Shown: positions 1 to 64,000 of the stretch, piece by piece
How positions within the stretch are numbered: position 1 is the stretch's first letter
Layout: every line of letters starts with the position of its first letter
Virus record (IMG/VR): IMGVR_UViG_3300050821_001527
Span: 1-64,000 of that record
Reading direction: 5' to 3' (one strand)
DNA length: 64,000 nucleotides
Origin: a virus
Lineage: Duplodnaviria; Caudoviricetes
The notes under the pieces: generated by a model
The model's input: the letters and a program-made list of their open reading frames with translations, nothing else
Databases searched by the model: none
Told to the model about the DNA's origin: nothing
Program-made: the position numbers and the translations under genes

Positions 1-18
1 CCGTCAGACTACTTTTAT

Positions 19-25
19 GTGTAAT
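19..25 (+). promoter_or_regulatory. putative phage late promoter motif GTGTAAT upstream of HNH gene
   Basis: GTGTAAT 7 nt before ATG at 33; same motif and spacing as upstream of the structural genes. Confidence 0.5.
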
Positions 26-32
26 TGATGTT

Positions 33-584
33 ATGACACATCAAGGATACAGAGTAGATTTGACGGGGAAAAAGTTCAACCATTTGACCGTGCTAGGGTA
101 TGCGGGACAGATGGCAAACGGTAGAAAGAATAGCGTCTGGAATACCCGTTGCGATTGCGGGCGAGAGAAAATAATCGAAGGCAGAAGCCTTACGTCGGGC
201 AATACCAAAAGCTGTGGATGCGCGGAGTTTAAGCGCGAGTTTATGAAGGCAGCGTTGGGCAAGGGCATAGGGCAGTTGACGGGTGCAACGTGGAGCAGGC
301 TCAAGGGTAATGCAAGGGCCAGAGGCATTAAGGTAACTGTCACTAAACAACAGGTGGCAGACCTGTTTGAAAAGCAGCAAGGTAAGTGCGCTTTGTCAGG
401 TTTGTTATTGGTGCTGGACGCGCCGGTTGGTCAGGTCACGGCCTCGCTTGACAGGATAGACAGCGATAAGGGCTATGAGCCGGGTAACGTGCAATGGTTG
501 CATAAAGAAATCAACTGGATGAAAAATACGTTTAGTCAGACTCGATTTATTGAACTGTGTAAAGCAGTTTCAAACACTGTGTAG
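33..584 (+). CDS. HNH-type homing endonuclease (N-terminal CDCG/SCGC Zn module plus C-terminal HNH-like domain)
   Basis: DLTGKKFNHLTVL..RCDCG..TKSCGC N-terminus; ASLDRIDSDKGYEPGNVQWLHKEINWMK nuclease motif. Confidence 0.8.
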   Translation: MTHQGYRVDLTGKKFNHLTVLGYAGQMANGRKNSVWNTRCDCGREKIIEGRSLTSGNTKSCGCAEFKREFMKAALGKGIGQLTGATWSRLKGNARARGIKVTVTKQQVADLFEKQQGKCALSGLLLVLDAPVGQVTASLDRIDSDKGYEPGNVQWLHKEINWMKNTFSQTRFIELCKAVSNTV

Positions 585-668
585 TCATAACCCCAGTTGG
601 CGGACTGGGCAACAGAAACCGCCCTCGATTTTCCTTGACAATAGGTGAGAAGTCTATAGGATAGATAC

Positions 669-839
669 ATGAACAGTGATTACCTTAATGGCCGTTTGGG
701 TGTTTACCACCTGATTAATACCAAGACCGGCAAGAAGATTGGCCGCTCGGTTGAACTGCGTTCCCGCGAGGCCAGCGCCAAGAACGAAGCTTTCGGAATG
801 AACAAGGTCAGCAAGAAATACGTCCTCTACGTCGAATAA
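669..839 (+). CDS. hypothetical protein (56 aa, not in ORF track)
   Basis: MNSDYLNGRLGVYHLINTKTGKK...; ATG 6 nt after the -10 box TAGGAT. Confidence 0.7.
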   Translation: MNSDYLNGRLGVYHLINTKTGKKIGRSVELRSREASAKNEAFGMNKVSKKYVLYVE

Positions 840-851
840 CCTAATCCAACA

Positions 852-1202
852 ATGAAACCCCATAACGGAACCCGCACCATCACCACCCTCGTCCCCACCA
901 TTGTCCCCGTCATCGTCTTTACCGAGCAGGAAGTCAAGCTCGAACTGCGCCCTTGGAAAATCAGTGAAGTCCCTGTCGGGGCGTTCATCAAGTGCCACGG
1001 CGACCGCATTCAGCGCATCATCGGGGTTGACCCGAAGCATTCCAATATTCAGGAGCCTGCCGTGCTTCTGAGCAATGCCAAGTATCGTGGCGGCGACGAC
1101 CATTACTTCCTCTGCGACTTGGTAACGCGCATCTTCGACCACACCTATTCGCTGGATGGCGTCAACTGGCACCGCTGCGGCGTGTGGGAAATCGTCAAGT
1201 AA
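852..1202 (+). CDS. hypothetical protein
   Basis: 116-aa ORF in + early operon, codon style like neighbours. Confidence 0.7.
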   Translation: MKPHNGTRTITTLVPTIVPVIVFTEQEVKLELRPWKISEVPVGAFIKCHGDRIQRIIGVDPKHSNIQEPAVLLSNAKYRGGDDHYFLCDLVTRIFDHTYSLDGVNWHRCGVWEIVK

Positions 1203-1268
1203 TTCCTTGACACGAAACGAAAGTTACCCTAAGATTTAGTAACGTCAAAAACAAACAACCCAAATCAA

Positions 1269-1475
1269 ATGAATAAACTACTCTGGTTCCTGTTCAACTG
1301 TTTCATCGCCCTCTGCGCGTGGACGATTCATGCCGCCGATGGTTACGGCCCCGTCGGAAACTTCCTGTGGTGCATCGTGGACTGGCTGTTCTCGCCCATC
1401 GTGTTCCTCTACTGGCTCTGCACCCACCAGTTGACCCTGCCCGTCATCAAGGCCACCTTCGCGTGGTTCTGGTAA
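1269..1475 (+). CDS. small membrane protein
   Basis: 68 aa, two hydrophobic Trp/Phe-rich segments; follows promoter at 1207. Confidence 0.7.
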   Translation: MNKLLWFLFNCFIALCAWTIHAADGYGPVGNFLWCIVDWLFSPIVFLYWLCTHQLTLPVIKATFAWFW

Positions 1476-1478
1476 GCC

Positions 1479-1631
1479 ATGCGCTTCAATAAATCCAAGA
1501 GGGGCTATACCCTTATCGAGTTGATTGTCACAATCGGCATCGGTATAGTCCTTCTGAGCCTGCTGGTCGAAGCAATCATCGTGATTGGCGGGTTGTGTGT
1601 CGGTGCCCATTTCATCCACAAATATTGGTAA
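1479..1631 (+). CDS. mini prepilin-like protein (type IV pilin N-terminal cleavage/methylation motif), 50 aa, not in ORF track
   Basis: MRFNKSKRG|YTLIELIVTIGIGIVLLSLLVEAIIVIGGLCVGAHFIHKYW: basic leader, G at -1, aromatic at +1, E at +5, hydrophobic helix. Confidence 0.8.
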   Translation: MRFNKSKRGYTLIELIVTIGIGIVLLSLLVEAIIVIGGLCVGAHFIHKYW

Positions 1632-1641
1632 AGCGACCATT

Positions 1642-1839
1642 ATGGAATTGACCAAACAAGACGCCTTAAAAGCGATTCAGGACGACAAGGCAAAGTTCAT
1701 CGAGGAAGCCCATATCGCCAAAGACTGTTGGGAGCTAACATACGAGTTCAATGGATACCGTATTTTTGTTGGGGCGTTTGGGTATGACCGTTGGCTGGAC
1801 GATGACGCCAATAATGTTCGTATTGAAAAGATTTCTTGA
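1642..1839 (+). CDS. hypothetical protein
   Basis: MELTKQDALKAIQ...; start moved from the track's 1585 to the ATG after the upstream stop. Confidence 0.6.
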   Translation: MELTKQDALKAIQDDKAKFIEEAHIAKDCWELTYEFNGYRIFVGAFGYDRWLDDDANNVRIEKIS

Positions 1840-1870
1840 CAACAACCGCGTAACCTGATAGTTTAATGCC

Positions 1871-2077
1871 ATGAACAATAATACCAAGTCCCGCAATGCC
1901 CGCCGTCACAAGGAACTCCGCAAGTCGGGGTTCGCCAAGCCGGTTTACCGCAAGAAAGCCAAGCCGTTCCCCCTCGTCAACAAGGGCGAGAAGGCCGAAG
2001 CCTTGGTCACTCTGCGCCACCAGCGCCACGTCTTTCACGGGACGCCCTGTGACTGCGCCGTCCTCCAACCCAAGTAA
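1871..2077 (+). CDS. small basic hypothetical protein
   Basis: K/R-rich 68 aa; own promoter at 1836. Confidence 0.65.
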   Translation: MNNNTKSRNARRHKELRKSGFAKPVYRKKAKPFPLVNKGEKAEALVTLRHQRHVFHGTPCDCAVLQPK

Positions 2078-2080
2078 CCC

Positions 2081-2371
2081 ATGAACAAGATTGCATTGAT
2101 ACTGGGGGTTGTGGTTGTTGGTTTGCTGGTTGGCTGCTCCCCACCGGACTTCATCGGCGGCGAAGTCGTCACGACTAAGAGCCAAATCAATTCGGACGTA
2201 TCAAGGGAGTCTTTGATTCGCACGGATGGGGCGGTTTATTCGTTCCTTCACACCGGGAACCTCAACAGTCCCACGGTCATCCTGCCCGCTCGTTTCGCGG
2301 AAGTCGGGGACACCATCAAGTTCACCAACGGGGTGCTGTCCGCATTCCCGCCCAGCCGAAACAGGGAATAA
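2081..2371 (+). CDS. putative lipoprotein
   Basis: MNKIALILGVVVVGLLVG|C lipobox-type signal peptide. Confidence 0.65.
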   Translation: MNKIALILGVVVVGLLVGCSPPDFIGGEVVTTKSQINSDVSRESLIRTDGAVYSFLHTGNLNSPTVILPARFAEVGDTIKFTNGVLSAFPPSRNRE

Positions 2372-2377
2372 CCAAAT

Positions 2378-2560
2378 ATGAGCAAAAAGAACACCAGTCC
2401 CACACCCGAGAAACCCACCCGCATTGATGGTCTGTGCCGCTGCTGCGGACGCGGATTCCTGTTGGAGAGGGGTTTGACGCCCGAACACACGATTCGCAAG
2501 GCCACGTCCCCGGCCACCGTCCTGTGTAGGGGTTCGCACACCAAGGCCGAAGGGGTGTAA
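2378..2560 (+). CDS. small Cys-containing hypothetical protein
   Basis: CRCCG...CRGSH, 60 aa. Confidence 0.55.
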   Translation: MSKKNTSPTPEKPTRIDGLCRCCGRGFLLERGLTPEHTIRKATSPATVLCRGSHTKAEGV

Positions 2561-2612
2561 ATACCCGCCAAAATAAATTGACTTTGGCAGAAATACAGCG
2601 TAGAATATTATT

Positions 2613-2987
2613 ATGTTAATCTCCATCAATCCCGCGTTGCTGCGAAAGCTCAACGCAATTCGTCGTCAGAACGGTGAGCCTGAAATCGCCCGCCAATTCG
2701 TCGCCCAACTCGTTGTCGAGAACCTGATTCAATCGGCTTTCGAGGCGTCCGGCGCACCAACCGACCCGTGGGGCAACCCGATTGACCCATCGGCCATCAT
2801 CAAGACCGTCTCGTTTGTCTATGACAAGTCCGCGAATGCGTGGGACAAGAACCTCAAGTGGCGCACCGTCCAAGTCACCGAGGACACCCGAGAATATATT
2901 CAGGGCTATGACGTGGATGACGGCTTCAAGTTCAAGAAGTTCCTCAAGTCCAAGATTTTCGGCGGCAAGATTATTGTGTTGTCGTAA
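2613..2987 (+). CDS. hypothetical protein with WYL-like C-terminal domain
   Basis: VSFVYDK..KWRTVQV..EYIQGYDVDDGFKFKKFLKSKI follows the WYL pattern (FxY..R.V..Yl.a.d..R.F..rI). Confidence 0.5.
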   Translation: MLISINPALLRKLNAIRRQNGEPEIARQFVAQLVVENLIQSAFEASGAPTDPWGNPIDPSAIIKTVSFVYDKSANAWDKNLKWRTVQVTEDTREYIQGYDVDDGFKFKKFLKSKIFGGKIIVLS

Positions 2988-3029
2988 TCGGCCTCCGACC
3001 CTGAGAAAGCAAAAACTCACATGAGAGTT

Positions 3030-3066
3030 CCCCCGGTGCTGAAAGGTGCCGGGGGTTTGCTTTTTT
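3030..3066 (+). terminator. intrinsic terminator
   Basis: CCCCCGGTGC-TGAAAG-GTGCCGGGGG hairpin followed by TTTGCTTTTTT. Confidence 0.75.
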
Positions 3067-3105
3067 ACCCTTGACAACCATTAGCTTCCTTGGTAATCTC
3101 TGACC

Positions 3106-3303
3106 ATGAAAATCGTATGGTCAAAACCTGATGAAGCGGACGATGGTTCGTTCGACCTGTGTGGGAAGTTCAATGGCAAATACGTTGATGTAGTTCAGCG
3201 CCACGACAGCACTTGGTCAATAAGTTTTAATGGCCAGCGTATCGAGTCAGGCATTCCCACCCGCGAAGAAGCTAAAAACAAAATCATTCAATTCCTTCAA
3301 TAA
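3106..3303 (+). CDS. hypothetical protein
   Basis: 65 aa, own promoter at 3071. Confidence 0.7.
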   Translation: MKIVWSKPDEADDGSFDLCGKFNGKYVDVVQRHDSTWSISFNGQRIESGIPTREEAKNKIIQFLQ

Positions 3304-3306
3304 CTT

Positions 3307-3720
3307 ATGATTACTTGGCTGCAAGTCCGAAACGAAATCCACCGCCCCAAAGACTCCTATGACCTTGCTTTCGGCGAGCGTCAAACCATCTGGATGCGCG
3401 GGGAGTGGTCAATCGTTGAACAGATGGGACAATACAACTGCTCCTACATTCTCATGCGTAATTTCGTGCCCCTGATGCACACCGCCCTGCCCGCCGACCT
3501 CGTTCATTACATCAACGCCTTTTGGGATACCCCGGCCATCACGCCCGAAGTCCACGAAGACAACATCGAACGCATAATGCAGACCGCCTGCACCGTTGAA
3601 TGCCCTGTCAGCCGCAAGGAGCAAATCATTCATGTGGTTGGTTTCTATACGGGGTTTTGTTCGGGGCGTGGCTGGACAATCAACTGGCAGAAACTCAACG
3701 CTTGGAAGGACAGGATTTAA
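3307..3720 (+). CDS. hypothetical protein
   Basis: 137-aa ORF coupled to upstream gene. Confidence 0.7.
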   Translation: MITWLQVRNEIHRPKDSYDLAFGERQTIWMRGEWSIVEQMGQYNCSYILMRNFVPLMHTALPADLVHYINAFWDTPAITPEVHEDNIERIMQTACTVECPVSRKEQIIHVVGFYTGFCSGRGWTINWQKLNAWKDRI

Positions 3721-3761
3721 TTTCCCTTGACAATCACAATCAACCCTGATAATCTCACACC

Positions 3762-4181
3762 ATGAACAAAGTCAAAATCACCTATCAAAGCTACGGCTCC
3801 GCGATTCTGTTGTATATCGAAGGAGCGACACCCCAAGACGCCAACGGTCAATACCTGTCCATGTGGAACTGGAATTGCACGTCCAGCAACCCCGACTGGA
3901 TTACCAAGAATGTTCTCGCGGTTTGGTCGAGCGTCGAACGCCTCAAGAAATACCTGCTCACCATGCGCCAGAACGAGCTTGAGGACACCAAGGCCCAAGT
4001 GCCCAACCGCCCGCTGGAAGCCAAGCGTCTCGCTGAACTGGACTTCGCCGGGATTGGCCGTGAGTCCTATCGCTCCGTGAACAACAACACGGAAGTCGCT
4101 GAGTTCGGAACCCCTAACGCCGAGAGGGAAGATTTGGACTTTAAGGATGAGTGTTACAAGGCTGCGTTCGCGTCCACGTAA
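3762..4181 (+). CDS. hypothetical protein
   Basis: 139 aa, own promoter at 3727. Confidence 0.7.
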   Translation: MNKVKITYQSYGSAILLYIEGATPQDANGQYLSMWNWNCTSSNPDWITKNVLAVWSSVERLKKYLLTMRQNELEDTKAQVPNRPLEAKRLAELDFAGIGRESYRSVNNNTEVAEFGTPNAEREDLDFKDECYKAAFAST

Positions 4182-4767
4182 GACTGTCGTTCTTCGACAG
4201 GTTATCTTTCTCCCACAGCGGTTGGAGATTGCTGAAATGAAAGCACTCCTTCTGCTGTCGGGGGTCAGATAAGTCGAACGAGGCACAGGGTTTTACGTGG
4301 TCAACATGCCAGTCGCCGTAATTTTCCCATGTCATTCCGAGCTGAAACTGGCCACTAATATGAGCCTTCAACTCAGAAATAGAACAACCAACCAAAGCAA
4401 AGGTTCTGTCGGTCTTACGGGTATTTTGGTCTTTAATCAAACCCCACAGCCTTCGTCGTAAATTCAGGGCGAGTCTATTATGGGGAATGCTTCTATACTT
4501 ACGTTGGTATAATAGATTTTCAAGCTTGATTTGTGGGGCGTGGGATTTTCTGTATTTCTTCCTGTGGGTTTTGATACGTTCGGGGTGGAGCGCGGCGAAT
4601 CGTTTCCAATTTGCGTTGAGTTGCTGTCTGTGGTTCGAGCCATACTCCTTTAAATAAGCAGCATTACAGGATAGGCACTGGGCACCGTAGCCAGATTTAG
4701 TCTTCTTAGTCTTGACGAACTCGTTTTCTTCTTTTAGTGTGTGGCATTTTGTGCAAATCTTCTGCAT
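4141..4767 (-). CDS. HNH homing endonuclease (paralog of 23748..24344)
   Basis: N-terminal CxxC..CxxC; GMTWENYGDWHVDHVKPCASFDL..HFSNLQPLWEKDNLSK. Confidence 0.85.
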   Translation of the reverse strand: MQKICTKCHTLKEENEFVKTKKTKSGYGAQCLSCNAAYLKEYGSNHRQQLNANWKRFAALHPERIKTHRKKYRKSHAPQIKLENLLYQRKYRSIPHNRLALNLRRRLWGLIKDQNTRKTDRTFALVGCSISELKAHISGQFQLGMTWENYGDWHVDHVKPCASFDLSDPRQQKECFHFSNLQPLWEKDNLSKNDSLTWTRTQPCNTHP

Positions 4768-4774
4768 ACCTTAT

Positions 4775-4781
4775 ATTACAC
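4775..4781 (-). promoter_or_regulatory. putative late promoter motif GTGTAAT
   Basis: GTGTAATATAAGGT-ATG on the minus strand upstream of the HNH gene. Confidence 0.5.
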
Positions 4782-4888
4782 ACGAAAACTGCATAAGGGG
4801 CAAATAATAACAAATGAAAACGCAAATATACCCAAATATGGGATGGGGTGTTTTACGGGGTTGGATAGGGGTCTAATGGGAGGGTGTG

Positions 4889-4954
4889 TAAGTGCCTGAG
4901 TATCAACGACTTGCGCGGGACGCCCCGCGTAAACCCCTGATTATCAAGGGCTTA
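4889..4954. repeat. double-dyad intergenic element, copy 1
   Basis: TAAGTGCCTGAGTATCAACGACTTG-cgcgggacgccccgcg-TAAACCCCTGATTATCAAGGGCTTA (25+16+25); its last TTA is the stop of 4952..5125. Confidence 0.92.
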
Positions 4955-5125
4955 CAGAAGACATTCGGGAATATCGTCCTCCCCGTAGTGTTTTTTCCAG
5001 TATGCCCACATTAAACGCATGGTCATTTCCGTCATCCAATAGCCATCGTTCATTGCATACCAGACTTTCATGCGTTCCAAACGCTTGAAGTCTTCCGGGT
5101 CGCCGATAAGGTTGGGGTTTACCAT
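4952..5125 (-). CDS. hypothetical protein (57 aa, not in track)
   Basis: MVNPNLIGDPEDFKRLERMKVWY...PECLL; stop lies inside element 1. Confidence 0.6.
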   Translation of the reverse strand: MVNPNLIGDPEDFKRLERMKVWYAMNDGYWMTEMTMRLMWAYWKKHYGEDDIPECLL

Positions 5126-5322
5126 TTGATTAGGCGGTAGGTTTCAGCAAGGTAGGGGCGGGCACCGCTCGCACCAAGCAAGACGCATACCAGATGAGTG
5201 GGCAAAACCATGTGGACTCTCGCCTTGACGGATTTCCATTCCTGCCCGAAACGGCCCCGGCCATTGGGGATTTGGATTTCCACGATACTGCGGACGCGGG
5301 CTTCTTTATTGGATGTGGACAT
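5119..5322 (-). CDS. hypothetical protein
   Basis: 67 aa, overlaps both neighbours in operon fashion. Confidence 0.6.
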   Translation of the reverse strand: MSTSNKEARVRSIVEIQIPNGRGRFGQEWKSVKARVHMVLPTHLVCVLLGASGARPYLAETYRLIKW

Positions 5323-5455
5323 AAACGATGTTGCTGTCTTTGCTGATTTTGTAGTTGACGCCGTAGTCCTGCAATTCCTTCACCAGAATAGCAAACCAGC
5401 GGGCTTGCTCAGGCTTGGCAATGTTGAACTCCATTGATTCGTCGCTCTTATTCAT
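5306..5455 (-). CDS. hypothetical protein (49 aa, not in track)
   Basis: MNKSDESMEFNIAKPEQARWFAILVKELQ... Confidence 0.55.
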   Translation of the reverse strand: MNKSDESMEFNIAKPEQARWFAILVKELQDYGVNYKISKDSNIVYVHIQ

Positions 5456-5467
5456 GGGCAAAGAATA

Positions 5468-5845
5468 TCAGATGTGAATAGCCATGTCAAGCCCCAATTC
5501 CACCAGTTTGCGCTGCCACATGATTTCATTCAGGGCCGACCATGCGCTATGCAGGCGGGAATGGGGGTGCTGAATGACTTCGCGGTGCAAGTCGTGGACG
5601 TAATCATTCGTGACTGGCTTCCAGCCCACGGACATGCACTGATACCATTGCCCGTCCACTTTCACGCAGTCATTGACCGACAGTGAGCGCATACGATTAC
5701 CGAGGAAGTAATCACACTCGACTTGGGAACCCGCGTTGAACCATGCGAAGACCGCTTCAAGCACTTCCGACGCGGGGCCGGTCAGTGAACAGGTCAGCGT
5801 ATGGTATTTATCGCCGGGATAGCAGACGGTGAAGGTGCGAATCAT
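5468..5845 (-). CDS. YodL-like domain protein
   Basis: LEAVFAWFN..MRSLSVNDCVKVDGQWYQCMSVGW (RSLSVxDxV motif); start set at the ATGA overlap with the upstream gene. Confidence 0.6.
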   Translation of the reverse strand: MIRTFTVCYPGDKYHTLTCSLTGPASEVLEAVFAWFNAGSQVECDYFLGNRMRSLSVNDCVKVDGQWYQCMSVGWKPVTNDYVHDLHREVIQHPHSRLHSAWSALNEIMWQRKLVELGLDMAIHI

Positions 5846-6132
5846 AGGGTGGGGGCGTTCAGACGTTGTTTGAGGAAAATTTGCCAGTTGTAAACCTGCT
5901 TGTGGCATTCGTCAACCTGACAGACATGGAAGGAGATGCCTTCCGCGCCACTGGAACCGTCGCGGACGCGGACATACCAGCGGTTCATTCCATCTTCGGG
6001 CTTTTCCAGTTTGCCATGCAGACGGATATGGATGCCGTTTCCATCTTCGCAGTCATCGCCAGCGGCGACTTCGACTTCTTGACCGACCAGTTCATTCAGC
6101 TTGGCCAGTATTGCTTCGGGGGTGTTAATCAT
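5842..6132 (-). CDS. hypothetical protein
   Basis: 96 aa; promoter TTGACA(6167-6162)-N17-TACTCT, 6 nt to ATG. Confidence 0.7.
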   Translation of the reverse strand: MINTPEAILAKLNELVGQEVEVAAGDDCEDGNGIHIRLHGKLEKPEDGMNRWYVRVRDGSSGAEGISFHVCQVDECHKQVYNWQIFLKQRLNAPTL

Positions 6133-6169
6133 GGGTAGAGAGTATCGGGATTAGTTGTGATTGTCAAGA

Positions 6170-6367
6170 CTAATTGTGTGCGGGAGAAACTTTCAGGCGG
6201 ATACAGAGCAGCACGTCACCGGGGGAGAGGATGCGCCCGCAGGCCAGTGTCACGAAACTAACCGGATACCATTCGTTGTCACTCAGTCTGGTTTCCAGTT
6301 GCGTGAATGCAGGGTCATACCGAAAAGTCATTGACTCGCCCGCAAGGTTCAAAGTGATTTCTTTCAT
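6170..6367 (-). CDS. hypothetical protein
   Basis: 65 aa, own promoter. Confidence 0.65.
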   Translation of the reverse strand: MKEITLNLAGESMTFRYDPAFTQLETRLSDNEWYPVSFVTLACGRILSPGDVLLCIRLKVSPAHN

Positions 6368-6428
6368 GGGGTAATAATAGCAGAACCGGGGAGCGTGTCA
6401 AGATATTTATTGAATTAAATTAACGACG

Positions 6429-6495
6429 CAAGTGACTCTCCATTAACGACTTAGGCGGGACGGCTCCGCGTAACCCCTTGAGCCTCAACGGGTTA
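6429..6495. repeat. double-dyad element, copy 2
   Basis: CAAGTGACTCTCCATTAACGACTTA-ggcgggacggctccgcg-TAACCCCTTGAGCCTCAACGGGTTA (25+17+25); supplies the stop of 6493..6867. Confidence 0.9.
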
Positions 6496-6867
6496 GCGGT
6501 AGAACGTGGTGTGGTCAATCGTCATCACCGGCTTTTTGTGCAGCTTGCCCTCGAAGTAGGCTTTATCCATCGGGCCACCCCAATATTTGCAGCCGCCCGT
6601 GGGGTCATGCTTGTCCGATTCATACCAAGCGTTCCACGTCTGGACGAAAACCCAGTCGGGTTCGCTTTTGATATGCTTGGCCGTGCCACCATAGACGCCC
6701 TTGAGGTTGCCGCGTGTTCGGATGACGGCGCAAATGGCAATCTTGCACTTGTAGGACTCACCCGCCGCCTCACCCACGACAGCGTTGACGACTTTATGAG
6801 AGTCCAGTTCGGCGAAGGCGGAATTGACCGCCAACGCCATCAGGATTATGAGCGCGATGCGTTTCAT
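6493..6867 (-). CDS. SleB-like cell wall hydrolase (Hydrolase_2) with signal peptide
   Basis: MKRIALIILMALAVNSAFA signal; VVGEAAGES..AICAVIRTR with catalytic GEA; DPTGGCKYW..IDHTTFY. Confidence 0.8.
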   Translation of the reverse strand: MKRIALIILMALAVNSAFAELDSHKVVNAVVGEAAGESYKCKIAICAVIRTRGNLKGVYGGTAKHIKSEPDWVFVQTWNAWYESDKHDPTGGCKYWGGPMDKAYFEGKLHKKPVMTIDHTTFYR

Positions 6868-7133
6868 CGGGCAACGTAGTGTTCACCAAACACTTGCTTG
6901 AGCGTTTCGGCGGGGCCAAAGGTGCTGAACGCATTGAACTTCTGACTGCCCTTGTAATCCCAAACGCCACAGCGAACGCCGTCCACGGTGAAGCCCCATG
7001 AGTTCTTAACCTTGTCCGGGTCATCTTCGCAGTTGGCCTTGAAACCGAGTCGCTTGACGATTTCGGCAACGGTGATGTTTTGCAGACCGCCCGTTCGGGA
7101 GTCTCCGGTTTGATTGACTGGTTTGATAATCAT
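6864..7133 (-). CDS. hypothetical protein
   Basis: 89 aa, own promoter. Confidence 0.7.
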   Translation of the reverse strand: MIIKPVNQTGDSRTGGLQNITVAEIVKRLGFKANCEDDPDKVKNSWGFTVDGVRCGVWDYKGSQKFNAFSTFGPAETLKQVFGEHYVAR

Positions 7134-7151
7134 GGGAATAGAATAGCGGGA

Positions 7152-7706
7152 TTAAACCGGCTTGTCAAGCACAATTTTCAATTCATCCACGCAGCACAAC
7201 AACTGCGCTCGCACGTATTTGAACAAGTCCGGGTCGCCGTCCACCAAGTTGGGCAACACGCGGGCCTTTTCCTTGATATACGTGACGGCAAAACCGGGGT
7301 CATGCTGCACGATGGAATTGGTGTTGTTATACAAGTCGGCCAGCTTGATTTTCTTGGCCGATTTGCCGATGGTGGCCAAGCGAGCCGCTTCCAAGACTTT
7401 TCTCTCCATGCGGTTCAAGTCCGGGTAATTCTGCGGCGTGTATAAGTCGGTCAACTCATGCACAATCAGAGCAATTTCGGTGCCAAACTCGCGCTCCAAC
7501 TGCCCGAAAGTCGTTTCGGTATCTTCCAAGGTATCGTGCAAGTGCGCGGCGGCGATTTCGGTTTCGGTGCCACCGTAAGCAGCAACTATGCCAGCCACCG
7601 CATCAGTATGCGTCCAGTATGGGGTGCCGTCATACTTGCGGACTTGTTTAACCGCGTCATGGGCGGCGTGTGCGAAGGCTTGCGCTCTGGTAATCAAATC
7701 AGTCAT
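7152..7706 (-). CDS. HD-domain small alarmone hydrolase (RelA/SpoT HD, Mesh1-like)
   Basis: AFAHAAH..QVRKYDGTPYWTH..AAAHLHDTLEDT..IKLADLYNN. Confidence 0.88.
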   Translation of the reverse strand: MTDLITRAQAFAHAAHDAVKQVRKYDGTPYWTHTDAVAGIVAAYGGTETEIAAAHLHDTLEDTETTFGQLEREFGTEIALIVHELTDLYTPQNYPDLNRMERKVLEAARLATIGKSAKKIKLADLYNNTNSIVQHDPGFAVTYIKEKARVLPNLVDGDPDLFKYVRAQLLCCVDELKIVLDKPV

Positions 7707-7758
7707 ATTGATATACTAGCCTGTTAGACGGCTGGCGTCAAGGATTATTTTGCATCCA

Positions 7759-7824
7759 TAACCTGTTGATTACCAGCCACTTGCGCGGGACACCCCGCGT
7801 AAGTCCCTCTCCGAAAGGAACTTA
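7759..7824. repeat. double-dyad element, copy 3
   Basis: TAACCTGTTGATTACCAGCCACTTG-cgcgggacaccccgcg-TAAGTCCCTCTCCGAAAGGAACTTA (25+16+25). Confidence 0.9.
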
Positions 7825-7833
7825 CGTTGGCTG

Positions 7834-8049
7834 TTAAATGAAGCGCGAGAGGAACGCCCCCACCCACGCGGGCCAGCTAAAGGCCACAAAGAAGAACACC
7901 GCAACCAGAGCGATGAACCTGACAACGCGGGAACGGTTGCCGAAGTCGCGTTTTTCGAGGGAGTTGATTGCCGTGAATCCGACCACCGCGCCGATGAGCA
8001 GGTAAAACAGGGCGAAGGCGAACAGGATGGGGAATAGGTATTGTGTCAT
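7834..8049 (-). CDS. small membrane protein
   Basis: two hydrophobic helices, 71 aa. Confidence 0.65.
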   Translation of the reverse strand: MTQYLFPILFAFALFYLLIGAVVGFTAINSLEKRDFGNRSRVVRFIALVAVFFFVAFSWPAWVGAFLSRFI

Positions 8050-8243
8050 AAGGTTTCGAGGTTAAGGTTCCAATTTTGTTTGGCGAATCTGCGTAGCGGG
8101 TGCAATCCACGTTCGCCGACATGGAAAGAGTAAAACGGTTGCTTGGTATCGGGCGGGTAGATTTTGACCGTGGACGCCTTTGTATAGTCCAAACGGAATC
8201 CCTGCCGTGCGAGTGCTTTTAGTAACTGCGGAACGTCTTTCAT
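8046..8243 (-). CDS. HicA-like fold small protein
   Basis: QLLKALARQGFRL..TVKIYPP..SFH.GERGLHPLRR resembles the HicA alpha-beta-beta-beta-alpha pattern; canonical GSH replaced by KAS. Confidence 0.45.
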   Translation of the reverse strand: MKDVPQLLKALARQGFRLDYTKASTVKIYPPDTKQPFYSFHVGERGLHPLRRFAKQNWNLNLETL

Positions 8244-8282
8244 GGTGTAAGAGTATAGGGCTATTGCCCGGTTGTCAAGGGA

Positions 8283-8792
8283 TTAAATGTCCAGATAGAG
8301 GCAATCGTAATCCACGACAATCGGCAACAGCGAGCCATCCAGAATCAACAGATTCTCGCGGTGCAAATCCCAGACGGTAATGCCCGCCTCCTCACACCTT
8401 TTGACGATTTCGCTTTTCATGGCGTAAAAGAATGTGTCATGTTCGCAACTCCAACCAAGCTGGATTGCCTTGACGAAACGGCAGACCAGCGCATACCCCT
8501 TGGAATGAATCCAGTAAACCTTGGGCGTCAGTGTGCGGTAAACGGGATTGTCCAACAGGGGCTTGACTTTCTCGTTAAACGCCGTGCTGCTGATTTTGAT
8601 GACGAAACGGCCAATGCGGTAGCAGTAGCTATAGGCACCGCTGGCAAAGAATTTCAACCCCTGACTTTCCAGCCATGCGCGGGCAGTGTCTTTGAAGTTG
8701 TATGTGTCCTCGATTTGAATGGATTCGAGATGCGCGATGATGCGCTTAATCCGAAGGCGGGTGCTGGTTCCGGGCGTAGTGTTGTTATTCAT
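8283..8792 (-). CDS. small protein-kinase-like (ePK/APH fold) protein
   Basis: FFASGAYSYCY (Gly loop), FVIKI, WDLHRENL (catalytic loop), VVDYD (DFG-like). Confidence 0.8.
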   Translation of the reverse strand: MNNNTTPGTSTRLRIKRIIAHLESIQIEDTYNFKDTARAWLESQGLKFFASGAYSYCYRIGRFVIKISSTAFNEKVKPLLDNPVYRTLTPKVYWIHSKGYALVCRFVKAIQLGWSCEHDTFFYAMKSEIVKRCEEAGITVWDLHRENLLILDGSLLPIVVDYDCLYLDI

Positions 8793-8859
8793 GTGAAGAT
8801 ATTAGTTGAATAATCGCACCGTGTCAAGGGAATATTTTGCATAAATGAATCAATCTTCA

Positions 8860-8925
8860 TAAGTGTTTGAGGCGCAGGCACTTGCGGCGGGCCACCCGCG
8901 TAACCCCCTGAGTTGCAGAGAGTTA
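8860..8925. repeat. double-dyad element, copy 4
   Basis: TAAGTGTTTGAGGCGCAGGCACTTG-cggcgggccacccgcg-TAACCCCCTGAGTTGCAGAGAGTTA (25+16+25). Confidence 0.9.
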
Positions 8926-8954
8926 CGAAACTAGCGCCGTCACGACCTACGCCG

Positions 8955-9120
8955 TCCCCTCCGGTGTTATCCAGAGGACGGGAGTTGCACCCGTCTTATC
9001 ACGACAATTTCTTTAAATTGGTGGAGACTATCGCGCCCCGCTACGCCGGATTTTTACCGGAAGGTGCTACATTTTGGCTACAGTCTTGAAACATTTTGCC
9101 TACAGTCCGCACTCTCAACA
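8955..9120 (-). ncRNA. candidate tRNA-like / degenerate tRNA RNA
   Basis: own promoter; GCGGACUGUAG...UAGUCUCCACCA (9110-9019) and a separate T-arm-like hairpin GACGGG-UGCAACU-CCCGUC (8995-8977); not an intact cloverleaf. Confidence 0.4.
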
Positions 9121-9270
9121 TCTATACTCTAGCAGATTATTTTAATCTGTCAAGAAAAATCATGCCGTATTATCGTTTAATGTCGCCCCGGCTGGGGATT
9201 GTCCTAGCGCATTATGTATAAGGGGACAGCCCATGCTCGCTTCAAAGTCCCGCCACATTCTCTAGGTCAG

Positions 9271-9388
9271 ACAGTTGGTTTTTGTGACCGCGTTTAACCG
9301 CCTGTATCGAGTCCCTACTGACCGATTACCACGCCACGCGAGGCATCATTGTTCATCTACTTACCCGATACCACCCATAACCAACTAT
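9271..9388 (-). ncRNA. candidate structured rod-like ncRNA
   Basis: promoter TTGACG-N16-TAGTAT with no ORF behind it; nested stems AUAGUUGGUU/AACCAACUGU and GUAUCGGGU/ACUCGAUAC. Confidence 0.5.
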
Positions 9389-9428
9389 AAAGATACTAAC
9401 AGATTTGCCCGGAACGTCAAGAACTATT

Positions 9429-10118
9429 TTAAACTTTCTCAACTGTCGGCTTGAGCCATATCCCGCGCTCACCCAACAGGCCGAACAAATCAAATTCATC
9501 CAGCAAGCGCAGAGCCTTGCCCGTGTCAGCGGCGAACATCTTCAAGGATTCTTCGCGGATACGCTCGGTTGAGACGTTCGCAAAGTGCTTGTAATTACAG
9601 CAGAACCCGTGCATGGCATTGGCCGTATTGCGCTCAATCCTGAATCCCTTGGTAATGGCGAAACGGATTGCACGAATCACGCGCAACGCATCTTCCCCGA
9701 AACGCACACGCGGGTCGCCTACACAGCGAATCAGTCTGTCCGTAATGTCTTCAATCCCCTTGTGCGGGTCGAGAACATCGAACTCGTTCGCGGCGTTTAC
9801 GGCAATCGCGTTCATCGTGAAGTCACGACGGGCGAGGTCATCAAAGATTGTGCCAATCGTGACGCTCTCAGGGCGGCGACCGTCGGTATAACAGCCATCC
9901 TTACGACAAAGGACGTAATCTGCCGAGCCGAGTGCGGGGACGTTGGCACGTATAGTGAAAAATTCGGGTGTTTCGAGGAAAATCTTTCCCCCGAGCGCAA
10001 TAATCGTTTCGCGCATGGAATCAAACGAAGGGGCTTCAACGGCGAAATCCATATCCTTGGACTTGACGCCCAAGAATGTATCTCTCACACTTCCGCCCAC
10101 TCTGAAAATCTTATTCAT
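9429..10118 (-). CDS. cca: tRNA nucleotidyltransferase (CCA-adding enzyme, class II), C-terminally short
   Basis: VGGSVRDTFLG..KDMDF, RKDGCYTDGRRP loop, DLARRDFTMNAIA, EDALRVIRAIRF; lacks the poly(A) polymerase GRRF signature. Confidence 0.88.
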   Translation of the reverse strand: MNKIFRVGGSVRDTFLGVKSKDMDFAVEAPSFDSMRETIIALGGKIFLETPEFFTIRANVPALGSADYVLCRKDGCYTDGRRPESVTIGTIFDDLARRDFTMNAIAVNAANEFDVLDPHKGIEDITDRLIRCVGDPRVRFGEDALRVIRAIRFAITKGFRIERNTANAMHGFCCNYKHFANVSTERIREESLKMFAADTGKALRLLDEFDLFGLLGERGIWLKPTVEKV

Positions 10119-10150
10119 TCCACTTATCCTATGGGATTAGGCCCGAACTG

Positions 10151-10378
10151 TCAAGGATTTATTCGCTTGGTGTAGGATTTGATATAGGGTTTCAGGTCAG
10201 AGGCAATAGACGCGGCAATCGCGTCAACTTCACCTTGACCGGCAGAATGGCCGCGTTCGTAGGCAGCGAATTCAATGTATTGAATGAATTCGGGCGGCAA
10301 GTCGTGATATTCAGCCTGCTTCCGTGCTGCGGCGTCCGCGTCCGCTTTGTCAACCATCGCTTGTAATTCTTTAGTCAT
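10151..10378 (-). CDS. hypothetical protein
   Basis: 75 aa, own promoter. Confidence 0.65.
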   Translation of the reverse strand: MTKELQAMVDKADADAAARKQAEYHDLPPEFIQYIEFAAYERGHSAGQGEVDAIAASIASDLKPYIKSYTKRINP

Positions 10379-10418
10379 GCTTAGAAGATAGCAGAATTTG
10401 CACCATTGTCAAGAACTA

Positions 10419-10484
10419 TATCTCGTTGTCCATCAAGGACTTGCGCGGGTGCCCCTGCGTAACCCGTTGTGGCTCAGTGGGTTA
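10419..10484. repeat. double-dyad element, copy 5
   Basis: TATCTCGTTGTCCATCAAGGACTTG-cgcgggtgcccctgcg-TAACCCGTTGTGGCTCAGTGGGTTA (25+16+25). Confidence 0.88.
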
Positions 10485-10497
10485 CGAGGTTTGCCGC

Positions 10498-10830
10498 TTA
10501 CAGCGAGAACCAGTAGCGTTTGCTGTGGCCGGTGCCGGTGAACTTGATTGCGCCGGAATTGCGGAGTTGCTTGACAGTTTGGGTGAGGGTATGGCGGGTG
10601 TAGGTGGTATAGCCGGATTCCTGAATTGCCGTTTCGATTTGCGTGACCGTCATCCCTTGGGCCTTGCGGGTGGGGAGGACATTAACGACGAGCTTTTGCA
10701 GCGGGAACGGATTGCGGGGCAACTGGCAGTTGGTCGCCCCCACCGTCCGATAGTTGGCGCGGAGATTGTCGGCGATGGTGAGGATTGCGGAGATGACGTT
10801 GGAATTCAGACCGAGCGTGTTGTTTTTCAT
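10498..10830 (-). CDS. winged-helix DNA-binding protein (putative)
   Basis: GMTVTQIETAIQESG..RHTLTQTVKQLRNSGAIKFTGTGHSKRYW follows a wHTH helix-helix-wing pattern. Confidence 0.55.
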   Translation of the reverse strand: MKNNTLGLNSNVISAILTIADNLRANYRTVGATNCQLPRNPFPLQKLVVNVLPTRKAQGMTVTQIETAIQESGYTTYTRHTLTQTVKQLRNSGAIKFTGTGHSKRYWFSL

Positions 10831-10942
10831 ATTCGTTATTTTTCTTCTGTCAGGCGTGATTGCCTTTGATGTAGAAAGAATAACAGAATTTTGTTTTGAG
10901 TCAAGGTATTTATCGAATTTTATTGAAGTATTTTTCGAGACA

Positions 10943-11008
10943 CAAGTTGTTGACTATCAAGGGTTTGCACGGGACGCCCCGCGTAACCTCCTCTGTGGCA
11001 AGGGGTTA
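10943..11008. repeat. double-dyad element, copy 6
   Basis: CAAGTTGTTGACTATCAAGGGTTTG-cacgggacgccccgcg-TAACCTCCTCTGTGGCAAGGGGTTA (25+16+25). Confidence 0.9.
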
Positions 11009-11029
11009 CGGGGTTTGTTTCAGCAGGTT

Positions 11030-11257
11030 CTATGCCACCTTGCGGGCCACGCTCTTGATGTCAGCAAGGTAGGTGTCGCCATATTCCCCGTCCGGGCACA
11101 TGGGGGACGTGACGAAACAAAAGACGCGGGCGAAGGGATTCGCGGCCTCTTTGTCAGGGGCTTGATAGTGTTTCAGGACTTTCCACGTCCACGAACCGTT
11201 AGACCACGTTTCGTAAGGATTGGAAACCGGGCGGGTTTTGGCACATTCGTTTTTCAT
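11030..11257 (-). CDS. hypothetical phage protein
   Basis: 75 aa, WTWKVLKHYQ..FCFVTSP..EYGDTY; own promoter. Confidence 0.7.
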   Translation of the reverse strand: MKNECAKTRPVSNPYETWSNGSWTWKVLKHYQAPDKEAANPFARVFCFVTSPMCPDGEYGDTYLADIKSVARKVA

Positions 11258-11295
11258 GGTGAGAGGATAGCTGTTTAGTTACGGGTTGTCAAGGT

Positions 11296-11724
11296 TTATT
11301 TCACACTCCAAAGCGGGACGGTGAAGTCATCAGCGAATTTGTGTTTGTTAGACCACGATTCACGCGACAGGAAAACGCCGACACATTGAGCCGTGGCGAT
11401 GCGTTTGGTGACTTCCTCACGGATGATTCGCAGCGTGTTACCGGAGCAAATCAGGTCATCAATGATGATATATCGCTCGCTGGATTCAACCCCTTCAAGA
11501 TTGGAGCCGAAATGGTTGCCGTCATCCTTGCGAACCATGAGCATATTCTTTTTGAGCTTCATGGCGATGATGGGGGCAATCAACGCCCCGGACATTCCAC
11601 GAAAGGCGATTGCATCAAACTCAACTTCGGAATCCTTAATGAGCTTGACCAGTTTGGTTACGGTTTCCGGCAACCGGGCAACGTCAACCAGATGTTTCAG
11701 ATAGTCAGAACGAATGGCGGGCAT
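11296..11724 (-). CDS. type I phosphoribosyltransferase-domain protein
   Basis: IAFRGMSGALIAPIIA..VRK..YIIIDDLICSGNT PRPP-binding loop; start set at MPAIRSD. Confidence 0.8.
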   Translation of the reverse strand: MPAIRSDYLKHLVDVARLPETVTKLVKLIKDSEVEFDAIAFRGMSGALIAPIIAMKLKKNMLMVRKDDGNHFGSNLEGVESSERYIIIDDLICSGNTLRIIREEVTKRIATAQCVGVFLSRESWSNKHKFADDFTVPLWSVK

Positions 11725-11728
11725 AGTA

Positions 11729-11899
11729 TTAGGAGAGTTGGTTTTCGATTTCGACAATCACGTTGCGGTGCTGGGAAATGCCAACGTGTTTTTCCATCAC
11801 CAGAAAACGCTCGATGGAACCATAGGACACGCGGCCAGTGAAGACCTTGCGGTATTTTACGCCGCCCAATTTGTAAACCAGAATGGTGTTTTTATTCAT
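11729..11899 (-). CDS. hypothetical protein (56 aa, not in track)
   Basis: MNKNTILVYKLGGVKYRKVFTG...; promoter 6 nt upstream. Confidence 0.6.
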   Translation of the reverse strand: MNKNTILVYKLGGVKYRKVFTGRVSYGSIERFLVMEKHVGISQHRNVIVEIENQLS

Positions 11900-11942
11900 G
11901 TGTAAAGAGTATCGGAATTGTTTGCGGTTGTCAAGGAAAATT

Positions 11943-12293
11943 TCAGCCGTAAATTACTTCACCAAAGGCGGCGAGTTGGGCAAAGGCGTCGAAGTCGAAG
12001 GCGTCAGACTGACAAAGCCAGTTGTCCCAATCTTCCCAGTTGGCACTGAAAGGCGGTTGCGTCAAACCCTTGGGCCATTTGGTAGGGTCGAACAGCAGCG
12101 GGAACGCGGCAATCAGTTTGGCCTTGTCCAAGTCATAGGTTTTGCCGTCCTCCGTGTCCACAAATTCAAATTCCATCTTCTTATAATCCCAGCCACGGCA
12201 TTTCAGCGTCATACCGGCTTCGGGGTGGTTGTCCATGATGGCGCGGACAATCTTTTCAACGGTTTCGTCAGGGATGACTAAGGTAATATTCAT
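11943..12293 (-). CDS. hypothetical protein
   Basis: 116 aa, acidic, own promoter. Confidence 0.7.
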   Translation of the reverse strand: MNITLVIPDETVEKIVRAIMDNHPEAGMTLKCRGWDYKKMEFEFVDTEDGKTYDLDKAKLIAAFPLLFDPTKWPKGLTQPPFSANWEDWDNWLCQSDAFDFDAFAQLAAFGEVIYG

Positions 12294-12329
12294 GTGTAGA
12301 GATTAGCGGATTGATTACCGCTTGTCAAG

Positions 12330-12641
12330 TTAAAAATCTTGGTTAATTGTGTTCAAATCGGCTTGCCAGCGGGCTAACCTGTCGCCTGCTTTTCTCAGGG
12401 CAATGCAAGCGGCCATGTGGGGATGTTTATGGGTCGCCTGAAATGATATGGCTTCGCCCAAGCTAACCGAAAAATGAAAATCAGTATCGTCATACAAACT
12501 GCATGAGATATGACACTTGCCCCTTGTCCAAGTCGCGTTGACGTTGCTGTCATCGGGCAATTTAATGCAGTTCATTTGCCACCCGTCGCCCAAAGTGGCA
12601 CGAATGCGGCTATCACGTTTCATGGCAGTTTCCAATGTCAT
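12330..12641 (-). CDS. hypothetical protein
   Basis: 103 aa, own promoter. Confidence 0.65.
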   Translation of the reverse strand: MTLETAMKRDSRIRATLGDGWQMNCIKLPDDSNVNATWTRGKCHISCSLYDDTDFHFSVSLGEAISFQATHKHPHMAACIALRKAGDRLARWQADLNTINQDF

Positions 12642-12681
12642 AGGGATAGAGTATCAGAGTTTAAGGGATTGTCAAGCTTTC

Positions 12682-12747
12682 TAAGTCGTTGACTATCAGG
12701 CACTTGCGCGGGGCGTCCCGCGTAAACAGTTGACTATCAACAGGTTA
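12682..12747. repeat. double-dyad element, copy 7
   Basis: TAAGTCGTTGACTATCAGGCACTTG-cgcggggcgtcccgcg-TAAACAGTTGACTATCAACAGGTTA (25+16+25); supplies the stop of 12745..13029. Confidence 0.92.
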
Positions 12748-13029
12748 CGCTCTCAACTGCGCCCAAACTTCGTGGGCAATCTTGATGGACTTGGCATAGA
12801 TTTTACTCTTGTGGGCCGCACCGGAGCAATTTTCATTCACCCATTGAATATCCTGCGCGTCAAGCATCAGGCAAACTTCATCCATGATTGCCGCCTCAAT
12901 CGTGCTTTCAATCCACAGGGCGAAGTTGTCAACGTGATTGACCAGCGCACGGAGTTTGGCTTCGGGATGTTTCAGAGCAGCTTTCTTGCCAATCTGCATC
13001 AACTGGGCTTCGTATCTTTCAGCGTTCAT
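12745..13029 (-). CDS. hypothetical protein
   Basis: 94 aa, helical. Confidence 0.65.
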   Translation of the reverse strand: MNAERYEAQLMQIGKKAALKHPEAKLRALVNHVDNFALWIESTIEAAIMDEVCLMLDAQDIQWVNENCSGAAHKSKIYAKSIKIAHEVWAQLRA

Positions 13030-13147
13030 TTTGACCTTTGTGTTTGGGGTGGCGGGTGTAAGCCTTTTTGCTTTTGACGATACGGGAAGCGGGATTGAAG
13101 TCCCATTGTTTCCGAACCGATTTTATGATTGAGATTTGCTTACTCAT
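13019..13147 (-). CDS. small basic peptide resembling alternative ribosome-rescue factors (ArfA/BrfA-like), 42 aa, not in track
   Basis: MSKQISIIKSVRKQWDFNPASRIVKSKKAYTRHPKHKGQNER; promoter TTGACA-N16-TACACT 6 nt upstream. Confidence 0.45.
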   Translation of the reverse strand: MSKQISIIKSVRKQWDFNPASRIVKSKKAYTRHPKHKGQNER

Positions 13148-13184
13148 AGGCAAAGTGTATCAGGTTTCGTCAGGTTGTCAAGGG

Positions 13185-13220
13185 AAAAGAAAAAACCCGT
13201 CACGCTCCGAACGCGACGGG
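13185..13220 (-). terminator. intrinsic terminator
   Basis: CCCGTCGCG-TTCGGAG-CGTGACGGG followed by TTTTTTCTTTT on the minus strand. Confidence 0.75.
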
Positions 13221-13241
13221 TCAACTACGGCCTAATTTCGC

Positions 13242-13610
13242 TTAGGCGGCGGCAGGTTGTGCGGTGAGTGTTTTGGCGTGGGTCTTGTAGCCTTCCGGCG
13301 ACAGAACCGCGAAACCGGAGAAACGAACCTTGCGGACGCGGGAAAAGCGGAACGTCAGATATTCCTTGTCGCGGCTCGTATCAATCGCGGTAAACACCGC
13401 ATTGCCCGCCGCCGAAGTCCACTTGTGGGTAACGGGGTGGCCGATGACGTTGTAACGCTGGACGGGAAGATTCGGGTGGCGGGAATCAGCCGGGGCGTAG
13501 GTCACGCGGTAGGTGGGAATGAAACGGTAGCCATTGGCGAGCATGGTGCCGAGAACGGCGAGGCCGATGATGAGCAGGAGGATGGAACTGATTAGGAGGT
13601 TTGGATTCAT
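13242..13610 (-). CDS. membrane-anchored protein with WYL-like motif
   Basis: N-terminal TM helix; FTAIDTSRDKEYLTFRFSRV resembles the WYL C-terminal motif. Confidence 0.5.
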   Translation of the reverse strand: MNPNLLISSILLLIIGLAVLGTMLANGYRFIPTYRVTYAPADSRHPNLPVQRYNVIGHPVTHKWTSAAGNAVFTAIDTSRDKEYLTFRFSRVRKVRFSGFAVLSPEGYKTHAKTLTAQPAAA

Positions 13611-13687
13611 GTTATTTTATTGTCTTTCGTTTGTTGTTTAACTTATGTGAAAAGATTATCAGGTTTGGCAACCGTTGTCAAGGGATT

Positions 13688-13897
13688 TCAGTAAGAACCA
13701 TACCCGAAAACAGTAACCACTTCGCCCACACGGTTTTCACAGTCCGCGCCGTTTGCGGCGTTTTCCTTGGTGATTCTTCGATTGGTCTGGAAATTGATTG
13801 TGCGTGGTTCACCGCCGCCATTCCAACCGTCCAAAATCATTACGTCACGGTCAGCGGGGAGTTTTTGTAAAAGTTCGATAAGGATTGATGCTTTCAT
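13688..13897 (-). CDS. hypothetical protein
   Basis: MKASILIELLQKLPADRDVMI, common phage small-protein N-terminus. Confidence 0.65.
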   Translation of the reverse strand: MKASILIELLQKLPADRDVMILDGWNGGGEPRTINFQTNRRITKENAANGADCENRVGEVVTVFGYGSY

Positions 13898-13971
13898 GCG
13901 TTAAAGATAGTCGAAACGCCACGACCAAACAAGGAAACAATCTCGCTATAGTTATTCACATTCCCTCCACT

Positions 13972-14005
13972 TGGCACGGCTCCCGCTAAAGCACAATCCA
14001 TGCCA
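13972..14005. promoter_or_regulatory. head-to-head pair of sigma54-type -24/-12 motifs
   Basis: TGGCACGGCTCCCGCT (+, 13972-13987) and TGGCATGGATTGTGCT (-, 14005-13990), 2 bp apart. Confidence 0.7.
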
Positions 14006-14009
14006 TCCA

Positions 14010-14074
14010 TAAGCCCTTGACTATCAACGACTTGCGGGGTTCCCCCGCGTAACCCATTGGTAATCAACGAGTTA
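14010..14074. repeat. double-dyad element, copy 8
   Basis: TAAGCCCTTGACTATCAACGACTTG-cggggttcccccgcg-TAACCCATTGGTAATCAACGAGTTA (25+15+25). Confidence 0.92.
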
Positions 14075-14083
14075 CGGGGATGA

Positions 14084-14320
14084 TTAAGTTTGCTGAATGC
14101 GCCTGATTAGGGCGGCTAAGGCGCGTCCCTCAAAGTTCTCAATCGGTTCGCGCAGACTACGCCCGTCAGTTGTCGAATGATTGCACTTGTCGGCGAAGTC
14201 GGCGAACAGCAGGGGCTTTGCCCAGTCTTCGGCAAAGTTTTTTCTGTCCCATCCGTCCGGGTCAAGAATGTGAATGCCGAGCAACTCACACCACGTTTCA
14301 GGCTGTAGGTAGATTTTCAT
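14084..14320 (-). CDS. hypothetical phage protein
   Basis: WCELLGIHILDPDGWDRKNF..W motif. Confidence 0.7.
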   Translation of the reverse strand: MKIYLQPETWCELLGIHILDPDGWDRKNFAEDWAKPLLFADFADKCNHSTTDGRSLREPIENFEGRALAALIRRIQQT

Positions 14321-14401
14321 TTGTGTTTCCTCAGTTCGTAAAGGAAGATTGCGCCAAAGATTAGCGCAACCCCTAGCGACAGGTAAAAGTAAAGCATACG
14401 T

Positions 14402-15079
14402 TTAGGCGACTACAAACCCAGTCGCATCAGCTTTCGCCTTGCCCTTCATAGACAGGCCGACAATGACACCGCGAGCGTCCAGAAAACGCAAATCGTTTTC
14501 GTCCCCGGAAACAACCGGCTTGCCCAAGTAAGACGCGGGCAATTCATTTCGGAAAACAACCGCGATGTTTACATTTTGCGCGGCCAGCTTTTCAACGTCA
14601 GCCTGATTGCTTTCCGAACGGGAAAAGGTCAGGTTATAGTTTGCGGGCAACTTGCCAGCGGCGAACATGCCAGCACGAAACGGATTTTTCGTGTAATCGT
14701 AAAAGTTGACCGTGGGGAATTTGTCCATGAATCCGAACCTTTCCCAAGCAACATCAGAGAGGACATTAAGGCGGATTGCCAGCTTTTTACCAAGCTTGCC
14801 AGCCTTGCGGACACCCGCCGCAATTTCCTTTTCCAGCATGGCGAGAAATTCCGCTTGGCGCTCGTTAAAGAATTTGGCTTTCGCAATACGAGCCGCTTGC
14901 ACGTTGGGGAATACGCCCATGCCGGAAGTATTCAGGCAGGCAGCAGCGCAACCCGCAGAGGCATGGGGGCAAAGATTGCGCCCGGACAAATTGAACGGCG
15001 CAAGCGACAAGCCAAGCGTAAAGTAGCCTAGCGACTCGCCTTTAAGCAGTTTGGTGTTATTGGGGGATAGTAATTTCAT
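14402..15079 (-). CDS. Gp88-family phage protein (radical SAM-like Cys motif)
   Basis: LSLAP..NLCPHASAGCAAACLNTSG..IRLNVLSDV..FYDYTK..NYNLTFSRSE..GDENDLRFLD..GLSMKG. Confidence 0.8.
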   Translation of the reverse strand: MKLLSPNNTKLLKGESLGYFTLGLSLAPFNLSGRNLCPHASAGCAAACLNTSGMGVFPNVQAARIAKAKFFNERQAEFLAMLEKEIAAGVRKAGKLGKKLAIRLNVLSDVAWERFGFMDKFPTVNFYDYTKNPFRAGMFAAGKLPANYNLTFSRSESNQADVEKLAAQNVNIAVVFRNELPASYLGKPVVSGDENDLRFLDARGVIVGLSMKGKAKADATGFVVA

Positions 15080-15112
15080 GTGGGGAGAGTGTAGGGGATT
15101 GCGCGGCCAATG

Positions 15113-15325
15113 TCAAGAGTAAATTACCGCATTGTGCTTTTCCAGAGCCGGGGCAATTTCGGCGTGAATGGTGGCTTGCAATTCCGCCATTGCCAACCGA
15201 CGGCGAACGACTTCACAGCGCAGGCGGATACGGTCAGAAACCGACTGGCGGTAATTCATGGGGATGCTCAAATTTGCCTTGACAAGCTTGGCGATGTTCG
15301 CGGGAGAGTTGATTTCAGTTTGCAT
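15113..15325 (-). CDS. hypothetical protein
   Basis: 70 aa. Confidence 0.55.
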   Translation of the reverse strand: MQTEINSPANIAKLVKANLSIPMNYRQSVSDRIRLRCEVVRRRLAMAELQATIHAEIAPALEKHNAVIYS

Positions 15326-15422
15326 ATATTGTTATACTGTTATTGTTTTATTGACTGCGTAAGTATGGGGCGAAAATGTTAGACGGTCAAGGGTTTTTTG
15401 AATTATTTTTTCAGGCAAATAT

Positions 15423-15481
15423 TGGCATGGCTCCTGCTAGAGCAATTCGTGTGCCAACCAGCCGCAGCATTTATCGTGCCA
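15423..15481. promoter_or_regulatory. three sigma54-type -24/-12 motifs
   Basis: TGGCATGGCTCCTGCT (+, 15423-15438), TGGCACACGAATTGCT (-, 15456-15441), TGGCACGATAAATGCT (-, 15481-15466). Confidence 0.72.
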
Positions 15482-15485
15482 TGCG

Positions 15486-15550
15486 TAAGTCGTTGTGGCT
15501 CAGGCACTTGCGCGGGGGCACCGCGTAACTCGTTGATAATCAACAGGTTA
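15486..15550. repeat. double-dyad element, copy 9
   Basis: TAAGTCGTTGTGGCTCAGGCACTTG-cgcgggggcaccgcg-TAACTCGTTGATAATCAACAGGTTA (25+15+25); supplies the stop of 15548..15715. Confidence 0.92.
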
Positions 15551-15715
15551 CAGATTACAGAAGTGTTCGGGGAACTGGCTTTCAATTTGAAACCTCGCCG
15601 CATCCCTAGCCAAGAAACCGGGGCGGGCCTGAGCGCGGGGATGTTGCATGTAGTAGTTGATTTCACGGCGCACACGGCGCACGAAACGAATTTGCGATGA
15701 TGTTGGGCGGTTCAT
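15548..15715 (-). CDS. hypothetical protein (55 aa, not in track)
   Basis: MNRPTSSQIRFVRRVRREINYY...HFCNL. Confidence 0.55.
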   Translation of the reverse strand: MNRPTSSQIRFVRRVRREINYYMQHPRAQARPGFLARDAARFQIESQFPEHFCNL

Positions 15716-15719
15716 AGGA

Positions 15720-15962
15720 TTACGCGGCGAAGGGATTGGGGATTGCCTGCAATTTCTGTTCCAGTTTCCAGATGGTTTTGCGGGTCTTGTTTATCTTCTT
15801 GCGGTTGGGCTTGTCGTCACCCAACATCCAGCGCAGATTGTTTTGCGCCCATGTGATTGCGAAACCCAGTTTCTTGCGGGCTTCCGTCAATTCCAGTATC
15901 CGCATGGTTGCGGGGCTTGGCGCGTAGTGAAAGGTCGAATCGGTAAAGGGGTCGCGTTTCAT
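15720..15962 (-). CDS. hypothetical basic protein
   Basis: 80 aa. Confidence 0.6.
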   Translation of the reverse strand: MKRDPFTDSTFHYAPSPATMRILELTEARKKLGFAITWAQNNLRWMLGDDKPNRKKINKTRKTIWKLEQKLQAIPNPFAA

Positions 15963-15970
15963 GTGATTGA

Positions 15971-16180
15971 TTAGTTGAGTCCGCAGGCCGCGAAAAAACG
16001 AGCTTTGTTAAAACGGGGGTTGTCGGCAAGGGCGACTTTCGCAACCATTTCGGCGGCGAATCGGGCGTTGTCGTCCGCAATGTTCATGTCAATGGTTTTG
16101 ATGCCACCGGGAGCGGGTTGGGCCGCGTCAACTTGCGCTTTGATAATCCGGGCGAATTCGATGAAATGTTTCTTTGTCAT
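15971..16180 (-). CDS. conserved phage hypothetical protein
   Basis: MTKKHFIEFARII...DNPRFNKARFFAACG; start set by the promoter 6 nt upstream. Confidence 0.7.
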   Translation of the reverse strand: MTKKHFIEFARIIKAQVDAAQPAPGGIKTIDMNIADDNARFAAEMVAKVALADNPRFNKARFFAACGLN

Positions 16181-16211
16181 GGTGATAATGTAGTTGATTA
16201 TTGGTTGCGTG

Positions 16212-16424
16212 TCAAGGTTTATTTTCTTCGATTTTTTCAACCATTACCCAGCTTGTGTTTTCCAGCGCGGCGTTAATGTCGTTCAAGCGCGATTGGTGCA
16301 GGGTAGCAAGGATATTGAGATTAGAAGCCTTGCAATCGTTCACTACCCCTTCGCACTCGCATTGCGCGATGATTAGGGCGGAACGGATTTGCCGGAACTG
16401 GTCTTCTGTCATCTGAATTTTCAT
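16212..16424 (-). CDS. hypothetical protein
   Basis: 70 aa, own promoter. Confidence 0.6.
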   Translation of the reverse strand: MKIQMTEDQFRQIRSALIIAQCECEGVVNDCKASNLNILATLHQSRLNDINAALENTSWVMVEKIEENKP

Positions 16425-16462
16425 GCCTCAAGTATCGGTTAAAAAAATGCGGTTGTCAAGGT

Positions 16463-16657
16463 TTATTTCACGTAGTATTCGCTAATGAATTCCCCGTCGC
16501 ATTCAACGCGGGAACCACAGCCCCAGCCCAAAAGCTTATAGGCCATTCCCAGCGCGGCATTCAAAGCACTCCGCACGGGGCAAGCGGTTTCGGCGAACTC
16601 GGAAGCGGAAAACTCGAAAACTTGGCTTTTGCTTATTACTTTGTAAGTCTTATTCAT
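16463..16657 (-). CDS. hypothetical protein
   Basis: 64 aa, own promoter. Confidence 0.6.
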   Translation of the reverse strand: MNKTYKVISKSQVFEFSASEFAETACPVRSALNAALGMAYKLLGWGCGSRVECDGEFISEYYVK

Positions 16658-16725
16658 GGTCTAAATCTAGTCCTTTTTGGGATAATGTCAAGGATTATTT
16701 TTGCGATTTATTACGATTTTTGCGT

Positions 16726-16741
16726 AGCAAGTTACGTGCCA
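16726..16741 (-). promoter_or_regulatory. sigma54-type -24/-12 motif
   Basis: TGGCACGTAACTTGCT, full consensus, 4 bp from element 10. Confidence 0.75.
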
Positions 16742-16745
16742 TGCG

Positions 16746-16810
16746 TAAGTGCCTGATTATCAACGGGTTGCGCGGGCCGTCCGCGTAAGTGCCTCTGTCA
16801 CAAGCACTTA
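16746..16810. repeat. double-dyad element, copy 10
   Basis: TAAGTGCCTGATTATCAACGGGTTG-cgcgggccgtccgcg-TAAGTGCCTCTGTCACAAGCACTTA (25+15+25). Confidence 0.92.
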
Positions 16811-16820
16811 CACTGGCGAT

Positions 16821-17084
16821 TTACCAGATGCCATCCAAGGCGCGTTCCTGCGCGGAAACCCCGTAGTAATCCCCATCACCCTGCGGGCCACAGCACCCAC
16901 AGCAGGGCGCGTCCTCACAGCGGCCAGTCCTGCGCTTATGCTCCGTGCGCCAGTCGTCGGCCTTGGCGGGCTTGGGTATGCCTGTAACACAGGTCTTGCA
17001 GCGGCCACCATGCTGGCGGGCATAGGTGCGTGATGTGAGTGCGCCACAGGCGCAACGTATGGTGAATTGACGATAATTACTCAT
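16821..17084 (-). CDS. Cys-rich hypothetical protein (CEDAPCCGCC motif)
   Basis: MSNYRQFTIRCACG..CKTC..RCEDAPCCGCCG; start reassigned from the track's 17168. Confidence 0.7.
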   Translation of the reverse strand: MSNYRQFTIRCACGALTSRTYARQHGGRCKTCVTGIPKPAKADDWRTEHKRRTGRCEDAPCCGCCGPQGDGDYYGVSAQERALDGIW

Positions 17085-17244
17085 TGCAGTAGTCGTTGGC
17101 TTCGTTCTGGTTGTAATCGGCGAGGTCATCCGAACCGTCACCACAGCCGGGGAAGCCAGCGCCATCATAGGGCTGTTCTTCGGGCGTGACGTGTGCGAGC
17201 CGGTGTTCGGGGTTCTGCGGGTCTAAGTCAGAGTTATTGTTCAT
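17077..17244 (-). CDS. highly acidic 55-aa peptide (not in track)
   Basis: MNNNSDLDPQNPEHRLAHVTPEEQPYDGAGFPGCGDGSDDLADYNQNEANDYCNE, 13 D/E versus 1 R; own promoter. Confidence 0.65.
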   Translation of the reverse strand: MNNNSDLDPQNPEHRLAHVTPEEQPYDGAGFPGCGDGSDDLADYNQNEANDYCNE

Positions 17245-17307
17245 GGGTATAGAGTAGCACGTATGGCTAACGTGTCAACAAGTATATTTGCATCCCAATC
17301 ATCACAT

Positions 17308-17469
17308 TGGCACGATGTATGCTATGCGTATTGGCGTGTGTAAGTCGTTGTGTATCAACGGGTTGCGCGGGGGAGCCGCGTAAGTGCTTGGTAATCAACG
17401 ACTTATGACTCGTATCACAGCAGGATGTATGCCAACCACGCTCCGAACGCGATTGGCACACTATATGCT
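17308..17469. promoter_or_regulatory. three sigma54-type -24/-12 motifs flanking element 11
   Basis: TGGCACGATGTATGCT (+, 17308-17323), TGGCATACATCCTGCT (-, 17434-17419), TGGCACACTATATGCT (+, 17454-17469). Confidence 0.68.
17341..17405. repeat. double-dyad element, copy 11
   Basis: TAAGTCGTTGTGTATCAACGGGTTG-cgcgggggagccgcg-TAAGTGCTTGGTAATCAACGACTTA (25+15+25). Confidence 0.92.
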
Positions 17470-17636
17470 TACTCAACCATCGTCAGGTTGGACGTTGCAA
17501 CGCGCTTCTGTTGTCCGTCAGGCAGTAAGATGGTAGATTGACCGTTGCGCGAATGGGCAACCACGACAACCAAGATTTCAACGGCCAGCTTGCCCGCCTT
17601 GTAGTTCGCCATTCCTTGTATGTGGTTCATGGTCAT
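17469..17636 (-). CDS. hypothetical protein (55 aa, not in track)
   Basis: MTMNHIQGMANYKAGKLAVEILVV... Confidence 0.5.
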   Translation of the reverse strand: MTMNHIQGMANYKAGKLAVEILVVVVAHSRNGQSTILLPDGQQKRVATSNLTMVE

Positions 17637-17640
17637 GGTG

Positions 17641-18075
17641 TTAGTCCAGTGAACGGCCAGCTTTGCCGTCCGTCACATAGAACGGCTCGCCAGTCATGGG
17701 TTTAATGTCAATCCTGTCCGCATTGTGGAAAGCCGCGAACGTCAACGCCGCTTGGCGATGCTCGAAAGACTGCATTGTCTGGACGGGATTGGGCAAACCG
17801 TATTCCGTCCATTGGCTCAGGTTCGCATAACGATTAACGCACACATGCCACACGTTGCCGATGCACTCGGTAACGTTCGCACGGGTTTGACCAGCAACGC
17901 CCGCTTGGGGATTGCTCCAAACATACTCACCCGTTGCGGTGGTGATGACAACCGCCACGCCCCGCTTGTCGCACTTCTCCGCAAACTTCATGGCCGCGTT
18001 CAAGCTCTCGCGGGGAGTGGGGGCGATAAACTCCAATTCAATCCCTTTCGTGGTTGCAATGTAATTCTTATTCAT
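17641..18075 (-). CDS. hypothetical protein (first gene of the leftward early block)
   Basis: MNKNYIATTKG...; promoter TTGCCA-N16-TATCTT 6 nt upstream. Confidence 0.65.
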   Translation of the reverse strand: MNKNYIATTKGIELEFIAPTPRESLNAAMKFAEKCDKRGVAVVITTATGEYVWSNPQAGVAGQTRANVTECIGNVWHVCVNRYANLSQWTEYGLPNPVQTMQSFEHRQAALTFAAFHNADRIDIKPMTGEPFYVTDGKAGRSLD

Positions 18076-18125
18076 GGATACAAGATAGCACACGCAAGGG
18101 GCATGGCAAGGGATTTCTTCAACTA

Positions 18126-18150
18126 TCTTCTGTTGATAATCAACGATTTA
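18126..18150. repeat. single arm (half copy) of the double-dyad element
   Basis: TCTTCTGTTGATAATCAACGATTTA. Confidence 0.6.
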
Positions 18151-18576
18151 CAGACCCCCTACCCTATTAACGGAAAAAAAACCATTTCGGGACGCGCAAA
18201 AGGGCTGGGGGGTGGTTAATACATAACGTCACCCCTTAAAATAACCAACCCTTTCTGAAATCTACCCCCTCCAATCCTCTCCCCTAATCATCTTGCCTCC
18301 CTGATGCTTCTCTTGACCCCTGAAAAATACGGGCGGGTATGTTTTCTCCGGGTAATTTGTTGAAATCGCGGGCTTCCGGCAGTTTCCGGCAATGAATTTC
18401 ACCCAAAACCCCAACAATATTGGCTTTCCATCACTCTTTCCGGCAGAATCCGGCAAGTCGAATGAGCGCCGGATGTTTCCAGATGGTGCCGGATACTATA
18501 AAATTCGATTTATTGATTAAAATATCACCCTCCCGAACAAAAACTTGTTGAAATCAGTCTCCCTCCTAGTATAAGT

Positions 18577-18831
18577 ATGGCCGAAGTCACGAAAACTTGC
18601 AACTCTTGTTTCCAACCCAAGCCCCTTTCCGAGTTCAGTCATCAAAAGGGAACGCCTGACGGTTTGAAATATCGCTGCAAGACGTGCGACAAACGCTACT
18701 ACGACTCTTACTACGCAAAACAATCGGCCCATATCATGTCAACCGTTCGAGCGTGGCAGCAAAAGAATCCCGATGATGTCTCAAGGCACAAAGCCAACTA
18801 TCGTCGCAAGCAATCCCAGAAAAAAGTGTAA
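18577..18831 (+). CDS. Zn-finger fragment of HNH endonuclease type (no nuclease domain)
   Basis: KTCNSCFQPKPLSEF..DGLKYRCKTC, like the N-terminus of 4141..4767. Confidence 0.6.
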   Translation: MAEVTKTCNSCFQPKPLSEFSHQKGTPDGLKYRCKTCDKRYYDSYYAKQSAHIMSTVRAWQQKNPDDVSRHKANYRRKQSQKKV

Positions 18832-18832
18832 T
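18826..18832 (+). promoter_or_regulatory. putative late promoter motif GTGTAAT
   Basis: 8 nt before ATG 18841. Confidence 0.6.
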
Positions 18833-18840
18833 TATCGAAT

Positions 18841-21800
18841 ATGAGGCTCTTAGCAAATTTCGGCAAAAAGGTTTTTAGTGTTCTGGCAATGGTTATGTTG
18901 CTGGCTATCTCCGTTCAAGCTGGCCCTTGGTCTTCTTATCCAACTTACAGCAACCCTGATGGGTCTGACACCTTCTTGGTGCAAGGCTCAGGGACAATGA
19001 AGCAGATAACGGCTGCGAATATGGCCGCTTGGTTTGGGACTCAACTCATCGGCGTTGACCCAAGCAATGTTAAAAACGGCACCCATAACTCGATTACCGG
19101 GGGCTATGGCAACACCACTTACAACGACAATACGGTCATTGCGGCTGGTTTGAACAATACCGCCAATGGTGCGGGTGACTTTATTGGCGGCGGCTATAAC
19201 AATACCACAACCGGAGACAATGCCTCAGTTGTAGGCGGCACTCAAAATACAGCAAGCAATCCGGGTTCCGTGGTTGGCGGGGGATGGCTCAACGTTGTCG
19301 TAGGAAACAATGGCGGTGTATTTGCCGGTTACAACAACCAAACAGCGAATAATTCTGACGCTTCCGTGATTGTTGGTGGGGCCGGAAACTACATTTACGG
19401 TTCGGTCAATTCTGCGATTTTGGCCGGTTTTGAGAATGAAGTGGATACCTTGGGAAGCGTCATCCTCGGAGGCGATGGGAATTTTGTTGCTGGAAACAAC
19501 GCTGGGATTGGAATTGGGTTTGACAACTCAACCCGTGGAGATTCTTCCTTCGTTGCCGGTGGCGAACAGAATATTATTGACGGCAGTTCTCCGTCAGCTT
19601 TCATCGGAGGGGGCGTCGGGAATCAGATTACCGACGATGGGATAGATTCTTTCGTTGGGGGCGGCTATCAAAATACCGTTAAATCAGTCGCCAGCAGTAT
19701 CGTAAATGGGTCGCAGAACACCATTGATGTATCTTCTATCAATTCGTTCATTGGCGGCGGGCAAGGCAATGATATTCGTGGCAACCACGCGGGCGACTCT
19801 ATCGTCGGCGGCTTAAACAATTATATCCAGCAAAACTCGGGTAGTTCCCCCGACAATGCCTTCATCGGGGGCGGCGATAACAATGGTGCGGAAAATCAAA
19901 ACGTCGGTATTGTCGCGGGTATTAATAATACGGCGTCGGGTGTCAGTTCAATCATCGGGGGCGGAACAGTCAATACCATCAACACTTCTTCCGATAACGC
20001 AGGCATCTTGGCTGGATATAGCAATGAAATTGGGGATTCCAGTGCTAATTCAGACTCGTCCTTCATCGGCTCTGGTTCGCAAAACACCATTCGTTCTCAA
20101 AACGCCGGTATAGGTTCCGGCGTCCAAAACGAAGTATATCCCAACGCCGATGGTTCTTTCATTGGAGCCGGTAATGTCAACTCCATCCAAAACGGCGTCA
20201 ATCAATTCATCGGCGGCGGCTCAGGCAATTTGGCTCATAATGATGATGCCACCGTGGTTGCGGGTCTTAACAACTCAACCTATGGAAAAAGCAGCTTCAT
20301 CGGTGGCGGCGTCCAGAACCAAATTCAAAACGACTCTGAAAATGCCGTTATCGTCGGAGGATATGGAAACACTCTTGGTCAGGATGGGGCATGTGATAGT
20401 TCAATCATTGGAGCCGGAACAGCCAACAACCTTTCCAGCGGTTCTATCAACAGTGCAATTATGGCTGGATGGAACAATACCCTTTCCGGCGTCGGAGCTT
20501 TCATTGGAGCCGGAGGAAGCCACTCTATCTATGGTAATGGTAGTTTTGTCGGTGCCGGATGGGACAACGTTGTCGAAGCCGATAACAGCAGCATTGTGGC
20601 GGGTTACGGCAACCTGATTACTACTGGTGTGAATGGTGCCATCTTAGCTGGTAAGCAGAATAACATCTACAGCGGAGACAACGACATTATCGCAGGCGGC
20701 TTCGCCAACCAGATTAATAGCTCGTCCCCAAATGCGGGTATTTTCGTCGGCACCAATAACGTAATCAACAGTGGCTATAACGAAGCCATTTTGGGCGGAC
20801 ATGATAACACGGCGGCTGACGATTCAAGCTCGGTAGTTGGCGGAAGCTTTAACGTCGCGGAAGGCAATGCCGCCACAGTCTGCGGCGTATCCAACAGTGT
20901 CTATGGAGGAAGCTCCTTCGCCTCTGGTTACGGCAACGTTATTTCGAGCGACCATGTTCCGGGTTTTGGAAGTTCAAGTTCCATTTCGGGTAGCTCAAAC
21001 GTAATTGACGGAGCAAACTGCGTGGTAGAAGGAGCATTAAACTATGCAGGCGTCAACAACAACATTCACGTCGGCGGTTTGAACAGCGCAGGTTTTGGCG
21101 ACACTTCATTTGTGTTCGGCTATCAATCTTATTCTGATTTGGGCGCGACCAACGCTTTCGCCTTGGGAGTCCAAGCCTCGGCCTACAAGACCAATTCCTT
21201 TATTTGGGCTTCCCAGCCGGAAGAAAACTGGGACGAAAAATCGTTCAGAATCAACGCGAGCGTGGCTGATGTCGTCCTTAACAACGACTATCCCAGCCAT
21301 TCATCTTCAAGCCCCGAGTTTGATATTATGAGTGTGGGAAGGGCTAATGCCCAACCGACCTTAACCATTGGTCAGGGCGCTTCTCTAATGACCAGCTTCA
21401 CCATTTCAGGACTTGCTAACAGCTTGGCGGCTTACAACGGTGTTTATACGAACAATCAGTTGAGTGAATTTTCCCTTGTTGCTGATATGTCCTTCAATAT
21501 CTATTATCTAACCACGGATAGTTCCAAGACAATTAGTTGGACTGGCTCTGCTTGGATAGTGGGCGACGGAAGCTGTTTTGCGACATCTGGTTCGACTACT
21601 TTAAGCACCGTCAGAAACACGACGGATGATGGAGCGCATTGGGTTGACGATTGCAGCGGGGCGAATGGAGAAATTGTTCTGACTCCGGGCAGCTTCCACA
21701 CTTATCTATTAAGAAACTCAGACGGTTTGAATACTTCCATGTCGTTCAATTCTTCCACTCATTCCATTACGGCTAAGAACGGCGGTTCGGATACGGCGGT

Positions 21801-22101
21801 TAATTTCCCTTATGGGCAAATTAATTTGAATGGCTCGCCCTTTAAGGGATTCAATTCCGGTTCCGTTACTCACACAATCGCACCTGTATCCGCAAATTCC
21901 TGTAACGAATTTACCATGACGGTGACAGGAGTTGCCGCTGGCGACCCGGTAATGTTGGGACTCCCACCGGGTATTGAAAACGGTCTTTCTGTAACGGCCT
22001 ATGCTTCTGCAACGGATACTGTGACAATTAGAGCGTGTAACGTCACGCTGTTGACGATTACCCCCGCATCCCACGGTTTCACCGTCAAGAGCATTAAATA
22101 A
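18841..22101 (+). CDS. large Gly/Asn-repeat (adhesin-head / beta-helix-like) fibre protein with N-terminal signal peptide
   Basis: signal ...LLAISVQA|GP; about 45 GGxxN repeats; C-terminal TVTGVAAGDPV..TVTIRACNVT fibre-type domain. Confidence 0.7.
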   Translation: MRLLANFGKKVFSVLAMVMLLAISVQAGPWSSYPTYSNPDGSDTFLVQGSGTMKQITAANMAAWFGTQLIGVDPSNVKNGTHNSITGGYGNTTYNDNTVIAAGLNNTANGAGDFIGGGYNNTTTGDNASVVGGTQNTASNPGSVVGGGWLNVVVGNNGGVFAGYNNQTANNSDASVIVGGAGNYIYGSVNSAILAGFENEVDTLGSVILGGDGNFVAGNNAGIGIGFDNSTRGDSSFVAGGEQNIIDGSSPSAFIGGGVGNQITDDGIDSFVGGGYQNTVKSVASSIVNGSQNTIDVSSINSFIGGGQGNDIRGNHAGDSIVGGLNNYIQQNSGSSPDNAFIGGGDNNGAENQNVGIVAGINNTASGVSSIIGGGTVNTINTSSDNAGILAGYSNEIGDSSANSDSSFIGSGSQNTIRSQNAGIGSGVQNEVYPNADGSFIGAGNVNSIQNGVNQFIGGGSGNLAHNDDATVVAGLNNSTYGKSSFIGGGVQNQIQNDSENAVIVGGYGNTLGQDGACDSSIIGAGTANNLSSGSINSAIMAGWNNTLSGVGAFIGAGGSHSIYGNGSFVGAGWDNVVEADNSSIVAGYGNLITTGVNGAILAGKQNNIYSGDNDIIAGGFANQINSSSPNAGIFVGTNNVINSGYNEAILGGHDNTAADDSSSVVGGSFNVAEGNAATVCGVSNSVYGGSSFASGYGNVISSDHVPGFGSSSSISGSSNVIDGANCVVEGALNYAGVNNNIHVGGLNSAGFGDTSFVFGYQSYSDLGATNAFALGVQASAYKTNSFIWASQPEENWDEKSFRINASVADVVLNNDYPSHSSSSPEFDIMSVGRANAQPTLTIGQGASLMTSFTISGLANSLAAYNGVYTNNQLSEFSLVADMSFNIYYLTTDSSKTISWTGSAWIVGDGSCFATSGSTTLSTVRNTTDDGAHWVDDCSGANGEIVLTPGSFHTYLLRNSDGLNTSMSFNSSTHSITAKNGGSDTAVNFPYGQINLNGSPFKGFNSGSVTHTIAPVSANSCNEFTMTVTGVAAGDPVMLGLPPGIENGLSVTAYASATDTVTIRACNVTLLTITPASHGFTVKSIK

Positions 22102-22103
22102 TT

Positions 22104-22604
22104 ATGAAATACATCAAATGTCTCATTCTGTCCTTGCTTATCTGTCTGTCCGCTTCAGCGCAAAGCATTCGTGTGGATGCTGGTGCATGGAAGCCCCACA
22201 CCAATAGCCTCGGCCAAGTTTGGGTCAAGGATTCTGGTTTCGGCGGCGGCTCGGGCATGTATCGCGGCAAGATTTCCATTGCGGGCACCACTGACCCCAT
22301 CATCTACCGCACCGAACACTATAGCATGACCAACTGGATTGGCCATCTTCCAAATGGTAGCTATACGGCCCATCTCTACTTCGCGGAAACTTTTGAGGGC
22401 ATTACTAACTCCGGTATGCGCGTTTTCAGTGTAAATGTTAATGGAAGAACGTTGTCGCACTTGGATATTTATGCTTTGGCCGGTGGCCGAAACATTGCCC
22501 ATGTCGAAACGGTTCCGGTGACAGTTACTAACGGAGAGGTCAATATCCAGTTCGTTAAGGAAACTGAAAACCCGGAAATCAACGGAATCGAAATCACTAA
22601 ATAA
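22104..22604 (+). CDS. secreted malectin-domain (carbohydrate-binding) protein
   Basis: signal peptide; IRVDAG..DPIIYRTEHY..LPNGSYTAHLYFAET..RVFSVNVNG..LDIYALAGG..INGIEI. Confidence 0.85.
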   Translation: MKYIKCLILSLLICLSASAQSIRVDAGAWKPHTNSLGQVWVKDSGFGGGSGMYRGKISIAGTTDPIIYRTEHYSMTNWIGHLPNGSYTAHLYFAETFEGITNSGMRVFSVNVNGRTLSHLDIYALAGGRNIAHVETVPVTVTNGEVNIQFVKETENPEINGIEITK

Positions 22605-22606
22605 AT

Positions 22607-22984
22607 ATGAAACTAGCCAAAATTGTAATCGGTGTAGCTCTGGCGGCGGGCATTGCTGCCTCCCCATTGCTAATTGACAAGGCGGGTGGGCAGAACCTAA
22701 CGCCTGTGCCAAGCGGCCCTATTACGTGCGCCACGGTTCTTCCTACGCAAGAAGCCCAATCCATTCTGTCGAATGCGTCCATCCAAAATGGAACCATTCG
22801 CGTGGTTGGGACAAACGTTTGGATTGAAGGCCGCGCAAGAATCATCGTTCCACTGAGCCAGATTGGTTCATTGGCAAACATCAGCACTTGCACGGGAGCC
22901 TACACCACGAACCTAACGGGCGGCACCTTCACCCAAGTCACTAATGGCTGGGCGGTAACCGTTTCGTTCAATCCTGCTCATTAA
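22607..22984 (+). CDS. exported hypothetical protein
   Basis: MKLAKIVIGVALAAGIAA hydrophobic N-terminus; Thr/Asn-rich beta-type body. Confidence 0.7.
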   Translation: MKLAKIVIGVALAAGIAASPLLIDKAGGQNLTPVPSGPITCATVLPTQEAQSILSNASIQNGTIRVVGTNVWIEGRARIIVPLSQIGSLANISTCTGAYTTNLTGGTFTQVTNGWAVTVSFNPAH

Positions 22985-23023
22985 CCGGACATAGTGTGTA
23001 TTTGGGGATTATATCCCCTCCCT

Positions 23024-23743
23024 ATGAAACAAAAACGCCGCGACGACTCACCATACGTTTATCAGGGCAAAAAATTCGGGGGTTCCCTTCAATTCAGGGA
23101 TAAAATAAAGTGGACTGACAAACAAAAAAAATTCATAGACCTAGCCACAGACAAGAACACCAAGATTCTTTTTGTCAAAGGGCCAGCAGGTTCCAGCAAG
23201 TCCATTCTCTCCGTTTATACCGCACTCAAGCTATTGGACGAGAAACGTATCTCTGAAATCATGTATGTTCGTTCCGCCGTCGAAAGTTCTGAGTCGAGCA
23301 TGGGATTCTTACCCGGTTCGGCAGACATGAAAATGGCGTTTTACAACATGCCGTTCTTGGACAAACTTAACGAGCTTCTGATTTCTTCTGACGTATCCGC
23401 ATTACAAAAACAGGGCAGCATATCCTGCTTCTCCCCAAATTTTGCAAGGGGGGTGAGTTGGAACGCCAAGGCTATCATCATGGACGAAGCTCAAAATTCC
23501 ACGCGTAAGGAAATCGTCACAATTTTGACCCGTTTGGGACAATTTTCCCGTGGATTCATATTAGCCGACCCGTTACAAACAGACTTAAACGGTAGGGCGG
23601 GTGGATTTGAAGACCTATATTCAATTTTTGATAACGAGGAAAGTCGTATGCAGGGTATCCATGTATTCGAGTTCGATGAAAACGATATTATGCGTTCAGA
23701 ATTAGTCAAGTTTATCGTGCGTAAATTGACCCACCACACTTAA
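23024..23743 (+). CDS. phoH: PhoH-family ATPase
   Basis: KGPAGSSKS, VRSAVES..MGFLPG, ARG..IIMDEAQN..ILTRLG..LADPLQTDL; GTGTATT motif at 22996. Confidence 0.9.
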   Translation: MKQKRRDDSPYVYQGKKFGGSLQFRDKIKWTDKQKKFIDLATDKNTKILFVKGPAGSSKSILSVYTALKLLDEKRISEIMYVRSAVESSESSMGFLPGSADMKMAFYNMPFLDKLNELLISSDVSALQKQGSISCFSPNFARGVSWNAKAIIMDEAQNSTRKEIVTILTRLGQFSRGFILADPLQTDLNGRAGGFEDLYSIFDNEESRMQGIHVFEFDENDIMRSELVKFIVRKLTHHT

Positions 23744-23747
23744 TCGT

Positions 23748-24344
23748 ATGGAGCTTCGACATATTTTAATAGCTATTCTAAGCAAGAAATATCGAGACAG
23801 GCTCGCTTCCGATAAACAAAGGCTTGCTGATTGGAGACTCAAAAATCCACAACGCTTAAAGCAAGTCAGCAAAGTCAATGCGGCGAAATGGAGAAAATCC
23901 AATCCCGGCGATTATCTTGAGCAAACCGGCCAATGGAGAAAAGAGAATCGAGAAAAATGTATCCAATCTACGAAGACGTGGCAGGAGAATCATCCTGATT
24001 ACATCCAAAGTAAAAGGTCTTCAAATCCAAATTTTAAAATGGCGGGGAACCTGAGAAATAGAATCCGTAGGGCTTTGGAAGGCGGCTATAAATCAGGAAG
24101 CGCGGTTACGGACTTGGGATGCTCTATCGTAGAGTTCAGAGAATACATTACCGCCCAGTTCGCCGAAGGAATGACGTGGGAAAATTACGGACAATGGCAC
24201 TTAGACCATAGAAAACCCTTGGCTGCATTTGATTTAACTAATAGAGGGCAATTTCTACAGGCCGCTCATTATACCAATTATCAACCATTATGGGCCGTGG
24301 ATAATATCAGAAAAGGGGCTAAAATTTCTCCGCAAGCCTATTAA
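23748..24344 (+). CDS. HNH homing endonuclease
   Basis: GMTWENYGQWHLDHRKPLAAFDL..HYTNYQPLWAVDNIRK. Confidence 0.85.
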   Translation: MELRHILIAILSKKYRDRLASDKQRLADWRLKNPQRLKQVSKVNAAKWRKSNPGDYLEQTGQWRKENREKCIQSTKTWQENHPDYIQSKRSSNPNFKMAGNLRNRIRRALEGGYKSGSAVTDLGCSIVEFREYITAQFAEGMTWENYGQWHLDHRKPLAAFDLTNRGQFLQAAHYTNYQPLWAVDNIRKGAKISPQAY

Positions 24345-24765
24345 GGTCGTAAATTTTGAATTTCCCACGTCGGGAGAAGGATATTTTTTGGATTTCTCCT
24401 TGAAGCTCCTGTTGAATGAGGCTTTTTATGTCTGTCTTTTGGCTATCGAAGGTAGCAAAAACAATGAGAATTGTATTGCCAACACCGTCCGATGGTTTAT
24501 CATATTTCGCGTAGATTTCTTCTATTCCCTTCTGAATATCAAGAATTTTAAAGAAAATCAGTGTATCTTCCTTTAGAAGAACGCTACCATTAAAATTACG
24601 GTAGAGTTTTACCAATGTTTCCAAGGTCTTGGGAGGTGTTTTAGAAAGGAAGCTACGACGGACGACGAACTCGCTTTCCGGGTTATATCTCAGGAGAAGC
24701 TCTTGGCACCTCTGGAAAATCCTGATTTTCTCGGCTTGGGAGAGCGATTGGTAAATGTAGGTCAT
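24319..24765 (-). CDS. hypothetical protein (AT-rich, opposite strand)
   Basis: 148-aa ORF diverging from 24808. Confidence 0.65.
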   Translation of the reverse strand: MTYIYQSLSQAEKIRIFQRCQELLLRYNPESEFVVRRSFLSKTPPKTLETLVKLYRNFNGSVLLKEDTLIFFKILDIQKGIEEIYAKYDKPSDGVGNTILIVFATFDSQKTDIKSLIQQELQGEIQKISFSRRGKFKIYDLNRLAEKF

Positions 24766-24807
24766 TCTGAATTATTTTAGTTAGAACATGAGGGTTCTAT
24801 AATAATT

Positions 24808-25284
24808 ATGCAAATGCAATTCTGTCATCAGTGTGGTAAACAAACGCCACAAGTTTCCGTCAAGTTCTGTCCGCATTGCGGAACGAACCTAACTTCGTTG
24901 GCTTCGGTTGCCCCCGTGGAGGAAACGCCGCAGCAGCAATTCCATCAGGAACGACCACAAAGATTTACGGTCAGACCTCCTACCCGAAGGCCGGTGGGAC
25001 AAACCCCCATCGCTGATGACGAGGAAAACGACGACGACCCATATTTACACGCACAGTCCCTTGACGTTACCATTGACGGACTGGACATTGAAATCGCCAA
25101 GCCAAGAGCCTTTAGGGAAACCATCGGCGGGCTGGTCGCCAGTGGCCCGAACGACAGCCCGGATATTAGAACTCCGACAAAGCTTACCAAAAAGGCGCAA
25201 AAAGAGCAAGTCAAGGCTCTGTTAAGTGAAGGCTCCGCGCTAAGGCCCGAAACGAAACAGAGAAAGACCGTCAAGAATGGTTAA
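24808..25284 (+). CDS. zinc-ribbon protein
   Basis: FCHQCG..FCPHCG, then low-complexity and acidic tail. Confidence 0.75.
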   Translation: MQMQFCHQCGKQTPQVSVKFCPHCGTNLTSLASVAPVEETPQQQFHQERPQRFTVRPPTRRPVGQTPIADDEENDDDPYLHAQSLDVTIDGLDIEIAKPRAFRETIGGLVASGPNDSPDIRTPTKLTKKAQKEQVKALLSEGSALRPETKQRKTVKNG

Positions 25285-25960
25285 GCCAAAACTGACCTTT
25301 GAGGACTGCTACGAAACGATTAGCAGGGAGATTAACAAGAAGAAGTATAAGTGGACTCTGAGTTCACTTAGCTGGCTTGGCTGGGAAGATATTTCCCAGA
25401 TACTTCTTATTCATATCAACGAGAAATGGGCGCTCTATGACCAAAGCAGGCCGTTGCAGCCTTGGTTGGCGACTGTAATTTCTAGTCAGATAAAGAACAT
25501 CATTCGCAATAACTACTCCAATTTCACGCGCCCCTGCTTGAAGTGCAAGGCGGCTGAACCGGGGGATGGGTGTTCTATTTACAAGACCCAATGCGCGGAT
25601 TGCCCCGCTTTCGCGGTGTGGGAGAAGCGTAGGAAGCCAGCGTATAACGTCAAGGTGCCGGTATCCATCGAAAGCCACACCAACGAAGTCCATAATATGT
25701 CCGAATCAGATTTTACGTTGGAACGAAACGTGGAATCGGTTCACAGGAAGATGAAGGAAGTTTTGAAGCCCCTCGAATACAAGGTTTACGAGGGGTTGTT
25801 CATTAGAAACGAATCCGAGGAAGCTTTAGCCAAACGTCTGGGCTATATATCCAACGAGCGTAATCGAACACCCGGATACAAGCAGTTAAAAAACATCCGA
25901 AAGATAATCATTACCAAGGTCAAGAAATGCTTGGCCAACGAAGAACTGGACATCTACTAA
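25277..25960 (+). CDS. ECF-like RNA polymerase sigma factor with Cys-rich insert
   Basis: region 2 EDISQ..KWALYDQSRPLQPWLATVISSQIKNIIR; CLKC..C..CADC insert; region 4 LKPLEYKVY..EEALAKRLGY. Confidence 0.75.
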   Translation: MVKPKLTFEDCYETISREINKKKYKWTLSSLSWLGWEDISQILLIHINEKWALYDQSRPLQPWLATVISSQIKNIIRNNYSNFTRPCLKCKAAEPGDGCSIYKTQCADCPAFAVWEKRRKPAYNVKVPVSIESHTNEVHNMSESDFTLERNVESVHRKMKEVLKPLEYKVYEGLFIRNESEEALAKRLGYISNERNRTPGYKQLKNIRKIIITKVKKCLANEELDIY

Positions 25961-27049
25961 ATGGAAGAAGTTACTCAACTTACCGACGCTCAGAAAGCCC
26001 AAATACTTGAACTTTGGAGGGCCAACCCGCAAGCCCCGCCATTTCTCAAGGATTTGTCCAAGGCTGTTTTCAACAAGGAGGTTGACGGGCGCAGTAACGA
26101 GGGAAAGGCCATCAAGAAGTTCCTCGCCGAACAAAATTTGGTCGCAAAACCAGCCAAGGCCGAACCGCTTGAGGAATTAGTTCTCACTGACCCACAAAAG
26201 GAGTTCATTACCAATAATGCGGCCATGATGAATGCCCTTGACATGGCCAAGGAACTGTTTCATAACCCGATGCTGTCCAACCTGCACAGGGAAACCCGTG
26301 CAGTCAATGATTTTATCAAGACCTTGGACAAGAAGGTCATTTACGGGGATACCGCCGACGTTCCAGACGAGGAATCTTACAAACCGCCGCGCACGTTCGA
26401 CAGAATGCTGTTGAAAGTCAACAAGTTCATCCATGAGGGTATTGATAAGGACAGGATGACGGGTCGCCAGAGGAAGGAAATCAACGCCCTAATCGGATAC
26501 GTCAATACTTACCGCTTCATCCACCAAATCAATACTTACACGACGAAGACCAATAGGGATTTGTTCGAGAGTAGCTTCATCCGTTACACCTATGACAAGT
26601 CCGACCTTTCTCAAGAGGAAGTTGACCAGTTCCTTACCCTGAGCGTCGAAGTTGTTATCTCGTCCGATATTCAGGCGGTCATCGTGCGCCTGCAAGACCT
26701 GTTGAATAGTGCCACGGACAACCCCGAGAGCGTCAAGATTTCCATGAGCTTGGTGGAGGCCATCAACACGGCTCGAACGGAATACAACCAGTCCGTCACC
26801 CGTCAACAGAAACTCTTGAACGACTTGAAAGAAAAGCGTTCTGACCGTCTCAAGAATCAAATCAGGGAAAACGCCAGTATCCTCAACCTTGTCCAGTTAT
26901 TCAAGGAGGAGGAGAGTCGTAAGAAGCTTATTAAGCTGGCCAACCTACGCAGGGAGGTCGTCAAGGGCGAGGTCGAGAGACTTTCATCTATGGATGAAGT
27001 CAAGTGCCGCATCATGGGTATCAGCCCGGAGGAGGTTCTCAATGGTTAA
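25961..27049 (+). CDS. helical/coiled-coil protein in packaging operon (possible terminase small-subunit role)
   Basis: 362 aa; position between sigma and terminase; function by context only. Confidence 0.5.
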   Translation: MEEVTQLTDAQKAQILELWRANPQAPPFLKDLSKAVFNKEVDGRSNEGKAIKKFLAEQNLVAKPAKAEPLEELVLTDPQKEFITNNAAMMNALDMAKELFHNPMLSNLHRETRAVNDFIKTLDKKVIYGDTADVPDEESYKPPRTFDRMLLKVNKFIHEGIDKDRMTGRQRKEINALIGYVNTYRFIHQINTYTTKTNRDLFESSFIRYTYDKSDLSQEEVDQFLTLSVEVVISSDIQAVIVRLQDLLNSATDNPESVKISMSLVEAINTARTEYNQSVTRQQKLLNDLKEKRSDRLKNQIRENASILNLVQLFKEEESRKKLIKLANLRREVVKGEVERLSSMDEVKCRIMGISPEEVLNG

Positions 27050-27977
27050 GTGTTTGGTATGCAATGCTGAATTCGCGGACGACAAATCCTTGCATCGTCA
27101 TGTCAAGGCTCATGGCTTTCACGTCTTTGAATACTACCAGCACGTAACTCCGCGAAGGGATTTGCACGATGGGAGTTTAATACTGTTCAAAAACAAAGAG
27201 CAGTATTTCAAAACCGACTTCAATTCGATAACGAACATGCGCTTGTGGCTCGACGCGCAGACGCCCGAGAAAAGGGCGGAATACATGAAGGCTCTCCTTT
27301 CCAAAAGGCAGACGGAAAAGCATCTGGAATTCGCTCCGACGCAGGTTGAACTTCGTTCCTTGAAAATGCCGGGGATGTTCTACTACAATCAGGTGTTTGT
27401 GGACTATTACGCCCTGACGGACTCAATGGGGTTTCGTAGCCGATATGAATTCGTGGAAAAGTTGGACTGCCATGACTTGTTCAGGGATGCCGGTGCCAAA
27501 ATCTTTATTGACACGCGAGAGCAGTTGCCTTTGGAGTTCGATTGTCCGACGGAAACAGTAACGTTGAAGTTCGGAGACTACTCTTTTAGCAAGCCCGACC
27601 CGAGCGGGGCTGTCCACGTTGAACGAAAGTCCATAGGAGATTTTATTGGAACTTTGTCGGGTGGCAGGGAAAGATTTGAACGAGAAATCGTTCGCGCCAA
27701 GGAAGCCGGGGCATACTTGGTGGTGTTGGTTGAGGAAAACTTGGCCAACGCCATCAAGTTCAATACCTTGGAGTCGGTGTATCATAAGAATACCAAGGCA
27801 ACGCCGGAATTTGTGTTCCATAACGTTCGTGAACTGATTCAGCGATACGAACATATCCAGTTCTTGTTCGTAAAAGACAGGAAGCAGGCATCCAGCATGG
27901 TTAAGAGGCTTTTTTGCTGTGGCAACCAGATACGCAAGATTGATTTGCAGTATCATTATGATATAGGGCTACTCTAA
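27042..27977 (+). CDS. C2H2 Zn finger plus ERCC4/XPF-type nuclease
   Basis: CLVC..HRHVKAH; IFIDTREQ..GDYSF..VERKSIGDF..RERFERE; true start MVKCLV at 27042. Confidence 0.82.
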   Translation: MVKCLVCNAEFADDKSLHRHVKAHGFHVFEYYQHVTPRRDLHDGSLILFKNKEQYFKTDFNSITNMRLWLDAQTPEKRAEYMKALLSKRQTEKHLEFAPTQVELRSLKMPGMFYYNQVFVDYYALTDSMGFRSRYEFVEKLDCHDLFRDAGAKIFIDTREQLPLEFDCPTETVTLKFGDYSFSKPDPSGAVHVERKSIGDFIGTLSGGRERFEREIVRAKEAGAYLVVLVEENLANAIKFNTLESVYHKNTKATPEFVFHNVRELIQRYEHIQFLFVKDRKQASSMVKRLFCCGNQIRKIDLQYHYDIGLL

Positions 27978-29806
27978 TGTGGTATTCGGCTGAGAAGTAT
28001 ATAAAAGGCGATTTAGTTGACGTAAACGCCGAACTGGAACAGATAGCTGGCGAGATGGAGGACAAGGAAGCTAAAATCGCCCTAGCTAGGTTCCTTCGCG
28101 CCAACATCGGATTCACAGTTGAACTGATTTCCGGCATAAAACTGGCCCCTTATCAGGAAATCATCCTCAAGGCCATGTTGCAAAGAAATTTCAGCATGAA
28201 CGTCTGGGGCCGTGGTTGCGCCAAGACTTTCGTGGCGAGTGTATTTTGCTTTCTGCAATGTATCTTTGAACCTAATTCCAAAATCCTGATTGCTGGCCCT
28301 ACTTTCAGAACGGCCCGATTCATATTCAGTAACTTGGAGAAGATGGTGTCGTCTCCCGGCGCACAGCTTTTGCAACAGGCTTTTTCCACGAAGCCGTCCA
28401 AGCGTGGTGACCAGTTTGAATGGTTGGTGAATGGAGGTTCCATTACGGCCATTCCGTTGAACGGAGAAAAGATTCGTGGTTTCCGTGCAAACATCCTTGT
28501 CTTGGACGAATACCTTCTTCTGCCGGAAGAAATCATCAAGAACGTCCTGATGCCGTTCTTGGTGGCTCCACAGGACATGACCGAGCGTTTGAGGATTCGT
28601 GAAGCCGAAGACGCCGCGATTAAGGACGGGCTGATGGGAGAGGCTGATAGGCAAATTTTCGAGAACAACTCGAAGATGATAGCCCTGTCCTCTGCTTCGT
28701 TCACATTCGAGAACCTTTATAAGACTTATCTGGAATGGACGGAACAGATAATGAGAAAGGAAAATGGGGACGCCACCTATTTCATCAGCCAGTTTGGGTA
28801 TGAAGCCTTACCGCCCGACATGATTGATAAAACAATCATCGAAGAAGCCCAAGCCGGTGGACAGTCCAATTCCTCGTTCCAGCGAGAATACTGCGCTCAG
28901 TTTACGGACGGTTCCGACTCTTATTTCAGCGCGAAAAAGATGCACGAATGCACGGTTCCCGATGGGCAGGAACCCACCCTAAGACTTACGGGCATTCCCG
29001 ACGGAAAATACCTGATTTCCATTGACCCAAGTTTCAGCAACGCTCCAAACTCCGACGATTTCGCCATGTCGGTATTTGAAATGGGCGAGGAAGAAAAAGA
29101 TGCCGTGCTGGTTCATAATTATGCCGTGGCCGGGGCCGACTTGAAAGAACATATCCAGTATTTCAAGTATCTGATGGATTCGTTCAAGCCTGAAATGATT
29201 ATTATTGATAATGCCGGGTTCCAGTTTATTGATTCCTGTAATGAGTCTGATTATTTCAGGAGCCAGCAGTATCCCATGACCTTCTTCGATTTCGACAGCG
29301 ATTTGGAAGGCGTGGACTATGAGTTGATGGTCAAGCAGGCCAGAAACCAATACAATAAGGAGAAAAACTGCATTTGCTTCAAGCAGAATTTCAGCAGTGA
29401 TTTCATCCGAAAGGGGAATGAGCATCTACAGGCTTGTATTGACTATAAGAAGATTTGGTTTGGCTCCCGCATCTCTCCCAACGGAGCGGCTTTCGACAGG
29501 GCCACCAACTCTACCCTTCGCATCCCGTTAAAGCCGGAAGAAACCATCATTGATGCCATTGACACGCAGGACGACCGAATTTATCAGGTTAAAAAGCAAT
29601 GCGCCCTTATCGAAGTCAAGTCAACGGTCAAGGGCACCCAGTCTTTCGACCTACCTCAACATCTAAAAAGAAACACGTCTGCCAACCGAGCGCGTAAAGA
29701 CAGTTACACGGCCCTGATGCTTGGAAACTGGCTGTTCCGTTGCTACAAAGACATCAAAACCGCCCCAATCGAACAGGTTGGGACTTTCACCCCGTTCTTT
29801 GTATAA
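27977..29806 (+). CDS. terminase large subunit: terminase large subunit
   Basis: WGRGCAKT Walker A, RGFRANILVLDE Walker B, FQREYCAQF, ISIDPS nuclease Asp, KDSYTA. Confidence 0.9.
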   Translation: MWYSAEKYIKGDLVDVNAELEQIAGEMEDKEAKIALARFLRANIGFTVELISGIKLAPYQEIILKAMLQRNFSMNVWGRGCAKTFVASVFCFLQCIFEPNSKILIAGPTFRTARFIFSNLEKMVSSPGAQLLQQAFSTKPSKRGDQFEWLVNGGSITAIPLNGEKIRGFRANILVLDEYLLLPEEIIKNVLMPFLVAPQDMTERLRIREAEDAAIKDGLMGEADRQIFENNSKMIALSSASFTFENLYKTYLEWTEQIMRKENGDATYFISQFGYEALPPDMIDKTIIEEAQAGGQSNSSFQREYCAQFTDGSDSYFSAKKMHECTVPDGQEPTLRLTGIPDGKYLISIDPSFSNAPNSDDFAMSVFEMGEEEKDAVLVHNYAVAGADLKEHIQYFKYLMDSFKPEMIIIDNAGFQFIDSCNESDYFRSQQYPMTFFDFDSDLEGVDYELMVKQARNQYNKEKNCICFKQNFSSDFIRKGNEHLQACIDYKKIWFGSRISPNGAAFDRATNSTLRIPLKPEETIIDAIDTQDDRIYQVKKQCALIEVKSTVKGTQSFDLPQHLKRNTSANRARKDSYTALMLGNWLFRCYKDIKTAPIEQVGTFTPFFV

Positions 29807-29809
29807 AAA

Positions 29810-29816
29810 GTGTAAT
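29810..29816 (+). promoter_or_regulatory. putative late promoter motif GTGTAAT
   Basis: upstream of 29841. Confidence 0.6.
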
Positions 29817-29840
29817 ATATGGAGAATAGCGGGCTAAGGT

Positions 29841-32390
29841 ATGGCATCAAGTCTCATAAAATTAAGGCAGATTGACACTACGGAACTGGCAGCGTGGTTG
29901 CAGCAGTATTTGGCTGGAACTCCCACGCCTTCCGGCTATACCTTTGACGAAGACATCATCCCGTTGCAGTCGGGACTACAAAGTCTCGGCGACACCTCTG
30001 GATACTGGGCGAATCTCTACGCCAATAGCATTACCCTTCCTTCCGGCTCTGGAATCAATTTCGGAAATCAGTTTTTCACCACTAGCGGCAATTCTTTGAT
30101 TATTAGGGATGGCCTTGGCGGGACTACCATCATTTCTTCAACCACCCAGTATGTCACCTACATCGGGCCGTCGGGTGCCCCCGGCCCTACAGGGGCTACC
30201 GGCGCGGTTATCACGGGCGCGGTTCCGAGCGGAGACAATTCCGTAGTTTTCTATCTAAGTGATGGCTCAAATACAAACCCAGTTGCCCTTCCTTCCGGTT
30301 CCATTGGCCCATCTGGTAACATGGGGCCGTCGGGAGCCTCTGTAACAGGAGCGGTCACTGGAAGCGACATAACCGGGGAATATTTTCAATTCCTATTCTC
30401 CAATGGCAACACGGGTAAGGTCATTTATATTCCAAGCGGTCTTCCGGGCAGGGACGGTGAAATCGGAGGAGTGACAATTAGCTTCTATGGGATGACTGGT
30501 TTGTTCACGGGAGAACAAATGCCGTATGTCCACGTTAATGGAATAGCTGATGCTGCTTTGGGTGGGCCTACCATCAACCTTCTGAAAGGTTTCAGTTACA
30601 GGTTCGGTTTTAGTGGCATCAATTCCCTTTACTACAACGCCGACTCCGTTACCCAGCAAACCAACTTCATTGCGTATGGCTCGAACGACACTATTCGTTC
30701 CATGTTTGTCGGTTCGGAATTCCAAAACGGAAACGGGAACCCTCTCACTGACGTTTCCAATTCCGGGGTATTGCTGTTCACTTTATTTACGGCGGATACT
30801 CAGACCGGAAGATATTTGTGGAATGATGGTAACGCTCCCGCCTTATCAACCGTCCAAGGCAACGTAGTTGACATCAATACGGTATTCGAGGACTATGCCT
30901 ACATCCCCGAAACGCTCCAAATCGCGGGCAGCGGGTATGACTTCTACTGGAAGACGAACGGAGCGGTCAGGTTCTCCGACTCCATAGCAACGGGATACAA
31001 ATACGGATTTGCCCTCTATAACCCCGACCCATCCAACCCGCCCGTATTGGCTGATTCTCCTGCTTTCTACGTTCTTGGGGACATTGCCCTTTCTTACGCG
31101 CCCTTGGCTGGCCCACAGGGTTTGCAGGGCATCCAAGGTATTCCGGGGCCGGGAGGGGGTCTAGGGCCGTCAGGAGGGCAAGGGCCGACGGGAATCGGTG
31201 TTTCCGGGCTGGATACCATCGTTACAGATGGAATCCTCAATGGTTTTCGATTTGTATTGACCGATGGCAGCATTGTGGGGCCATATTTCATCCCTACTGG
31301 TGGAGCTATGGGGCCGTCGGGTGGAATTGGGCCTTCTGGAAACACCGGGGCTACGGGAGTCAGTGTAACCGGGGTTATCCAAGACAACCCTTCTGGAATT
31401 CGATTCTCTTTGTCGAACGGCAATACTACCTCCGAAGTATCCCTACCAGTTGGGCCAATGGGCCTAGCGGATAGGTATTCAACCTCGTTCTACAATTCAA
31501 TTTCAAAGGTTTCTGGACAGATAAGCTACCCAACTGGGTTCTATACGGGAAGCGATGGTGTTAATTGGACAGTGGCTTCGGGTGCGGGCAGGGTTCTCAA
31601 GACCGGCATCTACATGAAAATCTATGACCAGCCGACTGACTTCTTCGCTGGCATGTCTTATACCCCGGCTCAGAAATTGGTTTTCGCCAAGGTCGGTGCA
31701 TACGATTCTTACTTTCAAGGGGATGTGGTTTCCTTTGATGGACATGCCTTGACGGTTTATATTGACACGCAACTTGGGGCTTATACAACTCCGGGGCTTT
31801 CCATACTGAACGATGATACTGTTGCTGGGCTGATTTCGGTCAACCTCTCTAGTGCTGCGGCTGTTGGGCCTACCGGAATATCTGTGACCGGCATCGAAAG
31901 TTATACCAGCGGTGGTGCCGCTACTGGGATTCAATTTCAGTTCAGTAACTCTACCACTTCCCCGGTTTTCGCCCTTCCAGTTGGCCCGCGTGGGCCTGCG
32001 GGAACGAATCAGGTCTTCAACACCGTCCAGTCGGGGGTTGATACTTCGATGGTTCCGAACCAACTGCTCCGTTTCGACACCTATGACATGTATGACCTCA
32101 ATGTCACGGGGGATGGAACAGCTTTACAGGTTTCCTTCCATTCGGGAACGGTTTCCGTGGGACAGGTATTCTCTGTCCTGCTTAGAAACAGCGGAATTGG
32201 GACAACGAACGTCTCTTTTTACCCAAACAACCAGATTTACTACGTCAACGGGGTGCCTCCTGCATTCCCGGCCACCCCTATGATGTTCAACATTTATACA
32301 TTTCAGAGGGGAAATGACTATAATAATGGTGTGGAAACACATCCGGTGTATTATTGCACATACGCGGCGAATTACCCCGCGCTAAACTAA
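29841..32390 (+). CDS. collagen-repeat virion fibre protein
   Basis: several G-X-Y runs (GPSGAPGPTGATG, GPQGLQGIQGIPGP) alternating with a repeated VTG..F.LSxG..T..LP.G module. Confidence 0.75.
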   Translation: MASSLIKLRQIDTTELAAWLQQYLAGTPTPSGYTFDEDIIPLQSGLQSLGDTSGYWANLYANSITLPSGSGINFGNQFFTTSGNSLIIRDGLGGTTIISSTTQYVTYIGPSGAPGPTGATGAVITGAVPSGDNSVVFYLSDGSNTNPVALPSGSIGPSGNMGPSGASVTGAVTGSDITGEYFQFLFSNGNTGKVIYIPSGLPGRDGEIGGVTISFYGMTGLFTGEQMPYVHVNGIADAALGGPTINLLKGFSYRFGFSGINSLYYNADSVTQQTNFIAYGSNDTIRSMFVGSEFQNGNGNPLTDVSNSGVLLFTLFTADTQTGRYLWNDGNAPALSTVQGNVVDINTVFEDYAYIPETLQIAGSGYDFYWKTNGAVRFSDSIATGYKYGFALYNPDPSNPPVLADSPAFYVLGDIALSYAPLAGPQGLQGIQGIPGPGGGLGPSGGQGPTGIGVSGLDTIVTDGILNGFRFVLTDGSIVGPYFIPTGGAMGPSGGIGPSGNTGATGVSVTGVIQDNPSGIRFSLSNGNTTSEVSLPVGPMGLADRYSTSFYNSISKVSGQISYPTGFYTGSDGVNWTVASGAGRVLKTGIYMKIYDQPTDFFAGMSYTPAQKLVFAKVGAYDSYFQGDVVSFDGHALTVYIDTQLGAYTTPGLSILNDDTVAGLISVNLSSAAAVGPTGISVTGIESYTSGGAATGIQFQFSNSTTSPVFALPVGPRGPAGTNQVFNTVQSGVDTSMVPNQLLRFDTYDMYDLNVTGDGTALQVSFHSGTVSVGQVFSVLLRNSGIGTTNVSFYPNNQIYYVNGVPPAFPATPMMFNIYTFQRGNDYNNGVETHPVYYCTYAANYPALN

Positions 32391-32391
32391 C

Positions 32392-34389
32392 ATGAAGAAG
32401 AAGACAATACTCAAAACCGCCAAAGCCAGCGCAGCAAAGAAGCAAATCATCGTGGAATCCACGCCATTGATGGTTTCTGAGGCGTCCTCGGAATCTAGGA
32501 CTAGCACCAGAGGCAACGCTGCCGGTCTTATCGAGCGCACGGCCAGATATAAGAACATTGATGATGGATTGGTGCCCTTCAAGATTAACACGGGATATGG
32601 CAGCGGAGAATCCACGGTTGACATTAAGGATGCAATCATTCTATGTCAAAAAGCCTACTACAATTTTTCCCAGTTCCGTAACGTCATTGACATGATGACG
32701 GAATTCTCGGTTTCAAACATCTACCTTCGCGGTGGAACGGCGAAGGCGAGAACGTTTTTTGATGCGTTGCTCAAGAAGCTGAATATCCTCTCCTTCCAAG
32801 ACAGGTATTTCAGGGAATATTACCGTTCTGGCAACGTGTTCACTTACCGTTTCGACTCCCTTGTCGAGCCGGAAGATATAGCGAAAATCACCCAGTTGTT
32901 CGGGGCGGTTCCTCCGTTGCAGAAAACCCCCATCGCCCAGCCTCCTGCTAGACCGGCTGCTGCTCCAAAGGGCGGTAAGAGAACGATTGCTTTGCCGGGG
33001 CAAGAAGACAGTGGATTGAAATTGCCGGTTCGTTACGTTATTCTGAACCCTGCCGACGTTCGCCTATTGGGAACAGCTAACTTCGGTATCGCCATCTACC
33101 AGAAGATTCTTACTGAATACGAACTGATGCGCCTGCGTTATCCGCAGACCCCGGAAGACGAAGAACTTTACCAATCTCTGCCGGACGACACCAAGAAACT
33201 CATCGAAAACAAGAAGATGACTTTCGTTCCCCTGTTCCTGCAACCGGGCAAGATGTATATTACGTTCTATAAGAAGCAGGACTACGAACCGTTTGCCGTG
33301 CCGATGGGCTTCCCTGTTCTTGAAGACCTCAACTACAAGTATGAGTTGAAAAAGATGGACATGGCCATCAGCCGCACGATGCAGCAGATGATTCTGCTCG
33401 TTACAGCCGGTGCCAAGCCCGACGAAGGCGGAATCAACCAGAAGAACCTTGACGCTCTCAAGAAGCTGTTTGAAAATGCCTCGGTGGGACGTGTTTTGGT
33501 CGCGGACTATACAACCAAGGCTCAATTTGTCATCCCTGAAATTGCGGACATTCTCGACCCGAAGAAATACGAGGTCGTTGACCGCGACATTAACAACGGG
33601 CTGAACAACATCTTGTTGGGCGGTGAGAAGTTTGCCAATCAGGTGCAAAAGACCGACGTGTTTTTGGCTCGTTTGAACCAAGCCCGTCAGACGTTCTTGA
33701 ACGACTTCCTATTCCCTGAAATCAAGAGAATTTCTCAGGAGTTGGGCTTCAAAAATTACCCGACGCCGTATTTCGAGGACTTCGTTCTCAAGGATAATGA
33801 CGTGCGCTCAAAGATTTACACCCGCTTGATTGAATTGGGTATTTTGACCCCGGAAGACGGTATTCGTGCCATCGAAACCAACGTCTTGCCGTCCAAGGAA
33901 GAAAATGATGTTTCTCAGCAGGCTTATAGAGAAGCCCGCGACAAGGGATATTATCTTCCTCTCGTTGGAGCGTCTGTCCAAGACCCAGCGGGGGCTGGTG
34001 CAGGAAGACCGACTGGAACGCCTGCTCCTAAGATGACCAATACCATTGGGCCAATGGGAGGCAAGGCTTCCGTGGACGATTCCTATAGCCTACTCAGGTT
34101 GAAAGAGAATATGGTCTTGGCTCAAACCTTGGACGAGGGCGTCCAGAGTCATCTCAAGAAGAAATTCAAAATCAAGAAGCTAAACAAGCAGCAAGCCGAA
34201 GTAGCGGAATGTATTTCCAGCACCATCATGGTCAACGAGGAGCCAGCAAAATGGATTGAAGCCGTTGCGTCATATTGCGACAAACCGGATGGCTCGAACC
34301 CCGAAAGAGCCAAGAAGGTTGATGAAATCGCCGCGCAACACGGAGTCAATCTTTACATTGCCAGTCTGCTTATGGCCAGCAAGCAGTAA
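32392..34389 (+). CDS. portal protein
   Basis: 665 aa near terminase; AYYNFSQFRNVIDMMTEF, EYYRSGNVF, helical portal-like layout. Confidence 0.75.
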   Translation: MKKKTILKTAKASAAKKQIIVESTPLMVSEASSESRTSTRGNAAGLIERTARYKNIDDGLVPFKINTGYGSGESTVDIKDAIILCQKAYYNFSQFRNVIDMMTEFSVSNIYLRGGTAKARTFFDALLKKLNILSFQDRYFREYYRSGNVFTYRFDSLVEPEDIAKITQLFGAVPPLQKTPIAQPPARPAAAPKGGKRTIALPGQEDSGLKLPVRYVILNPADVRLLGTANFGIAIYQKILTEYELMRLRYPQTPEDEELYQSLPDDTKKLIENKKMTFVPLFLQPGKMYITFYKKQDYEPFAVPMGFPVLEDLNYKYELKKMDMAISRTMQQMILLVTAGAKPDEGGINQKNLDALKKLFENASVGRVLVADYTTKAQFVIPEIADILDPKKYEVVDRDINNGLNNILLGGEKFANQVQKTDVFLARLNQARQTFLNDFLFPEIKRISQELGFKNYPTPYFEDFVLKDNDVRSKIYTRLIELGILTPEDGIRAIETNVLPSKEENDVSQQAYREARDKGYYLPLVGASVQDPAGAGAGRPTGTPAPKMTNTIGPMGGKASVDDSYSLLRLKENMVLAQTLDEGVQSHLKKKFKIKKLNKQQAEVAECISSTIMVNEEPAKWIEAVASYCDKPDGSNPERAKKVDEIAAQHGVNLYIASLLMASKQ

Positions 34390-35093
34390 TGCTCCAATTT
34401 CTGTTCTTGGGTCAGGATACGGGGAGCCTGTTCTCGTCCTATTCTGGTATCCTGTTCAATGCTGCCATCAATTTCAGCAACGAACTGTTCTACCCAAATT
34501 ACGTCATCCTCCGAGACGCTTTCGGGGACGTGATTTTGGATTTCCCGTCCACCGGCATTACGTTTCTGCCCGCGCCGGTAGTTGACGAAACCAATTACAG
34601 CATTGTATTTGCTGGGGATTTCTTTGGTTTTGGGGATTCTGGAAGATTTACGACTAGGTTTTCGGGTGACGCGTATGGGGGTTTGAAAGACTTTTACCAG
34701 ATTTCATATTCGCTGGCTGGCTACCCATCAGGGATACTCTATGACCGACCGAATTACTCGATACTGGTAAACGGGATTATCGAGTCGGGTCTGACAGACA
34801 GGCCCACTTATTCGACGTTTGTGAACTATGGACAGGTTTCCGGCATTCTGACCGACCGACCTGTTTTCTCCTTTTCTGTGGCCTATGGACAGGCAACAGG
34901 AATCCTTGTGGACGCCCCGAAATACGAGGTAGATTTGTTTGGGAAAACAGACTCGATTCGCTACGATAAGCAGACTGTCGGGATGTTGTTTTTCGACGGA
35001 TTTATCAGCAGGGGTGCGCTGGTAGTGAACTTCGCAACGGGCGATAACATGAATCTCAGCCTTTCTTTCGTGCATGGAAGCATATCAAGATAA
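34389..35093 (+). CDS. virion structural protein with about five 18-19-aa repeats
   Basis: repeats SGILYDRP / SGLTDRP / SGILTDRP / TGILVDAP. Confidence 0.6.
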   Translation: MLQFLFLGQDTGSLFSSYSGILFNAAINFSNELFYPNYVILRDAFGDVILDFPSTGITFLPAPVVDETNYSIVFAGDFFGFGDSGRFTTRFSGDAYGGLKDFYQISYSLAGYPSGILYDRPNYSILVNGIIESGLTDRPTYSTFVNYGQVSGILTDRPVFSFSVAYGQATGILVDAPKYEVDLFGKTDSIRYDKQTVGMLFFDGFISRGALVVNFATGDNMNLSLSFVHGSISR

Positions 35094-35102
35094 GGCTAAA
35101 AA

Positions 35103-35109
35103 GTGTAAG
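35103..35109 (+). promoter_or_regulatory. putative late promoter motif GTGTAAG
   Basis: 8 nt before ATG 35118. Confidence 0.55.
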
Positions 35110-35117
35110 ATAATAGT

Positions 35118-36794
35118 ATGGACATTAAACAGAACGTGAAATACGCTCTTGAAGGGAAGTTCAAGGTTGATATTTACAATAAGGAAGGGAAGTTGATTGA
35201 ATCAACCGACTGGTTCAACAATTTCATCACTCCTACTGGGCTGTCCTACATCTACAAATACAATTTTGCCGACTGTTTCAGGTTTCTGTCCTTGGGTAAT
35301 GGAACCGCGCAAAACTCGGGCAATAAAGACGGAACCGGGCCGGGAACTACTGGCCTTTCTTCTCCAATCCCTTTCGTCCTCACAAATCTTGGATACGACA
35401 CGTCAATCACGGGATACCCCGGCGTCGTGAATCCGAATTCTTGGAGCGGGGCTTTGAGCCTGCAATATATCGGGCCTTGGGGCTACGCGGTTGGGGCCGG
35501 AATCACGGAAGAACTTACCGGCCCTCGTTTCTATCGAGCATGGAGAATTCCTTACTACCAGCAAGAGGGTTCGCCGACCTTGATTACTGGCGGGGACTTG
35601 CAAGTCCAAGAATTTTCTGTATTCCCTTCCAGCGGAGAAGACCCTACTGGCCGTTACGCTTTCAGCCGTGTCAGAAAACCAGTTACCATCCCAAACGGCA
35701 CCTATGCTTACGTCTCATACCAACTGGCCATCAATTTGACCAGCAATATCATCCAGCCGCTTACGGGTGGGACTTTCAATACGGGCAACGCCGATGTTTC
35801 CTTCGAGAGTTTGCAGGTAGGGGAATGGGCGAAACTAAGCGGAAACTACCGACAGGTGTATCATGGTTTGGCTTGGATTGATGCAAATGGTGCCTCTCTG
35901 GTTCCTCAATACGGGGCAATTATGGAGCCTTCCTGCACGGGTTTGCACGAAGCCAGATTCTACCTTTCCCCGGACAATGGGCAATTTGACGTTTCTACCA
36001 CCGGGGGGGCGCAGTCTGACGAATCCTCGGCTTATGCCGCCGATGGGCTTTATGGTTTCTCCCACCAAACTCCGGTTTGGAGAGGACAGGCCAATAACAC
36101 CTACGAGATTGATTACACTTTCACCAATACGATTGTCCCTACAGTATATAACAACACCATCCCGACTCTTACCGCCAAGACGTTAAAGGCCAACATCAGG
36201 ATGGGACACGTAGGAAACATTCAGGACGTGATACCGTTTGCAATATACGATTACGATGTTTCGCCAAGCTTGGCTAGAAACATGTCCCCTATCGTTGACC
36301 CTATTGACTACGAGTATCAGACATATTCCAATGCGACTCCGGGCGTGAATGCGGACGCTACAGGAATAAACCCGGCCTATCCAGCGCACGGAAACCAAGC
36401 CCTGATTTCGACCAGAGGTTTCAATTTACCAATCACGGGATACCCGACTACCGGACGCAGCCGTCAGTTGATAAGAAGGCATTCATTCATGCCAGCCCAA
36501 TCGCTAGGAAAAAACACTAGATTTGGCTCTCTGGTTTATGCTTTCGTAGCCAACGGGAATTTCACGAATGACTTTTTCCCGACTCTCGACTGTCTATTCT
36601 ACGACTCTTCCGGTCAATATCTCATGTCTCACTATCGAGAGATTACGGGCTTATACTTCACCAACAGGGGCAGCGGAATCGTGGACGCCGCCACATATAC
36701 TGTTCCAGCGTTGAGTTTACCGTTCACACACAGGACATTTCAAGGGCCGGGAACCGGCGACCTGTATGGACACCCTGCGGAGCTAGGAGGCTAA
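35118..36794 (+). CDS. tail fibre/baseplate-like structural protein (paralog of 38514..40088)
   Basis: KFKVDIYNKEGKLIESTDWFNNFITPTG..FADCFRFLSLGNGT. Confidence 0.6.
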   Translation: MDIKQNVKYALEGKFKVDIYNKEGKLIESTDWFNNFITPTGLSYIYKYNFADCFRFLSLGNGTAQNSGNKDGTGPGTTGLSSPIPFVLTNLGYDTSITGYPGVVNPNSWSGALSLQYIGPWGYAVGAGITEELTGPRFYRAWRIPYYQQEGSPTLITGGDLQVQEFSVFPSSGEDPTGRYAFSRVRKPVTIPNGTYAYVSYQLAINLTSNIIQPLTGGTFNTGNADVSFESLQVGEWAKLSGNYRQVYHGLAWIDANGASLVPQYGAIMEPSCTGLHEARFYLSPDNGQFDVSTTGGAQSDESSAYAADGLYGFSHQTPVWRGQANNTYEIDYTFTNTIVPTVYNNTIPTLTAKTLKANIRMGHVGNIQDVIPFAIYDYDVSPSLARNMSPIVDPIDYEYQTYSNATPGVNADATGINPAYPAHGNQALISTRGFNLPITGYPTTGRSRQLIRRHSFMPAQSLGKNTRFGSLVYAFVANGNFTNDFFPTLDCLFYDSSGQYLMSHYREITGLYFTNRGSGIVDAATYTVPALSLPFTHRTFQGPGTGDLYGHPAELGG

Positions 36795-36795
36795 C

Positions 36796-37422
36796 ATGTA
36801 TTATTACGCTTCTGAACTAACAGGATTTGCAATGCCGGGTGTATCGTTGAACGCCAACGACGCGCTTGGGCAAACTGGAAGCTTGCCGTCGCTTACCAAT
36901 TCCGGGGTGGGAGAAATCTATGGAATCTTCATCAGCACGGGGTTCCCGTCCATTGGATTGATTCCTCATATCCCAAGCGGGGTAAAGCCTTCCGTTTCGG
37001 CCAATGTTTACTACCCACAGGTTCCGCCATTTGAAACTGGGGCAGTTGCTCTCTACTTTTTTATCATGGGGATTACCGGGCTTCCTTCTTGGTTGGCTCC
37101 GGGCGGATATGCCGACCTGACTCATCCGTTACTTTCGGGAACTGGAAACACCAGTTTGAACTGTGAAGTCCTAACGAACGGGCAAGTCAAATATGCCGGG
37201 ACAAGCGGCTACTTGCGCCCAAGCGGATATTTGCTCCATAAGGAAGTTTACGCCCTCCTGCCGAATTATGCCCTGCCCGACATTGGGATTACTGGGGCTA
37301 CCGGGGTCAATTATCCAACTAGCGTAGGTGGAGTATATCCTGCTATGTTGCAGGACAACATCCTGAGTATCAATGTCGAAATGACATGGTGGGCCGATTC
37401 GGGTGACGCCATCAACTGTTAA
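36796..37422 (+). CDS. structural protein
   Basis: Gly/Thr-rich; C-terminus GGVYPAM..NVEMTWWADS shared with the next gene. Confidence 0.55.
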   Translation: MYYYASELTGFAMPGVSLNANDALGQTGSLPSLTNSGVGEIYGIFISTGFPSIGLIPHIPSGVKPSVSANVYYPQVPPFETGAVALYFFIMGITGLPSWLAPGGYADLTHPLLSGTGNTSLNCEVLTNGQVKYAGTSGYLRPSGYLLHKEVYALLPNYALPDIGITGATGVNYPTSVGGVYPAMLQDNILSINVEMTWWADSGDAINC

Positions 37423-37431
37423 AATGCAAAA

Positions 37432-38514
37432 ATGCCTATTTACAATGAGCCTGTCGGAATCCCGTTCTCAGGTGTCCCGTTAAATCCAGACATAACGGGT
37501 TCGTTGGATACTGGCGTTTACCCGCACGGCTTCGGACAAGTTTTTGGAATCTACTGGAATCAAATAGCCTATCCTTCCGTCGCCTTGGCGAAGCACTCCC
37601 TTGATAGTCTGTCCCCACCCGGAGAAAGCGGGGATGTTTATTGGCCAGCCCCGTGTCCATTTGGGCAAAAAGTCATTCTTGGATTCAATCAAATTGAATA
37701 CTACGACCCTGTATTGGGTGTGTATCTCTACGATGAGTCGGGGGTGTTGAGGCAGAATAACCAACCAGTCGTTGACTTCAATTTCTCCTCAATCTTGCCC
37801 ATGCCGTCTGTAACCGGGCAAACACTGGGTTCAAACAACGGGTATTTTCTAACTACAGCTAGAGTCGGGAGAACCGGGGACGGAAGCTGGTCTAACTTCG
37901 CCTCTTTATCCATAGCCTCACCCAACTTCACGGGATATATCGCTTACAAAAGTGGAACGGGGATGCAGGCATTTGATGGCGGCGGGAACTTTGGAGATTA
38001 TACTGACAGCGGGGTGCTGAAAATCAAAATTGAGAACTCAACCCTCTACTTCAAGCCATTTACCCCCATGCTTTACCATGACGAAGTTCCACATGGAACA
38101 GGACTTGTCCCTTGTTGGAGGGTGACCGGACTTTTCGAGACATTGGCCGATATGACGGGAGATTTCAACAGAAGAATCTCTTTTACCCAACCGGGGAATC
38201 AATATTGTGTTTTCTTTTCCGGTTACGATGGCTCAACGCCTTTGTTTATAACCTACTTAAATGGAGGGTCTGGAATCGGGTATTTCAATGCCCAGCCCGT
38301 GATTCCGGCGTTCCAGCCACCCGAAGCCGTCCTTTTACACGTTGAAAACTCGGGGCTTTTGCCCAACTATGGACAGCCGACAAGCGATACTTTTCCTGAA
38401 TACGCGATTGTCAGGGGCGGATATTATCCAGCCATGCCGGTGTCGGTTGGTGTAAATATTTACATGACGATGGCGTGGGAAGCGGATTGCAGCGATGCGG
38501 AGAATTGCAGATAA
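37432..38514 (+). CDS. structural protein
   Basis: C-terminus GGYYPAM..IYMTMAWEADC. Confidence 0.55.
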   Translation: MPIYNEPVGIPFSGVPLNPDITGSLDTGVYPHGFGQVFGIYWNQIAYPSVALAKHSLDSLSPPGESGDVYWPAPCPFGQKVILGFNQIEYYDPVLGVYLYDESGVLRQNNQPVVDFNFSSILPMPSVTGQTLGSNNGYFLTTARVGRTGDGSWSNFASLSIASPNFTGYIAYKSGTGMQAFDGGGNFGDYTDSGVLKIKIENSTLYFKPFTPMLYHDEVPHGTGLVPCWRVTGLFETLADMTGDFNRRISFTQPGNQYCVFFSGYDGSTPLFITYLNGGSGIGYFNAQPVIPAFQPPEAVLLHVENSGLLPNYGQPTSDTFPEYAIVRGGYYPAMPVSVGVNIYMTMAWEADCSDAENCR

Positions 38515-40088
38515 TGATTACAAAGGCTAAACTTAACCTCAAGGGCCAATACAGGATAAAGGTCTTCGGTTCCGGGGACGTTCTGAAGTCGGATACAGAT
38601 TTCATTGATAATCTGATTACCGATTCGGGAATCCTGTTCCCATTCGACATGGCCTTCGCTGACACGTTTCGTTATCTCAATCTCGGAACAAGCACGACCC
38701 CGCCCTCCAATAGCGACACGGGGGTTTTCAGCCCTATTTCAGAATATTCGTATTTGGGAGCTTACGCAGCAGTTACAGCCGGAATATCCAATCCAGCAAG
38801 CCCAATGCAGATTCCCGATGACGCCTCTTATTCGCCCGAAGGCTGTGGAACTACATACCAGTTTGACTCAATTTCTCTATTCAGGACGTGGAGGGTTCCG
38901 TCCGGCGTTGGTTCGGCTACCGATGGAAATATCATTACCGAGTTTGCGGTTTCCCCCTCTGCTCCAATCGAGCTTGGAATCGCTACTTCTGGATATGCCG
39001 ATACCATTCCTTTTACCGTAAAGCCAGAGCATTCTTTGGCGTTTTCGAGAACTACTGGCAGAGTCGTATTGGACGCGGGAGACTATGCTTTGGTGACTTA
39101 CCGACTCAACGTGTATCCTTCCACCGGAGCGGCCCCTATCAGCGTCAACTTGAATACTGCTGGATTCGACCACGGGGCTTCCGATACATGCACGGGATGG
39201 TTGGGTCAGTTGACGGGGGTTCAGGGCATCGTTCATGCCGGAATCAAGGTTATCTCTGGCCCAATTCCGGTGGACACATCAACAGAACTTTCCACTCATT
39301 TTGTTCCACAAAGCCCTCATTACGGAAACAATTACTTCGGGGTGAGTTATACTCCCAGAGTTGGGGCATTGCTTGAGCCTTCCCATTCGACTTTGAATGA
39401 TGCTTTTGACTATGTTGCGTATTCGTCGAACGACCTTACTCAATTTGTGGCCACTCCCAGCGGCGGGCATATTGACCCGGCTATTCAAAGCCGTTTCTTT
39501 CCGTTTAACCCTGCTGGAATTAAGACAAGTGGAATTTGCGGGTATATCTACAACGTCCTTGGTCAATCGTCGCCAGTTCTCCCGAATAATATCCGCATAG
39601 GGTCTTCGCCCTCGGTTGTAGGGTATTCGGTTGCCCCAAACCAGTCCACGGATTTCCCTTCTTCTACCGACATTACGGTTGCGGCGAGTCCGGTGCCTTC
39701 TACCACAAACATTTTCAATGCTTCTCTGAACTTCGGCGTTGTCAATCGAGTTTATGGCTCGGATACTCAGTCACGCGCCCTGAATTTCACTTGGCTGGCC
39801 GGGGTTACAATTCCGGGCAGTCCAGATTTCATATCCTCCGTGGTAATTGCCCATCCAGACATTTACCCGCCTTCTCCAAGTCCGTCAGTCAGGAATACCC
39901 CGGCTACATTGTTCCCAGTGTTTGAAATGATGCTGAACACTATTGACGGAAGATGTATTCCTCCGTTGGTCGTAGATGGTTCCGCTACGGGATTCAATCA
40001 GTGGGCCGACGATACGGCGATAAAGCTGTTCTTCGATGGGACGCACAACTTGGGTCTAAGCTTTAACATAAGCTGGTCGAGGGTTTAA
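38514..40088 (+). CDS. tail fibre/baseplate-like structural protein
   Basis: MITKAKLNLKGQYRIKVF..DFIDNLITDSG..FADTFRYLNLGTST; start at the TAATG overlap. Confidence 0.6.
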   Translation: MITKAKLNLKGQYRIKVFGSGDVLKSDTDFIDNLITDSGILFPFDMAFADTFRYLNLGTSTTPPSNSDTGVFSPISEYSYLGAYAAVTAGISNPASPMQIPDDASYSPEGCGTTYQFDSISLFRTWRVPSGVGSATDGNIITEFAVSPSAPIELGIATSGYADTIPFTVKPEHSLAFSRTTGRVVLDAGDYALVTYRLNVYPSTGAAPISVNLNTAGFDHGASDTCTGWLGQLTGVQGIVHAGIKVISGPIPVDTSTELSTHFVPQSPHYGNNYFGVSYTPRVGALLEPSHSTLNDAFDYVAYSSNDLTQFVATPSGGHIDPAIQSRFFPFNPAGIKTSGICGYIYNVLGQSSPVLPNNIRIGSSPSVVGYSVAPNQSTDFPSSTDITVAASPVPSTTNIFNASLNFGVVNRVYGSDTQSRALNFTWLAGVTIPGSPDFISSVVIAHPDIYPPSPSPSVRNTPATLFPVFEMMLNTIDGRCIPPLVVDGSATGFNQWADDTAIKLFFDGTHNLGLSFNISWSRV

Positions 40089-40095
40089 GTGTAAT
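40089..40095 (+). promoter_or_regulatory. putative late promoter motif GTGTAAT
   Basis: 7 nt before ATG 40103; another copy at 40649 precedes the protease. Confidence 0.6.
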
Positions 40096-40102
40096 TCATA
40101 GT

Positions 40103-40654
40103 ATGCAGACCGTCGCTGATACCATCAAAAAAGCCCTAGAAACGAAAGCCGATGAACAGGTTTACGTGGATGGCATTGGTGGCAAGACAACCAAGAAGCC
40201 TGATACCAAATGGCGTAGTTTGGATTGGGTTAAGGAATTTCCGGGCATGGCCCCAAAAACCACGGAATCCAAACCCAAGAATGTCGAGAAGAAATTCGCA
40301 GAAAAGCAGAAAGAGCAGAGCGTTCAGACCCCTCAAAAGCCGGGGGGCGGTATGCCGGTGGCTACAGCGGAACCGGAACATTACGTGGATTTAACCAAGT
40401 ATGGCAACTCCGACTTCTACATTGATGAATACCCCGGTTTAGGCGGGTTTGCGAAAGCGGAAGAAATCACGCACTACGATGGACTCTACCAAGACGAGGC
40501 TACTAAACAGACCAAGCCAAAAAATGTCCCCAAAAAGTTCAAGTATAAGCTGGGAGAGCGTAAGAATTACACAAATCAATACCGTGTCCTGATTGAAGCT
40601 CCAATGAAGCTTTACAAGGATTTTATGGTCGCAAAAGCAGTAGTTACCGTGTAA
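40103..40654 (+). CDS. hypothetical protein (head module)
   Basis: 183 aa, Lys-rich. Confidence 0.65.
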   Translation: MQTVADTIKKALETKADEQVYVDGIGGKTTKKPDTKWRSLDWVKEFPGMAPKTTESKPKNVEKKFAEKQKEQSVQTPQKPGGGMPVATAEPEHYVDLTKYGNSDFYIDEYPGLGGFAKAEEITHYDGLYQDEATKQTKPKNVPKKFKYKLGERKNYTNQYRVLIEAPMKLYKDFMVAKAVVTV

Positions 40655-40667
40655 TAGATGGGGAGAT

Positions 40668-42329
40668 ATGGAATTTAAGTTCAAAACGTGCTTTAGCTCG
40701 ACAGTAAAACCACTTGTCACCGAAGAAAGGGATAAATACCTTTCGCTCGCAAGCATTTCCAATCTTAGCTCCTTCATCCCGAACATTGATACGGCCAGAA
40801 ACATTGATTTATTGCCAGCCGCCTTCAATGCCTGCGTAATCAACCGAGTCAATCTAAACGGGGACATCGTTGATACCGCTACAGCGATGGACATGGCCGA
40901 CTATTTCATCAACAAGCCGATTGACGTAGAGCATAACAGGCAGCACCTTATCGGCGTTATTTTGACGGTTGGATTCAGCAAATTTGGAACGGACGAACCG
41001 CTTTCCCGCGCAGAAGCCAGCCAGATGACTACTCCGTTCAACCTTACTTTGGGGTGCGTATTCTGGAAGGTCGTAAACCCTGAATTGACTGACAGGATTG
41101 AGGAATCCAATGACCCATCAAGCCCGTATTACTTGACTGTTTCTGCAAGTTGGGAACTTGGTTTTAGTGAATTTGATGTAGCCGTAGCTTCTGCGGGTGG
41201 TAAGAATTTGGAAGACTGCGCGATTGTTTCCGACGCTAAATCCATCTCCGTGATTGAGAAGTATCTCAAGTGTAATGGTGGGACAGGCAAGCTCCAAGAC
41301 GGAAAACTTATATATCGTAAAGTGGTTGGGCAGGTTGTTCCTTTGGGTGTTGGTATTACTGGAAACCCAGCCGCAGATGTTGTAGGAATCGCTGTAAATA
41401 CGGCCACTCCATCGAAGGATATTACCATTTGTGATTCTGCGGAATCGCACGGGCACAGCATAGATAAATGCAGTTGCGGTAAAATCATTCGTCAATGCAG
41501 ATGTTCTTTCGCTGGCAAGCCAGTCAACGTTATTGAAAACGGTTGTAAAGATTGCCAAGAAAGTTCAAAAAAGATTTCACAATCATCGAATTTGGTTGTA
41601 AATACAGATAGCAAGAAACTTATGAAGCTCAATTCTCTGTCAGACATTAACGAAACGAACTGGAAGGAGCTTACTGCTTCTGTCGTTACCGAGTTCGTCG
41701 CTCAGGAAATGAAGAAGGCGAACGAGCAATTCATTGCTGACAAGAACAAGGATGCGGAAAACTTGAAGGCGTCCCAAGCGGCACAAAAGCAGCTTGAAGC
41801 CGACCACGCAACCATGAAGGCTTCTCTGGAACTCGTTCAGACCGAACTCGGAACTCTCAAGACTGAGAAGACCGAAAGGGAAAAGGTTGACAAGTTCAAT
41901 CACCGCATGAGCGACATCCACGCGTCTTACACTCTGTCGGATGACGTTTCCAAGGTTATCGCCTCCCAAATCAAGGACTTGGGCACAGCCGACGAAGCTT
42001 TCGCAAAGTATAAGGAAAGCATGGCCGTTTTCTTGACCCCGTTCAAGAAGAAGACCGAGGCTGAAATCGCCGCCGAAGCTAAGGCTTCCGCCGATGCCAA
42101 AATCGCCTTGGAAGCTAAGGCCACAGCCGATGCCGCAACTGCCGAAGCGAAGAAACTTTCCGAAGCCCAAGCTCAAAAGGTCATTGATGACGCAATCGAG
42201 AAGGGCAAGAAGGACAAGGGCGGTCTGCCGAACACAGCAGCAGGGCAGAAGCCGACTCTGATTGAGAAATACGCCGTAGCGTTCTCTCTCGAAGAAGGAT
42301 TTGAATTCCGCAACACCAGCAGGAGATAA
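40668..42329 (+). CDS. prohead protease-scaffold fusion
   Basis: NKPIDVEHN (His), VSASWEL (Ser); C-terminal Ala/Lys/Glu coiled coil; directly upstream of the capsid genes. Confidence 0.8.
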   Translation: MEFKFKTCFSSTVKPLVTEERDKYLSLASISNLSSFIPNIDTARNIDLLPAAFNACVINRVNLNGDIVDTATAMDMADYFINKPIDVEHNRQHLIGVILTVGFSKFGTDEPLSRAEASQMTTPFNLTLGCVFWKVVNPELTDRIEESNDPSSPYYLTVSASWELGFSEFDVAVASAGGKNLEDCAIVSDAKSISVIEKYLKCNGGTGKLQDGKLIYRKVVGQVVPLGVGITGNPAADVVGIAVNTATPSKDITICDSAESHGHSIDKCSCGKIIRQCRCSFAGKPVNVIENGCKDCQESSKKISQSSNLVVNTDSKKLMKLNSLSDINETNWKELTASVVTEFVAQEMKKANEQFIADKNKDAENLKASQAAQKQLEADHATMKASLELVQTELGTLKTEKTEREKVDKFNHRMSDIHASYTLSDDVSKVIASQIKDLGTADEAFAKYKESMAVFLTPFKKKTEAEIAAEAKASADAKIALEAKATADAATAEAKKLSEAQAQKVIDDAIEKGKKDKGGLPNTAAGQKPTLIEKYAVAFSLEEGFEFRNTSRR

Positions 42330-42337
42330 ATAAATTT

Positions 42338-42916
42338 ATGTCACAGAAACTACTACAACTCAGAACTTACGACGAACGCGACGTTATCAACGTCTATGCT
42401 CTGTCCGGCTATGTAGCCGACACTACCACTGTCATCTACAGGGGGCTGGTAGTCAAGGTCGCCGGAAACGGCTGGATGGCCGACGCTCAGAACCCAATCG
42501 AATTCCTCGGTGGGCCAAGCGCGTTCCAGCCAAGCAACGTTGTCTCGCAGCGTTACGGTGTGGGGCCGAAGATGGTTCCGACCAACGCGGGCGATGTCGC
42601 CCTCGGTATGACGCTTTACGATATTCGTGAAACCGACGAAAACGGCGAACTCTTGAAGTTCCGCCCGCGCAAGGCTGCTGAAATGGAAGCCTGCATCAGC
42701 GGTCAAGCTGTTCCGGTTGTTCGCAAGGGTATGTTCCATATCTCCGGTCTGACGACTGGAAATGGTATCACCGGCGCGATTACGGCTGGTTCCCAGCTTT
42801 ATGTCGGAGCGAACGGAACTTTGAGTTCCCTCGCCTCTGGTGCTGCGGTTGGTATCGCTCTGGGAAGCACTGATTCCCACGGTGGAACCATCGTGTATTT
42901 CGATGTTGGTGTCTAA
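42338..42916 (+). CDS. capsid decoration/cement protein
   Basis: small beta-rich Gly-rich protein between scaffold and MCP; AITAGSQLYVGANG..GIALG. Confidence 0.65.
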   Translation: MSQKLLQLRTYDERDVINVYALSGYVADTTTVIYRGLVVKVAGNGWMADAQNPIEFLGGPSAFQPSNVVSQRYGVGPKMVPTNAGDVALGMTLYDIRETDENGELLKFRPRKAAEMEACISGQAVPVVRKGMFHISGLTTGNGITGAITAGSQLYVGANGTLSSLASGAAVGIALGSTDSHGGTIVYFDVGV

Positions 42917-42949
42917 TACGGTCACTAAATCACACAAGGACAAAAATTT

Positions 42950-44092
42950 ATGTCATTCATCAAACTAAAAGAAACGCCGGAACAAATCGAGCTTATCAAG
43001 GCTATGGGGTCTAAGAACCTCGGCATCTCCCGCGAGGCCACGGAAGCGGTTGCCGCGTTCCTTGGGCCTGTCATTAAGAAGGTCTTGATGACCCTCGGCA
43101 CGTCTTCGGCCATTTACCGCGATGCGGAATTCGACGAAGATTCTGACCCGTCCCTGCCACTCGACTTGTTCTATGATGCTGCCGAAGGCTACATCACGAC
43201 TTGGGCGCAGTCTCAGGCCGGTGGTCTTCCGACCAGCCAAGTCAACGGTGTCGCTGAACTGAAGTTCCAGACCTATCGCCTCGACAGCGCGGTCAGCTTC
43301 AACAAGCGTTACGCCCGCAAGAACCGCCTCGACGTTGTTTCCAAGGCTATCGAACGCTTGGTCAACGAAGTGCTTATCAAGCAGGAACGCAATGCGTGGT
43401 CTGTCATCTTGATGGCTCTCGCGCAAGCGTCCACGACTGTTCCGACTGGAAGCTCCAACACCCTGTCGCACACCATCGCGTCCGCGACTGGTGGGACATT
43501 CCTGTTGCAAGACTTGAACAAGCTGTTCACTCGCATCAAGAGAATCAACGAATCCTACGCGGCTATGACGCCGACGAGCGTGTTCTCCAACGGCCCGACG
43601 GACTTGTATGTCTCGCCGGAAATCAAGGAGCAAATCCGCGCCTTCGCCTTCAACCCTATCCGCACGGATGCGGCTGCGACGAACTCCAACTCCCAGTTCC
43701 TCACGGACAGTCAGCGTGAAGAAATCTGGCGCAACGGTGGTATGCAGTCCATCTTCGGTGTCGTTATCAACGAACTCGTCGAATTGGGCTTGAGCCAGAA
43801 GTATAACACTCTGTTCGACCAGTTCACTGGTGGTCAGTCCGTCGCCGGTCACAGCACTGGCGCTTGGGCTGGAACCGCCTCCGACCAGATTGCGATTGCG
43901 ATTGACAACTCCCGTGGGTCGTTCATTCGCCCAGTCTCTCGTCAGGCTGAATCCGGTGGAACGTTCTCCGTCCTCCCTGACGGTCAGTGGGATGGATACG
44001 GTGCCCGCGTCGAGAAGGTCGGCTTCTACGGCTTCGTCGAAGAAGGTCGCCTCTGTATTGATGCCCGTGCAATCACCGGTATCGTAGTCTAA
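42950..44092 (+). CDS. major capsid protein
   Basis: 380 aa, strongly biased codons, position, followed by a strong terminator. Confidence 0.85.
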   Translation: MSFIKLKETPEQIELIKAMGSKNLGISREATEAVAAFLGPVIKKVLMTLGTSSAIYRDAEFDEDSDPSLPLDLFYDAAEGYITTWAQSQAGGLPTSQVNGVAELKFQTYRLDSAVSFNKRYARKNRLDVVSKAIERLVNEVLIKQERNAWSVILMALAQASTTVPTGSSNTLSHTIASATGGTFLLQDLNKLFTRIKRINESYAAMTPTSVFSNGPTDLYVSPEIKEQIRAFAFNPIRTDAAATNSNSQFLTDSQREEIWRNGGMQSIFGVVINELVELGLSQKYNTLFDQFTGGQSVAGHSTGAWAGTASDQIAIAIDNSRGSFIRPVSRQAESGGTFSVLPDGQWDGYGARVEKVGFYGFVEEGRLCIDARAITGIVV

Positions 44093-44114
44093 CTCATAAC
44101 CCCAAGTTTCAGAA

Positions 44115-44149
44115 AGAGGGGCGGGATTTCCCGCCTCTCTTTTTTTTTT
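44115..44149 (+). terminator. intrinsic terminator after MCP
   Basis: AGAGGGGCGGG-ATTT-CCCGCCTCTCT plus T9. Confidence 0.9.
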
Positions 44150-44178
44150 GTTTTGGAGAGGGTTTTATTACAATAAAT

Positions 44179-44526
44179 ATGGCCGCTAAAAAGAAACTAT
44201 CAGAATTGAAGCAGACGGACGGAAAAGTCGAAACCTTCCGCCCAACGACCCTCGAACAAGTTTGGGGAGAGTCGGGCAGAAGCAAATACGGAACCGACAG
44301 TCTGGAAGAATACGAATCCACCCTCAAGGGGATGAACAAGTCCGACTTACACGCCCATGCCCGCAAGCTGGGATTCCGCCCGGACGACAACTACGACCTT
44401 CTCCGACGCAAGTTGAAGCAGGAGTTTATTACCCACACGAATGGCTTCAAGGCTCCTCTGGCCCCACCGAAGCCACCGACCAAGATTTCCCCTGCTGTTG
44501 CCAAAATCCTCGCCGAAGGGCGATAA
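44179..44526 (+). CDS. hypothetical protein
   Basis: 115 aa. Confidence 0.7.
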   Translation: MAAKKKLSELKQTDGKVETFRPTTLEQVWGESGRSKYGTDSLEEYESTLKGMNKSDLHAHARKLGFRPDDNYDLLRRKLKQEFITHTNGFKAPLAPPKPPTKISPAVAKILAEGR

Positions 44527-44549
44527 GCCCATCTCCTTTTAGGAGAATA

Positions 44550-44556
44550 GTGTAAT
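44550..44556 (+). promoter_or_regulatory. putative late promoter motif GTGTAAT
   Basis: 7 nt before ATG 44564; GTGTAAA at 46394 similarly precedes 46408. Confidence 0.6.
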
Positions 44557-44563
44557 ATCATGT

Positions 44564-44899
44564 ATGGCTAACCGATATGATATTTGCATTGAACAAGGGT
44601 CGAACCTCAGTTTCCAAATCACCGTTGCTGACGCGACAGGTGCCCCTCTAAATCTTTCCGGTTACGCCGCATCCGGTCAAATTCGATATGGATATGGATG
44701 CACTGGAATGCTTGTTGCTTTAACCGTGGGAGTTGATAGCTCCTACGTCAGCGGACTTTTGAACGTCTCTCTGACCCCGGAACAGACTTCTGCGCTGCCG
44801 GTCACAAAAGCGGTTTACGATATTGAAGTGTCGCAAGGAGACTCTACCTTCAAGGCGGTCAAAGGATACGCAGAAATCTATCCCGAGGTAACGCAATAA
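44564..44899 (+). CDS. beta-sandwich virion protein (fibre adaptor-like)
   Basis: YDICIEQGSNL..LNLSGYAASGQIR..LTPEQTSAL..VYDIEV, a common phage Ig-like adaptor pattern. Confidence 0.65.
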   Translation: MANRYDICIEQGSNLSFQITVADATGAPLNLSGYAASGQIRYGYGCTGMLVALTVGVDSSYVSGLLNVSLTPEQTSALPVTKAVYDIEVSQGDSTFKAVKGYAEIYPEVTQ

Positions 44900-46389
44900 T
44901 GAATGATTTCCAAGTCACGGTCAACACGAATCCGGTAAATGTCACGGTTATTAAACAACCGATAGACGTAACTGTTTCTGTTGTCGGTGTGCAAGGCCCG
45001 TCGGGGTCTAGTGACGGCGGGGGAGGAATTCAGAAAGTTTTCGAGGTCTATCTACACGCTGATTACATCGTTGACCCTGCGGTTGGCATTCAACCCGCTT
45101 TGACTTCGGGGTATAACGTCCTTCTTACACAGCCTACCAGTGGGGACAGGGGCATCTATTCTGTCAATGGAGATAACTCTTTATCGTTAAGGACGAGTCT
45201 TGAAACTACGAGTTACGATGGCTCTATTGTATGGGCCTATCTAAAGCAATCAGAGGATAATGGAACCCAAACTGGCCCGTTTACTTATGGAGTTTATTTC
45301 AGCGAATTTTGCTTTCTTGTTCCATTGATGACTCCAAATTTCCTTCCTATAAACGGTGGGAATATGGTTGGCCCCATTTTCTTTGGTAACTATGGGCAAA
45401 ACATCAATGTAGGTTCTTTCGATAACGGGCTTGGGGGTGGGAGTGGTATTAGTTTAAACTGCGCTGTCAATTACGAACTGAACTGGCAAGCTGGGCATTT
45501 AAAAAGTTGGTATAACGGAGCTACTCAGCCACTCATGCTGGACTCCTCGCTCATTATTGACATTGGCGGCGGGGCTTCTCTTGGCTCTGCCACGAAATAT
45601 AGAAATAATGGATTCAGCCATTATACCGCAGGAGTCTCGGGTAATAGTTTCATAGTCGCAGATACCAGCGATTACGGAGGGTCGCCTTGGGGAAATAGTC
45701 CTCTAGTCAAATTTATAATTTCTACAGGAGAAGTCCAAGTTCCCGTTAATTTCAAGAACAACTCAATGAGTAGTCTTGACGTGAGTGGGAATAATTCCGT
45801 CGGGCCTTACATCCTAATCAACGCTTATAACTCAGCAGAGAATTCTGGGGACATTTCGTTTCCTAACCATTTCTTACAGCAACCAAGTTTCAATCCTGAC
45901 CTATTGGGCATAGCTGTTCTTGATGAACCGCAGCCTACTGGCGGGGCGTATCCTCTTTATATCAATATTCTTGATGCTTCTGGCGTTGATAATACGAGCG
46001 TGTTAAACGCATTAACGGGGGTAGTGACTTATTTTAGTCTTACTCAGAATGGGAAGACGGCGATTTATCAAACGGCCACGGGTTCCTTTACATTGGCTCA
46101 GGGACAGGCGGCTTATGACCCCTACTATATCGGAAGCCAGCCAGTCACGTTGATTCAACCGGCTGGCGTGTCGTTTAATACGACCGACCCGATTTACTTT
46201 GGCGTTGGGCCAATGGAAGCATTCTGTATCGTAAGCGGCTCCGGTAACTTTTTTGGCCTGTCTGTTCAGGGAAATCCGGTGGCTGTTACGTCAGACTTGC
46301 TTAACCAAGTCTCAATTTTACAGGCTCAAATTGACCTTTTGAGCGGAATGCTCAACACATTGAGTGGTCTAGCAATTTTAGGACAGTAA
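44899..46389 (+). CDS. fibre/receptor-binding-like structural protein
   Basis: N-terminal V-T-V..GVQGPSG, C-terminal short coiled coil. Confidence 0.55.
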   Translation: MNDFQVTVNTNPVNVTVIKQPIDVTVSVVGVQGPSGSSDGGGGIQKVFEVYLHADYIVDPAVGIQPALTSGYNVLLTQPTSGDRGIYSVNGDNSLSLRTSLETTSYDGSIVWAYLKQSEDNGTQTGPFTYGVYFSEFCFLVPLMTPNFLPINGGNMVGPIFFGNYGQNINVGSFDNGLGGGSGISLNCAVNYELNWQAGHLKSWYNGATQPLMLDSSLIIDIGGGASLGSATKYRNNGFSHYTAGVSGNSFIVADTSDYGGSPWGNSPLVKFIISTGEVQVPVNFKNNSMSSLDVSGNNSVGPYILINAYNSAENSGDISFPNHFLQQPSFNPDLLGIAVLDEPQPTGGAYPLYINILDASGVDNTSVLNALTGVVTYFSLTQNGKTAIYQTATGSFTLAQGQAAYDPYYIGSQPVTLIQPAGVSFNTTDPIYFGVGPMEAFCIVSGSGNFFGLSVQGNPVAVTSDLLNQVSILQAQIDLLSGMLNTLSGLAILGQ

Positions 46390-46407
46390 TAAAGTGTAAA
46401 CAATAGT

Positions 46408-46923
46408 ATGAAAGTAGTAGATATTGCCAACGAAATTTATCTGGAAAACGCGTCTCCAAGCGATACGGGCCTTGCCGCCATTGCGTTTTGGGTTCGCTCG
46501 AACGTTGGCAGGTTGAACACCCTTTTGTATGAAGACTTCTACGTGGACGAAAACACGTATGAAATATTCAAGGGAGACAGGAACAACCCATGTCGTATTC
46601 ACCCGCTTGCGGTGGCGATTGTGAAAACGATGTATAAGCTTTACAGGGCGGAACTAGATATTCGCGCCTTGCTTACGACTCTGCAAACAGATACAATTTT
46701 GGAAGCCTCGGATGAAGGCTTTACGGTCAAGAAAGTCAATCGCAGCGAAATCCTTAAAACGCTGACCGCGTTGAAAAAGGATGCCATGAAGGAATTGACC
46801 GACATGGTTCATTATTACCGCAGCTATCACGCTGAACCGTCTCAGGTTGCGGGTAACGACACCGTTCCGGGCAGGTTCCCTCCCTACGATAACGCGATTG
46901 CTTTTCAAAGGTGGTATTACTAA
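46408..46923 (+). CDS. head-tail adaptor (putative)
   Basis: helical 171 aa; position in neck module. Confidence 0.5.
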   Translation: MKVVDIANEIYLENASPSDTGLAAIAFWVRSNVGRLNTLLYEDFYVDENTYEIFKGDRNNPCRIHPLAVAIVKTMYKLYRAELDIRALLTTLQTDTILEASDEGFTVKKVNRSEILKTLTALKKDAMKELTDMVHYYRSYHAEPSQVAGNDTVPGRFPPYDNAIAFQRWYY

Positions 46924-47382
46924 ATGTCATTGGTATCAGATGCAGAAGCGGCAATTTTGTCCGGTAATTTTCTTGAGGTTTTTCAAGCCTTCTCGAAAAA
47001 CAGGACGATTACTGTCCATAAGGAGCCGCTAAAGACCTTCGTTTCAACACCCGACCCGAACACAGCCCTGTTTGGATTCGGAGAAACGCAGCAACAGGCC
47101 GTCTATAACTATACCCCTCAAAATCAATCCTTCAATGCCATCGTTCGTTACGGGGCGAGTTACCGCACGAACATGTCCTCAGAACCAACCGAAGCGGACA
47201 TCTTCTTCTCCAAGGGGATGGTTCAAATCATGGTTCAGAGAGACTGTCACGATTACATCGTGCAGGACAAAACTTTGAAGATTGAACTGGACGGCAGGGC
47301 TTGGATGGTGGTCGGGGAACCAAGAGCCAAGAAATTTTTGCTGAATGATTACTATGTTTTCTACCTGCAAAACCTACAATAA
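46924..47382 (+). CDS. head closure protein (putative)
   Basis: beta-rich; ..IELDGRAWMVVGEP..YVFYLQ, typical of stopper proteins. Confidence 0.5.
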   Translation: MSLVSDAEAAILSGNFLEVFQAFSKNRTITVHKEPLKTFVSTPDPNTALFGFGETQQQAVYNYTPQNQSFNAIVRYGASYRTNMSSEPTEADIFFSKGMVQIMVQRDCHDYIVQDKTLKIELDGRAWMVVGEPRAKKFLLNDYYVFYLQNLQ

Positions 47383-47384
47383 TC

Positions 47385-47990
47385 ATGCTGACGGTTACAG
47401 TAAAGGCAGACAGGAACGCCATACTTCAGAAGATTCTGAGCAGCAGAGCCTTCGTGGAGAAGGGATGGGTCGCGGCAGAGAAAGTAGCCCGCAAGAGGTT
47501 TAATCAGCAGAAGGAGTTGTTCTTTAGAGATTTTGACGAGCATCCGGTCACTCAGGAAATCAAGGCGGGGCCGGAAATCGAAGGGAATCCAAGCGGGCTG
47601 TTGGGCGGGGAAGGGAACCTGTTCAGCTTCTTCGGATTCAATGAAGGTGAAGACCCCATTGGGGACGTAAAGTTGTTTATGGAGTCCTTGTTCGACATAG
47701 AACGCGGCTCATACCGCTCAAAACAATGGACGTTCAGAGTCAAAATGCCGGACGAGGAACAGGTAGCGGCATACGTGGTCGGAAAATACGGCGCGGACTA
47801 TACAAGCGAAAGCTGGATAGACGGGGTGGAAAAGGGATACTCCGGTTTGAACTATTATCTCAGGTTCAGGGACAAGGGACGCTCTGGCGGTGGTATTGAA
47901 GTGTCGTCGCCGGTAAGAGAACTGAATTTCTCGACTACGCCGTATCTGTCGGAAATGGTGAAGAATTTTAGACGTAACATACAAACATGA
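47385..47990 (+). CDS. neck/tail completion protein (putative)
   Basis: position and size. Confidence 0.45.
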   Translation: MLTVTVKADRNAILQKILSSRAFVEKGWVAAEKVARKRFNQQKELFFRDFDEHPVTQEIKAGPEIEGNPSGLLGGEGNLFSFFGFNEGEDPIGDVKLFMESLFDIERGSYRSKQWTFRVKMPDEEQVAAYVVGKYGADYTSESWIDGVEKGYSGLNYYLRFRDKGRSGGGIEVSSPVRELNFSTTPYLSEMVKNFRRNIQT

Positions 47991-48823
47991 ATGCCCAATT
48001 AGATGCAAGAATTTTAAGCAGCCTCGCTCTCTATCTTGATTACAAGTTATTGAAGCAGGCACAGGCTTACACCAATACATCGGGGGCATTGTATTCCATC
48101 ACTTCGGAGATTGTCGGGATGTATGCGTATTCCACTCCCCACAAGCAGTTGGTCAATGACACATCCATAACTGGCGCAAACGTGATGACCGGGGTATGGC
48201 TGGACGGAAATTTCATTGTCCCCGGACAGAGCGGCCTGTATGGAATCAATCATTACGAGGGCACCGTTTATTTCAACCACAAGATTACCAGCCCGGAAAC
48301 GAGGCTATCGGGAGTCTATGCCTTCAAGGACTTCTCTGTCAAAATCACCGACCAAACGGATTACAAGCTCATTTTCGGAAACAAATACATGAGCAACGAC
48401 CTCTACGCCCAAACCCCAACCGGCTTGGAGGAAGATGTTGAAATTTACCCGATTATCTACATCCGTCCAACGACCATTGAAAACAAGCCGTTCGGACTGG
48501 CCGGACTGGACGACAATACGATGCTTGCCCGCGCTGTTATCATTTCTGATGATATGTATGACGCTATCGGGGCGGCAAATGTAATGAAAAACCTGAATTT
48601 GAAGGTTTTGCCGGTATATTCCAGCCTACCGTTCAACCAAATGGGGCTATACACCGGGGGTGCGCCTTACAACTTTGAGCAACTGCCCCAGCACGGGGAA
48701 ACCCCGATTATCTGGAAGGTTAAGACCAGTTCCCTGACTCCAAAGGGGGACGAACTCAATTTGCTGAACATTAAGACCATGTTTGCTGATTTTGAGGTCA
48801 GAACATTGGCCACCCATCCTTAA
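47987..48823 (+). CDS. tail terminator-like protein (putative)
   Basis: precedes the tube gene; IYPIIYI..RAVIISDD pattern. Confidence 0.45.
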   Translation: MNAQLDARILSSLALYLDYKLLKQAQAYTNTSGALYSITSEIVGMYAYSTPHKQLVNDTSITGANVMTGVWLDGNFIVPGQSGLYGINHYEGTVYFNHKITSPETRLSGVYAFKDFSVKITDQTDYKLIFGNKYMSNDLYAQTPTGLEEDVEIYPIIYIRPTTIENKPFGLAGLDDNTMLARAVIISDDMYDAIGAANVMKNLNLKVLPVYSSLPFNQMGLYTGGAPYNFEQLPQHGETPIIWKVKTSSLTPKGDELNLLNIKTMFADFEVRTLATHP

Positions 48824-48886
48824 TTTTGCTGTTCACATTTCCGTCTAACAGTTGTAATATAGAATGAATAAGGAACACATCATTTT

Positions 48887-49834
48887 ATGTCAAAACCGAC
48901 AAGAACACTTTACGCAACGCAGAACGCGGTCATTTTCCCTTCTGGAAGCAATGTTGACCCGGCGTTCTATTGTCTGCCCATCAACAGCGTTAGCTTGGAT
49001 GTCACGAATCCAATCGAAAACGTTCTGGTATTCGGCACATTGGGCGCTGCCGCCCGTGTTCAGAAGGAGCCTTCCAAGACGAGAATGTCAATCAAGTCTT
49101 ACCTCGTCGCCGGAAGCGTTTCTGGCGGTTTGGGAGCATCTTTGCCGTTCGACGCTACCGCTGTCGGAGTCCTTACCGGAAATTCCATTACGGCGCAGGC
49201 TGCGGAAGTTCGCCTCGAACCTTACGGTTTCACGGGTTACGGCATCTTGACGAAGCTCGACCTTGACGCTTCCACGAACAATTTCGTTACCCTCGACCTG
49301 ACGTTTGAAGGACTTGGAACCCCGAACTACGGCGGAATCAATACCGCTGGCGTTGGCAACACAAGCTATGCCGGTCAGATTCCTGTTATTACGGGTGTCC
49401 AGCCGGTCACTTCCGACCTCGTTGCTGCCGGTGTTATCTCCACGGATTCCTTGTTCACGGGAGCCATCGGAACCAACATTACTGGTTTGGGCAATGCTGC
49501 CTGCGTCAATTCCGCCAAGTTCTCCTTGGACATTCCTACGGACACAATCATGTGTCTCGGTTCTCAGATTACCGGCAACCAGCTTGCGGTTCAGTCTGGA
49601 AACGTTATGATTGCCAAGCCTCCGTTCAAGGCAACCCTTGTCGTCGAAGGAACTGCGGCCACGGCCTGTGACGCGGTTGACTTCGGAACCATCGTTGTTT
49701 CGCTCCCGACCCCTCGCCTTATCTCGAACACTGTCAACCAGTCTGTCGGTGCGGCTGGCGTTACTTACAACTACACTGTCGAAGACATCACGGCTACCTT
49801 CAGTCCTTCGACCATCACCGGAGTCGCAATCTAA
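48887..49834 (+). CDS. major tail (tube) protein
   Basis: Thr/Gly/Ser-rich beta protein with biased codons; terminator follows; two internal repeats (SVSLDV / SAKFSLDI). Confidence 0.7.
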   Translation: MSKPTRTLYATQNAVIFPSGSNVDPAFYCLPINSVSLDVTNPIENVLVFGTLGAAARVQKEPSKTRMSIKSYLVAGSVSGGLGASLPFDATAVGVLTGNSITAQAAEVRLEPYGFTGYGILTKLDLDASTNNFVTLDLTFEGLGTPNYGGINTAGVGNTSYAGQIPVITGVQPVTSDLVAAGVISTDSLFTGAIGTNITGLGNAACVNSAKFSLDIPTDTIMCLGSQITGNQLAVQSGNVMIAKPPFKATLVVEGTAATACDAVDFGTIVVSLPTPRLISNTVNQSVGAAGVTYNYTVEDITATFSPSTITGVAI

Positions 49835-49855
49835 CCCTCCTAATCGTGTTTCAAG

Positions 49856-49888
49856 GGGAAGCTCCCAATCCGGGGGCTTCCCTTTTTT
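49856..49888 (+). terminator. intrinsic terminator after tail tube
   Basis: GGGAAGCTCCC-AATCC-GGGGGCTTCCC plus T6. Confidence 0.85.
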
Positions 49889-49924
49889 GTTTTTCAGGTG
49901 TATTTCCTTTTAGGAATAAGGCGT

Positions 49925-50281
49925 ATGGTTTCACCTGAGAACAACATTATCTATCTGCAAACATCCAAGGAGATAACCTCCTTGTTCAAAAGCTTCTTGG
50001 AAGACCTCGAAAACCAGAAGAAAGACCACGACTTGATGATGGCCAAGGTCGCTGAGAAATGCGGCCAAGACTACGCCAACTCCATCAACTTCTTCTCGGA
50101 CGAGAAATACAACCACATACGCAAGAGAGTCCTAGACCACGGAAACGAAACCTCCCGCCAACTATCCGCGTTCCTAGACTACTTCGATTTCCAGATTAAC
50201 ACCCAAAAGCTTGATGAAGCCGTCAAGAACAAGGTGACCCACAAAAAAATCATCATTGCCGGACAGATTGGCGTAGAATAA
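49925..50281 (+). CDS. hypothetical protein
   Basis: start MVSPENN after the GTGTATT motif at 49898. Confidence 0.65.
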   Translation: MVSPENNIIYLQTSKEITSLFKSFLEDLENQKKDHDLMMAKVAEKCGQDYANSINFFSDEKYNHIRKRVLDHGNETSRQLSAFLDYFDFQINTQKLDEAVKNKVTHKKIIIAGQIGVE

Positions 50282-50297
50282 TCAGGCGTAAGGCACT

Positions 50298-51065
50298 ATG
50301 AGCAAGAAATTTATCTACGAATTTACCGTTGACAAGATTGTCGAAAAAGACGTTCCCGTCGAACGCAAGCCGGAAGACGACCCTAGCGTTACCGCAACGC
50401 GCAAGGAGAAAGTCGCGGAGCCTGTCAAATTCCGCATCCTCAAGCCGACCCGCAAACTTTACGACTTGGCCGAAATCTTCTTGGCCAAAACAATTTCCGA
50501 TTACGTCCGTGAAGGCATTATGCCCATCACTTTGGTCGCCAAACGATTCGGTGATGACGGCGGCGTCCTTACTACCAAGGAGCAGGAATACATCGTTGAA
50601 CTGCAAAAACGCATTGACGAAAATCAGAAGAAACTGATTGCCCTTTCCGCACCGAAGAAGGAAGGAGAACCGGAACCCGAAACCATTTCCCCGCAGCAAC
50701 GCGCCGACCTGTTCGTGGATATGATGAAGACTCAGGTGGAGATTGACAACATCCGAAATTCCTACCTGTCTCTTTACGAAAATACAGCCGAAATGAAGGC
50801 TCGTAAGAAGACGATTGAATGGTGGATTACGCAATTAAGCTACCACGGCGAGGGTGAGAAGGAATATTTCCCGCAGACCTCCTTCTTCGAGCGTTACAAG
50901 GCATACGTTGATACCTTGGACGGAGACAGTGATTTCGATAAGAAAGTCGTGTCGAAGTTTTCCTACCTGATAAGCACTTGGTTCTCCAACATCAACACCG
51001 CGCTTACCGAAGAAGACTTCAAAGCCGCCGACAAGCACTTTGAAGAAAATGTAGCCGATGAGTGA
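50298..51065 (+). CDS. tail assembly chaperone (putative)
   Basis: position between tube and TMP; acidic, helical. Confidence 0.5.
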   Translation: MSKKFIYEFTVDKIVEKDVPVERKPEDDPSVTATRKEKVAEPVKFRILKPTRKLYDLAEIFLAKTISDYVREGIMPITLVAKRFGDDGGVLTTKEQEYIVELQKRIDENQKKLIALSAPKKEGEPEPETISPQQRADLFVDMMKTQVEIDNIRNSYLSLYENTAEMKARKKTIEWWITQLSYHGEGEKEYFPQTSFFERYKAYVDTLDGDSDFDKKVVSKFSYLISTWFSNINTALTEEDFKAADKHFEENVADE

Positions 51066-51949
51066 AACCATTTTCCCCATTAACCGAGATAGAGAATCTC
51101 AAGCTGATATATCACGATATTCTCAATGGTTATTCGCTTGACGACAGCGGTGTTTATGTCAAGCACTTCTCCGAACAGTCCTACGCCCGAGTCCTAGAAA
51201 GAAAGAGGACGCTCGCCCTGTCCTTTAGGGTCGAAGGGCTTCCGACCAATGACGAGCGCGAGAAGGAAATGCTCGAACAGGGTCTATGGACTCAGGATAA
51301 GGAGGACAGGATTGAGCAGTTGAAGGTGAACATCGCCGACAACGAGAAATATTCCCAAGGCATCATCCCCTCCCAAAAGGGCGCGATTACAGCCATACTG
51401 GACAACCTCAAAACAGAACTCGCTTCCTTGGTAAATGACAAGCATGATATTGTCGGCCCCACATGCGAGAAATTCGCAGACCGTGAAGTTGAGAACTTTT
51501 TCCTGTTAGAACTGTTTTACAGGGACAGCGGACTGGCTCATAAATATTTCTCCGAGGACGAGTTTGCGGACTTGGACTATCAAGAGCTTGCCAAGTATAA
51601 GAAAATCCTCAATGCCGCCCTGACTAAGATAGGCGAGGAACATATCAGGCAGCTAAGTTGCCTGCCATTCTTTCTTAACTCCCTTCAAGTTGTAAAAGAA
51701 CGCCCGGAAAAATTCTTCGGCAAGCCGATTTCCGAGTTGACATTCCACCAGCATAACTTGCTCATGGGAGGACTCAGAAGCCACAACATCCACTCCCAAG
51801 CCGAAGGCTCGCCGCCTAGTTTGGCCGATTCCACGATTCAAGGGCTGGTGGAGTGGTATGACAAGCAGCACTCCATTATCCTCGGCAAGAACAGCAAGGG
51901 AGTCGCCACCAGCGGCCTTAGCATCACCAATACTGACGTGGTGCGATAA
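51062..51949 (+). CDS. tail assembly chaperone-like protein (putative)
   Basis: directly upstream of TMP; FFGKPISELTFHQ motif. Confidence 0.45.
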   Translation: MKPFSPLTEIENLKLIYHDILNGYSLDDSGVYVKHFSEQSYARVLERKRTLALSFRVEGLPTNDEREKEMLEQGLWTQDKEDRIEQLKVNIADNEKYSQGIIPSQKGAITAILDNLKTELASLVNDKHDIVGPTCEKFADREVENFFLLELFYRDSGLAHKYFSEDEFADLDYQELAKYKKILNAALTKIGEEHIRQLSCLPFFLNSLQVVKERPEKFFGKPISELTFHQHNLLMGGLRSHNIHSQAEGSPPSLADSTIQGLVEWYDKQHSIILGKNSKGVATSGLSITNTDVVR

Positions 51950-51963
51950 CCGACCACAAAAAA

Positions 51964-51970
51964 GTGTAAT
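51964..51970 (+). promoter_or_regulatory. putative late promoter motif GTGTAAT
   Basis: upstream of TMP; another copy at 62765. Confidence 0.6.
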
Positions 51971-51991
51971 ATACCATAGTAAAAGGTTACT

Positions 51992-54900
51992 ATGGCAGCA
52001 CCCGAGATTCTATTGGCGGTAGGTGGGGATTTAACAGCGTTGAACAACGCTATTGATTCCGCATTGAGTCGTCCAAGGAACTTCAGGGGCATCAACGCCA
52101 ATTCCTTTACCGAACCTCTCGGTAGAATCACTGGAAAAGCCTCCGAATTCTCCAAGTCTATGGAGGCGTCCAACGCCCGTGTTTTGGCGTTCGGTGCTTC
52201 TGCCGGTGCGATTTACGCCGTTCACAAGTCCTTCGAGACTCTCCTGTCCTCGACGATTGAAGTCCAGAAGTCAATGAACCTTTTGGGCACGTTGTTCAAC
52301 GCGAGCAACGCCACGCTCAAGAACTTCTCCAATAGCCTGTTCGACGTGGCCAATCTGACCGGGCAGAGTTTCAGGTCTGCCACGGAAGCCGCCAACACGT
52401 TCGCCCGTCAGGGCTTGAGCGCGGCGGAAACGCTTCGCAGAACCAGAGACGCCCTGATTCTTGCTCGTATCGCCGGTATGGACTTCGGAGATTCGGCGAG
52501 GGTCATTACCACGGCCATTAACTCGTTCAACAAGGAAGCCCTAACAAGCACCGAAATCATCAACGCCTTGAGCGCGGCGGAAACTCACTTCTCCGTCAAC
52601 TCGTCCGACTTGGCTCAAGCCATTTCCCGTGTAGGAACGTCTGCTGAAAACGCGAACGTCACCCTGAACGAAACCATTTCCTTAATTACTAGCGCGGCCC
52701 AAATCACTGGCCGTTCCGGTTCGGTAATCGGTAACTCGTTCAAATCCATCTTCACCCGTCTCGAACGCCCGAAGGTTTTGGAAGACTTACAGCAAATCGG
52801 TGTTACAACCAGAGACGCATCTGGTAATGTTCTTCCGTTGGTTCAGGTTCTCAAGAACTTGGCATCTACCTACGACTTGCTGACCCCAAGCCAGAAGTCA
52901 TTCATCACGGAAGCTGTTGGTGGTGTCTATCAAATTAACACGTTGAAAGCCGTCCTTGGTGACTTGGGAAGCGGCTTTAGTGTCTATGACCGCGTTCTCA
53001 AGACGGTTGAAGGTTCGACTTCATCCGTCATTGACCGTAACAACCAACTCAACGAAACAATTTCCGCGAAGCTCAATGCCACCCTCAACAACCTAATCCA
53101 AGCCGGTTCCAAGGTTGGAAACTTGGTTATTGCACCTTCGCTCGGCAAGGGAGCCGATTTGGGCGCGAACTGGATGAAGGGTATTTCGGAAGCCATTGAT
53201 TCAAAGTCCTTGGGCGGAGATTTGGCGCGTGGGCTGCTCAAGGGTCTTGGAGACGTTATCAGCGGGCCGGGAGTCCAGTTTATTACGTTTGCCATGCTCA
53301 AGTTGTTCCAGAACCTTGCGACGTTCGCGGCCAAGTCTGTTGGAGAATTCACCGGGGTTTCCACAAAGGCGAAGGAACTTGAACTTACTCAGGTTCAGGT
53401 CTTGCAGCAGTTGCTCCAACAGCCAAAGGTCTTGGAGTCCATCAAGACTGGGACGATGACGGTTGACCAAGCCGCCAAGCAAGTTTTCAGAGATATTCAG
53501 GCGCAGAATTCCGCCTTGGAAGCCCAGTTGGGACTTGCGCGTTTGATTGCCAAAACGGGCATGACTGGCGGCGTGTCTGTTCAGGGAACCAAGTATAGGG
53601 CCGCTTCGGGTTATGTTCCGAGTTTCTTTGACGAGTTCGCTATGGAAGAAGCCCACGCCAAGTCCTTGGGTGCGGCGGCTCCTAGAGCGCACTTCGGCAA
53701 GGGAACCATTGGTGGCCGCAAATTTATTATGAACTCTCAGGAGACTGAGATTCCTAATTTTGGCTCCAACGGAGACTCGGCGGTTATACCGAACTACTCG
53801 AAGGGCTTTGTTCCTAATCTCGCTGTTGGCCGCGAAGACATCTTGACATCCAGAGATAAGCTTAGAAAGCACACCGGCAGAGTCGCCAGCTTGTTTGTCG
53901 CTGAAAAGGGTGCGAGGGAATACGGCGAATTCTACAACGTATTCCGCTACTCCGATAAGGAAAAGGTCAACTTCCTGCCGGAAATCGAAAAGTTCGTATC
54001 AGAAAGAACGGACAAGGCACCAATTCCTACCGGGGGAAGGGGAGCTATGTCTGCTTTGGCGGGCGTCATCTTTGAAGCTCTAATCAGAAAAAAGGCCCAA
54101 ATCGGAAACGTCGAAGACGCTAACTTCGACATTCCAAGTGTTAGGGCTGTCAAGAAAAACCTGACTCCATTTTTCGGAGATTCCGTTGATGGCGGGTTGC
54201 TGGATGCCGGTGACTTCAAAATTTCCGACTCGGTTCGCGCCAGAAAGAGCCTAGAAAAGAAAATCATCAACAGACTCGATTCCATGCCTAACATGAAGGC
54301 GGAAGGTCACTACCCTGATTCCGCTTACGGGCCATACGGAAAGACAATCACCAACGCTTCTTCCCAAGGTCTTCCGGGTATGCTCGAAGGCGCGGAATTC
54401 ATCGGCAGCGGAGTCCAAGGGGTTGTATATAAATACACTCTGCCAAGCGGCAAACAGAAGATTGTCAAAATTCCTAGAAAGCAGGAAGATGTTGGCCGTC
54501 TGCATGACGATGTAAGAAAGCAGAGGGCGTTCTATGGCTCCTCCCCTGACCTTGGAGGATATGTTAATCCGAACAAGCCATCCCTTTACCTAAACTACGG
54601 AGACTACAAAGAAGGCAGAGGAGCCGGTATTTCCGAATTGGAAATGCTGACAGGTGAAAAAAGGGTCAACGGCCTGCACAATCAGCAGGAGAGCAGCCTA
54701 CATCAGTCGTTCATGGGACGCCTAAAGGGTAATCCTAACGCGGAAGCCATCGCAAGTAGGGCTACCCGCATGACTCTATCAGATGTGAAGCGTAACTTCT
54801 CCAAGTATAACAAGGTTTACAGCAAACAGGGCAGGGGATTTTACTATGGCCGTAATGGGGCGGTAGGAAACTATACCCTCAATAATCTTCATCCAGCCAT

Positions 54901-57900
54901 CACTCCAAGCGGATTGATTTTCAAGGACTATGTTGAATCCAACGGCCAGAATTTAATTAAGGGACACTTGCTTGATGGGGTCGCCAAGGCGTATTCAAAC
55001 GTAGGTGGATACCCGGACATGATTCGCGGTATCAGGGAGAGTTACGTCAACCCGAACAATGGTCAAGTTTCCGTTTACGACTTTGCTGACGGATATATTC
55101 CAAGGTCTGACCTTTACAGTCTGCCTTGGAGACAGCGTGTGCGCGGCCATGACCGCCCGGTTCCTCCTACTGAAACCGCCGACAGATTCAGGGAGTATGA
55201 AACATATCTCTTGCAGGCCGGTTTGCCGAAACTGGGCTTTGAAGGAGTCCACGACCTAAACTCGGTTTTGGGAACAAATTCCAGAGCGGACTTCTTTGCC
55301 CGCCGAAGCGGAGTCCCTCACATCGTTGACGCCAAGGGTGGCTACAATGACGCCCAGCCTAGCGACATTGCTGCCAAGGAAGAAAGCTTCGCCATGCTCA
55401 AGCAGAATCCGAAGTTCTTGTCATTTCTCCGCAGCCAAGGCATCGTAAACCCGGACGAAGTTCGTGAAGCCATCGTGTTCGGAAACATGGGACACGGGCA
55501 GCGCAAGAAGCTGGCGGAAACTGGCAAGTTGATGATGGCCAATGGCTTCATGCCGAATCTTGCGGGTCTTTCATTCCAGCAATCCTTCGATAAGGAGTTC
55601 GGCATCACTAAACTCACCGGGACAATGGGTGGGAAAACAGTCGGTGACATTGAATACAGCGGCAACGATGAAAAGGAAATCGAAGGCTTTGAAATCAACA
55701 AGGCATTTCGTGGAAAGGGACTGGCCAAGAAGTTCTACAAGGCTTTGGGCAGAGGTCGCGTATCGGGAACCCTTCTTCCTCAATTCGGCAATAATGGAAA
55801 TGCGTTCTTCCCTCAGTTGTCCCGCGCTAGAATGGCAAAGTCTGCAACGGTGCAGGGGTTTGACGGCTCGGAAATGACTGTTGCCCAATTCGAGAAGCTT
55901 GTCCAGATGAACTCTGGTAATCAGGGCTTCTGGAATGATAACTCTTTTAACTTAATCTCTCACCACGCTCAGGGGTTCGTCCCGAACTTGGTTGACCCCG
56001 GATATATTTCCTCCACCTTGGAAAGAATCAAGAATGGAACCAGTGGTTTCTCTGACGCGGAGAAGGCGATGTTCCTAAAGAAGTTCGCTGGAAAAACCGG
56101 AGCCTTGGGTTCTCCGTTTGGTGTGGATATTTTGGGAATTGATGATTTGCCGCCGATGGTTCCTTTCTGGATTCAGAACGCAGCACGTAAGAAGTATGGG
56201 AAGGATGCCTATGTCAGTGTCCAGCCGCATTTGGCTGAAAAACTTCGTGCCGCCATAAAGCAAGACCCAAGCATTGTTCATAATTTCAGTGCATTGGAGG
56301 GGTTGTTCAGCGGCGGCATCGCGGCGACCTCGTTCGCGCAAGGATTCGTTCCGAACTTCTCCAACCCGCTCACTTCCGCCATCAATAGGGAAAGAGCGGC
56401 TGGATACAGTTCTTCCCAAATCCGCGTTGGGCATGATTCCGCATTGGTTAGCGCGATGAACCCGGATGGAGTTGGTGTTTATAACTCTACAGAAGGCTCT
56501 CTCTCGAACGGTATTGGCCTTGCTCGTCGCGCCGGTATTGACCCTAAGACAAAGGGCATGGCCAAGGGTAACATCCCTAACTTCGCCGATGTTGGAACTT
56601 CGATGGCTTTGGGAGGAATGCAGTTCTTGTTGGCTATTCCTCTTATCAGCGGTGCATTGCAGAAAATGACTTCTCCGTCGAAGCAGGCTGCGGAAGCTAT
56701 GGAGAAGCTTGAGGGAAGAATCACGAAGCTTACAAAGGTAAGTGCCCAATACGACAGTCGCTTGGAAAAGACCAATCAGTCTTACGAAATCACGATGAAG
56801 GCTATTGATGGTCTTTATCAGAAAGCGGCTAAGACGGGATACCTGAGTGGGGCCGAAGTATCCGCGCTAACAATGCTCGAAGGTAAGGCGGCGAAGGAAG
56901 AAGGGGCCATGAAGTTGTATGCCTCTGGAAAATCCAGAGCGGAATTGCAAAAGACCACTTCCCTAAGCGAGTTAATCTCAGAGCAGAAGAAAACTACGTT
57001 CGGACAAAAACTCTTTGGTGGAGAAAATTACGAAAAGACCTTCGCTGGCAAAGCCCAAGGATTCGGCTTGGTAGCGGGCATGGGTGCGGGAATAGGGATG
57101 AATGTCGCTGGTGAAATGATTGGCGGCGACAAGGGTAAGGCTCTTGGCGAATTTGGTTCAACCATTCAGACGGCAGGGCAAGTTATGGCTACAATCCCCG
57201 GCCCAGCAGGGCTTGTAGCGGGTGCCCTTGTGGTGATGAAAGGAGCGATTGATTTCGCTGATAAGGCCGCATGGGGATTCGCAGAGAAGATTAAGGACGC
57301 CGCGCAGGAGAAATTGACCGGCATTGATAACATGGATGCTGCGTCAAACGGACTTGCCCAAGCGATGTCGAATTACCAAACTTTACTTGACGACTCCCAC
57401 GCCACGAATACCGCATTATTGAAGGCTCAAGAGAAATACAAGACAGCCTTGAATAATTTCGTCGCAAGCGGATTTTCCAAAGACGACATTACGAAGGTCA
57501 CCGGTGCTGGAACAATGTCCGAACGACAAGCCGCGCTCCAAGAGCTTAACGAAAAAAATGCCAGAGAGAAGGAGAAGCAGACGACGATTTCCCAATCTGC
57601 GGATTTGGCAGAATCCATTGCAATCAATACTAAGAAGGATAACGTATTCAATCAATCTCTTTTTTCTTGGGGAGGAATGGGGAATTTTATATCGGGAAGG
57701 AAGGATATAGACGGCATTGAATCTTTGTGGAGCGGCAAAGCCGGGAAAAGTATCTTTGATGAGAAGTTCTCCAAAGAAGGTGGTGGCAATAACCTCCTCA
57801 CGAAGATGACTCAAGAGGCTATGGATAGCGGGGATTCCAAAGGATATATCGCGGATATGAAGGAGAAGGGCGTCCTTGATGACCAATCCGCTGGAATTCT

Positions 57901-59467
57901 ATCCAGAAACATACAAGCAACCAAAAAATATGTCACCGCTGCCGAAGAAATGGGCAAAATTATAGACCAGAACGTCGGGCAGCAGAGGGCGCAGCAACAG
58001 TCAATGGAACGCTACGCCCAAGGTCTAAAGCAACTCCAAAACGAATTGAGGACATTCGCGGGTGACGCGTTCTTCAAGCAGATGGACAATATTTCCGAGA
58101 GAATGAAAAGCGGAGCGAACGCTCGTCACGGTGATGCGGAAATTGCCGGGGCTTTGGCTTTAAGCTTGACAAAGGGCGGTGGGGTAAACAGAAACGGCAT
58201 CATTATGAACTCGGACGAGAAGGCTCTGACCGAGATTGATAACACGATGGCTAAAATTGGGGCCGACATGGATGTCGCGCTATCTGGCGTCAACGCCAAT
58301 TTCACCAAGGGTTTGACGGACTTGGTTAAGGGGGAATTCGCGGGGGCCAAGGGTGGGGCTAATGGAAACAATCAAGCTACATTCACAAACGAGCAATACA
58401 ACACTTCCGCTCAAATCATCAATCAGATTACCCAAGACCTTTTCAAGAATGGAAAGCTTAACGGCAGCGCGGAACAGACTCGCGGAACAATCGCCAACGC
58501 CATAGATGCAAGAGGCAGGGTGCTTCAAGGTGCTGACCCCGGCATCAGCGCGTTGTTGAGACAGTCCGCGAACTCATTGGTTGGTTCCAAGGGGCAAGAG
58601 CTAATCCAACAGCAGTTGCTCGAAACACAGAAGGTATCCACCGAATATTTGGAGCAGACTGCCAAGGCTACAATCGAGTCCAAGGACAAGTTGCAGCAGA
58701 TGATTAACCAGAGAATCCTTGCTGCGGGCGGGGGTGTAAGCTCGTTCACTCAGGATTTCGGAGCTTCCTATAGGAGAAGCCTCAGACAAGACATCAGCGA
58801 GTCTCGCTCTGGTGTCCCAGAAATGGCCGGTGTCGGCGCAATCAACTTCCTCAAGAAAGCCAAAAACGACTTGGGTATTGGCGAAGGGGACGCTTTGTTC
58901 ACGGACATGAAGGCCAAGGCTATTACCGGAGTCGAATCCGAACTCAAGAAAACCTATGGGGTTTACGCAAGACAGGGCTATAATACTCCGTCGGATGCAG
59001 GCATCCATGATATTGCCAGCAGACAAGTAGAGAACGAAGTCGGCGGGGCGTCGGTGAACGAACTGATGCAAAAGGGCAACGACTTGCAGGATAAGGCGAA
59101 TGGCTACTTGGTTCAGATTTTGGAAAGAAACGGCATGGCTAGTGACCAAACCAGTCGCATAAAGCTTCAAAATGACTTGTTCACCGGCAAGGGTATCACG
59201 TCGTTCCAGAACCAGTCGAACGTGGCGATAGACTCTCAGGTTACGAGGTCTATTGATTACGCATCCATGCAAATGATGATGGTGGCTGGCAAGATTGAAA
59301 AGGCGTCGGAAAATCTCAAGTCTCTCAAGGGAGAAATTGACATTACGATTACGCAAATTAAAGAAAACGACCCAGCGGGCAAGCGCACGACAAGACAGAG
59401 CGCGATTCTCGAATCGGTAAAATCCGCTCAGACTAAGGCACCGTCTGACGTATATCAGAACATGTAA
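51992..59467 (+). CDS. tape measure protein (TP901-like N-terminus) with internal enzyme-like cargo cassette
   Basis: LGRITGKASEFSKSMEASNARVLAFGAS; A..FARQGL..SGSVIGNSFKSIFTRL; TM helices; 2491 aa. Confidence 0.9.
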   Translation: MAAPEILLAVGGDLTALNNAIDSALSRPRNFRGINANSFTEPLGRITGKASEFSKSMEASNARVLAFGASAGAIYAVHKSFETLLSSTIEVQKSMNLLGTLFNASNATLKNFSNSLFDVANLTGQSFRSATEAANTFARQGLSAAETLRRTRDALILARIAGMDFGDSARVITTAINSFNKEALTSTEIINALSAAETHFSVNSSDLAQAISRVGTSAENANVTLNETISLITSAAQITGRSGSVIGNSFKSIFTRLERPKVLEDLQQIGVTTRDASGNVLPLVQVLKNLASTYDLLTPSQKSFITEAVGGVYQINTLKAVLGDLGSGFSVYDRVLKTVEGSTSSVIDRNNQLNETISAKLNATLNNLIQAGSKVGNLVIAPSLGKGADLGANWMKGISEAIDSKSLGGDLARGLLKGLGDVISGPGVQFITFAMLKLFQNLATFAAKSVGEFTGVSTKAKELELTQVQVLQQLLQQPKVLESIKTGTMTVDQAAKQVFRDIQAQNSALEAQLGLARLIAKTGMTGGVSVQGTKYRAASGYVPSFFDEFAMEEAHAKSLGAAAPRAHFGKGTIGGRKFIMNSQETEIPNFGSNGDSAVIPNYSKGFVPNLAVGREDILTSRDKLRKHTGRVASLFVAEKGAREYGEFYNVFRYSDKEKVNFLPEIEKFVSERTDKAPIPTGGRGAMSALAGVIFEALIRKKAQIGNVEDANFDIPSVRAVKKNLTPFFGDSVDGGLLDAGDFKISDSVRARKSLEKKIINRLDSMPNMKAEGHYPDSAYGPYGKTITNASSQGLPGMLEGAEFIGSGVQGVVYKYTLPSGKQKIVKIPRKQEDVGRLHDDVRKQRAFYGSSPDLGGYVNPNKPSLYLNYGDYKEGRGAGISELEMLTGEKRVNGLHNQQESSLHQSFMGRLKGNPNAEAIASRATRMTLSDVKRNFSKYNKVYSKQGRGFYYGRNGAVGNYTLNNLHPAITPSGLIFKDYVESNGQNLIKGHLLDGVAKAYSNVGGYPDMIRGIRESYVNPNNGQVSVYDFADGYIPRSDLYSLPWRQRVRGHDRPVPPTETADRFREYETYLLQAGLPKLGFEGVHDLNSVLGTNSRADFFARRSGVPHIVDAKGGYNDAQPSDIAAKEESFAMLKQNPKFLSFLRSQGIVNPDEVREAIVFGNMGHGQRKKLAETGKLMMANGFMPNLAGLSFQQSFDKEFGITKLTGTMGGKTVGDIEYSGNDEKEIEGFEINKAFRGKGLAKKFYKALGRGRVSGTLLPQFGNNGNAFFPQLSRARMAKSATVQGFDGSEMTVAQFEKLVQMNSGNQGFWNDNSFNLISHHAQGFVPNLVDPGYISSTLERIKNGTSGFSDAEKAMFLKKFAGKTGALGSPFGVDILGIDDLPPMVPFWIQNAARKKYGKDAYVSVQPHLAEKLRAAIKQDPSIVHNFSALEGLFSGGIAATSFAQGFVPNFSNPLTSAINRERAAGYSSSQIRVGHDSALVSAMNPDGVGVYNSTEGSLSNGIGLARRAGIDPKTKGMAKGNIPNFADVGTSMALGGMQFLLAIPLISGALQKMTSPSKQAAEAMEKLEGRITKLTKVSAQYDSRLEKTNQSYEITMKAIDGLYQKAAKTGYLSGAEVSALTMLEGKAAKEEGAMKLYASGKSRAELQKTTSLSELISEQKKTTFGQKLFGGENYEKTFAGKAQGFGLVAGMGAGIGMNVAGEMIGGDKGKALGEFGSTIQTAGQVMATIPGPAGLVAGALVVMKGAIDFADKAAWGFAEKIKDAAQEKLTGIDNMDAASNGLAQAMSNYQTLLDDSHATNTALLKAQEKYKTALNNFVASGFSKDDITKVTGAGTMSERQAALQELNEKNAREKEKQTTISQSADLAESIAINTKKDNVFNQSLFSWGGMGNFISGRKDIDGIESLWSGKAGKSIFDEKFSKEGGGNNLLTKMTQEAMDSGDSKGYIADMKEKGVLDDQSAGILSRNIQATKKYVTAAEEMGKIIDQNVGQQRAQQQSMERYAQGLKQLQNELRTFAGDAFFKQMDNISERMKSGANARHGDAEIAGALALSLTKGGGVNRNGIIMNSDEKALTEIDNTMAKIGADMDVALSGVNANFTKGLTDLVKGEFAGAKGGANGNNQATFTNEQYNTSAQIINQITQDLFKNGKLNGSAEQTRGTIANAIDARGRVLQGADPGISALLRQSANSLVGSKGQELIQQQLLETQKVSTEYLEQTAKATIESKDKLQQMINQRILAAGGGVSSFTQDFGASYRRSLRQDISESRSGVPEMAGVGAINFLKKAKNDLGIGEGDALFTDMKAKAITGVESELKKTYGVYARQGYNTPSDAGIHDIASRQVENEVGGASVNELMQKGNDLQDKANGYLVQILERNGMASDQTSRIKLQNDLFTGKGITSFQNQSNVAIDSQVTRSIDYASMQMMMVAGKIEKASENLKSLKGEIDITITQIKENDPAGKRTTRQSAILESVKSAQTKAPSDVYQNM

Positions 59468-59469
59468 TT

Positions 59470-61131
59470 ATGTCGAACGTAGTAAATAGGGAAGGTTTAA
59501 ACCTAGAACTACTCGGATACACTTCAAAAAGGGAGTATTTCGGGGGCGAATCCGTCGTGTTCAGAAGGGTCGAAGCCTACGTATATGATTACGTCACCAC
59601 TGACCTTGCCAATTACGCCAGCGGACTAAGCCCGTTGATAGCTTCCGGTATCAGCGGACAGATAGCCAATTTCTCGGGTGATGTAACTATTCGCGGACTG
59701 GATATTCCAAATTCCTATGACTCATTGGAAGAACAAATCCGCACAGCCCGATATAAGATTACTGTTGAAGTCAGAACGTCCATCGGCTCGGGGGACTCGA
59801 ATTATTACACTGGGCTGAATTACATCACTCAATCCGGGTTTGCGGCTCTTGATGGGTTTAGCGAAAGTTTCGATTTCGAGAATGCGGAAGACGCCCAAAA
59901 GCTCAACCACTCCATCAGCTTCTCCCTAAGAACCGGGGACATGGGATTCGCGCAAGCCTTGGCTTCTGGACTCATGCAGGAATCTGAGCCGCAGAATCTC
60001 GGAATCGGAGTTTTGTCTGGATACCTTGGGCAATACAATGATGCTAGTTCAGAGAACTACTACACGGAAGCTTATGATACTTTCAAGAACACGTATTCCT
60101 TCAAGAAGACCAAAAACCTTTACAAGATTACCGGGGTTGGTTTTACCTTCGATACCAACACCCGATACGAGTTCAATGATGGCATCAGCACCGTCATAGA
60201 CGAAATCAAAGTCAGGGGGAAACAGAATTTTACTCAGGCTTCTGACGGACTTAATGCCCTCATTGGTTCTTCCGAGTCAAGATGCGCTGATGTCTATGGG
60301 GCGTATCAGGGATTCTCCAATCTGGATGGAGCCGGGACTCTATTCTCTACGCCTTTGAAAAAGGTTCTCAAGTATAACCAGCAGGCTCTCGCTGCCGAAG
60401 CCTCGTTGACCTTTACGGACAATCCTCTCTACGCCAACGACTACAAACTAGACGAGGTTATGAATTTGACGGTTGACCAAAACGGTATTGTCAAGGTCAC
60501 TGATGACTATACCATGACCCTGCTGGATTTCGTGGACTCGGACATGGCTTCCACACATAAGGACGAGTTTAATAACGCCACGAGGTCTGACTTCAGCCAA
60601 ACCCAGTCTAATAAATTTTACGCAAGCTTTCTATATGGGCGTTCCCTGTATCCTGTCGGGCTGACCAAGAAACTGCCTTTGAGAAAAAGGGTTTTCACAG
60701 CGAATTACGAATATTCTGATGACCCGAGATATGGAGTAACTTTGACTTCCATTAGCGGGGCCACGAAAACGTTCCCGAACGTGGATATGAAGTTGACGGA
60801 AACTGCACCGAAGGATTCTCTGACTGAATACAAGGTCATCAACAAGCCTGAAACTTTGGTGAACTATGCCTATCAGCAGGTTCCCGGTTCCAAAACAATG
60901 TCAATCACCGCCATACGCACAAGGCCGGATGGCAACCAGTTAGTGTCACTGGATGTCCCGGTCACGGAAGTCCAGTGCTTGTATGCCACGGCGTTAAACA
61001 AAATCAGTCAGACTTTTGAGAACTTTAATGGCCTGAACTATTTTTTATCGAACGTGGTCGTCAACCTGAATTCGGAAAATAAGTTGGAACTGAACGCGAC
61101 GGTGAGCTACACTAAGAAGAAGTATGTCTAA
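59470..61131 (+). CDS. distal tail/baseplate structural protein
   Basis: follows TMP; beta-rich, Ser/Thr/Tyr-rich. Confidence 0.55.
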   Translation: MSNVVNREGLNLELLGYTSKREYFGGESVVFRRVEAYVYDYVTTDLANYASGLSPLIASGISGQIANFSGDVTIRGLDIPNSYDSLEEQIRTARYKITVEVRTSIGSGDSNYYTGLNYITQSGFAALDGFSESFDFENAEDAQKLNHSISFSLRTGDMGFAQALASGLMQESEPQNLGIGVLSGYLGQYNDASSENYYTEAYDTFKNTYSFKKTKNLYKITGVGFTFDTNTRYEFNDGISTVIDEIKVRGKQNFTQASDGLNALIGSSESRCADVYGAYQGFSNLDGAGTLFSTPLKKVLKYNQQALAAEASLTFTDNPLYANDYKLDEVMNLTVDQNGIVKVTDDYTMTLLDFVDSDMASTHKDEFNNATRSDFSQTQSNKFYASFLYGRSLYPVGLTKKLPLRKRVFTANYEYSDDPRYGVTLTSISGATKTFPNVDMKLTETAPKDSLTEYKVINKPETLVNYAYQQVPGSKTMSITAIRTRPDGNQLVSLDVPVTEVQCLYATALNKISQTFENFNGLNYFLSNVVVNLNSENKLELNATVSYTKKKYV

Positions 61132-62752
61132 GGGAAACGTCCAAGTCATCTATAATGGCAACGTGATTTCGCCCACTCCGTTCGTGAGCAGGGTGGAAAA
61201 CGCGATTGACTATGGGCATCGCTGGGGCGTGTCGGACGCCATTACGCTCAAAGGTCTGTATCCGACCAGCGGCTTAATTAGCGGTGTGATTCCCCAATTC
61301 CTAAACCTGTTCTCAGGAGACTTCGCCAGATTCTCAGTTATAGACACGGGAGAGCATGTCACGGTCTTGGACTACCCGCACGTCATTCTTGAGGAAATTT
61401 CTTTTGACTCGAACCATTTCTTTCCAAACACCTATGTCCCATACACGGTGAAGCTGAAGAATATCAATGTCCCAAGCGGTGTTACCGAACCCGTAAACGA
61501 ATATTCGTTCGTTCAAAACGAAGACGGAACCGTTACTGTAAACCACAGGGTTTCCGCCAAAGGTGTTGTAACGAGCGACTCTTTTGATTCGGCGTTACAG
61601 AATGCGGTAACATTTGTTTCGGCTTTTACGGGATTTCTACCATTCAATCCGGTGTTTGTAAGTTTTGGTTCTGGTGTTCTGCTTTCCCAGTCCGAATCTT
61701 TGGATAGACTTACATCTGTTTACTCCGTGGCGGAAGTCTTCAAGTATAATTCGGGAGAAAGCCTTCCTTATGTTTACACTCACAGTTTGGATATAGACGA
61801 ATCGCCGGATTCGGACTATGTGACTATGAGCCTGAAATACAATCGCCAAGGTTCGTCAATCACGTCAAATTTGGAAGCCTTGAGGGTCGGGCTTGAGGGG
61901 TTTGATGTTGTTGGATTTCTTTCGTCACAATACGGAATCGGGAACGCCGACTGCTATATCAACAACCTGAATGTTGTTGAATCTTCCGGCAAAAACAACA
62001 TCCAGATTAACGCGAGCATCGTATCCGGGGTCGGCGATGAATTCAACGGGTTTTTCGATTTCGACTTGGATATGAGATGGGATAGGGTGATGGATGTAAA
62101 GCAGTTTTCTTTAAATGGAAAATTCATCAGCAAGGCTCCAATCTCTTTGAGGAAGACTTTCCTTAACACGTTCAAGACAAACGTTACCACCGCCTATGGT
62201 GATTATCGTAACTACGTCTATTCCTTGATTACGGGCGAGAGTCCTAACATGGGCGTTTCTCTGAGAAGTTTAAACCCGATTCCTACATCCCTCAGTATCA
62301 ACGAGAACACGGGACTTGCAGAATTGTCCATCACGGCCACGTTCAATGACAAGGACTTCTTGGATGGGATTGGCGAGTCGTCCTTCAACGCGAGCTTTGA
62401 TGTCCCGAAAAACATCTACGAATTTAAGCCGTCCGCGAACATCGAAGGAAACTACATCATTCAGGACTTGCAGACCAACACCCGAGAAACCTTGAAACTC
62501 ACGTCGAGCTTCAAGACCACGGGAAACATGGATTACGCGCTTTCAAATGGGCCGCAAGTTCTCACCCAAATCGGAAATCAAGTATTGAGCAATTTCTTCC
62601 TGACCGAAAGCGGGTTCAGCACGGGGGTCTTTGACTTGGACATCAATGCCTCTTACCTAAACAGCGGCAGCGTATTCGGACTTGACACCAGATACTATCT
62701 TTCCTCGAACCCTAGCTCGATTAGGCCACCGGGATACAAGTATGGTCTGTAA
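61124..62752 (+). CDS. distal tail/baseplate structural protein
   Basis: similar size and composition to the upstream gene. Confidence 0.55.
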   Translation: MSKGNVQVIYNGNVISPTPFVSRVENAIDYGHRWGVSDAITLKGLYPTSGLISGVIPQFLNLFSGDFARFSVIDTGEHVTVLDYPHVILEEISFDSNHFFPNTYVPYTVKLKNINVPSGVTEPVNEYSFVQNEDGTVTVNHRVSAKGVVTSDSFDSALQNAVTFVSAFTGFLPFNPVFVSFGSGVLLSQSESLDRLTSVYSVAEVFKYNSGESLPYVYTHSLDIDESPDSDYVTMSLKYNRQGSSITSNLEALRVGLEGFDVVGFLSSQYGIGNADCYINNLNVVESSGKNNIQINASIVSGVGDEFNGFFDFDLDMRWDRVMDVKQFSLNGKFISKAPISLRKTFLNTFKTNVTTAYGDYRNYVYSLITGESPNMGVSLRSLNPIPTSLSINENTGLAELSITATFNDKDFLDGIGESSFNASFDVPKNIYEFKPSANIEGNYIIQDLQTNTRETLKLTSSFKTTGNMDYALSNGPQVLTQIGNQVLSNFFLTESGFSTGVFDLDINASYLNSGSVFGLDTRYYLSSNPSSIRPPGYKYGL

Positions 62753-62790
62753 AGGGCCGAATGCGTGTAATATACTGAGAGGTTTGAGGC

Positions 62791-64000
62791 ATGAATTGTA
62801 GCGGTTTTCTACTTGGGATGAGCGGCAACGGTTTCCGAACAGGAAGCCTGCTGGCATATTATGATTTGACCGTGCCCGAAAGCCTGCTATATCCGAACCT
62901 CAAATTCGACCCGTCTTTCTCCTTCGTTGAGGCCGGTGAAGATGCTTTGGAAGATAATTCTGATGACGTAATCACAGATATTTCAGGGGATGCTATTGAG
63001 GTCGCGGCGGCGTTTTACATCAACCTAGATGCGGTTCCGGGCGTTATTCTCGGAACGATTCCAAATATCAGCGGCCAAATGTCCGTTCAAATCGGACGAG
63101 ACTTGGAACTCCAGAATCTTCATTGCCTTTTCGACTTTGACTTTAATGCCTGTAGCAATACCGGAGCTACCGAAGCCACCATTCTCTTGACTTCCAGACG
63201 AGAGCATAATGACACTTCCGGCTTCGTGTTCGGAATCAATTCAAGCAATCGCTTGTTCTTCGAGAATAATGGGAAAATCAGGACTCTCAACCAAGAACTC
63301 AGGGATAAAAACATTATTGGCTTGAGTATCGCCCAAAATCAATACGTCAATTTCGGGGTTTTTGACTTCACGACCAATTCGTTCGTAAGCGAAAGCCTGA
63401 CGAACCCATTATCCAAGAGTTTGGACGACCTTTTCCTGATTAGCTACCCAAGCGGCGACCATTCCGTATATTCCGGGGCAATGGGCAATCTTAACCATTT
63501 CGCCATCCTTGATGACGTGATTTTGGACAGGTATGACCTAGCCCTCTCTCTTTTCTGCACAAACGCCTCCACAATCGCCTATACGACCACGGGAAGGCTC
63601 ATCTCGGTAAATGGGGTAACGGGCGTCAACATCTATGAAAGCGGCGTGACGGGCTTCCAGACGTTTACTGGGGCCATCCTAAAAGAAGATAGCACGACGG
63701 TCACGGGTATCTACACTTTGGGGGTCAGCGGGTTGATTTTGACGGACACTCGTATTTTACCCATCGTCATTACTGGTGGAGCGGTAACTTTCACTTCATA
63801 CTCATCTGTTTTGGGGTATAATCAAAGCGAAATCAAGGGATATTCCCGCTTTGACGGTATTTTTGGTAATGATTTGAACGGTAGTCAAGTCGAAGTTTAC
63901 TACTACGACAAATTCCAGCCATATAAAAATATCAATTTATCGAATTTTATATTGCCAAACGTGGGAAATTCACTTCATCCAAATCTCTATGTAAATGGCC
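62791..64000 (+). CDS. tail structural protein, runs off the window end
   Basis: open frame from ATG 62791 (MNCSGFLLGMSG..LLAYYDLT) after the GTGTAAT motif; no stop seen before 64000. Confidence 0.7.
   Translation, partial: MNCSGFLLGMSGNGFRTGSLLAYYDLTVPESLLYPNLKFDPSFSFVEAGEDALEDNSDDVITDISGDAIEVAAAFYINLDAVPGVILGTIPNISGQMSVQIGRDLELQNLHCLFDFDFNACSNTGATEATILLTSRREHNDTSGFVFGINSSNRLFFENNGKIRTLNQELRDKNIIGLSIAQNQYVNFGVFDFTTNSFVSESLTNPLSKSLDDLFLISYPSGDHSVYSGAMGNLNHFAILDDVILDRYDLALSLFCTNASTIAYTTTGRLISVNGVTGVNIYESGVTGFQTFTGAILKEDSTTVTGIYTLGVSGLILTDTRILPIVITGGAVTFTSYSSVLGYNQSEIKGYSRFDGIFGNDLNGSQVEVYYYDKFQPYKNINLSNFILPNVGNSLHPNLYVNG

Follow-up and report, generated by a model that had tools for sequence, protein, structure and literature searches.

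The window, the whole stretch of DNA analyzed here, comprises bases 1 to 64,000 of a 202,882-bp IMG/VR record (CheckV completeness, 91%). The record is that of a tailed phage with a recognizable large terminase, and a DNA search of 50,697 deposited phage genomes retrieved no close relative of it. At the left end of this phage, which is promoter-rich, a unit of small genes (positions 1269 to 1839) lies downstream of a promoter-like site and includes an ORF for a 50-aa peptide with a prepilin-like N-terminus, which we refer to as the mini-prepilin. The features of the region are as follows.

1207..1235, + strand: promoter-like site of the sigma-70 type (TTGACA-17-TAAGAT; 10/12 matches in a consensus scan)
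1269..1475, + strand: gene for a hydrophobic protein of 68 aa, rich in Trp; upstream partner in the unit (ORF; log-odds, +0.21/codon; GC3, 0.87)
1479..1631, + strand: mini-prepilin gene, 50 codons plus stop (ORF, HMMs, codon bias, homologues, RNA contigs)
1479..1505, + strand: leader MRFNKSKRG, ending in Gly-1 (9 aa; net charge, +4; class III features as in PMC4471445)
1506..1607, + strand: hydrophobic helix of the predicted mature peptide, starting YTLIEL (AlphaFold2, hydropathy profile)
1608..1628, + strand: C-terminal tail HFIHKYW, the family signature (last residues of the protein; A4 alignment)
1642..1839, + strand: gene for a soluble protein of 65 aa, with no further gene ahead of the next promoter-like site (ORF; log-odds, +0.35/codon)

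The ORF at 1479-1631 translates as MRFNKSKRGYTLIELIVTIGIGIVLLSLLVEAIIVIGGLCVGAHFIHKYW. Its ATG lies 3 nt past the stop codon of the 1269-1475 ORF, and the 65-codon ORF starts 10 nt beyond its end. Neither neighboring protein matched a Pfam family; the composition of the 68-aa protein suggests a membrane location. The Shine-Dalgarno sequence is absent from all genes around 1479-1631, with several ATGs only 6 to 8 nt behind a -10 hexamer, and since a missing ribosome-binding site is the rule in this phage, it provides no argument against the ORF. The codon log-odds score of the mini-prepilin ORF is +0.25 per codon in frame, compared to 0.08 to 0.47 for its neighbors and approximately -0.9 to -1.0 for the two shifted sense frames. 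An antisense ORF of 125 codons that overlaps it has a similar codon score there and a score of ~0 over the upstream gene, and it reads like an Asp/Glu/Gly-rich shadow of GC3-rich genes.

Two RNA contigs, both 100% identical to the window, cover the gene: one spans 1024-1638 (X3) and the other 1254-2410 (X4), the latter bridging the mini-prepilin gene and the 65-aa gene. They come from two soil metatranscriptome libraries of two studies and are assembled contigs, without strand or end information. The depth of these contigs was 7 to 8 in RNA libraries of 0.24 to 0.30 Gb versus 11.4 in a DNA library of 3.5 Gb, so that per base sequenced the RNA libraries reached 7 to 11 times the depth of the DNA run. 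DNA carry-over can hardly account for this difference, but the comparison is only suggestive, as the RNA and DNA samples differ. Within positions 1 to 6000, RNA-contig cover was missing at 401-1000 and 3001-3600. The mini-prepilin gene is thus transcribed in soil. The original prediction had it cotranscribed with the 68-aa gene from the promoter at 1207. The promoter-like site and the tight packing with the 68-aa gene are indeed present, and the X4 contig begins (at 1254) ~12 nt beyond the start predicted from the -10 hexamer, a weak hint, as contigs do not show RNA ends. However, the X3 contig enters from upstream, and so the 1207 promoter need not be the sole source of the transcript. The ORF had also been described as unannotated, but JGI/IMG and Logan already list the exact 50-aa protein among their gene calls, along with a precomputed match to PF07963.

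The strongest evidence for a gene is conservation, as homologues (described below) keep both ends of the peptide. Formally, 1479-1631 could be a chance ORF or a functionless, dead fragment of a captured host pilin gene; it is very short, and the antisense ORF scores similarly where the two overlap. Against this, homologues in many unrelated phages retain both ends and the length, the tail was found on no full-length pilin, and the in-frame codon bias, the tight gene packing, and the cover by RNA-library contigs all argue for a functional gene. We consider this alternative hardly credible and regard 1479-1631 as almost certainly a real gene and a member of the family defined below.

Class III signal and predicted structure of the mini-prepilin

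A class III signal consists of a hydrophilic leader of 6 to 26 residues that ends in Gly, followed by a stretch of ~21 hydrophobic residues in which Glu5 is the only break (Berry and Pelicic 2015, PMC4471445). The elements that the original prediction had listed (basic leader, G-1, aromatic +1, E+5, and hydrophobic helix) are all present, and the ORF translates as it had been quoted. The predicted mature peptide has Y at +1 and E at +5 (codon 1518-1520) and no other charged residue from +1 to +21; a second Glu lies at residue 31, and a Gly-Gly hinge precedes the tail. We predict that prepilin peptidase would cut between positions 1505 and 1506, after Gly9.

An N_methyl HMM search, proposed as a check of this assignment, gave scores above the curated cutoffs for both models: PF07963 matched with 26.3 bits (gathering cutoff, 21.2), aligning to residues 5 to 29, and TIGR02532 (NCBIfam) matched with 17.7 (cutoff, 16.3). 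The peptide was the sole N_methyl match in the six frames of the 202,882-bp record (E value, 1.3e-6), and there were no others at an E value of ≤1 in the rest of the record or in ~680 kb of ten other phage records. A regular expression for class-III-like N-termini had a single match among the ORFs of the genome and no match in 100 shuffled versions.

AlphaFold2, run with the family alignment, predicted a disordered leader and a single helix from residue 12 to residue 49 (mean pLDDT, 88). Consistent with the claim that the peptide has no globular pilin head, the model consists of the helix only: the predicted mature peptide of 41 aa does not have the "lollipop" fold of pilins, which combines an α1 helix of ~50 residues with a β-sheet head.

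The tail family and its distribution among phages

Searches with the single peptide revealed little. When the window's region and the 50-aa peptide were used as queries against INPHARED, in DNA and tblastn searches, no matches were obtained, probably through masking of the helix by the low-complexity filter; other family members did retrieve matches when used as INPHARED queries. Back-translated scans of IMG/VR with the 50-aa peptide and with a neighboring 116-aa protein found no relatives, and a near-length word search with the single 50-aa peptide as the query returned only the query itself. Relatives of the source phage identified by their terminases (L002 to L020; 53 to 76% identity) are all fragments of ≤44 kb. 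N_methyl was absent from the five largest of them; since these fragments may not reach the mini-prepilin region, this result says nothing about conservation within the clade.

A word-free, exhaustive phmmer search of 1.84 billion representatives retrieved, beyond the query, two short proteins: P0002 (43 aa; 58% identity to the window's peptide) and P0003 (64 aa; 47% identity). The alignment of each with the query starts at the prepilin motif and reaches the last residue, with GYTL[IL]EL and G-x-HFIHK[YFW]W in common. The window's peptide ends ...GAHFIHKYW-stop, and this tail occurs once in the 203-kb record. Encoded as a DNA pattern together with a stop codon, the tail had 12 matches in IMG/VR, 5 of which were short membrane-helix ORFs that end in HFIHK[FY]W and have no prepilin motif (4 of them distinct, one in a 360-kb contig). 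In 185,579 bacterial species genomes (596 Gb), the same pattern, restricted to the HFIHK form, had 9 matches, none of them a membrane peptide; by our own arithmetic, which assumes uniform base composition, ~7 matches would be expected by chance. A profile search then yielded 33 proteins of 36 to 73 aa, all ending in [AG]xHF[IL]xK[FYW]W.

In the resulting alignment (A4), the H, F, K, and final W of the tail are invariant in 36/36 members. This invariance is partly built in, as the profile search gathers candidates by shared 5-residue words; the tail was, however, recovered independently of this word bias by phmmer and tblastn, and natural variants of it were seen. The N_methyl model matched 16 of the 36 members (44%), those with the full prepilin signal (basic leader, G-1, F or Y at +1, and E+5), and three other Pfam families matched one member each, weakly. 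In the remaining members, about half of the family, the tail sits on a helix that has an ordinary N-terminus and no prepilin motif. The family may thus be described as phage peptides of 31 to 73 aa with one hydrophobic helix ending in HF[ILV]xK[FYW]W-COOH. It is apparently undescribed. No paper in the literature searched contained the tail strings.

The tail family is not represented in PHROGs v4 or Pfam. In PHROGs, matches were obtained for prepilin-type members only, through their N-terminal 25 residues: phrog_10597 (59 positions), phrog_13280 (67), phrog_11263 (72), and phrog_3433 ("pilin"), which occurs, for example, in Synechococcus myophages. The window's peptide had no match at an E value of ≤0.01, and all five tail-only members scanned individually were unmatched. 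These PHROG families show that short phage proteins starting with a predicted class III signal are recurrent, but they have only the N-terminal motif in common with our peptides and do not cover the tail family. A metagenome scan was swamped by ordinary pilin N-termini, and the tail was present in none of at least 51 loci listed. Two IMG/VR loci (L022 and L023) were rejected as family members; they contain a different kind of short prepilin-like ORF.

The original prediction had proposed a search for homologs in related phages; relatives by the tail did turn up, in cultured and uncultured phages of unrelated lineages. In Aeromonas phage vB_AdhS_TS3 (Demerecviridae), tblastn located an unannotated 37-codon ORF (OP820700.1, 7483-7596; MKRAKGFTLIELIFCILALGLLGGGGYVVIHFIAKFW), the ATG of which overlaps the stop codon of the upstream gene. 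Aeromonas phage Ahp1_CNU-2021 (Straboviridae) encodes QIW87140.1, a 42-aa protein annotated as hypothetical, with ...TGFTLIEM... and the tail HFVTKYW, and Stenotrophomonas phage C121 (Schitoviridae) encodes C121_12, a 36-aa protein with the tail HFISKFW and without the prepilin motif. The tail forms in cultured phages are HFIAKFW, HFVTKYW, and HFISKFW. LR756500.1, a 462-kb uncultured phage, carries a tail-only ORF of 52 codons, and the family-bearing IMG/VR contigs span 14 to 360 kb. Altogether, the family extends over T5-like and T4-like Aeromonas phages, an N4-like Stenotrophomonas phage, huge uncultured phages, and a 42-kb phage. Searches by tblastn with family members retrieved no member from a Pseudomonas phage; the match in a Pseudomonas Elvirus falls within a long CDS. 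Klebsiella phage matches to P0023 were discarded as chance matches that are antisense to a CDS and are missing the tail. The family was found in phages and not in cellular genomes, the genome scan having covered the HFIHK form.

No terminase or neighboring genes common to the window's phage and the family-bearing IMG/VR records searched were found, and we therefore regard the peptide as the product of a stand-alone accessory gene that moves between lineages. The mini-prepilin has no partner gene: neither of its neighbors occurs in other family-bearing records, with no relative of the 68-aa protein in other phages carrying a tail-family peptide and no 65-aa protein adjoining the members there. 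In the complete 42-kb phage, the family gene lies immediately upstream of an integrase gene (identified by a weak Phage_integrase match, below the Pfam cutoff), a position where accessory genes are often found. The family gene has a left-end location in the window's phage, in TS3 (7.5 kb into the record), and in C121 (3.1 kb).

Conserved ends and variable anchors

Among 17 diverged prepilin-type members, pairwise identity is 72% from -1 to +7, 21% in the helix interior, and 78% in the last seven residues, so that two conserved islands flank a variable spacer. Glu5 is invariant in all 17. The spacer is constrained in length: 9 of the 17 have a predicted mature form of 34 aa, in which Glu5 and the first His of the tail are separated by 23 residues, enough helix to cross roughly one membrane thickness. 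With 41 aa in its predicted mature form and a spacing of 30 residues, the window's peptide exceeds all the others in length; it has a seven-residue insertion that carries the second Glu.

Not all members retain an intact prepilin motif. P0005 has Arg in place of Gly at -1, which should prevent cleavage, and motifs that look decayed are seen in P0029 (KFTPTEIV) and in P0019, P0030, and P0033 (KGF or KGL without the Glu). The C-terminal halves of prepilin-type and other members are sometimes mutual nearest neighbors (for example, P0022/P0023 and P0038/P0028), which suggests that the prepilin motif has been repeatedly gained or lost within one tail family and that these are not two separate families.

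This architecture raises the possibility that the tail is the effector and that the anchor is interchangeable. HF[ILV]xK[FYW]W would then bind, at the membrane surface, an inner-membrane or periplasmic host target unrelated to pili (candidates being a sensor, a DNA-entry channel, or a protease or PDZ domain recognizing aromatic C-termini), and the prepilin signal would be one of several ways to insert, orient, and N-terminally trim a short peptide. The tail is the best-conserved part, present in 36/36 members of the A4 alignment with or without the prepilin motif. The neighboring C-terminal halves across types, the decayed-looking motifs, the Arg at -1 of P0005, and the C121 and LR756500 members, which are entirely without a prepilin motif, all point in the same direction. 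On the other hand, 44% of members have the class III signal, which is very specific and rare as an anchor, and their Glu5 does not vary although it is buried in a membrane helix, where a simple anchor needs no acidic residue. Moreover, the members without the motif could target the same machinery as the others, as PfsE (discussed below) does without being a prepilin. Mimicry of the C-terminus of a host protein was also considered and set aside: the only longer protein ending in the tail among 8,000 candidates scored, which is weak evidence, was P0043, a 112-aa gene call whose last 34 residues correspond to a prepilin-type mature part, and no host protein that the tail might mimic was found among them. 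We judge an effector tail on an interchangeable anchor to be a substantial possibility, albeit one with the odds against it.

Possible interference with host type IV filament machinery

The source phage encodes no prepilin peptidase (Peptidase_A24), and it had no match above the cutoff to T2SSE (pilus/secretion ATPase); therefore, only host proteins could process or use the signal. Prepilin peptidase cuts after Gly-1 on the cytoplasmic face, with Gly-1 being critical for cutting, and Glu5 is dispensable for cutting and required for assembly into homopolymeric filaments (PMC4471445). Cleavage of the peptide by the host's prepilin peptidase is rather probable in our estimation. The invariant Glu5, together with the conserved cleavage/assembly motif, favors mimicry of the pilin assembly interface, and we infer that, beyond being cut, the stem is recognized by a partner whose usual ligand is a pilin stem, such as a neighboring pilin, the platform, or the methyltransferase. 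That the target is a type IV filament machine strikes us as nearly an even bet.

The original prediction offered two modes of action, a dominant-negative pilus poison and a prepilin-peptidase decoy, for superinfection exclusion. As a decoy, the peptide would be a competing or poorly released substrate of a PilD-type peptidase that leaves host prepilins and pseudopilins unprocessed. Its canonical recognition features (basic leader, Gly-1, and aromatic +1), in a phage without its own peptidase, are those expected of such a substrate. However, Glu5 is invariant in prepilin-type members though unneeded for processing, a decoy needs neither a fixed helix length nor a conserved tail, and the members without the prepilin motif cannot act in this way. 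We therefore consider a decoy improbable. The poison-or-decoy proposal as a whole is partly supported: the headless class III signal, the transcribed gene, and the missing phage peptidase are in its favor, whereas conservation being greatest in the tail, the absence of the prepilin motif from about half of the family, and the Arg at -1 of P0005 speak against a purely pilin-centered reading.

A further alternative is that the peptide is a minimal pilin that the host machine polymerizes into a filament or onto its tip, altering the surface rather than blocking the machine. Pilins that are little more than an α1 helix exist, including Geobacter PilA-N (PDB 9egp) and the Flp/Tad pilins. They are cellular proteins assembled into filaments; PilA-N assembles with a partner, PilA-C, in contrast with the mini-prepilin, which has no partner gene. 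In a comparison with the PDB, the two best matches, both weak, were a PilA and the 69-aa "Geopilin domain 1 protein" 9egp, the latter matching through the N-terminal motif. There is also a precedent in phage FimU, which is reported to be incorporated with pilus function kept (PMC12952977). Several features of the peptide nevertheless disagree with a polymerized pilin. The mature peptide of most members (34 aa) is barely longer than one membrane span, and the aromatic/basic tail resembles a membrane-interface anchor that would resist extraction. Flp/Tad pilins, which are 40 to 60 aa in length, have a G/xxxxEY motif and a dedicated peptidase; the window's peptide has Leu and not Tyr at +6, and it matched no Flp-type Pfam family. 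We regard polymerization as a minimal pilin as very improbable.

Our preferred reading, to which we assign a probability of roughly 45%, is that the mini-prepilin acts as a headless mimic of the pilin stem that disturbs the type IV filament machinery of the host early in infection. We hypothesize that the peptide enters the host inner membrane with its N-terminus inside and that the 9-aa leader is cut off after Gly9 by the host's prepilin peptidase. The 41-aa mature peptide would approximate a pilin's α1-N stem, with its aromatic/basic tail holding it to the outer face of that membrane, and residue 1, Glu5, and the stem would contact a pilin-pilin or pilin-platform interface. Being headless and anchored, it could stall or corrupt assembly of type IV pili, type II secretion pseudopili, or competence pili; a headless stem pinned by an aromatic/basic C-terminus is a plausible chain terminator or plug. 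Acting early in infection, it would likely benefit the phage by excluding pilus-dependent competitors or by shutting down a host surface function. The window's peptide is atypical for the family in its 41-aa mature length, its insertion, and its second Glu, and this would count against the pilin-stem reading.

Extended to the family, the same idea would make these peptides pan-phage "pilin stubs" of ~35 aa, each a host-matured α1-N helix locked by its tail that serves as a portable plug or terminator for pili, type II secretion, and competence. They would have spread through jumbo and temperate phages and through T4-, T5-, and N4-like ones, and those with the tail alone would have derived from the others and act on the same machine unprocessed. 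We put this generalization forward tentatively and think it rather unlikely to hold in full.

Among known systems, the closest in kind are the N-terminal-only PilA fragments of ~60 residues ("P-PilA") in six virulent Pseudomonas phages, for which Sztanko et al. (Cell Rep 2026, PMC12952977) proposed incorporation without the phage-binding surface, or a block of pilus assembly, leading to early superinfection exclusion. Both are headless, phage-encoded pilin stems in virulent phages, and the proposed action is the same, a proposal in both cases. By description, however, truncated P-PilA proteins are fragments similar to host PilA, whereas the tail family has only the class III motif of ~27 residues in common with pilins, is shorter (31 to 41 aa when mature), and has a tail of its own that was not on any pilin found. 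In the same paper, P-FimU proteins of F10-like Pseudomonas prophages are described as minor pilins that enter pili and block phage adsorption (PMC12952977). They are an example of phage-made proteins with a prepilin signal that join the type IV pilus system of the host and give protection from other phages, but they are full-length minor pilins with a globular fold that replace FimU and leave pilus function intact, in contrast with the headless peptide of the window.

The Pf filamentous phages encode PfsE, an inner-membrane peptide of 30 aa whose N-terminus faces inside; PfsE binds PilC, thereby blocking pilus extension, and brings about superinfection exclusion (PMC8764522). It resembles the tail family in being a very small inner-membrane phage peptide with a conserved aromatic cluster, which PfsE needs for its function, and by this analogy it would be the best functional counterpart of the members without a prepilin motif. 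Its motif is YxWGW, compared to HFIHKxW here, and it has no class III signal; by the description in that paper, the two have no motif in common (PMC8764522).

Some of these ideas are thus already published, namely, phage pilin-like proteins directed against other phages and, as a proposal, headless pilin fragments that incorporate or block (PMC12952977). What appears to be new is a family defined by its tail, the split between prepilin and ordinary anchors, the breadth of lineages, and the presence of members in cultured Aeromonas and Stenotrophomonas phages (once unannotated). The family also represents a widespread microprotein that gene callers and family databases have missed, with no Pfam or PHROGs model for it.

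Type IV pili and type II secretion systems are major phage receptors and machines of colonization and virulence. To our knowledge, few phage inhibitors of them are known (Tip, Aqs1, PfsE, Zip, and P-FimU), almost entirely from Pseudomonas phages. If the preferred reading is true, a peptide of ~34 residues acting within the pilin pathway would be smaller than any other modulator of this kind and would provide a direct probe of the way in which peptidase and assembly platform recognize the α1-N stem and Glu5. With members in cultured Aeromonas and Stenotrophomonas phages, the family makes an orphan ORF of a soil phage testable.

Gene neighborhood of the mini-prepilin and nearby promoter-like sites

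The 68-aa hydrophobic protein encoded directly upstream of the mini-prepilin gene (window 1269-1475) likewise has an aromatic C terminus (...ATFAWFW), and no relatives of it were detectable among the records searched. Two Cys-rich open reading frames (ORFs) flank the block of small genes:

33-584, plus strand, Cys-rich ORF with only a sub-threshold Pfam match
4141-4767, minus strand, Cys-rich ORF, possibly encoding an HNH-type endonuclease in view of its HVDH...N pattern

Promoter-like sites precede three start codons at the left end of the window:

635-669, promoter-like site, ATG at 669
1838-1871, promoter-like site, ATG at 1871
2578-2613, promoter-like site, ATG at 2613

At each of these sites, just 6 to 8 nt separate the -10 hexamer from the ATG, and no gene of window 600-3000 has a Shine-Dalgarno sequence; this suggests early mRNAs that are leaderless or carry a very short leader.

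Tail-family members and a natural variant

Aeromonas phage vB_AdhS_TS3 carries an unannotated 37-codon ORF (OP820700.1, 7483-7596; L096:4001-4114 in our numbering of that region) belonging to the family of small phage membrane peptides with the HFIHKxW tail. The ORF lies in the gap separating two annotated coding sequences, its ATG overlaps the upstream stop codon (TAATG), and a GC-rich hairpin lies 3' of it. Another member was found in a complete 42-kb IMG/VR phage:

L090:5809-5907 (within L090:4771-7102), tail-only family member

On one side of it lies a gene for a 340-aa protein that matches no Pfam family, and on the other a putative integrase gene of the tyrosine-recombinase type. Sites beside phage integrase genes are frequent locations of accessory genes.

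P0005, a metagenomic relative in the P0002 cluster, is a natural variant with Arg instead of Gly at position -1 (MNFKRYTLIEL...), a substitution that should block cleavage by prepilin peptidase. Either this Arg is a sequencing error, or the allele is dead, or the Arg signals that the peptide can do without cleavage.

Other prepilin-like genes in phages

Two high-GC IMG/VR contigs encode short prepilin-like proteins of a distinct kind (MMRPYRGYTLIELLVVVAIIATLA...), both of which lack the HFIHKxW tail:

L022:9986-10207, short prepilin-like ORF, 73 aa
L023:9995-10240, short prepilin-like ORF, 81 aa

A 288-aa ORF, possibly an integrase, lies on the opposite strand ~35 nt from the L022 gene, and its L023 counterpart lies ~0.9 kb from the short ORF. 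These genes may belong to a further lineage of head-less pilins, or each may be what integration left of a severed pilin-like gene. The T4-like Synechococcus phages ACG-2014f and S-CAM7 (hits H11-H43) have genes annotated as "pilin" whose similarity is confined to the N-terminal motif; they are another lineage of phage-borne prepilin-like proteins, corresponding to phrog_3433, the PHROG family labelled "pilin."

Follow-up and report, generated by a model that had tools for sequence, protein, structure and literature searches.

The early region of an uncultured 203-kb soil phage (genome G000, 202,882 bp) contains a family of repeated composite elements, most of which lie between the end of one minus-strand gene and the promoter of the next. 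Coordinates refer to the 64,000-nucleotide stretch of this genome analysed here (the window). Eleven full copies of 65-67 bp and one lone arm are present (Table 1), all of them between 4.9 and 18.2 kb in the early minus-strand block, and no copy exists elsewhere in the genome. Each copy is composed of a 25-bp arm, a GC-rich dyad of 15-17 bp and a second 25-bp arm, with the arm centres 40-42 bp apart. All copies listed in a first-pass annotation, including the lone arm, are real, and their sizes and arm spacing are as it described; the arm length is fixed at 25 bp throughout, also in copy 3. A covariance model built from the copies yields precisely 11 matches in the 202,882 bp, every one on both strands, and a scan with single arms returned no good arm outside 4.9-18.2 kb, in agreement with the proposed restriction to the minus-strand block. 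In addition, the pattern of the central hairpin has 11 matches (6 elements, 5 on both strands) versus 0.08 expected by chance. The copies had also been called co-oriented. This applies to the inner end of the left arm, which is a G in 10 of the 11 copies, but not to the rest of the element, which is dyad-symmetric.

Table 1 Coordinates of the elements, of two early promoters and of an intrinsic terminator in the window
Feature	Position	Strand	Remarks
Element 1	4889-4954		arm 4889-4913, GC dyad 4914-4929, arm 4930-4954; minus-strand ORF 4952-5125 ends on the outer TAA
Element 2	6429-6495		67 bp; minus-strand ORF 6493-6867 ends on the outer TAA; RNA contigs of two studies end at 6516
Element 3	7759-7824		right-arm centre diverged
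Element 4	8860-8925		preceded by an ORF-poor stretch of about 500 bp
Element 5	10419-10484		-35 box of the next promoter begins 6 nt past the arm
Element 6	10943-11008		RNA contig ends at 11023
Element 7	12682-12747		minus-strand ORF 12745-13029 ends on the outer TAA; next -35 box 6 nt past the arm; RNA contig ends at 12775
Element 8	14010-14074		brackets the GP88 cassette together with element 9
Element 9	15486-15550		minus-strand ORF 15548-15715 ends on the outer TAA
Element 10	16746-16810
Element 11	17341-17405
Lone arm	18126-18150		exact IHF core AATCAACGATTTA; 16 nt upstream of a TTGCCA-N16-TATCTT promoter (gene 17641-18093)
Early promoter after element 2	6374-6401	-	TTGACA-N16-TATTAT; ATG 6 nt past the -10 box
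Early promoter after an element	10385-10412	-	TTGACA-N16-TATCTT; ATG 6 nt past the -10 box, looks leaderless
Ordinary intrinsic terminator	13194-13222	-	13-bp stem and U-tract; closes a unit without an element

The family is widespread in one clade of uncultured phages, from which 460 distinct double elements were collected at about 100 loci; none was found in cultured phages. The carriers have TerL, PhoH, a sigma-like protein and GP88 in common, and contigs chosen by GP88 homology alone possess the arms, too. Two carrier contigs were binned with gammaproteobacterial MAGs, which is weak evidence on the host. The number of copies differs, with 2 in the relative G001 and 15 in the relative G002, where they serve both gene orientations. 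The cassette-like early gene content varies between relatives while the elements stay conserved. GP88 is the sole early gene in common and the only conserved one inside the arrays; it has an alpha/beta, enzyme-like fold with a C-x6-C-x3-C motif and not a DNA-binding domain. The distance from arm to arm clusters at 41-42, 48-49 and 50-52 bp, so that helical phasing is not universal. In some relatives, among them L108 and L264, tandem arms 34-38 bp apart exist without a GC dyad, and such runs look more like an operator or iteron array.

Promoters, terminators and RNA ends

The position between a gene end and a TTGACA-type promoter, as already described in the first-pass annotation, is seen in about 8-9 of the 11 cases. 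The outer TAA of an arm indeed serves as stop codon of the four ORFs for which this had been claimed (Table 1), and a fifth candidate ORF ends at 16808. Across the clade, 91 of 246 oriented elements have the stop codon of the upstream ORF inside the first arm or within 20 nt on its upstream side. About 24 TTGACA-type promoters were found in the block, typically one straight after each element, at an arm-to-promoter distance of 5-90 nt. Since the promoters are about twice as many as the elements, and half of them lack one, the elements mark the ends of units and do not accompany each promoter.

The absence of U-tracts could be verified for 11 of 11 copies, and a terminator scan of the coding strand did not pick any element. 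An ordinary terminator exists in the same block (Table 1). It closes an element-free unit and, with RNA contigs ending 13-28 nt short of it, serves as an internal comparison. Low-depth contigs from soil metatranscriptomes end 14-27 nt before elements 2, 6 and 7, and among the matches listed, which comprise all but 34 of the RNA pieces, none crosses an element, which is a weak hint at termination near the elements. In one relative (L269) a canonical terminator is located immediately before an element, so that the element need not itself be a terminator.

Sequence conservation and base pairing

The consensus of 788 unique arms from the clade is TAAGTCGTTGA-TWA-TCAACGACTTA, a perfect 25-bp palindrome with 12-bp half-sites that runs through the centre as T-W-A; A2, T9, A17 and T24 reach about 100% in the position frequencies. 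The N4 positions, which had been regarded as free, in fact have the consensus GTCG/CGAC and are partly conserved. No covariation between the supposed hairpin partners was detected in these 788 arms (mutual information at most 0.11 bit), and within-arm complementarity at N4 is 54-57% versus 51-53% after shuffling. Furthermore, a coding-strand excess of G-U pairs is missing in the clade (308 G-U versus 336 A-C), and pairing between the two arms, as one long hairpin would require, does not exceed that of shuffled sequences. The centre is different: with 83% GC it folds at -10.0 kcal/mol compared with -6.7 kcal/mol for shuffled sequences, without strand bias, and its length varies from 15 to 27 bp. 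The GC dyad is probably selected for structure and not for sequence, and it is the only part that behaves as structure.

These data bear on the possibility that the element works as RNA, folding at mRNA 3' ends into three adjacent hairpins or a single long one. In that case it could serve as an atypical terminator, as an RNase III-type processing site or to stabilise 3' ends, comparable to the T7 early RNase III sites or to REP stabilisers. The location at gene 3' ends, often with a common stop codon, and the RNA contigs ending just before elements agree with such a function. In G000, the gene-proximal arm, corresponding to the 5' hairpin in RNA sense, is paired in 86% of cells, compared with 64.5% for the promoter-proximal arm; it includes several G-U pairs, and both partners have changed in 7 of its 12 pairs. 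Because the gene-proximal arm pairs better in this genome, a local RNA role may still exist. Complete pairing of right arms through G-U, which had been reported for several copies, is true for only 2 of the 11 (4889 and 7759) and is not a property of the family. The block of plus-strand genes in G002 does show a bias of G-U pairs to the coding strand (23 to 4). However, this signal stems from near-identical duplicated copies, and the clade as a whole exhibits neither covariation nor a G-U excess; the stem sequence is conserved rather than covarying. The lack of U-tracts also argues against an RNA element, as do the T-tracts upstream and A-tracts downstream of the elements in relatives, the reverse of a terminator, and no Rfam family matched any element in positions 1-20000 at E values up to 1. 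We regard this explanation as quite unlikely. Since the arms are conserved in sequence and have neither covariation nor strand bias, they are predicted to be protein sites on double-stranded DNA instead of RNA hairpins. Among the three readings offered by the first-pass annotation (cassette shuffling, a protein-bound insulator or operator array, and signals for DNA entry or organisation), the second accordingly fits best.

The match to the IHF core

The earlier statement that the element matches no known pattern does not hold, because the consensus contains the IHF core in both orientations and the layout is close to that of the PeSL cassettes of T4-type phages (PMC2839356). Each arm comprises two inverted, overlapping copies of the IHF core consensus, WATCAR-N4-TTR (PMC10380432). 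An exact match to the 13-nt core is present in 12 of the 23 arms of this genome and in 60% of the 788 clade arms, and exact WATCAANNNNTTR matches occur 17 times in the window versus 3.2 expected, 13 of the 17 inside arms. The clade-invariant arm positions are exactly those of the core, and the arms vary between A and G at the two degenerate R positions of the consensus; only about one arm in two has an A before TCAA. Canonical IHF sites, such as H' of lambda attP, are asymmetric and possess an upstream A/T tract. The arms share the 13-nt core with them but are palindromic, with overlapping cores; no A/T tract lies upstream of them at the customary distance, and their N4 is partly conserved. 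As the arm is built from two inverted overlapping cores (YAA-N4-YTGAT-W-ATCAR-N4-TTR), the host DNA-bending protein IHF is the likeliest candidate for its binding. Neither of the two genomes searched encodes an HU/IHF homologue, and therefore a host protein would be needed.

It is also conceivable that the resemblance to IHF sites is a coincidence and that the arms are operators for a dimeric DNA-binding protein, encoded by the phage or delivered with the virion, which shuts off or partitions the early region. The arms would then be comparable to the stoperators of L5-type mycobacteriophages, at which a repressor acts as a roadblock, or to the dispersed operators of P1. A perfect palindrome with 12-bp half-sites and a T-W-A centre would suit such a dimer; the N4 conservation exceeds what IHF requires, dyad-free tandem arms exist, and clade-wide conservation of the arms is expected of a co-inherited factor. 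However, no candidate protein was found, since GP88 is enzyme-like, and neither the variable arm-promoter distance nor the many promoters without an element speak for operators. The coincidence of the invariant positions with the IHF core is a further argument against this explanation, which appears unlikely to us.

Cassette exchange, proposed boundary function and known systems

Comparison of close relatives, as suggested in the first-pass annotation, revealed 32 insertion-type differences; in 11 of them both ends lie no further than 30 nt from an arm, against an expectation of about 1.6%. L102, for instance, possesses a promoter-ORF cassette that L173 lacks, and L245 carries a hybrid element. 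The junctions overlap by 16-76 bp of element sequence, which is what homologous recombination between repeats would leave. Ends of homologous segments show no enrichment at elements beyond that at intergenic DNA generally. The elements are sites of cassette gain and loss between close relatives, whose insertions and deletions end at arms far more frequently than expected by chance. Homologues of Phage_integrase (PF00589), Resolvase and Y1_Tnp (PF01797) were not found in G000 (91% complete) or in G002 (100% complete); control genomes match, in the case of PF00589 14 of 14.

The cassette-shuffling system of the first-pass annotation is therefore supported as an evolutionary outcome, with arm-bounded events and hybrid elements, but not as a dedicated system, for neither recombinase nor transposase was found and the cassettes have their own promoters. 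A dedicated system would use the arms as sites of site-specific or transpositional mobility, either as attC-like cassette junctions or as REPIN/MITE-like units moved by a recombinase or a RAYT. The differing cassette content between conserved elements, the arm-bounded insertions and deletions and the stop codons shared as in attC are reminiscent of it. However, apart from the missing enzymes, the 3-bp arm centre is too short for the overlap region of a tyrosine recombinase, the junction overlaps resemble homologous recombination, and the segment ends are not enriched beyond intergenic DNA. Such a system is highly improbable. Integron attC arrays are characterised by an IntI encoded with the array, covarying R/L boxes and promoterless cassettes read from Pc. 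The elements described here resemble attC sites as cassette junctions with an outer TAA usable as stop codon, but there is no integrase and no covarying folded-strand structure, and the analogy fails since each cassette has its own promoter. The attC and REPIN readings were both rejected, as neither a tyrosine/serine recombinase nor a Y1 transposase was found in G000 or G002.

Our preferred explanation, to which we give about an even chance, is that of a composite DNA module which sets the boundaries of early transcription units. The two 25-bp palindromes would be docking sites for a sequence-specific DNA-binding protein and would clamp the 15-27-bp dyad of about 83% GC. The module stands straight after a stop codon and ahead of the next early promoter, which is of sigma-70 type and mostly leaderless. 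The GC stem-loop may stop or attenuate read-through like the U-tract-less G/C stem-loops of T4-type PeSL cassettes, and bent, protein-bound arms could strengthen the boundary in either orientation, as a roadblock or by supercoil insulation. Because the same module of about 70 bp stands between all cassettes, homologous recombination between copies would delete, insert and swap them. A more far-reaching idea, which we consider tentative and rather doubtful, is a new kind of orientation-independent, protein-dependent boundary of transcription and topology. Here, IHF-bent palindromes clamping the GC dyad would stop RNA polymerase or the spread of supercoils without a U-tract, clade-wide and so that dozens of strong leaderless early promoters could be run next to one another. 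The order of stop codon, IHF-type palindrome, GC dyad, palindrome and leaderless sigma-70 promoter represents a testable grammar for the early region of an abundant uncultured phage clade. If IHF or another factor binds, this would be a new route to U-tract-independent, bidirectional transcription boundaries, and a portable insulator part for synthetic biology.

Several known systems have features in common with this module. The stoperators of L5-type mycobacteriophages and the dispersed C1 operators of P1 likewise place one type of protein site at many gene boundaries of a phage. Those sites, however, are short and lack symmetry, have a fixed orientation relative to transcription and are recognised by a known phage repressor. 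The sites described here are symmetric, come in pairs with a GC dyad between them and occur only in the early block, and a repressor for them was not found.

The BIME-1 (RIB/RIP) elements of E. coli are likewise repeated composites of GC-rich palindromes and an IHF consensus at the 3' ends of transcription units. They were proposed to be terminators, mRNA stabilisers or supercoil insulators (Boccard and Prentki 1993, cited in PMC3333891). Two inverted REPs surround one IHF site in BIME-1, whereas two IHF-type palindromes surround one GC dyad here. In addition, the present elements are phage-borne, have no REP sequence similarity and come without a RAYT (no PF01797 match in G000 or G002).

A close likeness exists to the PeSL (promoter-early stem-loop) cassettes of T4-type phages, which are intergenic modules of a hypervariable early region, too (PMC2839356). 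In both, an upstream stop codon, a G/C-rich stem-loop without obvious U-tract and a strong sigma-70-type early promoter are combined, and the insertions, deletions and replacements that distinguish close relatives break at the repeated copies. In vivo, PeSL stem-loops match rrnB T1 in the strength of termination, and they also bring about shuffling (Arbiol et al. 2010, PMC2839356); a stable GC stem-loop near a sigma-70-type early promoter and recombination between copies were found here as well. Differences concern the unrelated, uncultured clade, the conserved 25-bp palindrome on both sides, which is absent from PeSLs, and the stem-loop, which lies outside the promoter here but within it in PeSLs; many downstream genes here also look leaderless. 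The module would explain the exchange of accessory early genes by inter-module recombination and thereby extend the PeSL model beyond the T4-type phages.

Anatomy and distribution of the elements

The window takes up the first 64 kb of its source contig, a 202,882-bp IMG/VR virus, 91% complete, from soil metagenomes, and small minus-strand genes form a block at 4.1–18.7 kb of the window. No close relative was found among 50,697 cultured-phage records. Against these phages neither megablast of the element region nor tblastn of an 849-aa protein gave a match, two elements searched by blastn gave no match or chance matches only, and the best similarity of the large terminase was only ~25% identity.

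Eleven units with starts from 4889 to 17341 each hold a 15–17-bp GC-rich dyad between two 25-bp arms and measure 65–67 bp in total. The central pattern TTGCGCGGG-N4-CCCGCGTAA (at most three mismatches) is matched 11 times, compared with 0.08 matches expected, in six elements, five of which match on both strands. With the copies as input, a covariance model recovered the same eleven and nothing else in the whole genome, each on both strands, and a position-by-position scan for single arms found strong arms at 4.9–18.2 kb only, including a lone arm at 18126. The eleven arm-dyad-arm copies of the first-pass annotation and its half copy at 18126 are borne out. Rfam and tRNA scans gave nothing at the elements.

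Scanning IMG/VR with the central motif yielded two relatives of the same architecture, G001 (11.8 kb) and G002 (137.7 kb, complete), in which the covariance model finds 2 and 15 copies, respectively, those of G002 all within a single 13-kb stretch of small genes. Two further pattern scans gave more than 116 stretches, and at least 460 distinct double elements were collected from at least 100 loci, 83 of which hold two or more; the arm-to-arm spacing falls into classes of 41–42, 48–49 and 50–52 bp. The carriers are related, having in common a large terminase (36–70% identity), PhoH, a sigma-like protein, an ERCC4 nuclease and GP88, and arms are also present in contigs picked solely for their GP88 homologues. 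Since this phage (G000) and G002 have no related early genes apart from GP88, with elements on either side of it in each, the elements are far better conserved than the genes between them. The element is a real, non-random and clade-wide feature. Tandem runs of 4–7 arms, 34–58 bp apart and partly without GC dyads, occur in relatives (locus L108, 6053–6228; locus L264, 54–351) and suggest larger nucleoprotein arrays.

Genes, promoters and stretches in the window
Feature	Position	Strand	Remark
GP88 (PF17338)	14402-15079	minus	the one early gene conserved clade-wide
Early promoters	5462-18109, e.g. 6374-6401, 8799-8827, 10385-10412, 16664-16691	minus	unusually rigid TTGACA-N16/17-TAnnnT form
PolyA_pol/CCA-type nucleotidyltransferase head domain, short, 229 aa	9429-10118	minus	distinct early gene
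HD_4 protein, 184 aa	7152-7706	minus	separate early gene
ORF-poor stretch, ~500 bp	8927-9428	minus	two promoter-like sites, 9420-9393 and 9153-9126
Sigma-like, ERCC4, endonuclease VII/HNH-like genes	25277-25960, 26889-27977, 4141-4767, 23748-24344	+, +, -, +	side observation

Among the other early genes, the nucleotidyltransferase head and the HD_4 protein together look like a split CCA-adding enzyme. The ORF-poor stretch contains no ORF of at least 50 aa wholly inside it on the coding strand and no Rfam match, and its fold is not significant (z = −1.1 and +0.4); small proteins or small RNAs are possible products. A sigma-like phage protein, conserved in the clade, is suggested by a weak Sigma70_r2 match. 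The ERCC4 nuclease, which carries a C2H2 zinc finger, is located directly upstream of the large terminase gene, and several endonuclease VII/HNH-like paralogues are present.

The arms as DNA sites and their candidate binding proteins

Together, 788 unique arms give the consensus TAAGTCGTTGA-TWA-TCAACGACTTA, with several positions 97–100% invariant. In the same set the mutual information between hairpin partner positions does not exceed 0.11 bit. At the inner four arm positions Watson-Crick pairing amounts to only 40–70%, and complementarity within an arm (54–57%) is barely higher than for shuffled partners (51–53%). Selection for a hairpin would give covariation, of which the partner positions show none; as far as base variation can tell, each arm is a sequence-specific site in double-stranded DNA. 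A single long hairpin of left with right arm is discarded as well, inter-arm complementarity being at or below the shuffled level. Full pairing of right arms via G-U, noted in the first-pass annotation, applies to two copies of G000 but is a local feature and no property of the family: the G-U strand bias, considered as evidence for RNA, is seen in the right arms of G000 and in one block of G002 and is gone in 466 oriented unique arms. Among 246 elements oriented by flanking ORFs, coding-strand G-U pairs (308) are not in excess over A-C pairs (336). The better pairing of the gene-proximal arm in G000 (86% vs 64.5% of cells) is local too. The GC centre varies freely in sequence and length, while its GC content stays at ~83%, and it folds at −10.0 kcal/mol compared with −6.7 for shuffled sequence, equally on both strands; it is a structural dyad. 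The two-fold symmetry of the whole unit accords with the situation in G002, where elements serve plus-strand and minus-strand gene blocks alike.

The clade-invariant arm positions read YAA-N4-YTGAT-W-ATCAR-N4-TTR, in which the IHF core consensus WATCAR-N4-TTR (PMC10380432) appears twice, inverted and overlapping, and the A/G variation of the arms falls exactly at both R positions of this consensus. The window has 17 exact copies of WATCAANNNNTTR (3.2 expected), 13 of them inside arms. Across the clade the core is present in at least one orientation in 60% of the arms, and in 84% of the elements one or both arms match. No gene for an HU/IHF-family protein was found in G000 or G002, so the protein reading the arms would have to come from the host. 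Two carrier contigs are binned in gammaproteobacterial MAGs, which hints weakly at an IHF-containing host. A serious rival to IHF is a dedicated dimer of phage or host origin, because canonical IHF sites are asymmetric whereas the arms are palindromic with partly conserved N4 positions, only about every second arm has an A ahead of TCAA, and in some relatives arm runs 34–38 bp apart lack the dyad. GP88, though no other gene inside the arrays is conserved, was rejected as arm binder: its model (pLDDT 88.7) shows an enzyme-like alpha/beta fold and lacks a DNA-binding domain, and its TIM-barrel or radical-SAM-like matches are only weak. More than 7,700 GP88 homologues exist in metagenomes (the best 120 at 58–76% identity), and a C-x6-C-x3-C motif is invariant.

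The exact palindrome AAGTCGTTGA-N3-TCAACGACTT also turns up in bacterial genome contigs, with 33 stretches, a number within chance since a perfect 10-bp stem has only 10 independent bases. Three of them, from two MAG records, are carrier phage DNA (L269 and L278 on one Enterobacterales-binned contig; L276, Cellvibrionales-binned). The others are single perfect hairpins, many of them serving as terminators beside tRNA or tmRNA genes in several bacterial phyla (L293, L295, L297, L286, L284, L267 and others); the latter are probably chance terminator hairpins.

Probable recombination between elements

Cassette shuffling, one of the readings in the first-pass annotation, is supported as an evolutionary outcome by differences bounded by arms and by hybrid elements. 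Between relatives with an identity of 85% or more, both ends lie at most 30 nt from an arm in 11 of 32 insertion-type differences (~1.6% expected), and the junctions of arm-bounded differences overlap by 16–76 bp of element sequence. At locus L102 an additional unit, made of a half element, a promoter, a small ORF and a half element, stands in place of the single element of L173, and an element of L245 is a hybrid of two L074 elements. Homologous recombination between dispersed repeats gives rise to such patterns, and the same process has been described for the promoter-early stem-loop (PeSL) cassettes of T4-type phages. A search of G000 and G002 for genes of a tyrosine or serine recombinase or a Y1 transposase found none, and with this the integron and REPIN readings fail. 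In diverged relatives the ends of homologous segments are 2.6-fold enriched near elements compared with random positions but not compared with non-ORF positions; their intergenic location explains the enrichment, which is no specific evidence for breakpoints at elements.

Proposed boundaries of transcription units and known counterparts

In 91 of 246 oriented elements the upstream stop codon lies inside the arm or at most 20 nt before it, and in 24 it is the arm's own TAA; in G000 this holds for the four ORFs already annotated so and possibly for a fifth. The next promoter follows at a variable distance of 5–90 nt. A stop just before and a promoter at variable distance behind suggest that the element acts where transcription units end. 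In G000 a promoter begins within 6–60 nt after most elements (RNA sense), with an ATG 6 nt past the −10 box; in the clade the ATG is located 4–7 nt past the box in 82 of 109 element-adjacent promoter matches, and early mRNAs accordingly spaced look leaderless, judging from this arrangement. The early block comprises ~24 promoter-like sites and 11 elements, so the elements close gene groups rather than precede every promoter.

Intrinsic termination of the ordinary type is ruled out, as no U-tract follows the elements and relatives carry T-tracts before and A-tracts after them; the block has a single canonical terminator (13222–13194, minus). RNA evidence comes from the end points of soil metatranscriptome contigs, contig depth and uncovered bins being too shallow. 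Contigs of two studies both end at 6516, 21 nt ahead of element 2 (6429–6495), others end 14 and 27 nt ahead of elements 6 (10943–11008) and 7 (12682–12747), and at the canonical terminator contigs end 13 and 28 nt short of it. Among the RNA pieces listed none crosses an element. These ends hint faintly at reduced read-through, in the same direction as PeSL termination.

The PeSL cassette is the closest experimentally studied analogue: its G/C stem-loop, without an obvious U-tract, cuts read-through as strongly as rrnB T1 (PMC2839356). The element is best read as a PeSL-like boundary module, a GC stem-loop clamped by two IHF-type palindromes, with protein binding and termination both putative. 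GC palindromes combined with an IHF site at operon 3' ends are also known from BIME-1/RIP of E. coli, to which transcription termination, mRNA stability and the insulation of supercoils have been linked (PMC3333891).

Follow-up and report, generated by a model that had tools for sequence, protein, structure and literature searches.

Sigma-54-type −24/−12 box arrays beside palindromic boundary elements in the early region of an uncultured soil phage

Results

Early cassettes and their sigma-54-type boxes

The uncultured soil phage IMGVR_UViG_3300050821_001527 has a genome of 203 kb with a leftward early block and a switch region at ~18 kb, and was analysed here over a stretch of 64,000 nucleotides (the window). 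The early region is composed of small cassettes, each with its own sigma-70 promoter, and most of its genes are leaderless and without a Shine–Dalgarno sequence. Six consensus sigma-70 promoters were called in the stretch, with most downstream genes already served by them. Most early proteins had no family match, and the phage encodes sigma-70-family factors of the ECF type of its own. The layout resembles that of the T4-type PeSLs (promoter-early stem-loops), in which small single-gene early cassettes each carry an early promoter and a palindromic boundary; however, PeSLs as described have no sigma-54-type box, and in this phage the element is a double dyad of 66 bp that lacks a T-run, no terminator having been called on the gene strand.

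The nine 16-mers with a −24/−12-like sequence that the earlier note had listed between 13972 and 17469 were all recovered with their coordinates and strands, and both of its head-to-head pairs, 13972/13990 and 15423/15441, were real, with 2 bp between the members (Table 1). Its statement that the boxes occur only beside the four full elements nearest the switch was corrected by a tenth, intergenic box (11022–11037, minus strand), which adjoins the element at 10943–11009, so the restriction is not strict. Three further matches, 7578(−), 12596(+) and 14657(−), were looser or lay in coding regions. Five of the nine boxes lie upstream of, and are co-directional with, the next downstream gene, and the other four run antisense to the sole genes around them, with no gene to express. 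Box 13990(−) is directed toward gene 13688–13897, and the predicted +1 of box 16726(−) falls 22 bp upstream of the −35 hexamer of the sigma-70 promoter for gene 16463–16657.

Table 1. Boxes, double-dyad elements and sigma-70-type promoters in the early region
Feature	Position	Strand	Description
Sigma-54-type box (tenth)	11022–11037	−	12 bp right of element 10943–11009, directed into it; geometry as 17419(−)
Sigma-54-type box	13972–13987	+	TGGCACG-N5-CGCT; left of face-to-face pair 1; aims at element 8; predicted +1 ~13998
Sigma-54-type box	13990–14005	−	right of pair 1; 4 bp from element 8 left arm; predicted +1 ~13979
Sigma-54-type box	15423–15438	+	left of face-to-face pair 2; aims at element 9; predicted +1 ~15449
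Sigma-54-type box	15441–15456	−	right of pair 2; perfect TGGCAC-N5-TTGCT; predicted +1 ~15430
Sigma-54-type box	15466–15481	−	4 bp from element 9 left arm; junction CGTGCCATGCGTAAGT; predicted start 15455
Sigma-54-type box	16726–16741	−	perfect TGGCAC-N5-TTGCT; 4 bp from element 10 left arm; predicted +1 ~16715
Sigma-54-type box	17308–17323	+	left of element 11, directed into it; predicted +1 ~17334
Sigma-54-type box	17419–17434	−	12 bp right of element 11, directed into it; predicted +1 ~17408
Sigma-54-type box	17454–17469	+	abuts stop codon of gene 17469–17636, antisense to it; predicted start 17480
Double-dyad element 8	14009–14075		IHF-core-like words at 14022, 14062
Double-dyad element 9	15485–15551		IHF-core-like words at 15526, 15538
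Double-dyad element 10	16745–16811		IHF-core-like word at 16758
Double-dyad element 11	17340–17406		convergent boxes on both flanks; IHF-core-like words at 17353, 17393
Sigma-70-type consensus promoter	16664–16691	−	TTGACA-16-TAGATT; gene 16463–16657; downstream of box 16726(−)
Similar sigma-70-type promoter	16431–16459		tool call
Similar sigma-70-type promoter	16187–16215		tool call
Similar sigma-70-type promoter	15362–15390		tool call
Similar sigma-70-type promoter	15088–15116		tool call
Similar sigma-70-type promoter	18082–18109		tool call

The boxes are enriched and follow the sigma-54 consensus

The pattern TGGCAYR-N6-GC matched 13 times in the window, whereas dinucleotide shuffles gave 1.76 matches on average and never more than 5, and it matched 15 times in the whole 203-kb genome, 13 of these inside 7.5–17.5 kb. 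All ten genomic copies of the stricter TGGCAYR-N5-TGCT fell inside the same 10 kb, where ~0.4 would be expected genome-wide as calculated with equal base frequencies. The GG-N10-GC spacing within TGGCA...TGC was kept by all nine boxes and by 11022(−). When TGGCAYR was used as the sole anchor, the GC followed at this offset in 13 of 20 early-region words and in 2 of 55 elsewhere, and a GC displaced by one or two bases was found in at most one case per stretch.

The same preference extended to the free positions, which were compared with the extended consensus YTGGCACG-N4-TTGCW: when this phage and its relatives were searched with the anchor TGGCA-N8-GC only, 88 boxes were collected, and Y was found at −27 in 86%, C/T at −21 in 94%, G/A at −20 in 97%, T at −14 in 91% and T at −11 in 88%, with −15 being weaker (T in 43%). 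The published sigma-54 consensus, TGGCAC-N5-TTGCT (PMC12316311), was matched perfectly by two of the nine window boxes. Thus the earlier assignment of the boxes to the sigma-54 type by sequence held, with an invariant spacing, two perfect matches and free positions that fit, as judged against the published consensus. A reading of them as ECF-type sigma promoters was rejected, since their blocks are 7 bp apart versus the ~16–17 bp needed and nothing is conserved downstream of the GCT.

Fixed geometry relative to the double-dyad elements

At 13990(−), 15466(−) and 16726(−) the box stops 4 bp short of the TAAG of a left arm, confirming the fixed distance proposed before, and the junction noted at 15466(−) is identical at elements 9 and 10. 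A second fixed geometry, absent from the earlier note, was found in 17419(−) and 11022(−): each of these boxes is separated from a right arm by 12 bp and is directed into the element. The predicted +1 of each falls 2 nt before the element arm, and this geometry recurs in the related record G056. Seven of the 11 elements have no adjoining box and six have no box at all, the sole match of element 7 being a looser coding-region one ~70 bp off.

The IHF-core-like word WATCAA-N4-TTR occurred 13 times in 4.5–18.3 kb, always inside full or half double-dyad elements, compared with 0–2 occurrences for control words. Such words lie at −49 to −121 of four or five boxes, among them −49 and −89 of 13990(−), −77 and −89 of 15466(−), −49 of 16726(−), and −81 and −121 of 17454(+), which has element 11 upstream; the same words are also present in box-free elements and are part of the palindrome consensus. 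Enhancers of sigma-54 promoters usually lie at −80 to −150. The suggestion that the elements act as enhancers is weak: many elements are box-free, the elements are placed at −30 to −96, and no enhancer-binding protein was detected in the phage, although the elements do carry the words at −49 and −89 of adjoining boxes.

Box arrays in relatives and in unrelated phages

Homologues of the window genes at 22994–29806, with 46–65% identity, were found in the related records G056 (loci L269 and L273) and G054 (L224), in which these shared genes fix the orientation and place the boxes on the early side of the same switch. Strict boxes numbered 33 in G056, 22 in G054 and 34 in a third related record, G055, the control pattern yielding 0, and adjoined the same type of palindromic element in all three; in G055 dyad elements are flanked by convergent boxes. 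They reach a density of one per 130–400 bp, with 22–34 boxes in 3–14 kb, including five in tandem ~26 bp apart. The −12 GC, whose loss in relatives would by the earlier note have pointed to a different dimeric regulator, was retained in 16/17, 19/24, 26/28 and 18/26 TGGCAYR words. The boxes thus match the sigma-54 −24/−12 site, are enriched, and are conserved in relatives. No boxes were found in the complete genomes of two more distant relatives, G047 and G048, so the array is dispensable for that lineage.

Mirrored overlapping pairs were present in at least 74 viral contigs, compared with 4 in bacterial genomes totalling 596 Gb, a number to be set against ~2 expected; the mirrored overlapping layout is virus-specific, the bacterial count being at chance level. 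The gap within the pairs varies from 1 to 8 bp, which argues against one rigid dimeric reader, and single boxes and same-strand tandems are also common. The same boxes occur in phages of 32–61% G+C without a common regulator, and unrelated phages carry them without double-dyad elements.

No reader of the boxes was detected among phage proteins

Profile searches detected no sigma-54 domain (PF04552, PF04963) in this phage, and no enhancer-binding ATPase (PF00158) either in it or in 44 other box-bearing viral records. No conserved activator site was found at −80 to −150 of the boxes, and across 12 full or near-full genomes no shared regulator emerged, only DNA polymerase A and packaging genes being common at the BLAST level. 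A phage-encoded reader of the boxes was therefore not detected.

Discussion

Classical RpoN promoters such as glnAp2, nifH and Pu (PMC12316311; PMC3844500) have the same bipartite sequence and the same GG-N10-GC as the phage boxes, which share their preferences at −27, −21, −20, −14 and −11 and several of which have IHF-core-like words upstream. Unlike them, the phage has no activator gene, and no enhancer is evident at −80 to −150. Its boxes stand in tandem with strong sigma-70 promoters, nearly half of them are directed away from genes, and its family carries dense arrays and overlapping face-to-face pairs. A second comparison is with the non-promoter (intragenic or orphan) sites that ChIP has located in Salmonella, E. 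coli and Vibrio (PMC3844500; PMC4551910), which are consensus-like, bind the sigma-54 holoenzyme without an obvious gene, and have been proposed to act by interference or polymerase holding. Both orientations are common to these sites and the phage boxes, but the bacterial ones are scattered, ~70 per multi-megabase genome, whereas the phage ones number 10 to 34 in a few kb of a genome that replicates and are family-conserved.

Among phages, the lytic-type Pseudomonas phage YuA, which has no RNA polymerase of its own, is a reported user of host sigma-54, with sigma-54-like promoters described by Ceyssens et al. 2008 as annotated in AM749441 and one, P015, mapped by ONT-cappable-seq (PMC10914365); the earlier remark that sigma-54 use by a lytic-type phage early region would be unusual was thus overstated. 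In YuA each of the three annotated ‘−24/−12’ fragments stands singly in the late structural region, with no arrays or mirrored pairs, and they contain no TGGCA-N7-YGC on the plus strand, i.e. in the gene direction, the only such word being on the minus strand at 47272. Apart from these weak promoters no published description of phage sigma-54-site arrays was found, and the use of host sigma-54 through such arrays appears to be undescribed.

RpoN holoenzyme forms a stable closed complex at the −24/−12 consensus and requires an AAA+ enhancer-binding protein for release; alone among bacterial sigma factors, sigma-54 keeps the polymerase parked on DNA until it is freed by an ATPase. From the sequence pattern we infer that sigma-54 would bind the boxes and that they would dock it rather than promote transcription. 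Our leading, still tentative, interpretation is that they are selected docking sites for host sigma-54 or its RNA polymerase holoenzyme, serving mainly as an orientation-independent sponge or insulator. The phage family would keep the array in the first few kb of the leftward early block, where the boxes adjoin the palindromic boundaries and precede the sigma-70 promoter with which each cassette is equipped. Since neither sigma-54 nor an activator comes from the phage, its sites would be held as stable closed complexes, so that replicating phage DNA could become a sponge for sigma-54 or holoenzyme and/or bound boxes could form protein roadblocks insulating neighbouring cassettes; some boxes could respond to a host activator, but this would not be their main role. 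Consistent with docking are the four antisense boxes, the sigma-70 promoters already present, the dense arrays in relatives, to be set beside ~70 sigma-54 sites in the whole Salmonella genome (PMC3844500), and the virus-specific mirrored pairs, whose members overlap and therefore cannot both be used at once. Against it stand the five boxes aimed at downstream genes, the IHF-core-like words in classical promoter geometry and the box-free genomes of G047 and G048. We also know of no phage for which a benefit from titrating sigma-54 has been demonstrated.

The boxes could instead be working enhancer-dependent sigma-54 promoters, triggered by an activator of the host that is either bound close by or works from solution, with the IHF-bendable elements as an architectural or enhancer module; a physiological signal of the host would then govern the earliest cassettes, together with antisense or element transcripts. 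We consider this unlikely, although the five gene-directed boxes, IHF-core-like words upstream of 13990(−), 15466(−), 16726(−) and 17454(+), the +1 placed just before the arm at 17419(−) and 11022(−) and again in G056, and the mapped YuA promoter would all suit it, and activators without a DNA-binding domain exist (PMC3844500). It leaves four boxes without a gene and face-to-face pairs that would be mutually exclusive, most genes have a strong sigma-70 promoter and, being leaderless, no Shine–Dalgarno sequence for a longer leader, and the number and tandem spacing of boxes in relatives are far above promoter needs; nor does it account for the seven elements without an adjoining box, or for the lack of a conserved activator site and of an activator in the 45 phage records. 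A leaderless architecture as widespread as in this phage is characteristic above all of phyla without sigma-54 (Actinomycetota, Deinococcus-Thermus) and is therefore a real risk for any sigma-54 reading. Attempts to infer the host yielded no candidate. A host lacking sigma-54 would favour a different phage or host protein reading a site that resembles or mimics −24/−12, as would the absence of the mirrored arrangement from bacteria above chance and the fixed 4-bp and 12-bp distances, as if box and element were one composite operator; such a regulator could hide among the early proteins without a family match, or might be a divergent RpoN-box-type domain missed by the profile searches. We nevertheless regard this as improbable, because the sigma-54 match extends to positions outside the detection pattern, the boxes recur across phages of widely different G+C without a common regulator, the variable gap and the single and tandem boxes misfit a fixed dimer or tetramer, and the ECF-type factors need another spacing.

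It is very unlikely that the boxes are functionless inverted-repeat termini or flanking sequence of a cassette-boundary module that is mobile or recombines and has spread through the early region along with the double-dyad elements. The two junctions identical over 16 bp, the convergent boxes around element 11 and the G055 dyads, which resemble terminal inverted repeats, and the patchy occurrence among relatives are what such a module would give. However, only the sigma-54-critical positions are kept between copies while the 5-nt spacers and flanks differ, which argues for selection on a bipartite site rather than recent copying, and unrelated phages carry boxes without the elements. As terminal inverted repeats the boxes were rejected: spacers differ even between the arms of one pair, and the common lone boxes and same-strand tandems do not fit.

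To return to docking, it is possible, but rather doubtful, that activator-less arrays including overlapping mirrored pairs, in this phage family and in many unrelated phages, titrate or immobilise host sigma-54 polymerase as the phage DNA multiplies. If so, the genes that sigma-54 controls in the host (stress, envelope, motility and nitrogen responses) would be switched off, or barriers raised between early cassettes, and the arrays would do with DNA what anti-sigma factors do as proteins. Phage biology has so far had almost no role for sigma-54; a sponge or barrier would represent a new takeover of host transcription by DNA alone, activator-gated promoters a new sensing of host physiology, and with either use sigma-54 sites outside promoters would gain a function. 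The mirrored pairs also raise a structural question, namely whether two complexes could face each other across 2–5 bp.

Sigma-54-type boxes are concentrated beside palindromic elements of the early region

The viral record is 202,882 bases long (CheckV completeness 91%), with no terminal repeats found, and the window represents its first 64 kb. Genes left of ~18.2 kb lie on the minus strand in small cassettes, most with their own consensus sigma-70-type promoter (TTGACA, 16-17 nt, TAnnnT); start codons of the early genes follow ~6 nt past the -10 hexamer, and many cassettes are separated by eleven ~66-bp double-dyad palindromic elements. No Rfam family was detected in 4000-19000, and two soil metatranscriptome runs contain 28% of the words of 9000-18900, as low-depth contigs only, without readable starts, strands or levels.

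Nine 16-mers of the sigma-54 -24/-12 type (boxes; TGGCAYR-N5-(T)GCT with invariant GG-N10-GC) had been reported in an earlier note, and all were confirmed, at 13972+, 13990-, 15423+, 15441-, 15466-, 16726-, 17308+, 17419- and 17454+. A check against background gave 13 occurrences of TGGCAYR-N6-GC in the window versus a dinucleotide-shuffle mean of 1.76 (maximum 5), while TGGCAYR-N5-TGCT occurs 10 times in the whole genome, every one at 7.5-17.5 kb, against a chance expectation of ~0.4. Also correct were the two head-to-head pairs with a 2-bp gap and the three boxes lying 4 bp from the left arm of an element, with their shared junction. The note had missed a second fixed geometry: 12 bp separate each of boxes 17419- and 11022- from a right arm, and both aim into the element, which would place a sigma-54-type start 2 nt short of the arm. 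A recurring unit was also seen, in which a single or double dyad element is preceded by a plus-strand box and followed by a minus-strand box, both facing inward; the face-to-face pairs resemble this unit minus its element.

Boxes, elements and related features of the phage and of compared records
Feature	Record	Position	Strand	Remark
Intergenic gaps holding nine boxes	window	13898-14083, 15326-15547, 16658-16820, 17245-17468		
Tenth box	window	11022-11037	-	straddles stop codon, adjoins element at 10943-11009
IHF-word-bearing set	window	4889-18154		eleven double-dyad elements and half element 18132-18154
Inward box-element-box unit	window	17308-17434		
Inward box-element-box unit	L262 (G055)	720-4170		
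GP88-family gene	window	14402-15079	-	PF17338, E 4.6e-43
Late-side syntenic block	window	22994-29806		
ECF-type gene	window	25277-25960	+	
ECF-type gene	whole genome	110474-111061	+	
ECF-type gene	whole genome	103468-104070	-	
Five boxes in tandem	L224 (G054)	7330-7471	one	perfect consensus
Dense box cluster	L033	1-6000	both	14-kb viral contig, 55% G+C
Fragments annotated '-24/-12 consensus'	phage YuA (AM749441)	38392-38570, 40888-41035, 47152-47312		from promoter trap

The boxes follow the sigma-54 consensus

With TGGCAYR as the sole anchor, 13 of 20 words at 4-18.3 kb had GC precisely at the GG-N10-GC offset, compared with 2 of 55 elsewhere in the genome, and a GC shifted by one or two bases was met in at most 1 case. 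Boxes 15441- and 16726- match the published consensus TGGCAC-N5-TTGCT (PMC12316311) perfectly. Among 88 distinct boxes anchored solely on TGGCA-N8-GC, the free positions also follow this consensus (-27 Y 86%, -21 C/T 94%, -20 G/A 97%, -14 T 91%, -11 T 88%). The box blocks are 7 bp apart, a spacing that does not suit promoters of the phage's own sigma-70-family ECF-type factors.

Some relatives conserve both boxes and elements

A scan for the mirrored-pair pattern recovered true relatives, namely L273 and L269 on one 37-kb record (G056) and L224 on another (G054), which encode homologues of window genes 22994-29806 at 46-65% identity in unchanged order and orientation (PhoH-like ATPase, zinc-ribbon protein, sigma-like protein, an unknown protein and large terminase), with matching double-dyad elements on the early side of this block. 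Strict boxes number 33 in G056, 22 in G054 and 34 in G055, a third record that shares this type of element, and the control pattern is 0 in all three. The -12 GC stands at the right offset in 16/17, 19/24, 26/28 and 18/26 TGGCAYR words of the relative loci; relatives thus keep it as well as TGGCA, and the pattern expected of a different regulator, conservation of TGGCA only, was not seen. The tandem boxes of L224 are so arranged that the first four starts are 26-28 bp apart and the fifth 46 bp on, a spacing at which adjacent holoenzymes could not all bind.

Searches for closer relatives gave none with P0002 and at most 63% identity in a metagenome scan with the GP88-family gene; a 14-mer junction scan gave chance matches only, which were discarded. 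Neighbours reached through the GP88-family gene are 50-63% identical and mostly without boxes, including two complete genomes (140 and 154 kb), and only L007 among them retains an element plus a box. Among 50,697 phage records, blastn matched neither the region nor two other box loci.

The double-dyad elements are conserved palindromic DNA

Element arm sequences recur in G054, G055, G056 and L007. An RNA-hairpin reading was rejected, as covariation in the alignment of window 4886-17409 elements was no better than in shuffles (201/500 reach the score); moreover, the elements lack a T-run and no terminator was called on the gene strand. The palindromes resemble sites bound by protein as DNA more than they do hairpins in RNA. 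The IHF core WATCAA-N4-TTR has 13 matches at 4.5-18.3 kb, every one inside an element arm, versus 0-2 for eight control words; the whole genome has 31 matches to the core. The elements may serve an architectural role as sites bent by IHF; no HU/IHF-family protein is encoded by the phage. A 4.7-fold IHF enrichment over 152 box loci comes mostly from element-bearing relatives and is not claimed for phages generally. Seven of the eleven elements stand without a neighbouring box. The role suggested in the earlier note, as enhancers of the boxes, is therefore not a sufficient account of the elements, although those adjoining boxes do carry IHF-core-like words, between -49 and -121 of the box.

Mirrored pairs are a viral arrangement

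In 74 viral contigs, ranging over 32-61% G+C, 82 copies of the exact mirrored form were found, with 2 bp between a box and an inverted box; an identical scan of bacterial and archaeal genomes (596 Gb) gave 4, all in MAGs (~2 expected by chance). With the gap left free at 0-12 bp, 93 distinct pairs were found with gaps of 1-8 bp (mode 3) and none at 0 or 9-12. The pair is not a hairpin, since its two arms have unrelated spacers. Boxes of 27 mirrored-pair records are clustered in stretches of 1-3 kb, with the control pattern at 0-1 per strand per record. The densest unrelated case seen, L033, contains ~20 boxes within 6 kb.

Candidate reader and host

A search for a bEBP-like protein, advised in the earlier note, revealed no enhancer-binding ATPase in this phage, nor any sigma-54 domain; PF00158 was likewise missing from 44 other box-bearing records. 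In an all-against-all BLAST of twelve genomes (this phage and eleven other box-bearing ones, complete or nearly so), the most widely shared proteins were DNA polymerase A (10/12), large terminase (6/12), portal protein (4) and an SNF2-type helicase (4). The most economical reader is therefore a host protein, universal and sequence-invariant, and the box suits sigma-54 at every informative position.

The main caveat concerns the host: leaderless mRNAs, pervasive in this phage, are characteristic of phyla that have no sigma-54, e.g. Actinomycetota (PMC12316311). From E. coli-type -35/-10 promoters and IHF-core words we infer, and only infer, a proteobacterium-like host. Terminase tblastn gave only distant matches with mixed hosts and a second protein none, the CCA-adding enzyme was ~40% identical to many phyla, the MAG carrying the best match had boxes at chance level only, and spanin and lysozyme families were not found.

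Promoters or docking sites

Five boxes aim at the next gene, as host-activated sigma-54 promoters would, the IHF-core-like words of adjoining elements would suit such promoters, and phage YuA has one mapped sigma-54-like promoter (PMC10914365). However, four boxes have nothing to express, and the paired boxes overlap, so that each predicted start falls inside the partner box. A strong sigma-70 promoter already serves most genes, and these have no Shine-Dalgarno sequence for use in a longer leader. Box density in relatives rises to one per 130-400 bp, including five tandem copies ~26 bp apart, while the Salmonella genome has ~70 sigma-54 sites in all (PMC3844500), and the mirrored form is at chance level in bacterial genomes, where real sigma-54 promoters live. 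Promoters are therefore considered rather unlikely, and we tentatively favour orientation-independent docking at these predicted sites, as a sponge and/or insulator. A reader other than sigma-54, to which the leaderless mRNAs would point, is given a similarly low chance, and hitch-hiking repeats are very improbable. Box orientation relative to gene calls in 12 genomes was unused, since the crude ORF caller invents ORFs in non-coding DNA, and a plus-strand TTGACA-17-TATTGC word aimed at each G056 element was dropped for failing the promoter rule.

YuA was rejected as a close precedent: its three annotated fragments have no TGGCA-N7-YGC word on the plus strand, the gene direction, and the sole such word is on the minus strand (47272). 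Weak sequence matches underlie the published sigma-54 assignment for YuA. Full-text literature searches turned up no account of phages with arrays or mirrored pairs of sigma-54 boxes; new here are the family-level conservation beside a conserved switch, the offset test, the gap distribution and the two fixed box-to-element geometries.

Other genes of the early and late sides

The GP88-family gene is the sole early gene with a family match, and was the only handle that reached the more distant, box-free relatives. The late-side block syntenic in L273 and L224 also includes an endonuclease VII-like protein, between the PhoH-like ATPase and the zinc-ribbon protein, and its unknown protein has 362 aa. 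Of the three ECF-type genes of the sigma-70 family two are clear and one is weak; the weak one is kept at 46-56% identity in L273 and L224, beside the terminase block. The ECF-type factors probably recognise middle or late promoters of the phage itself.
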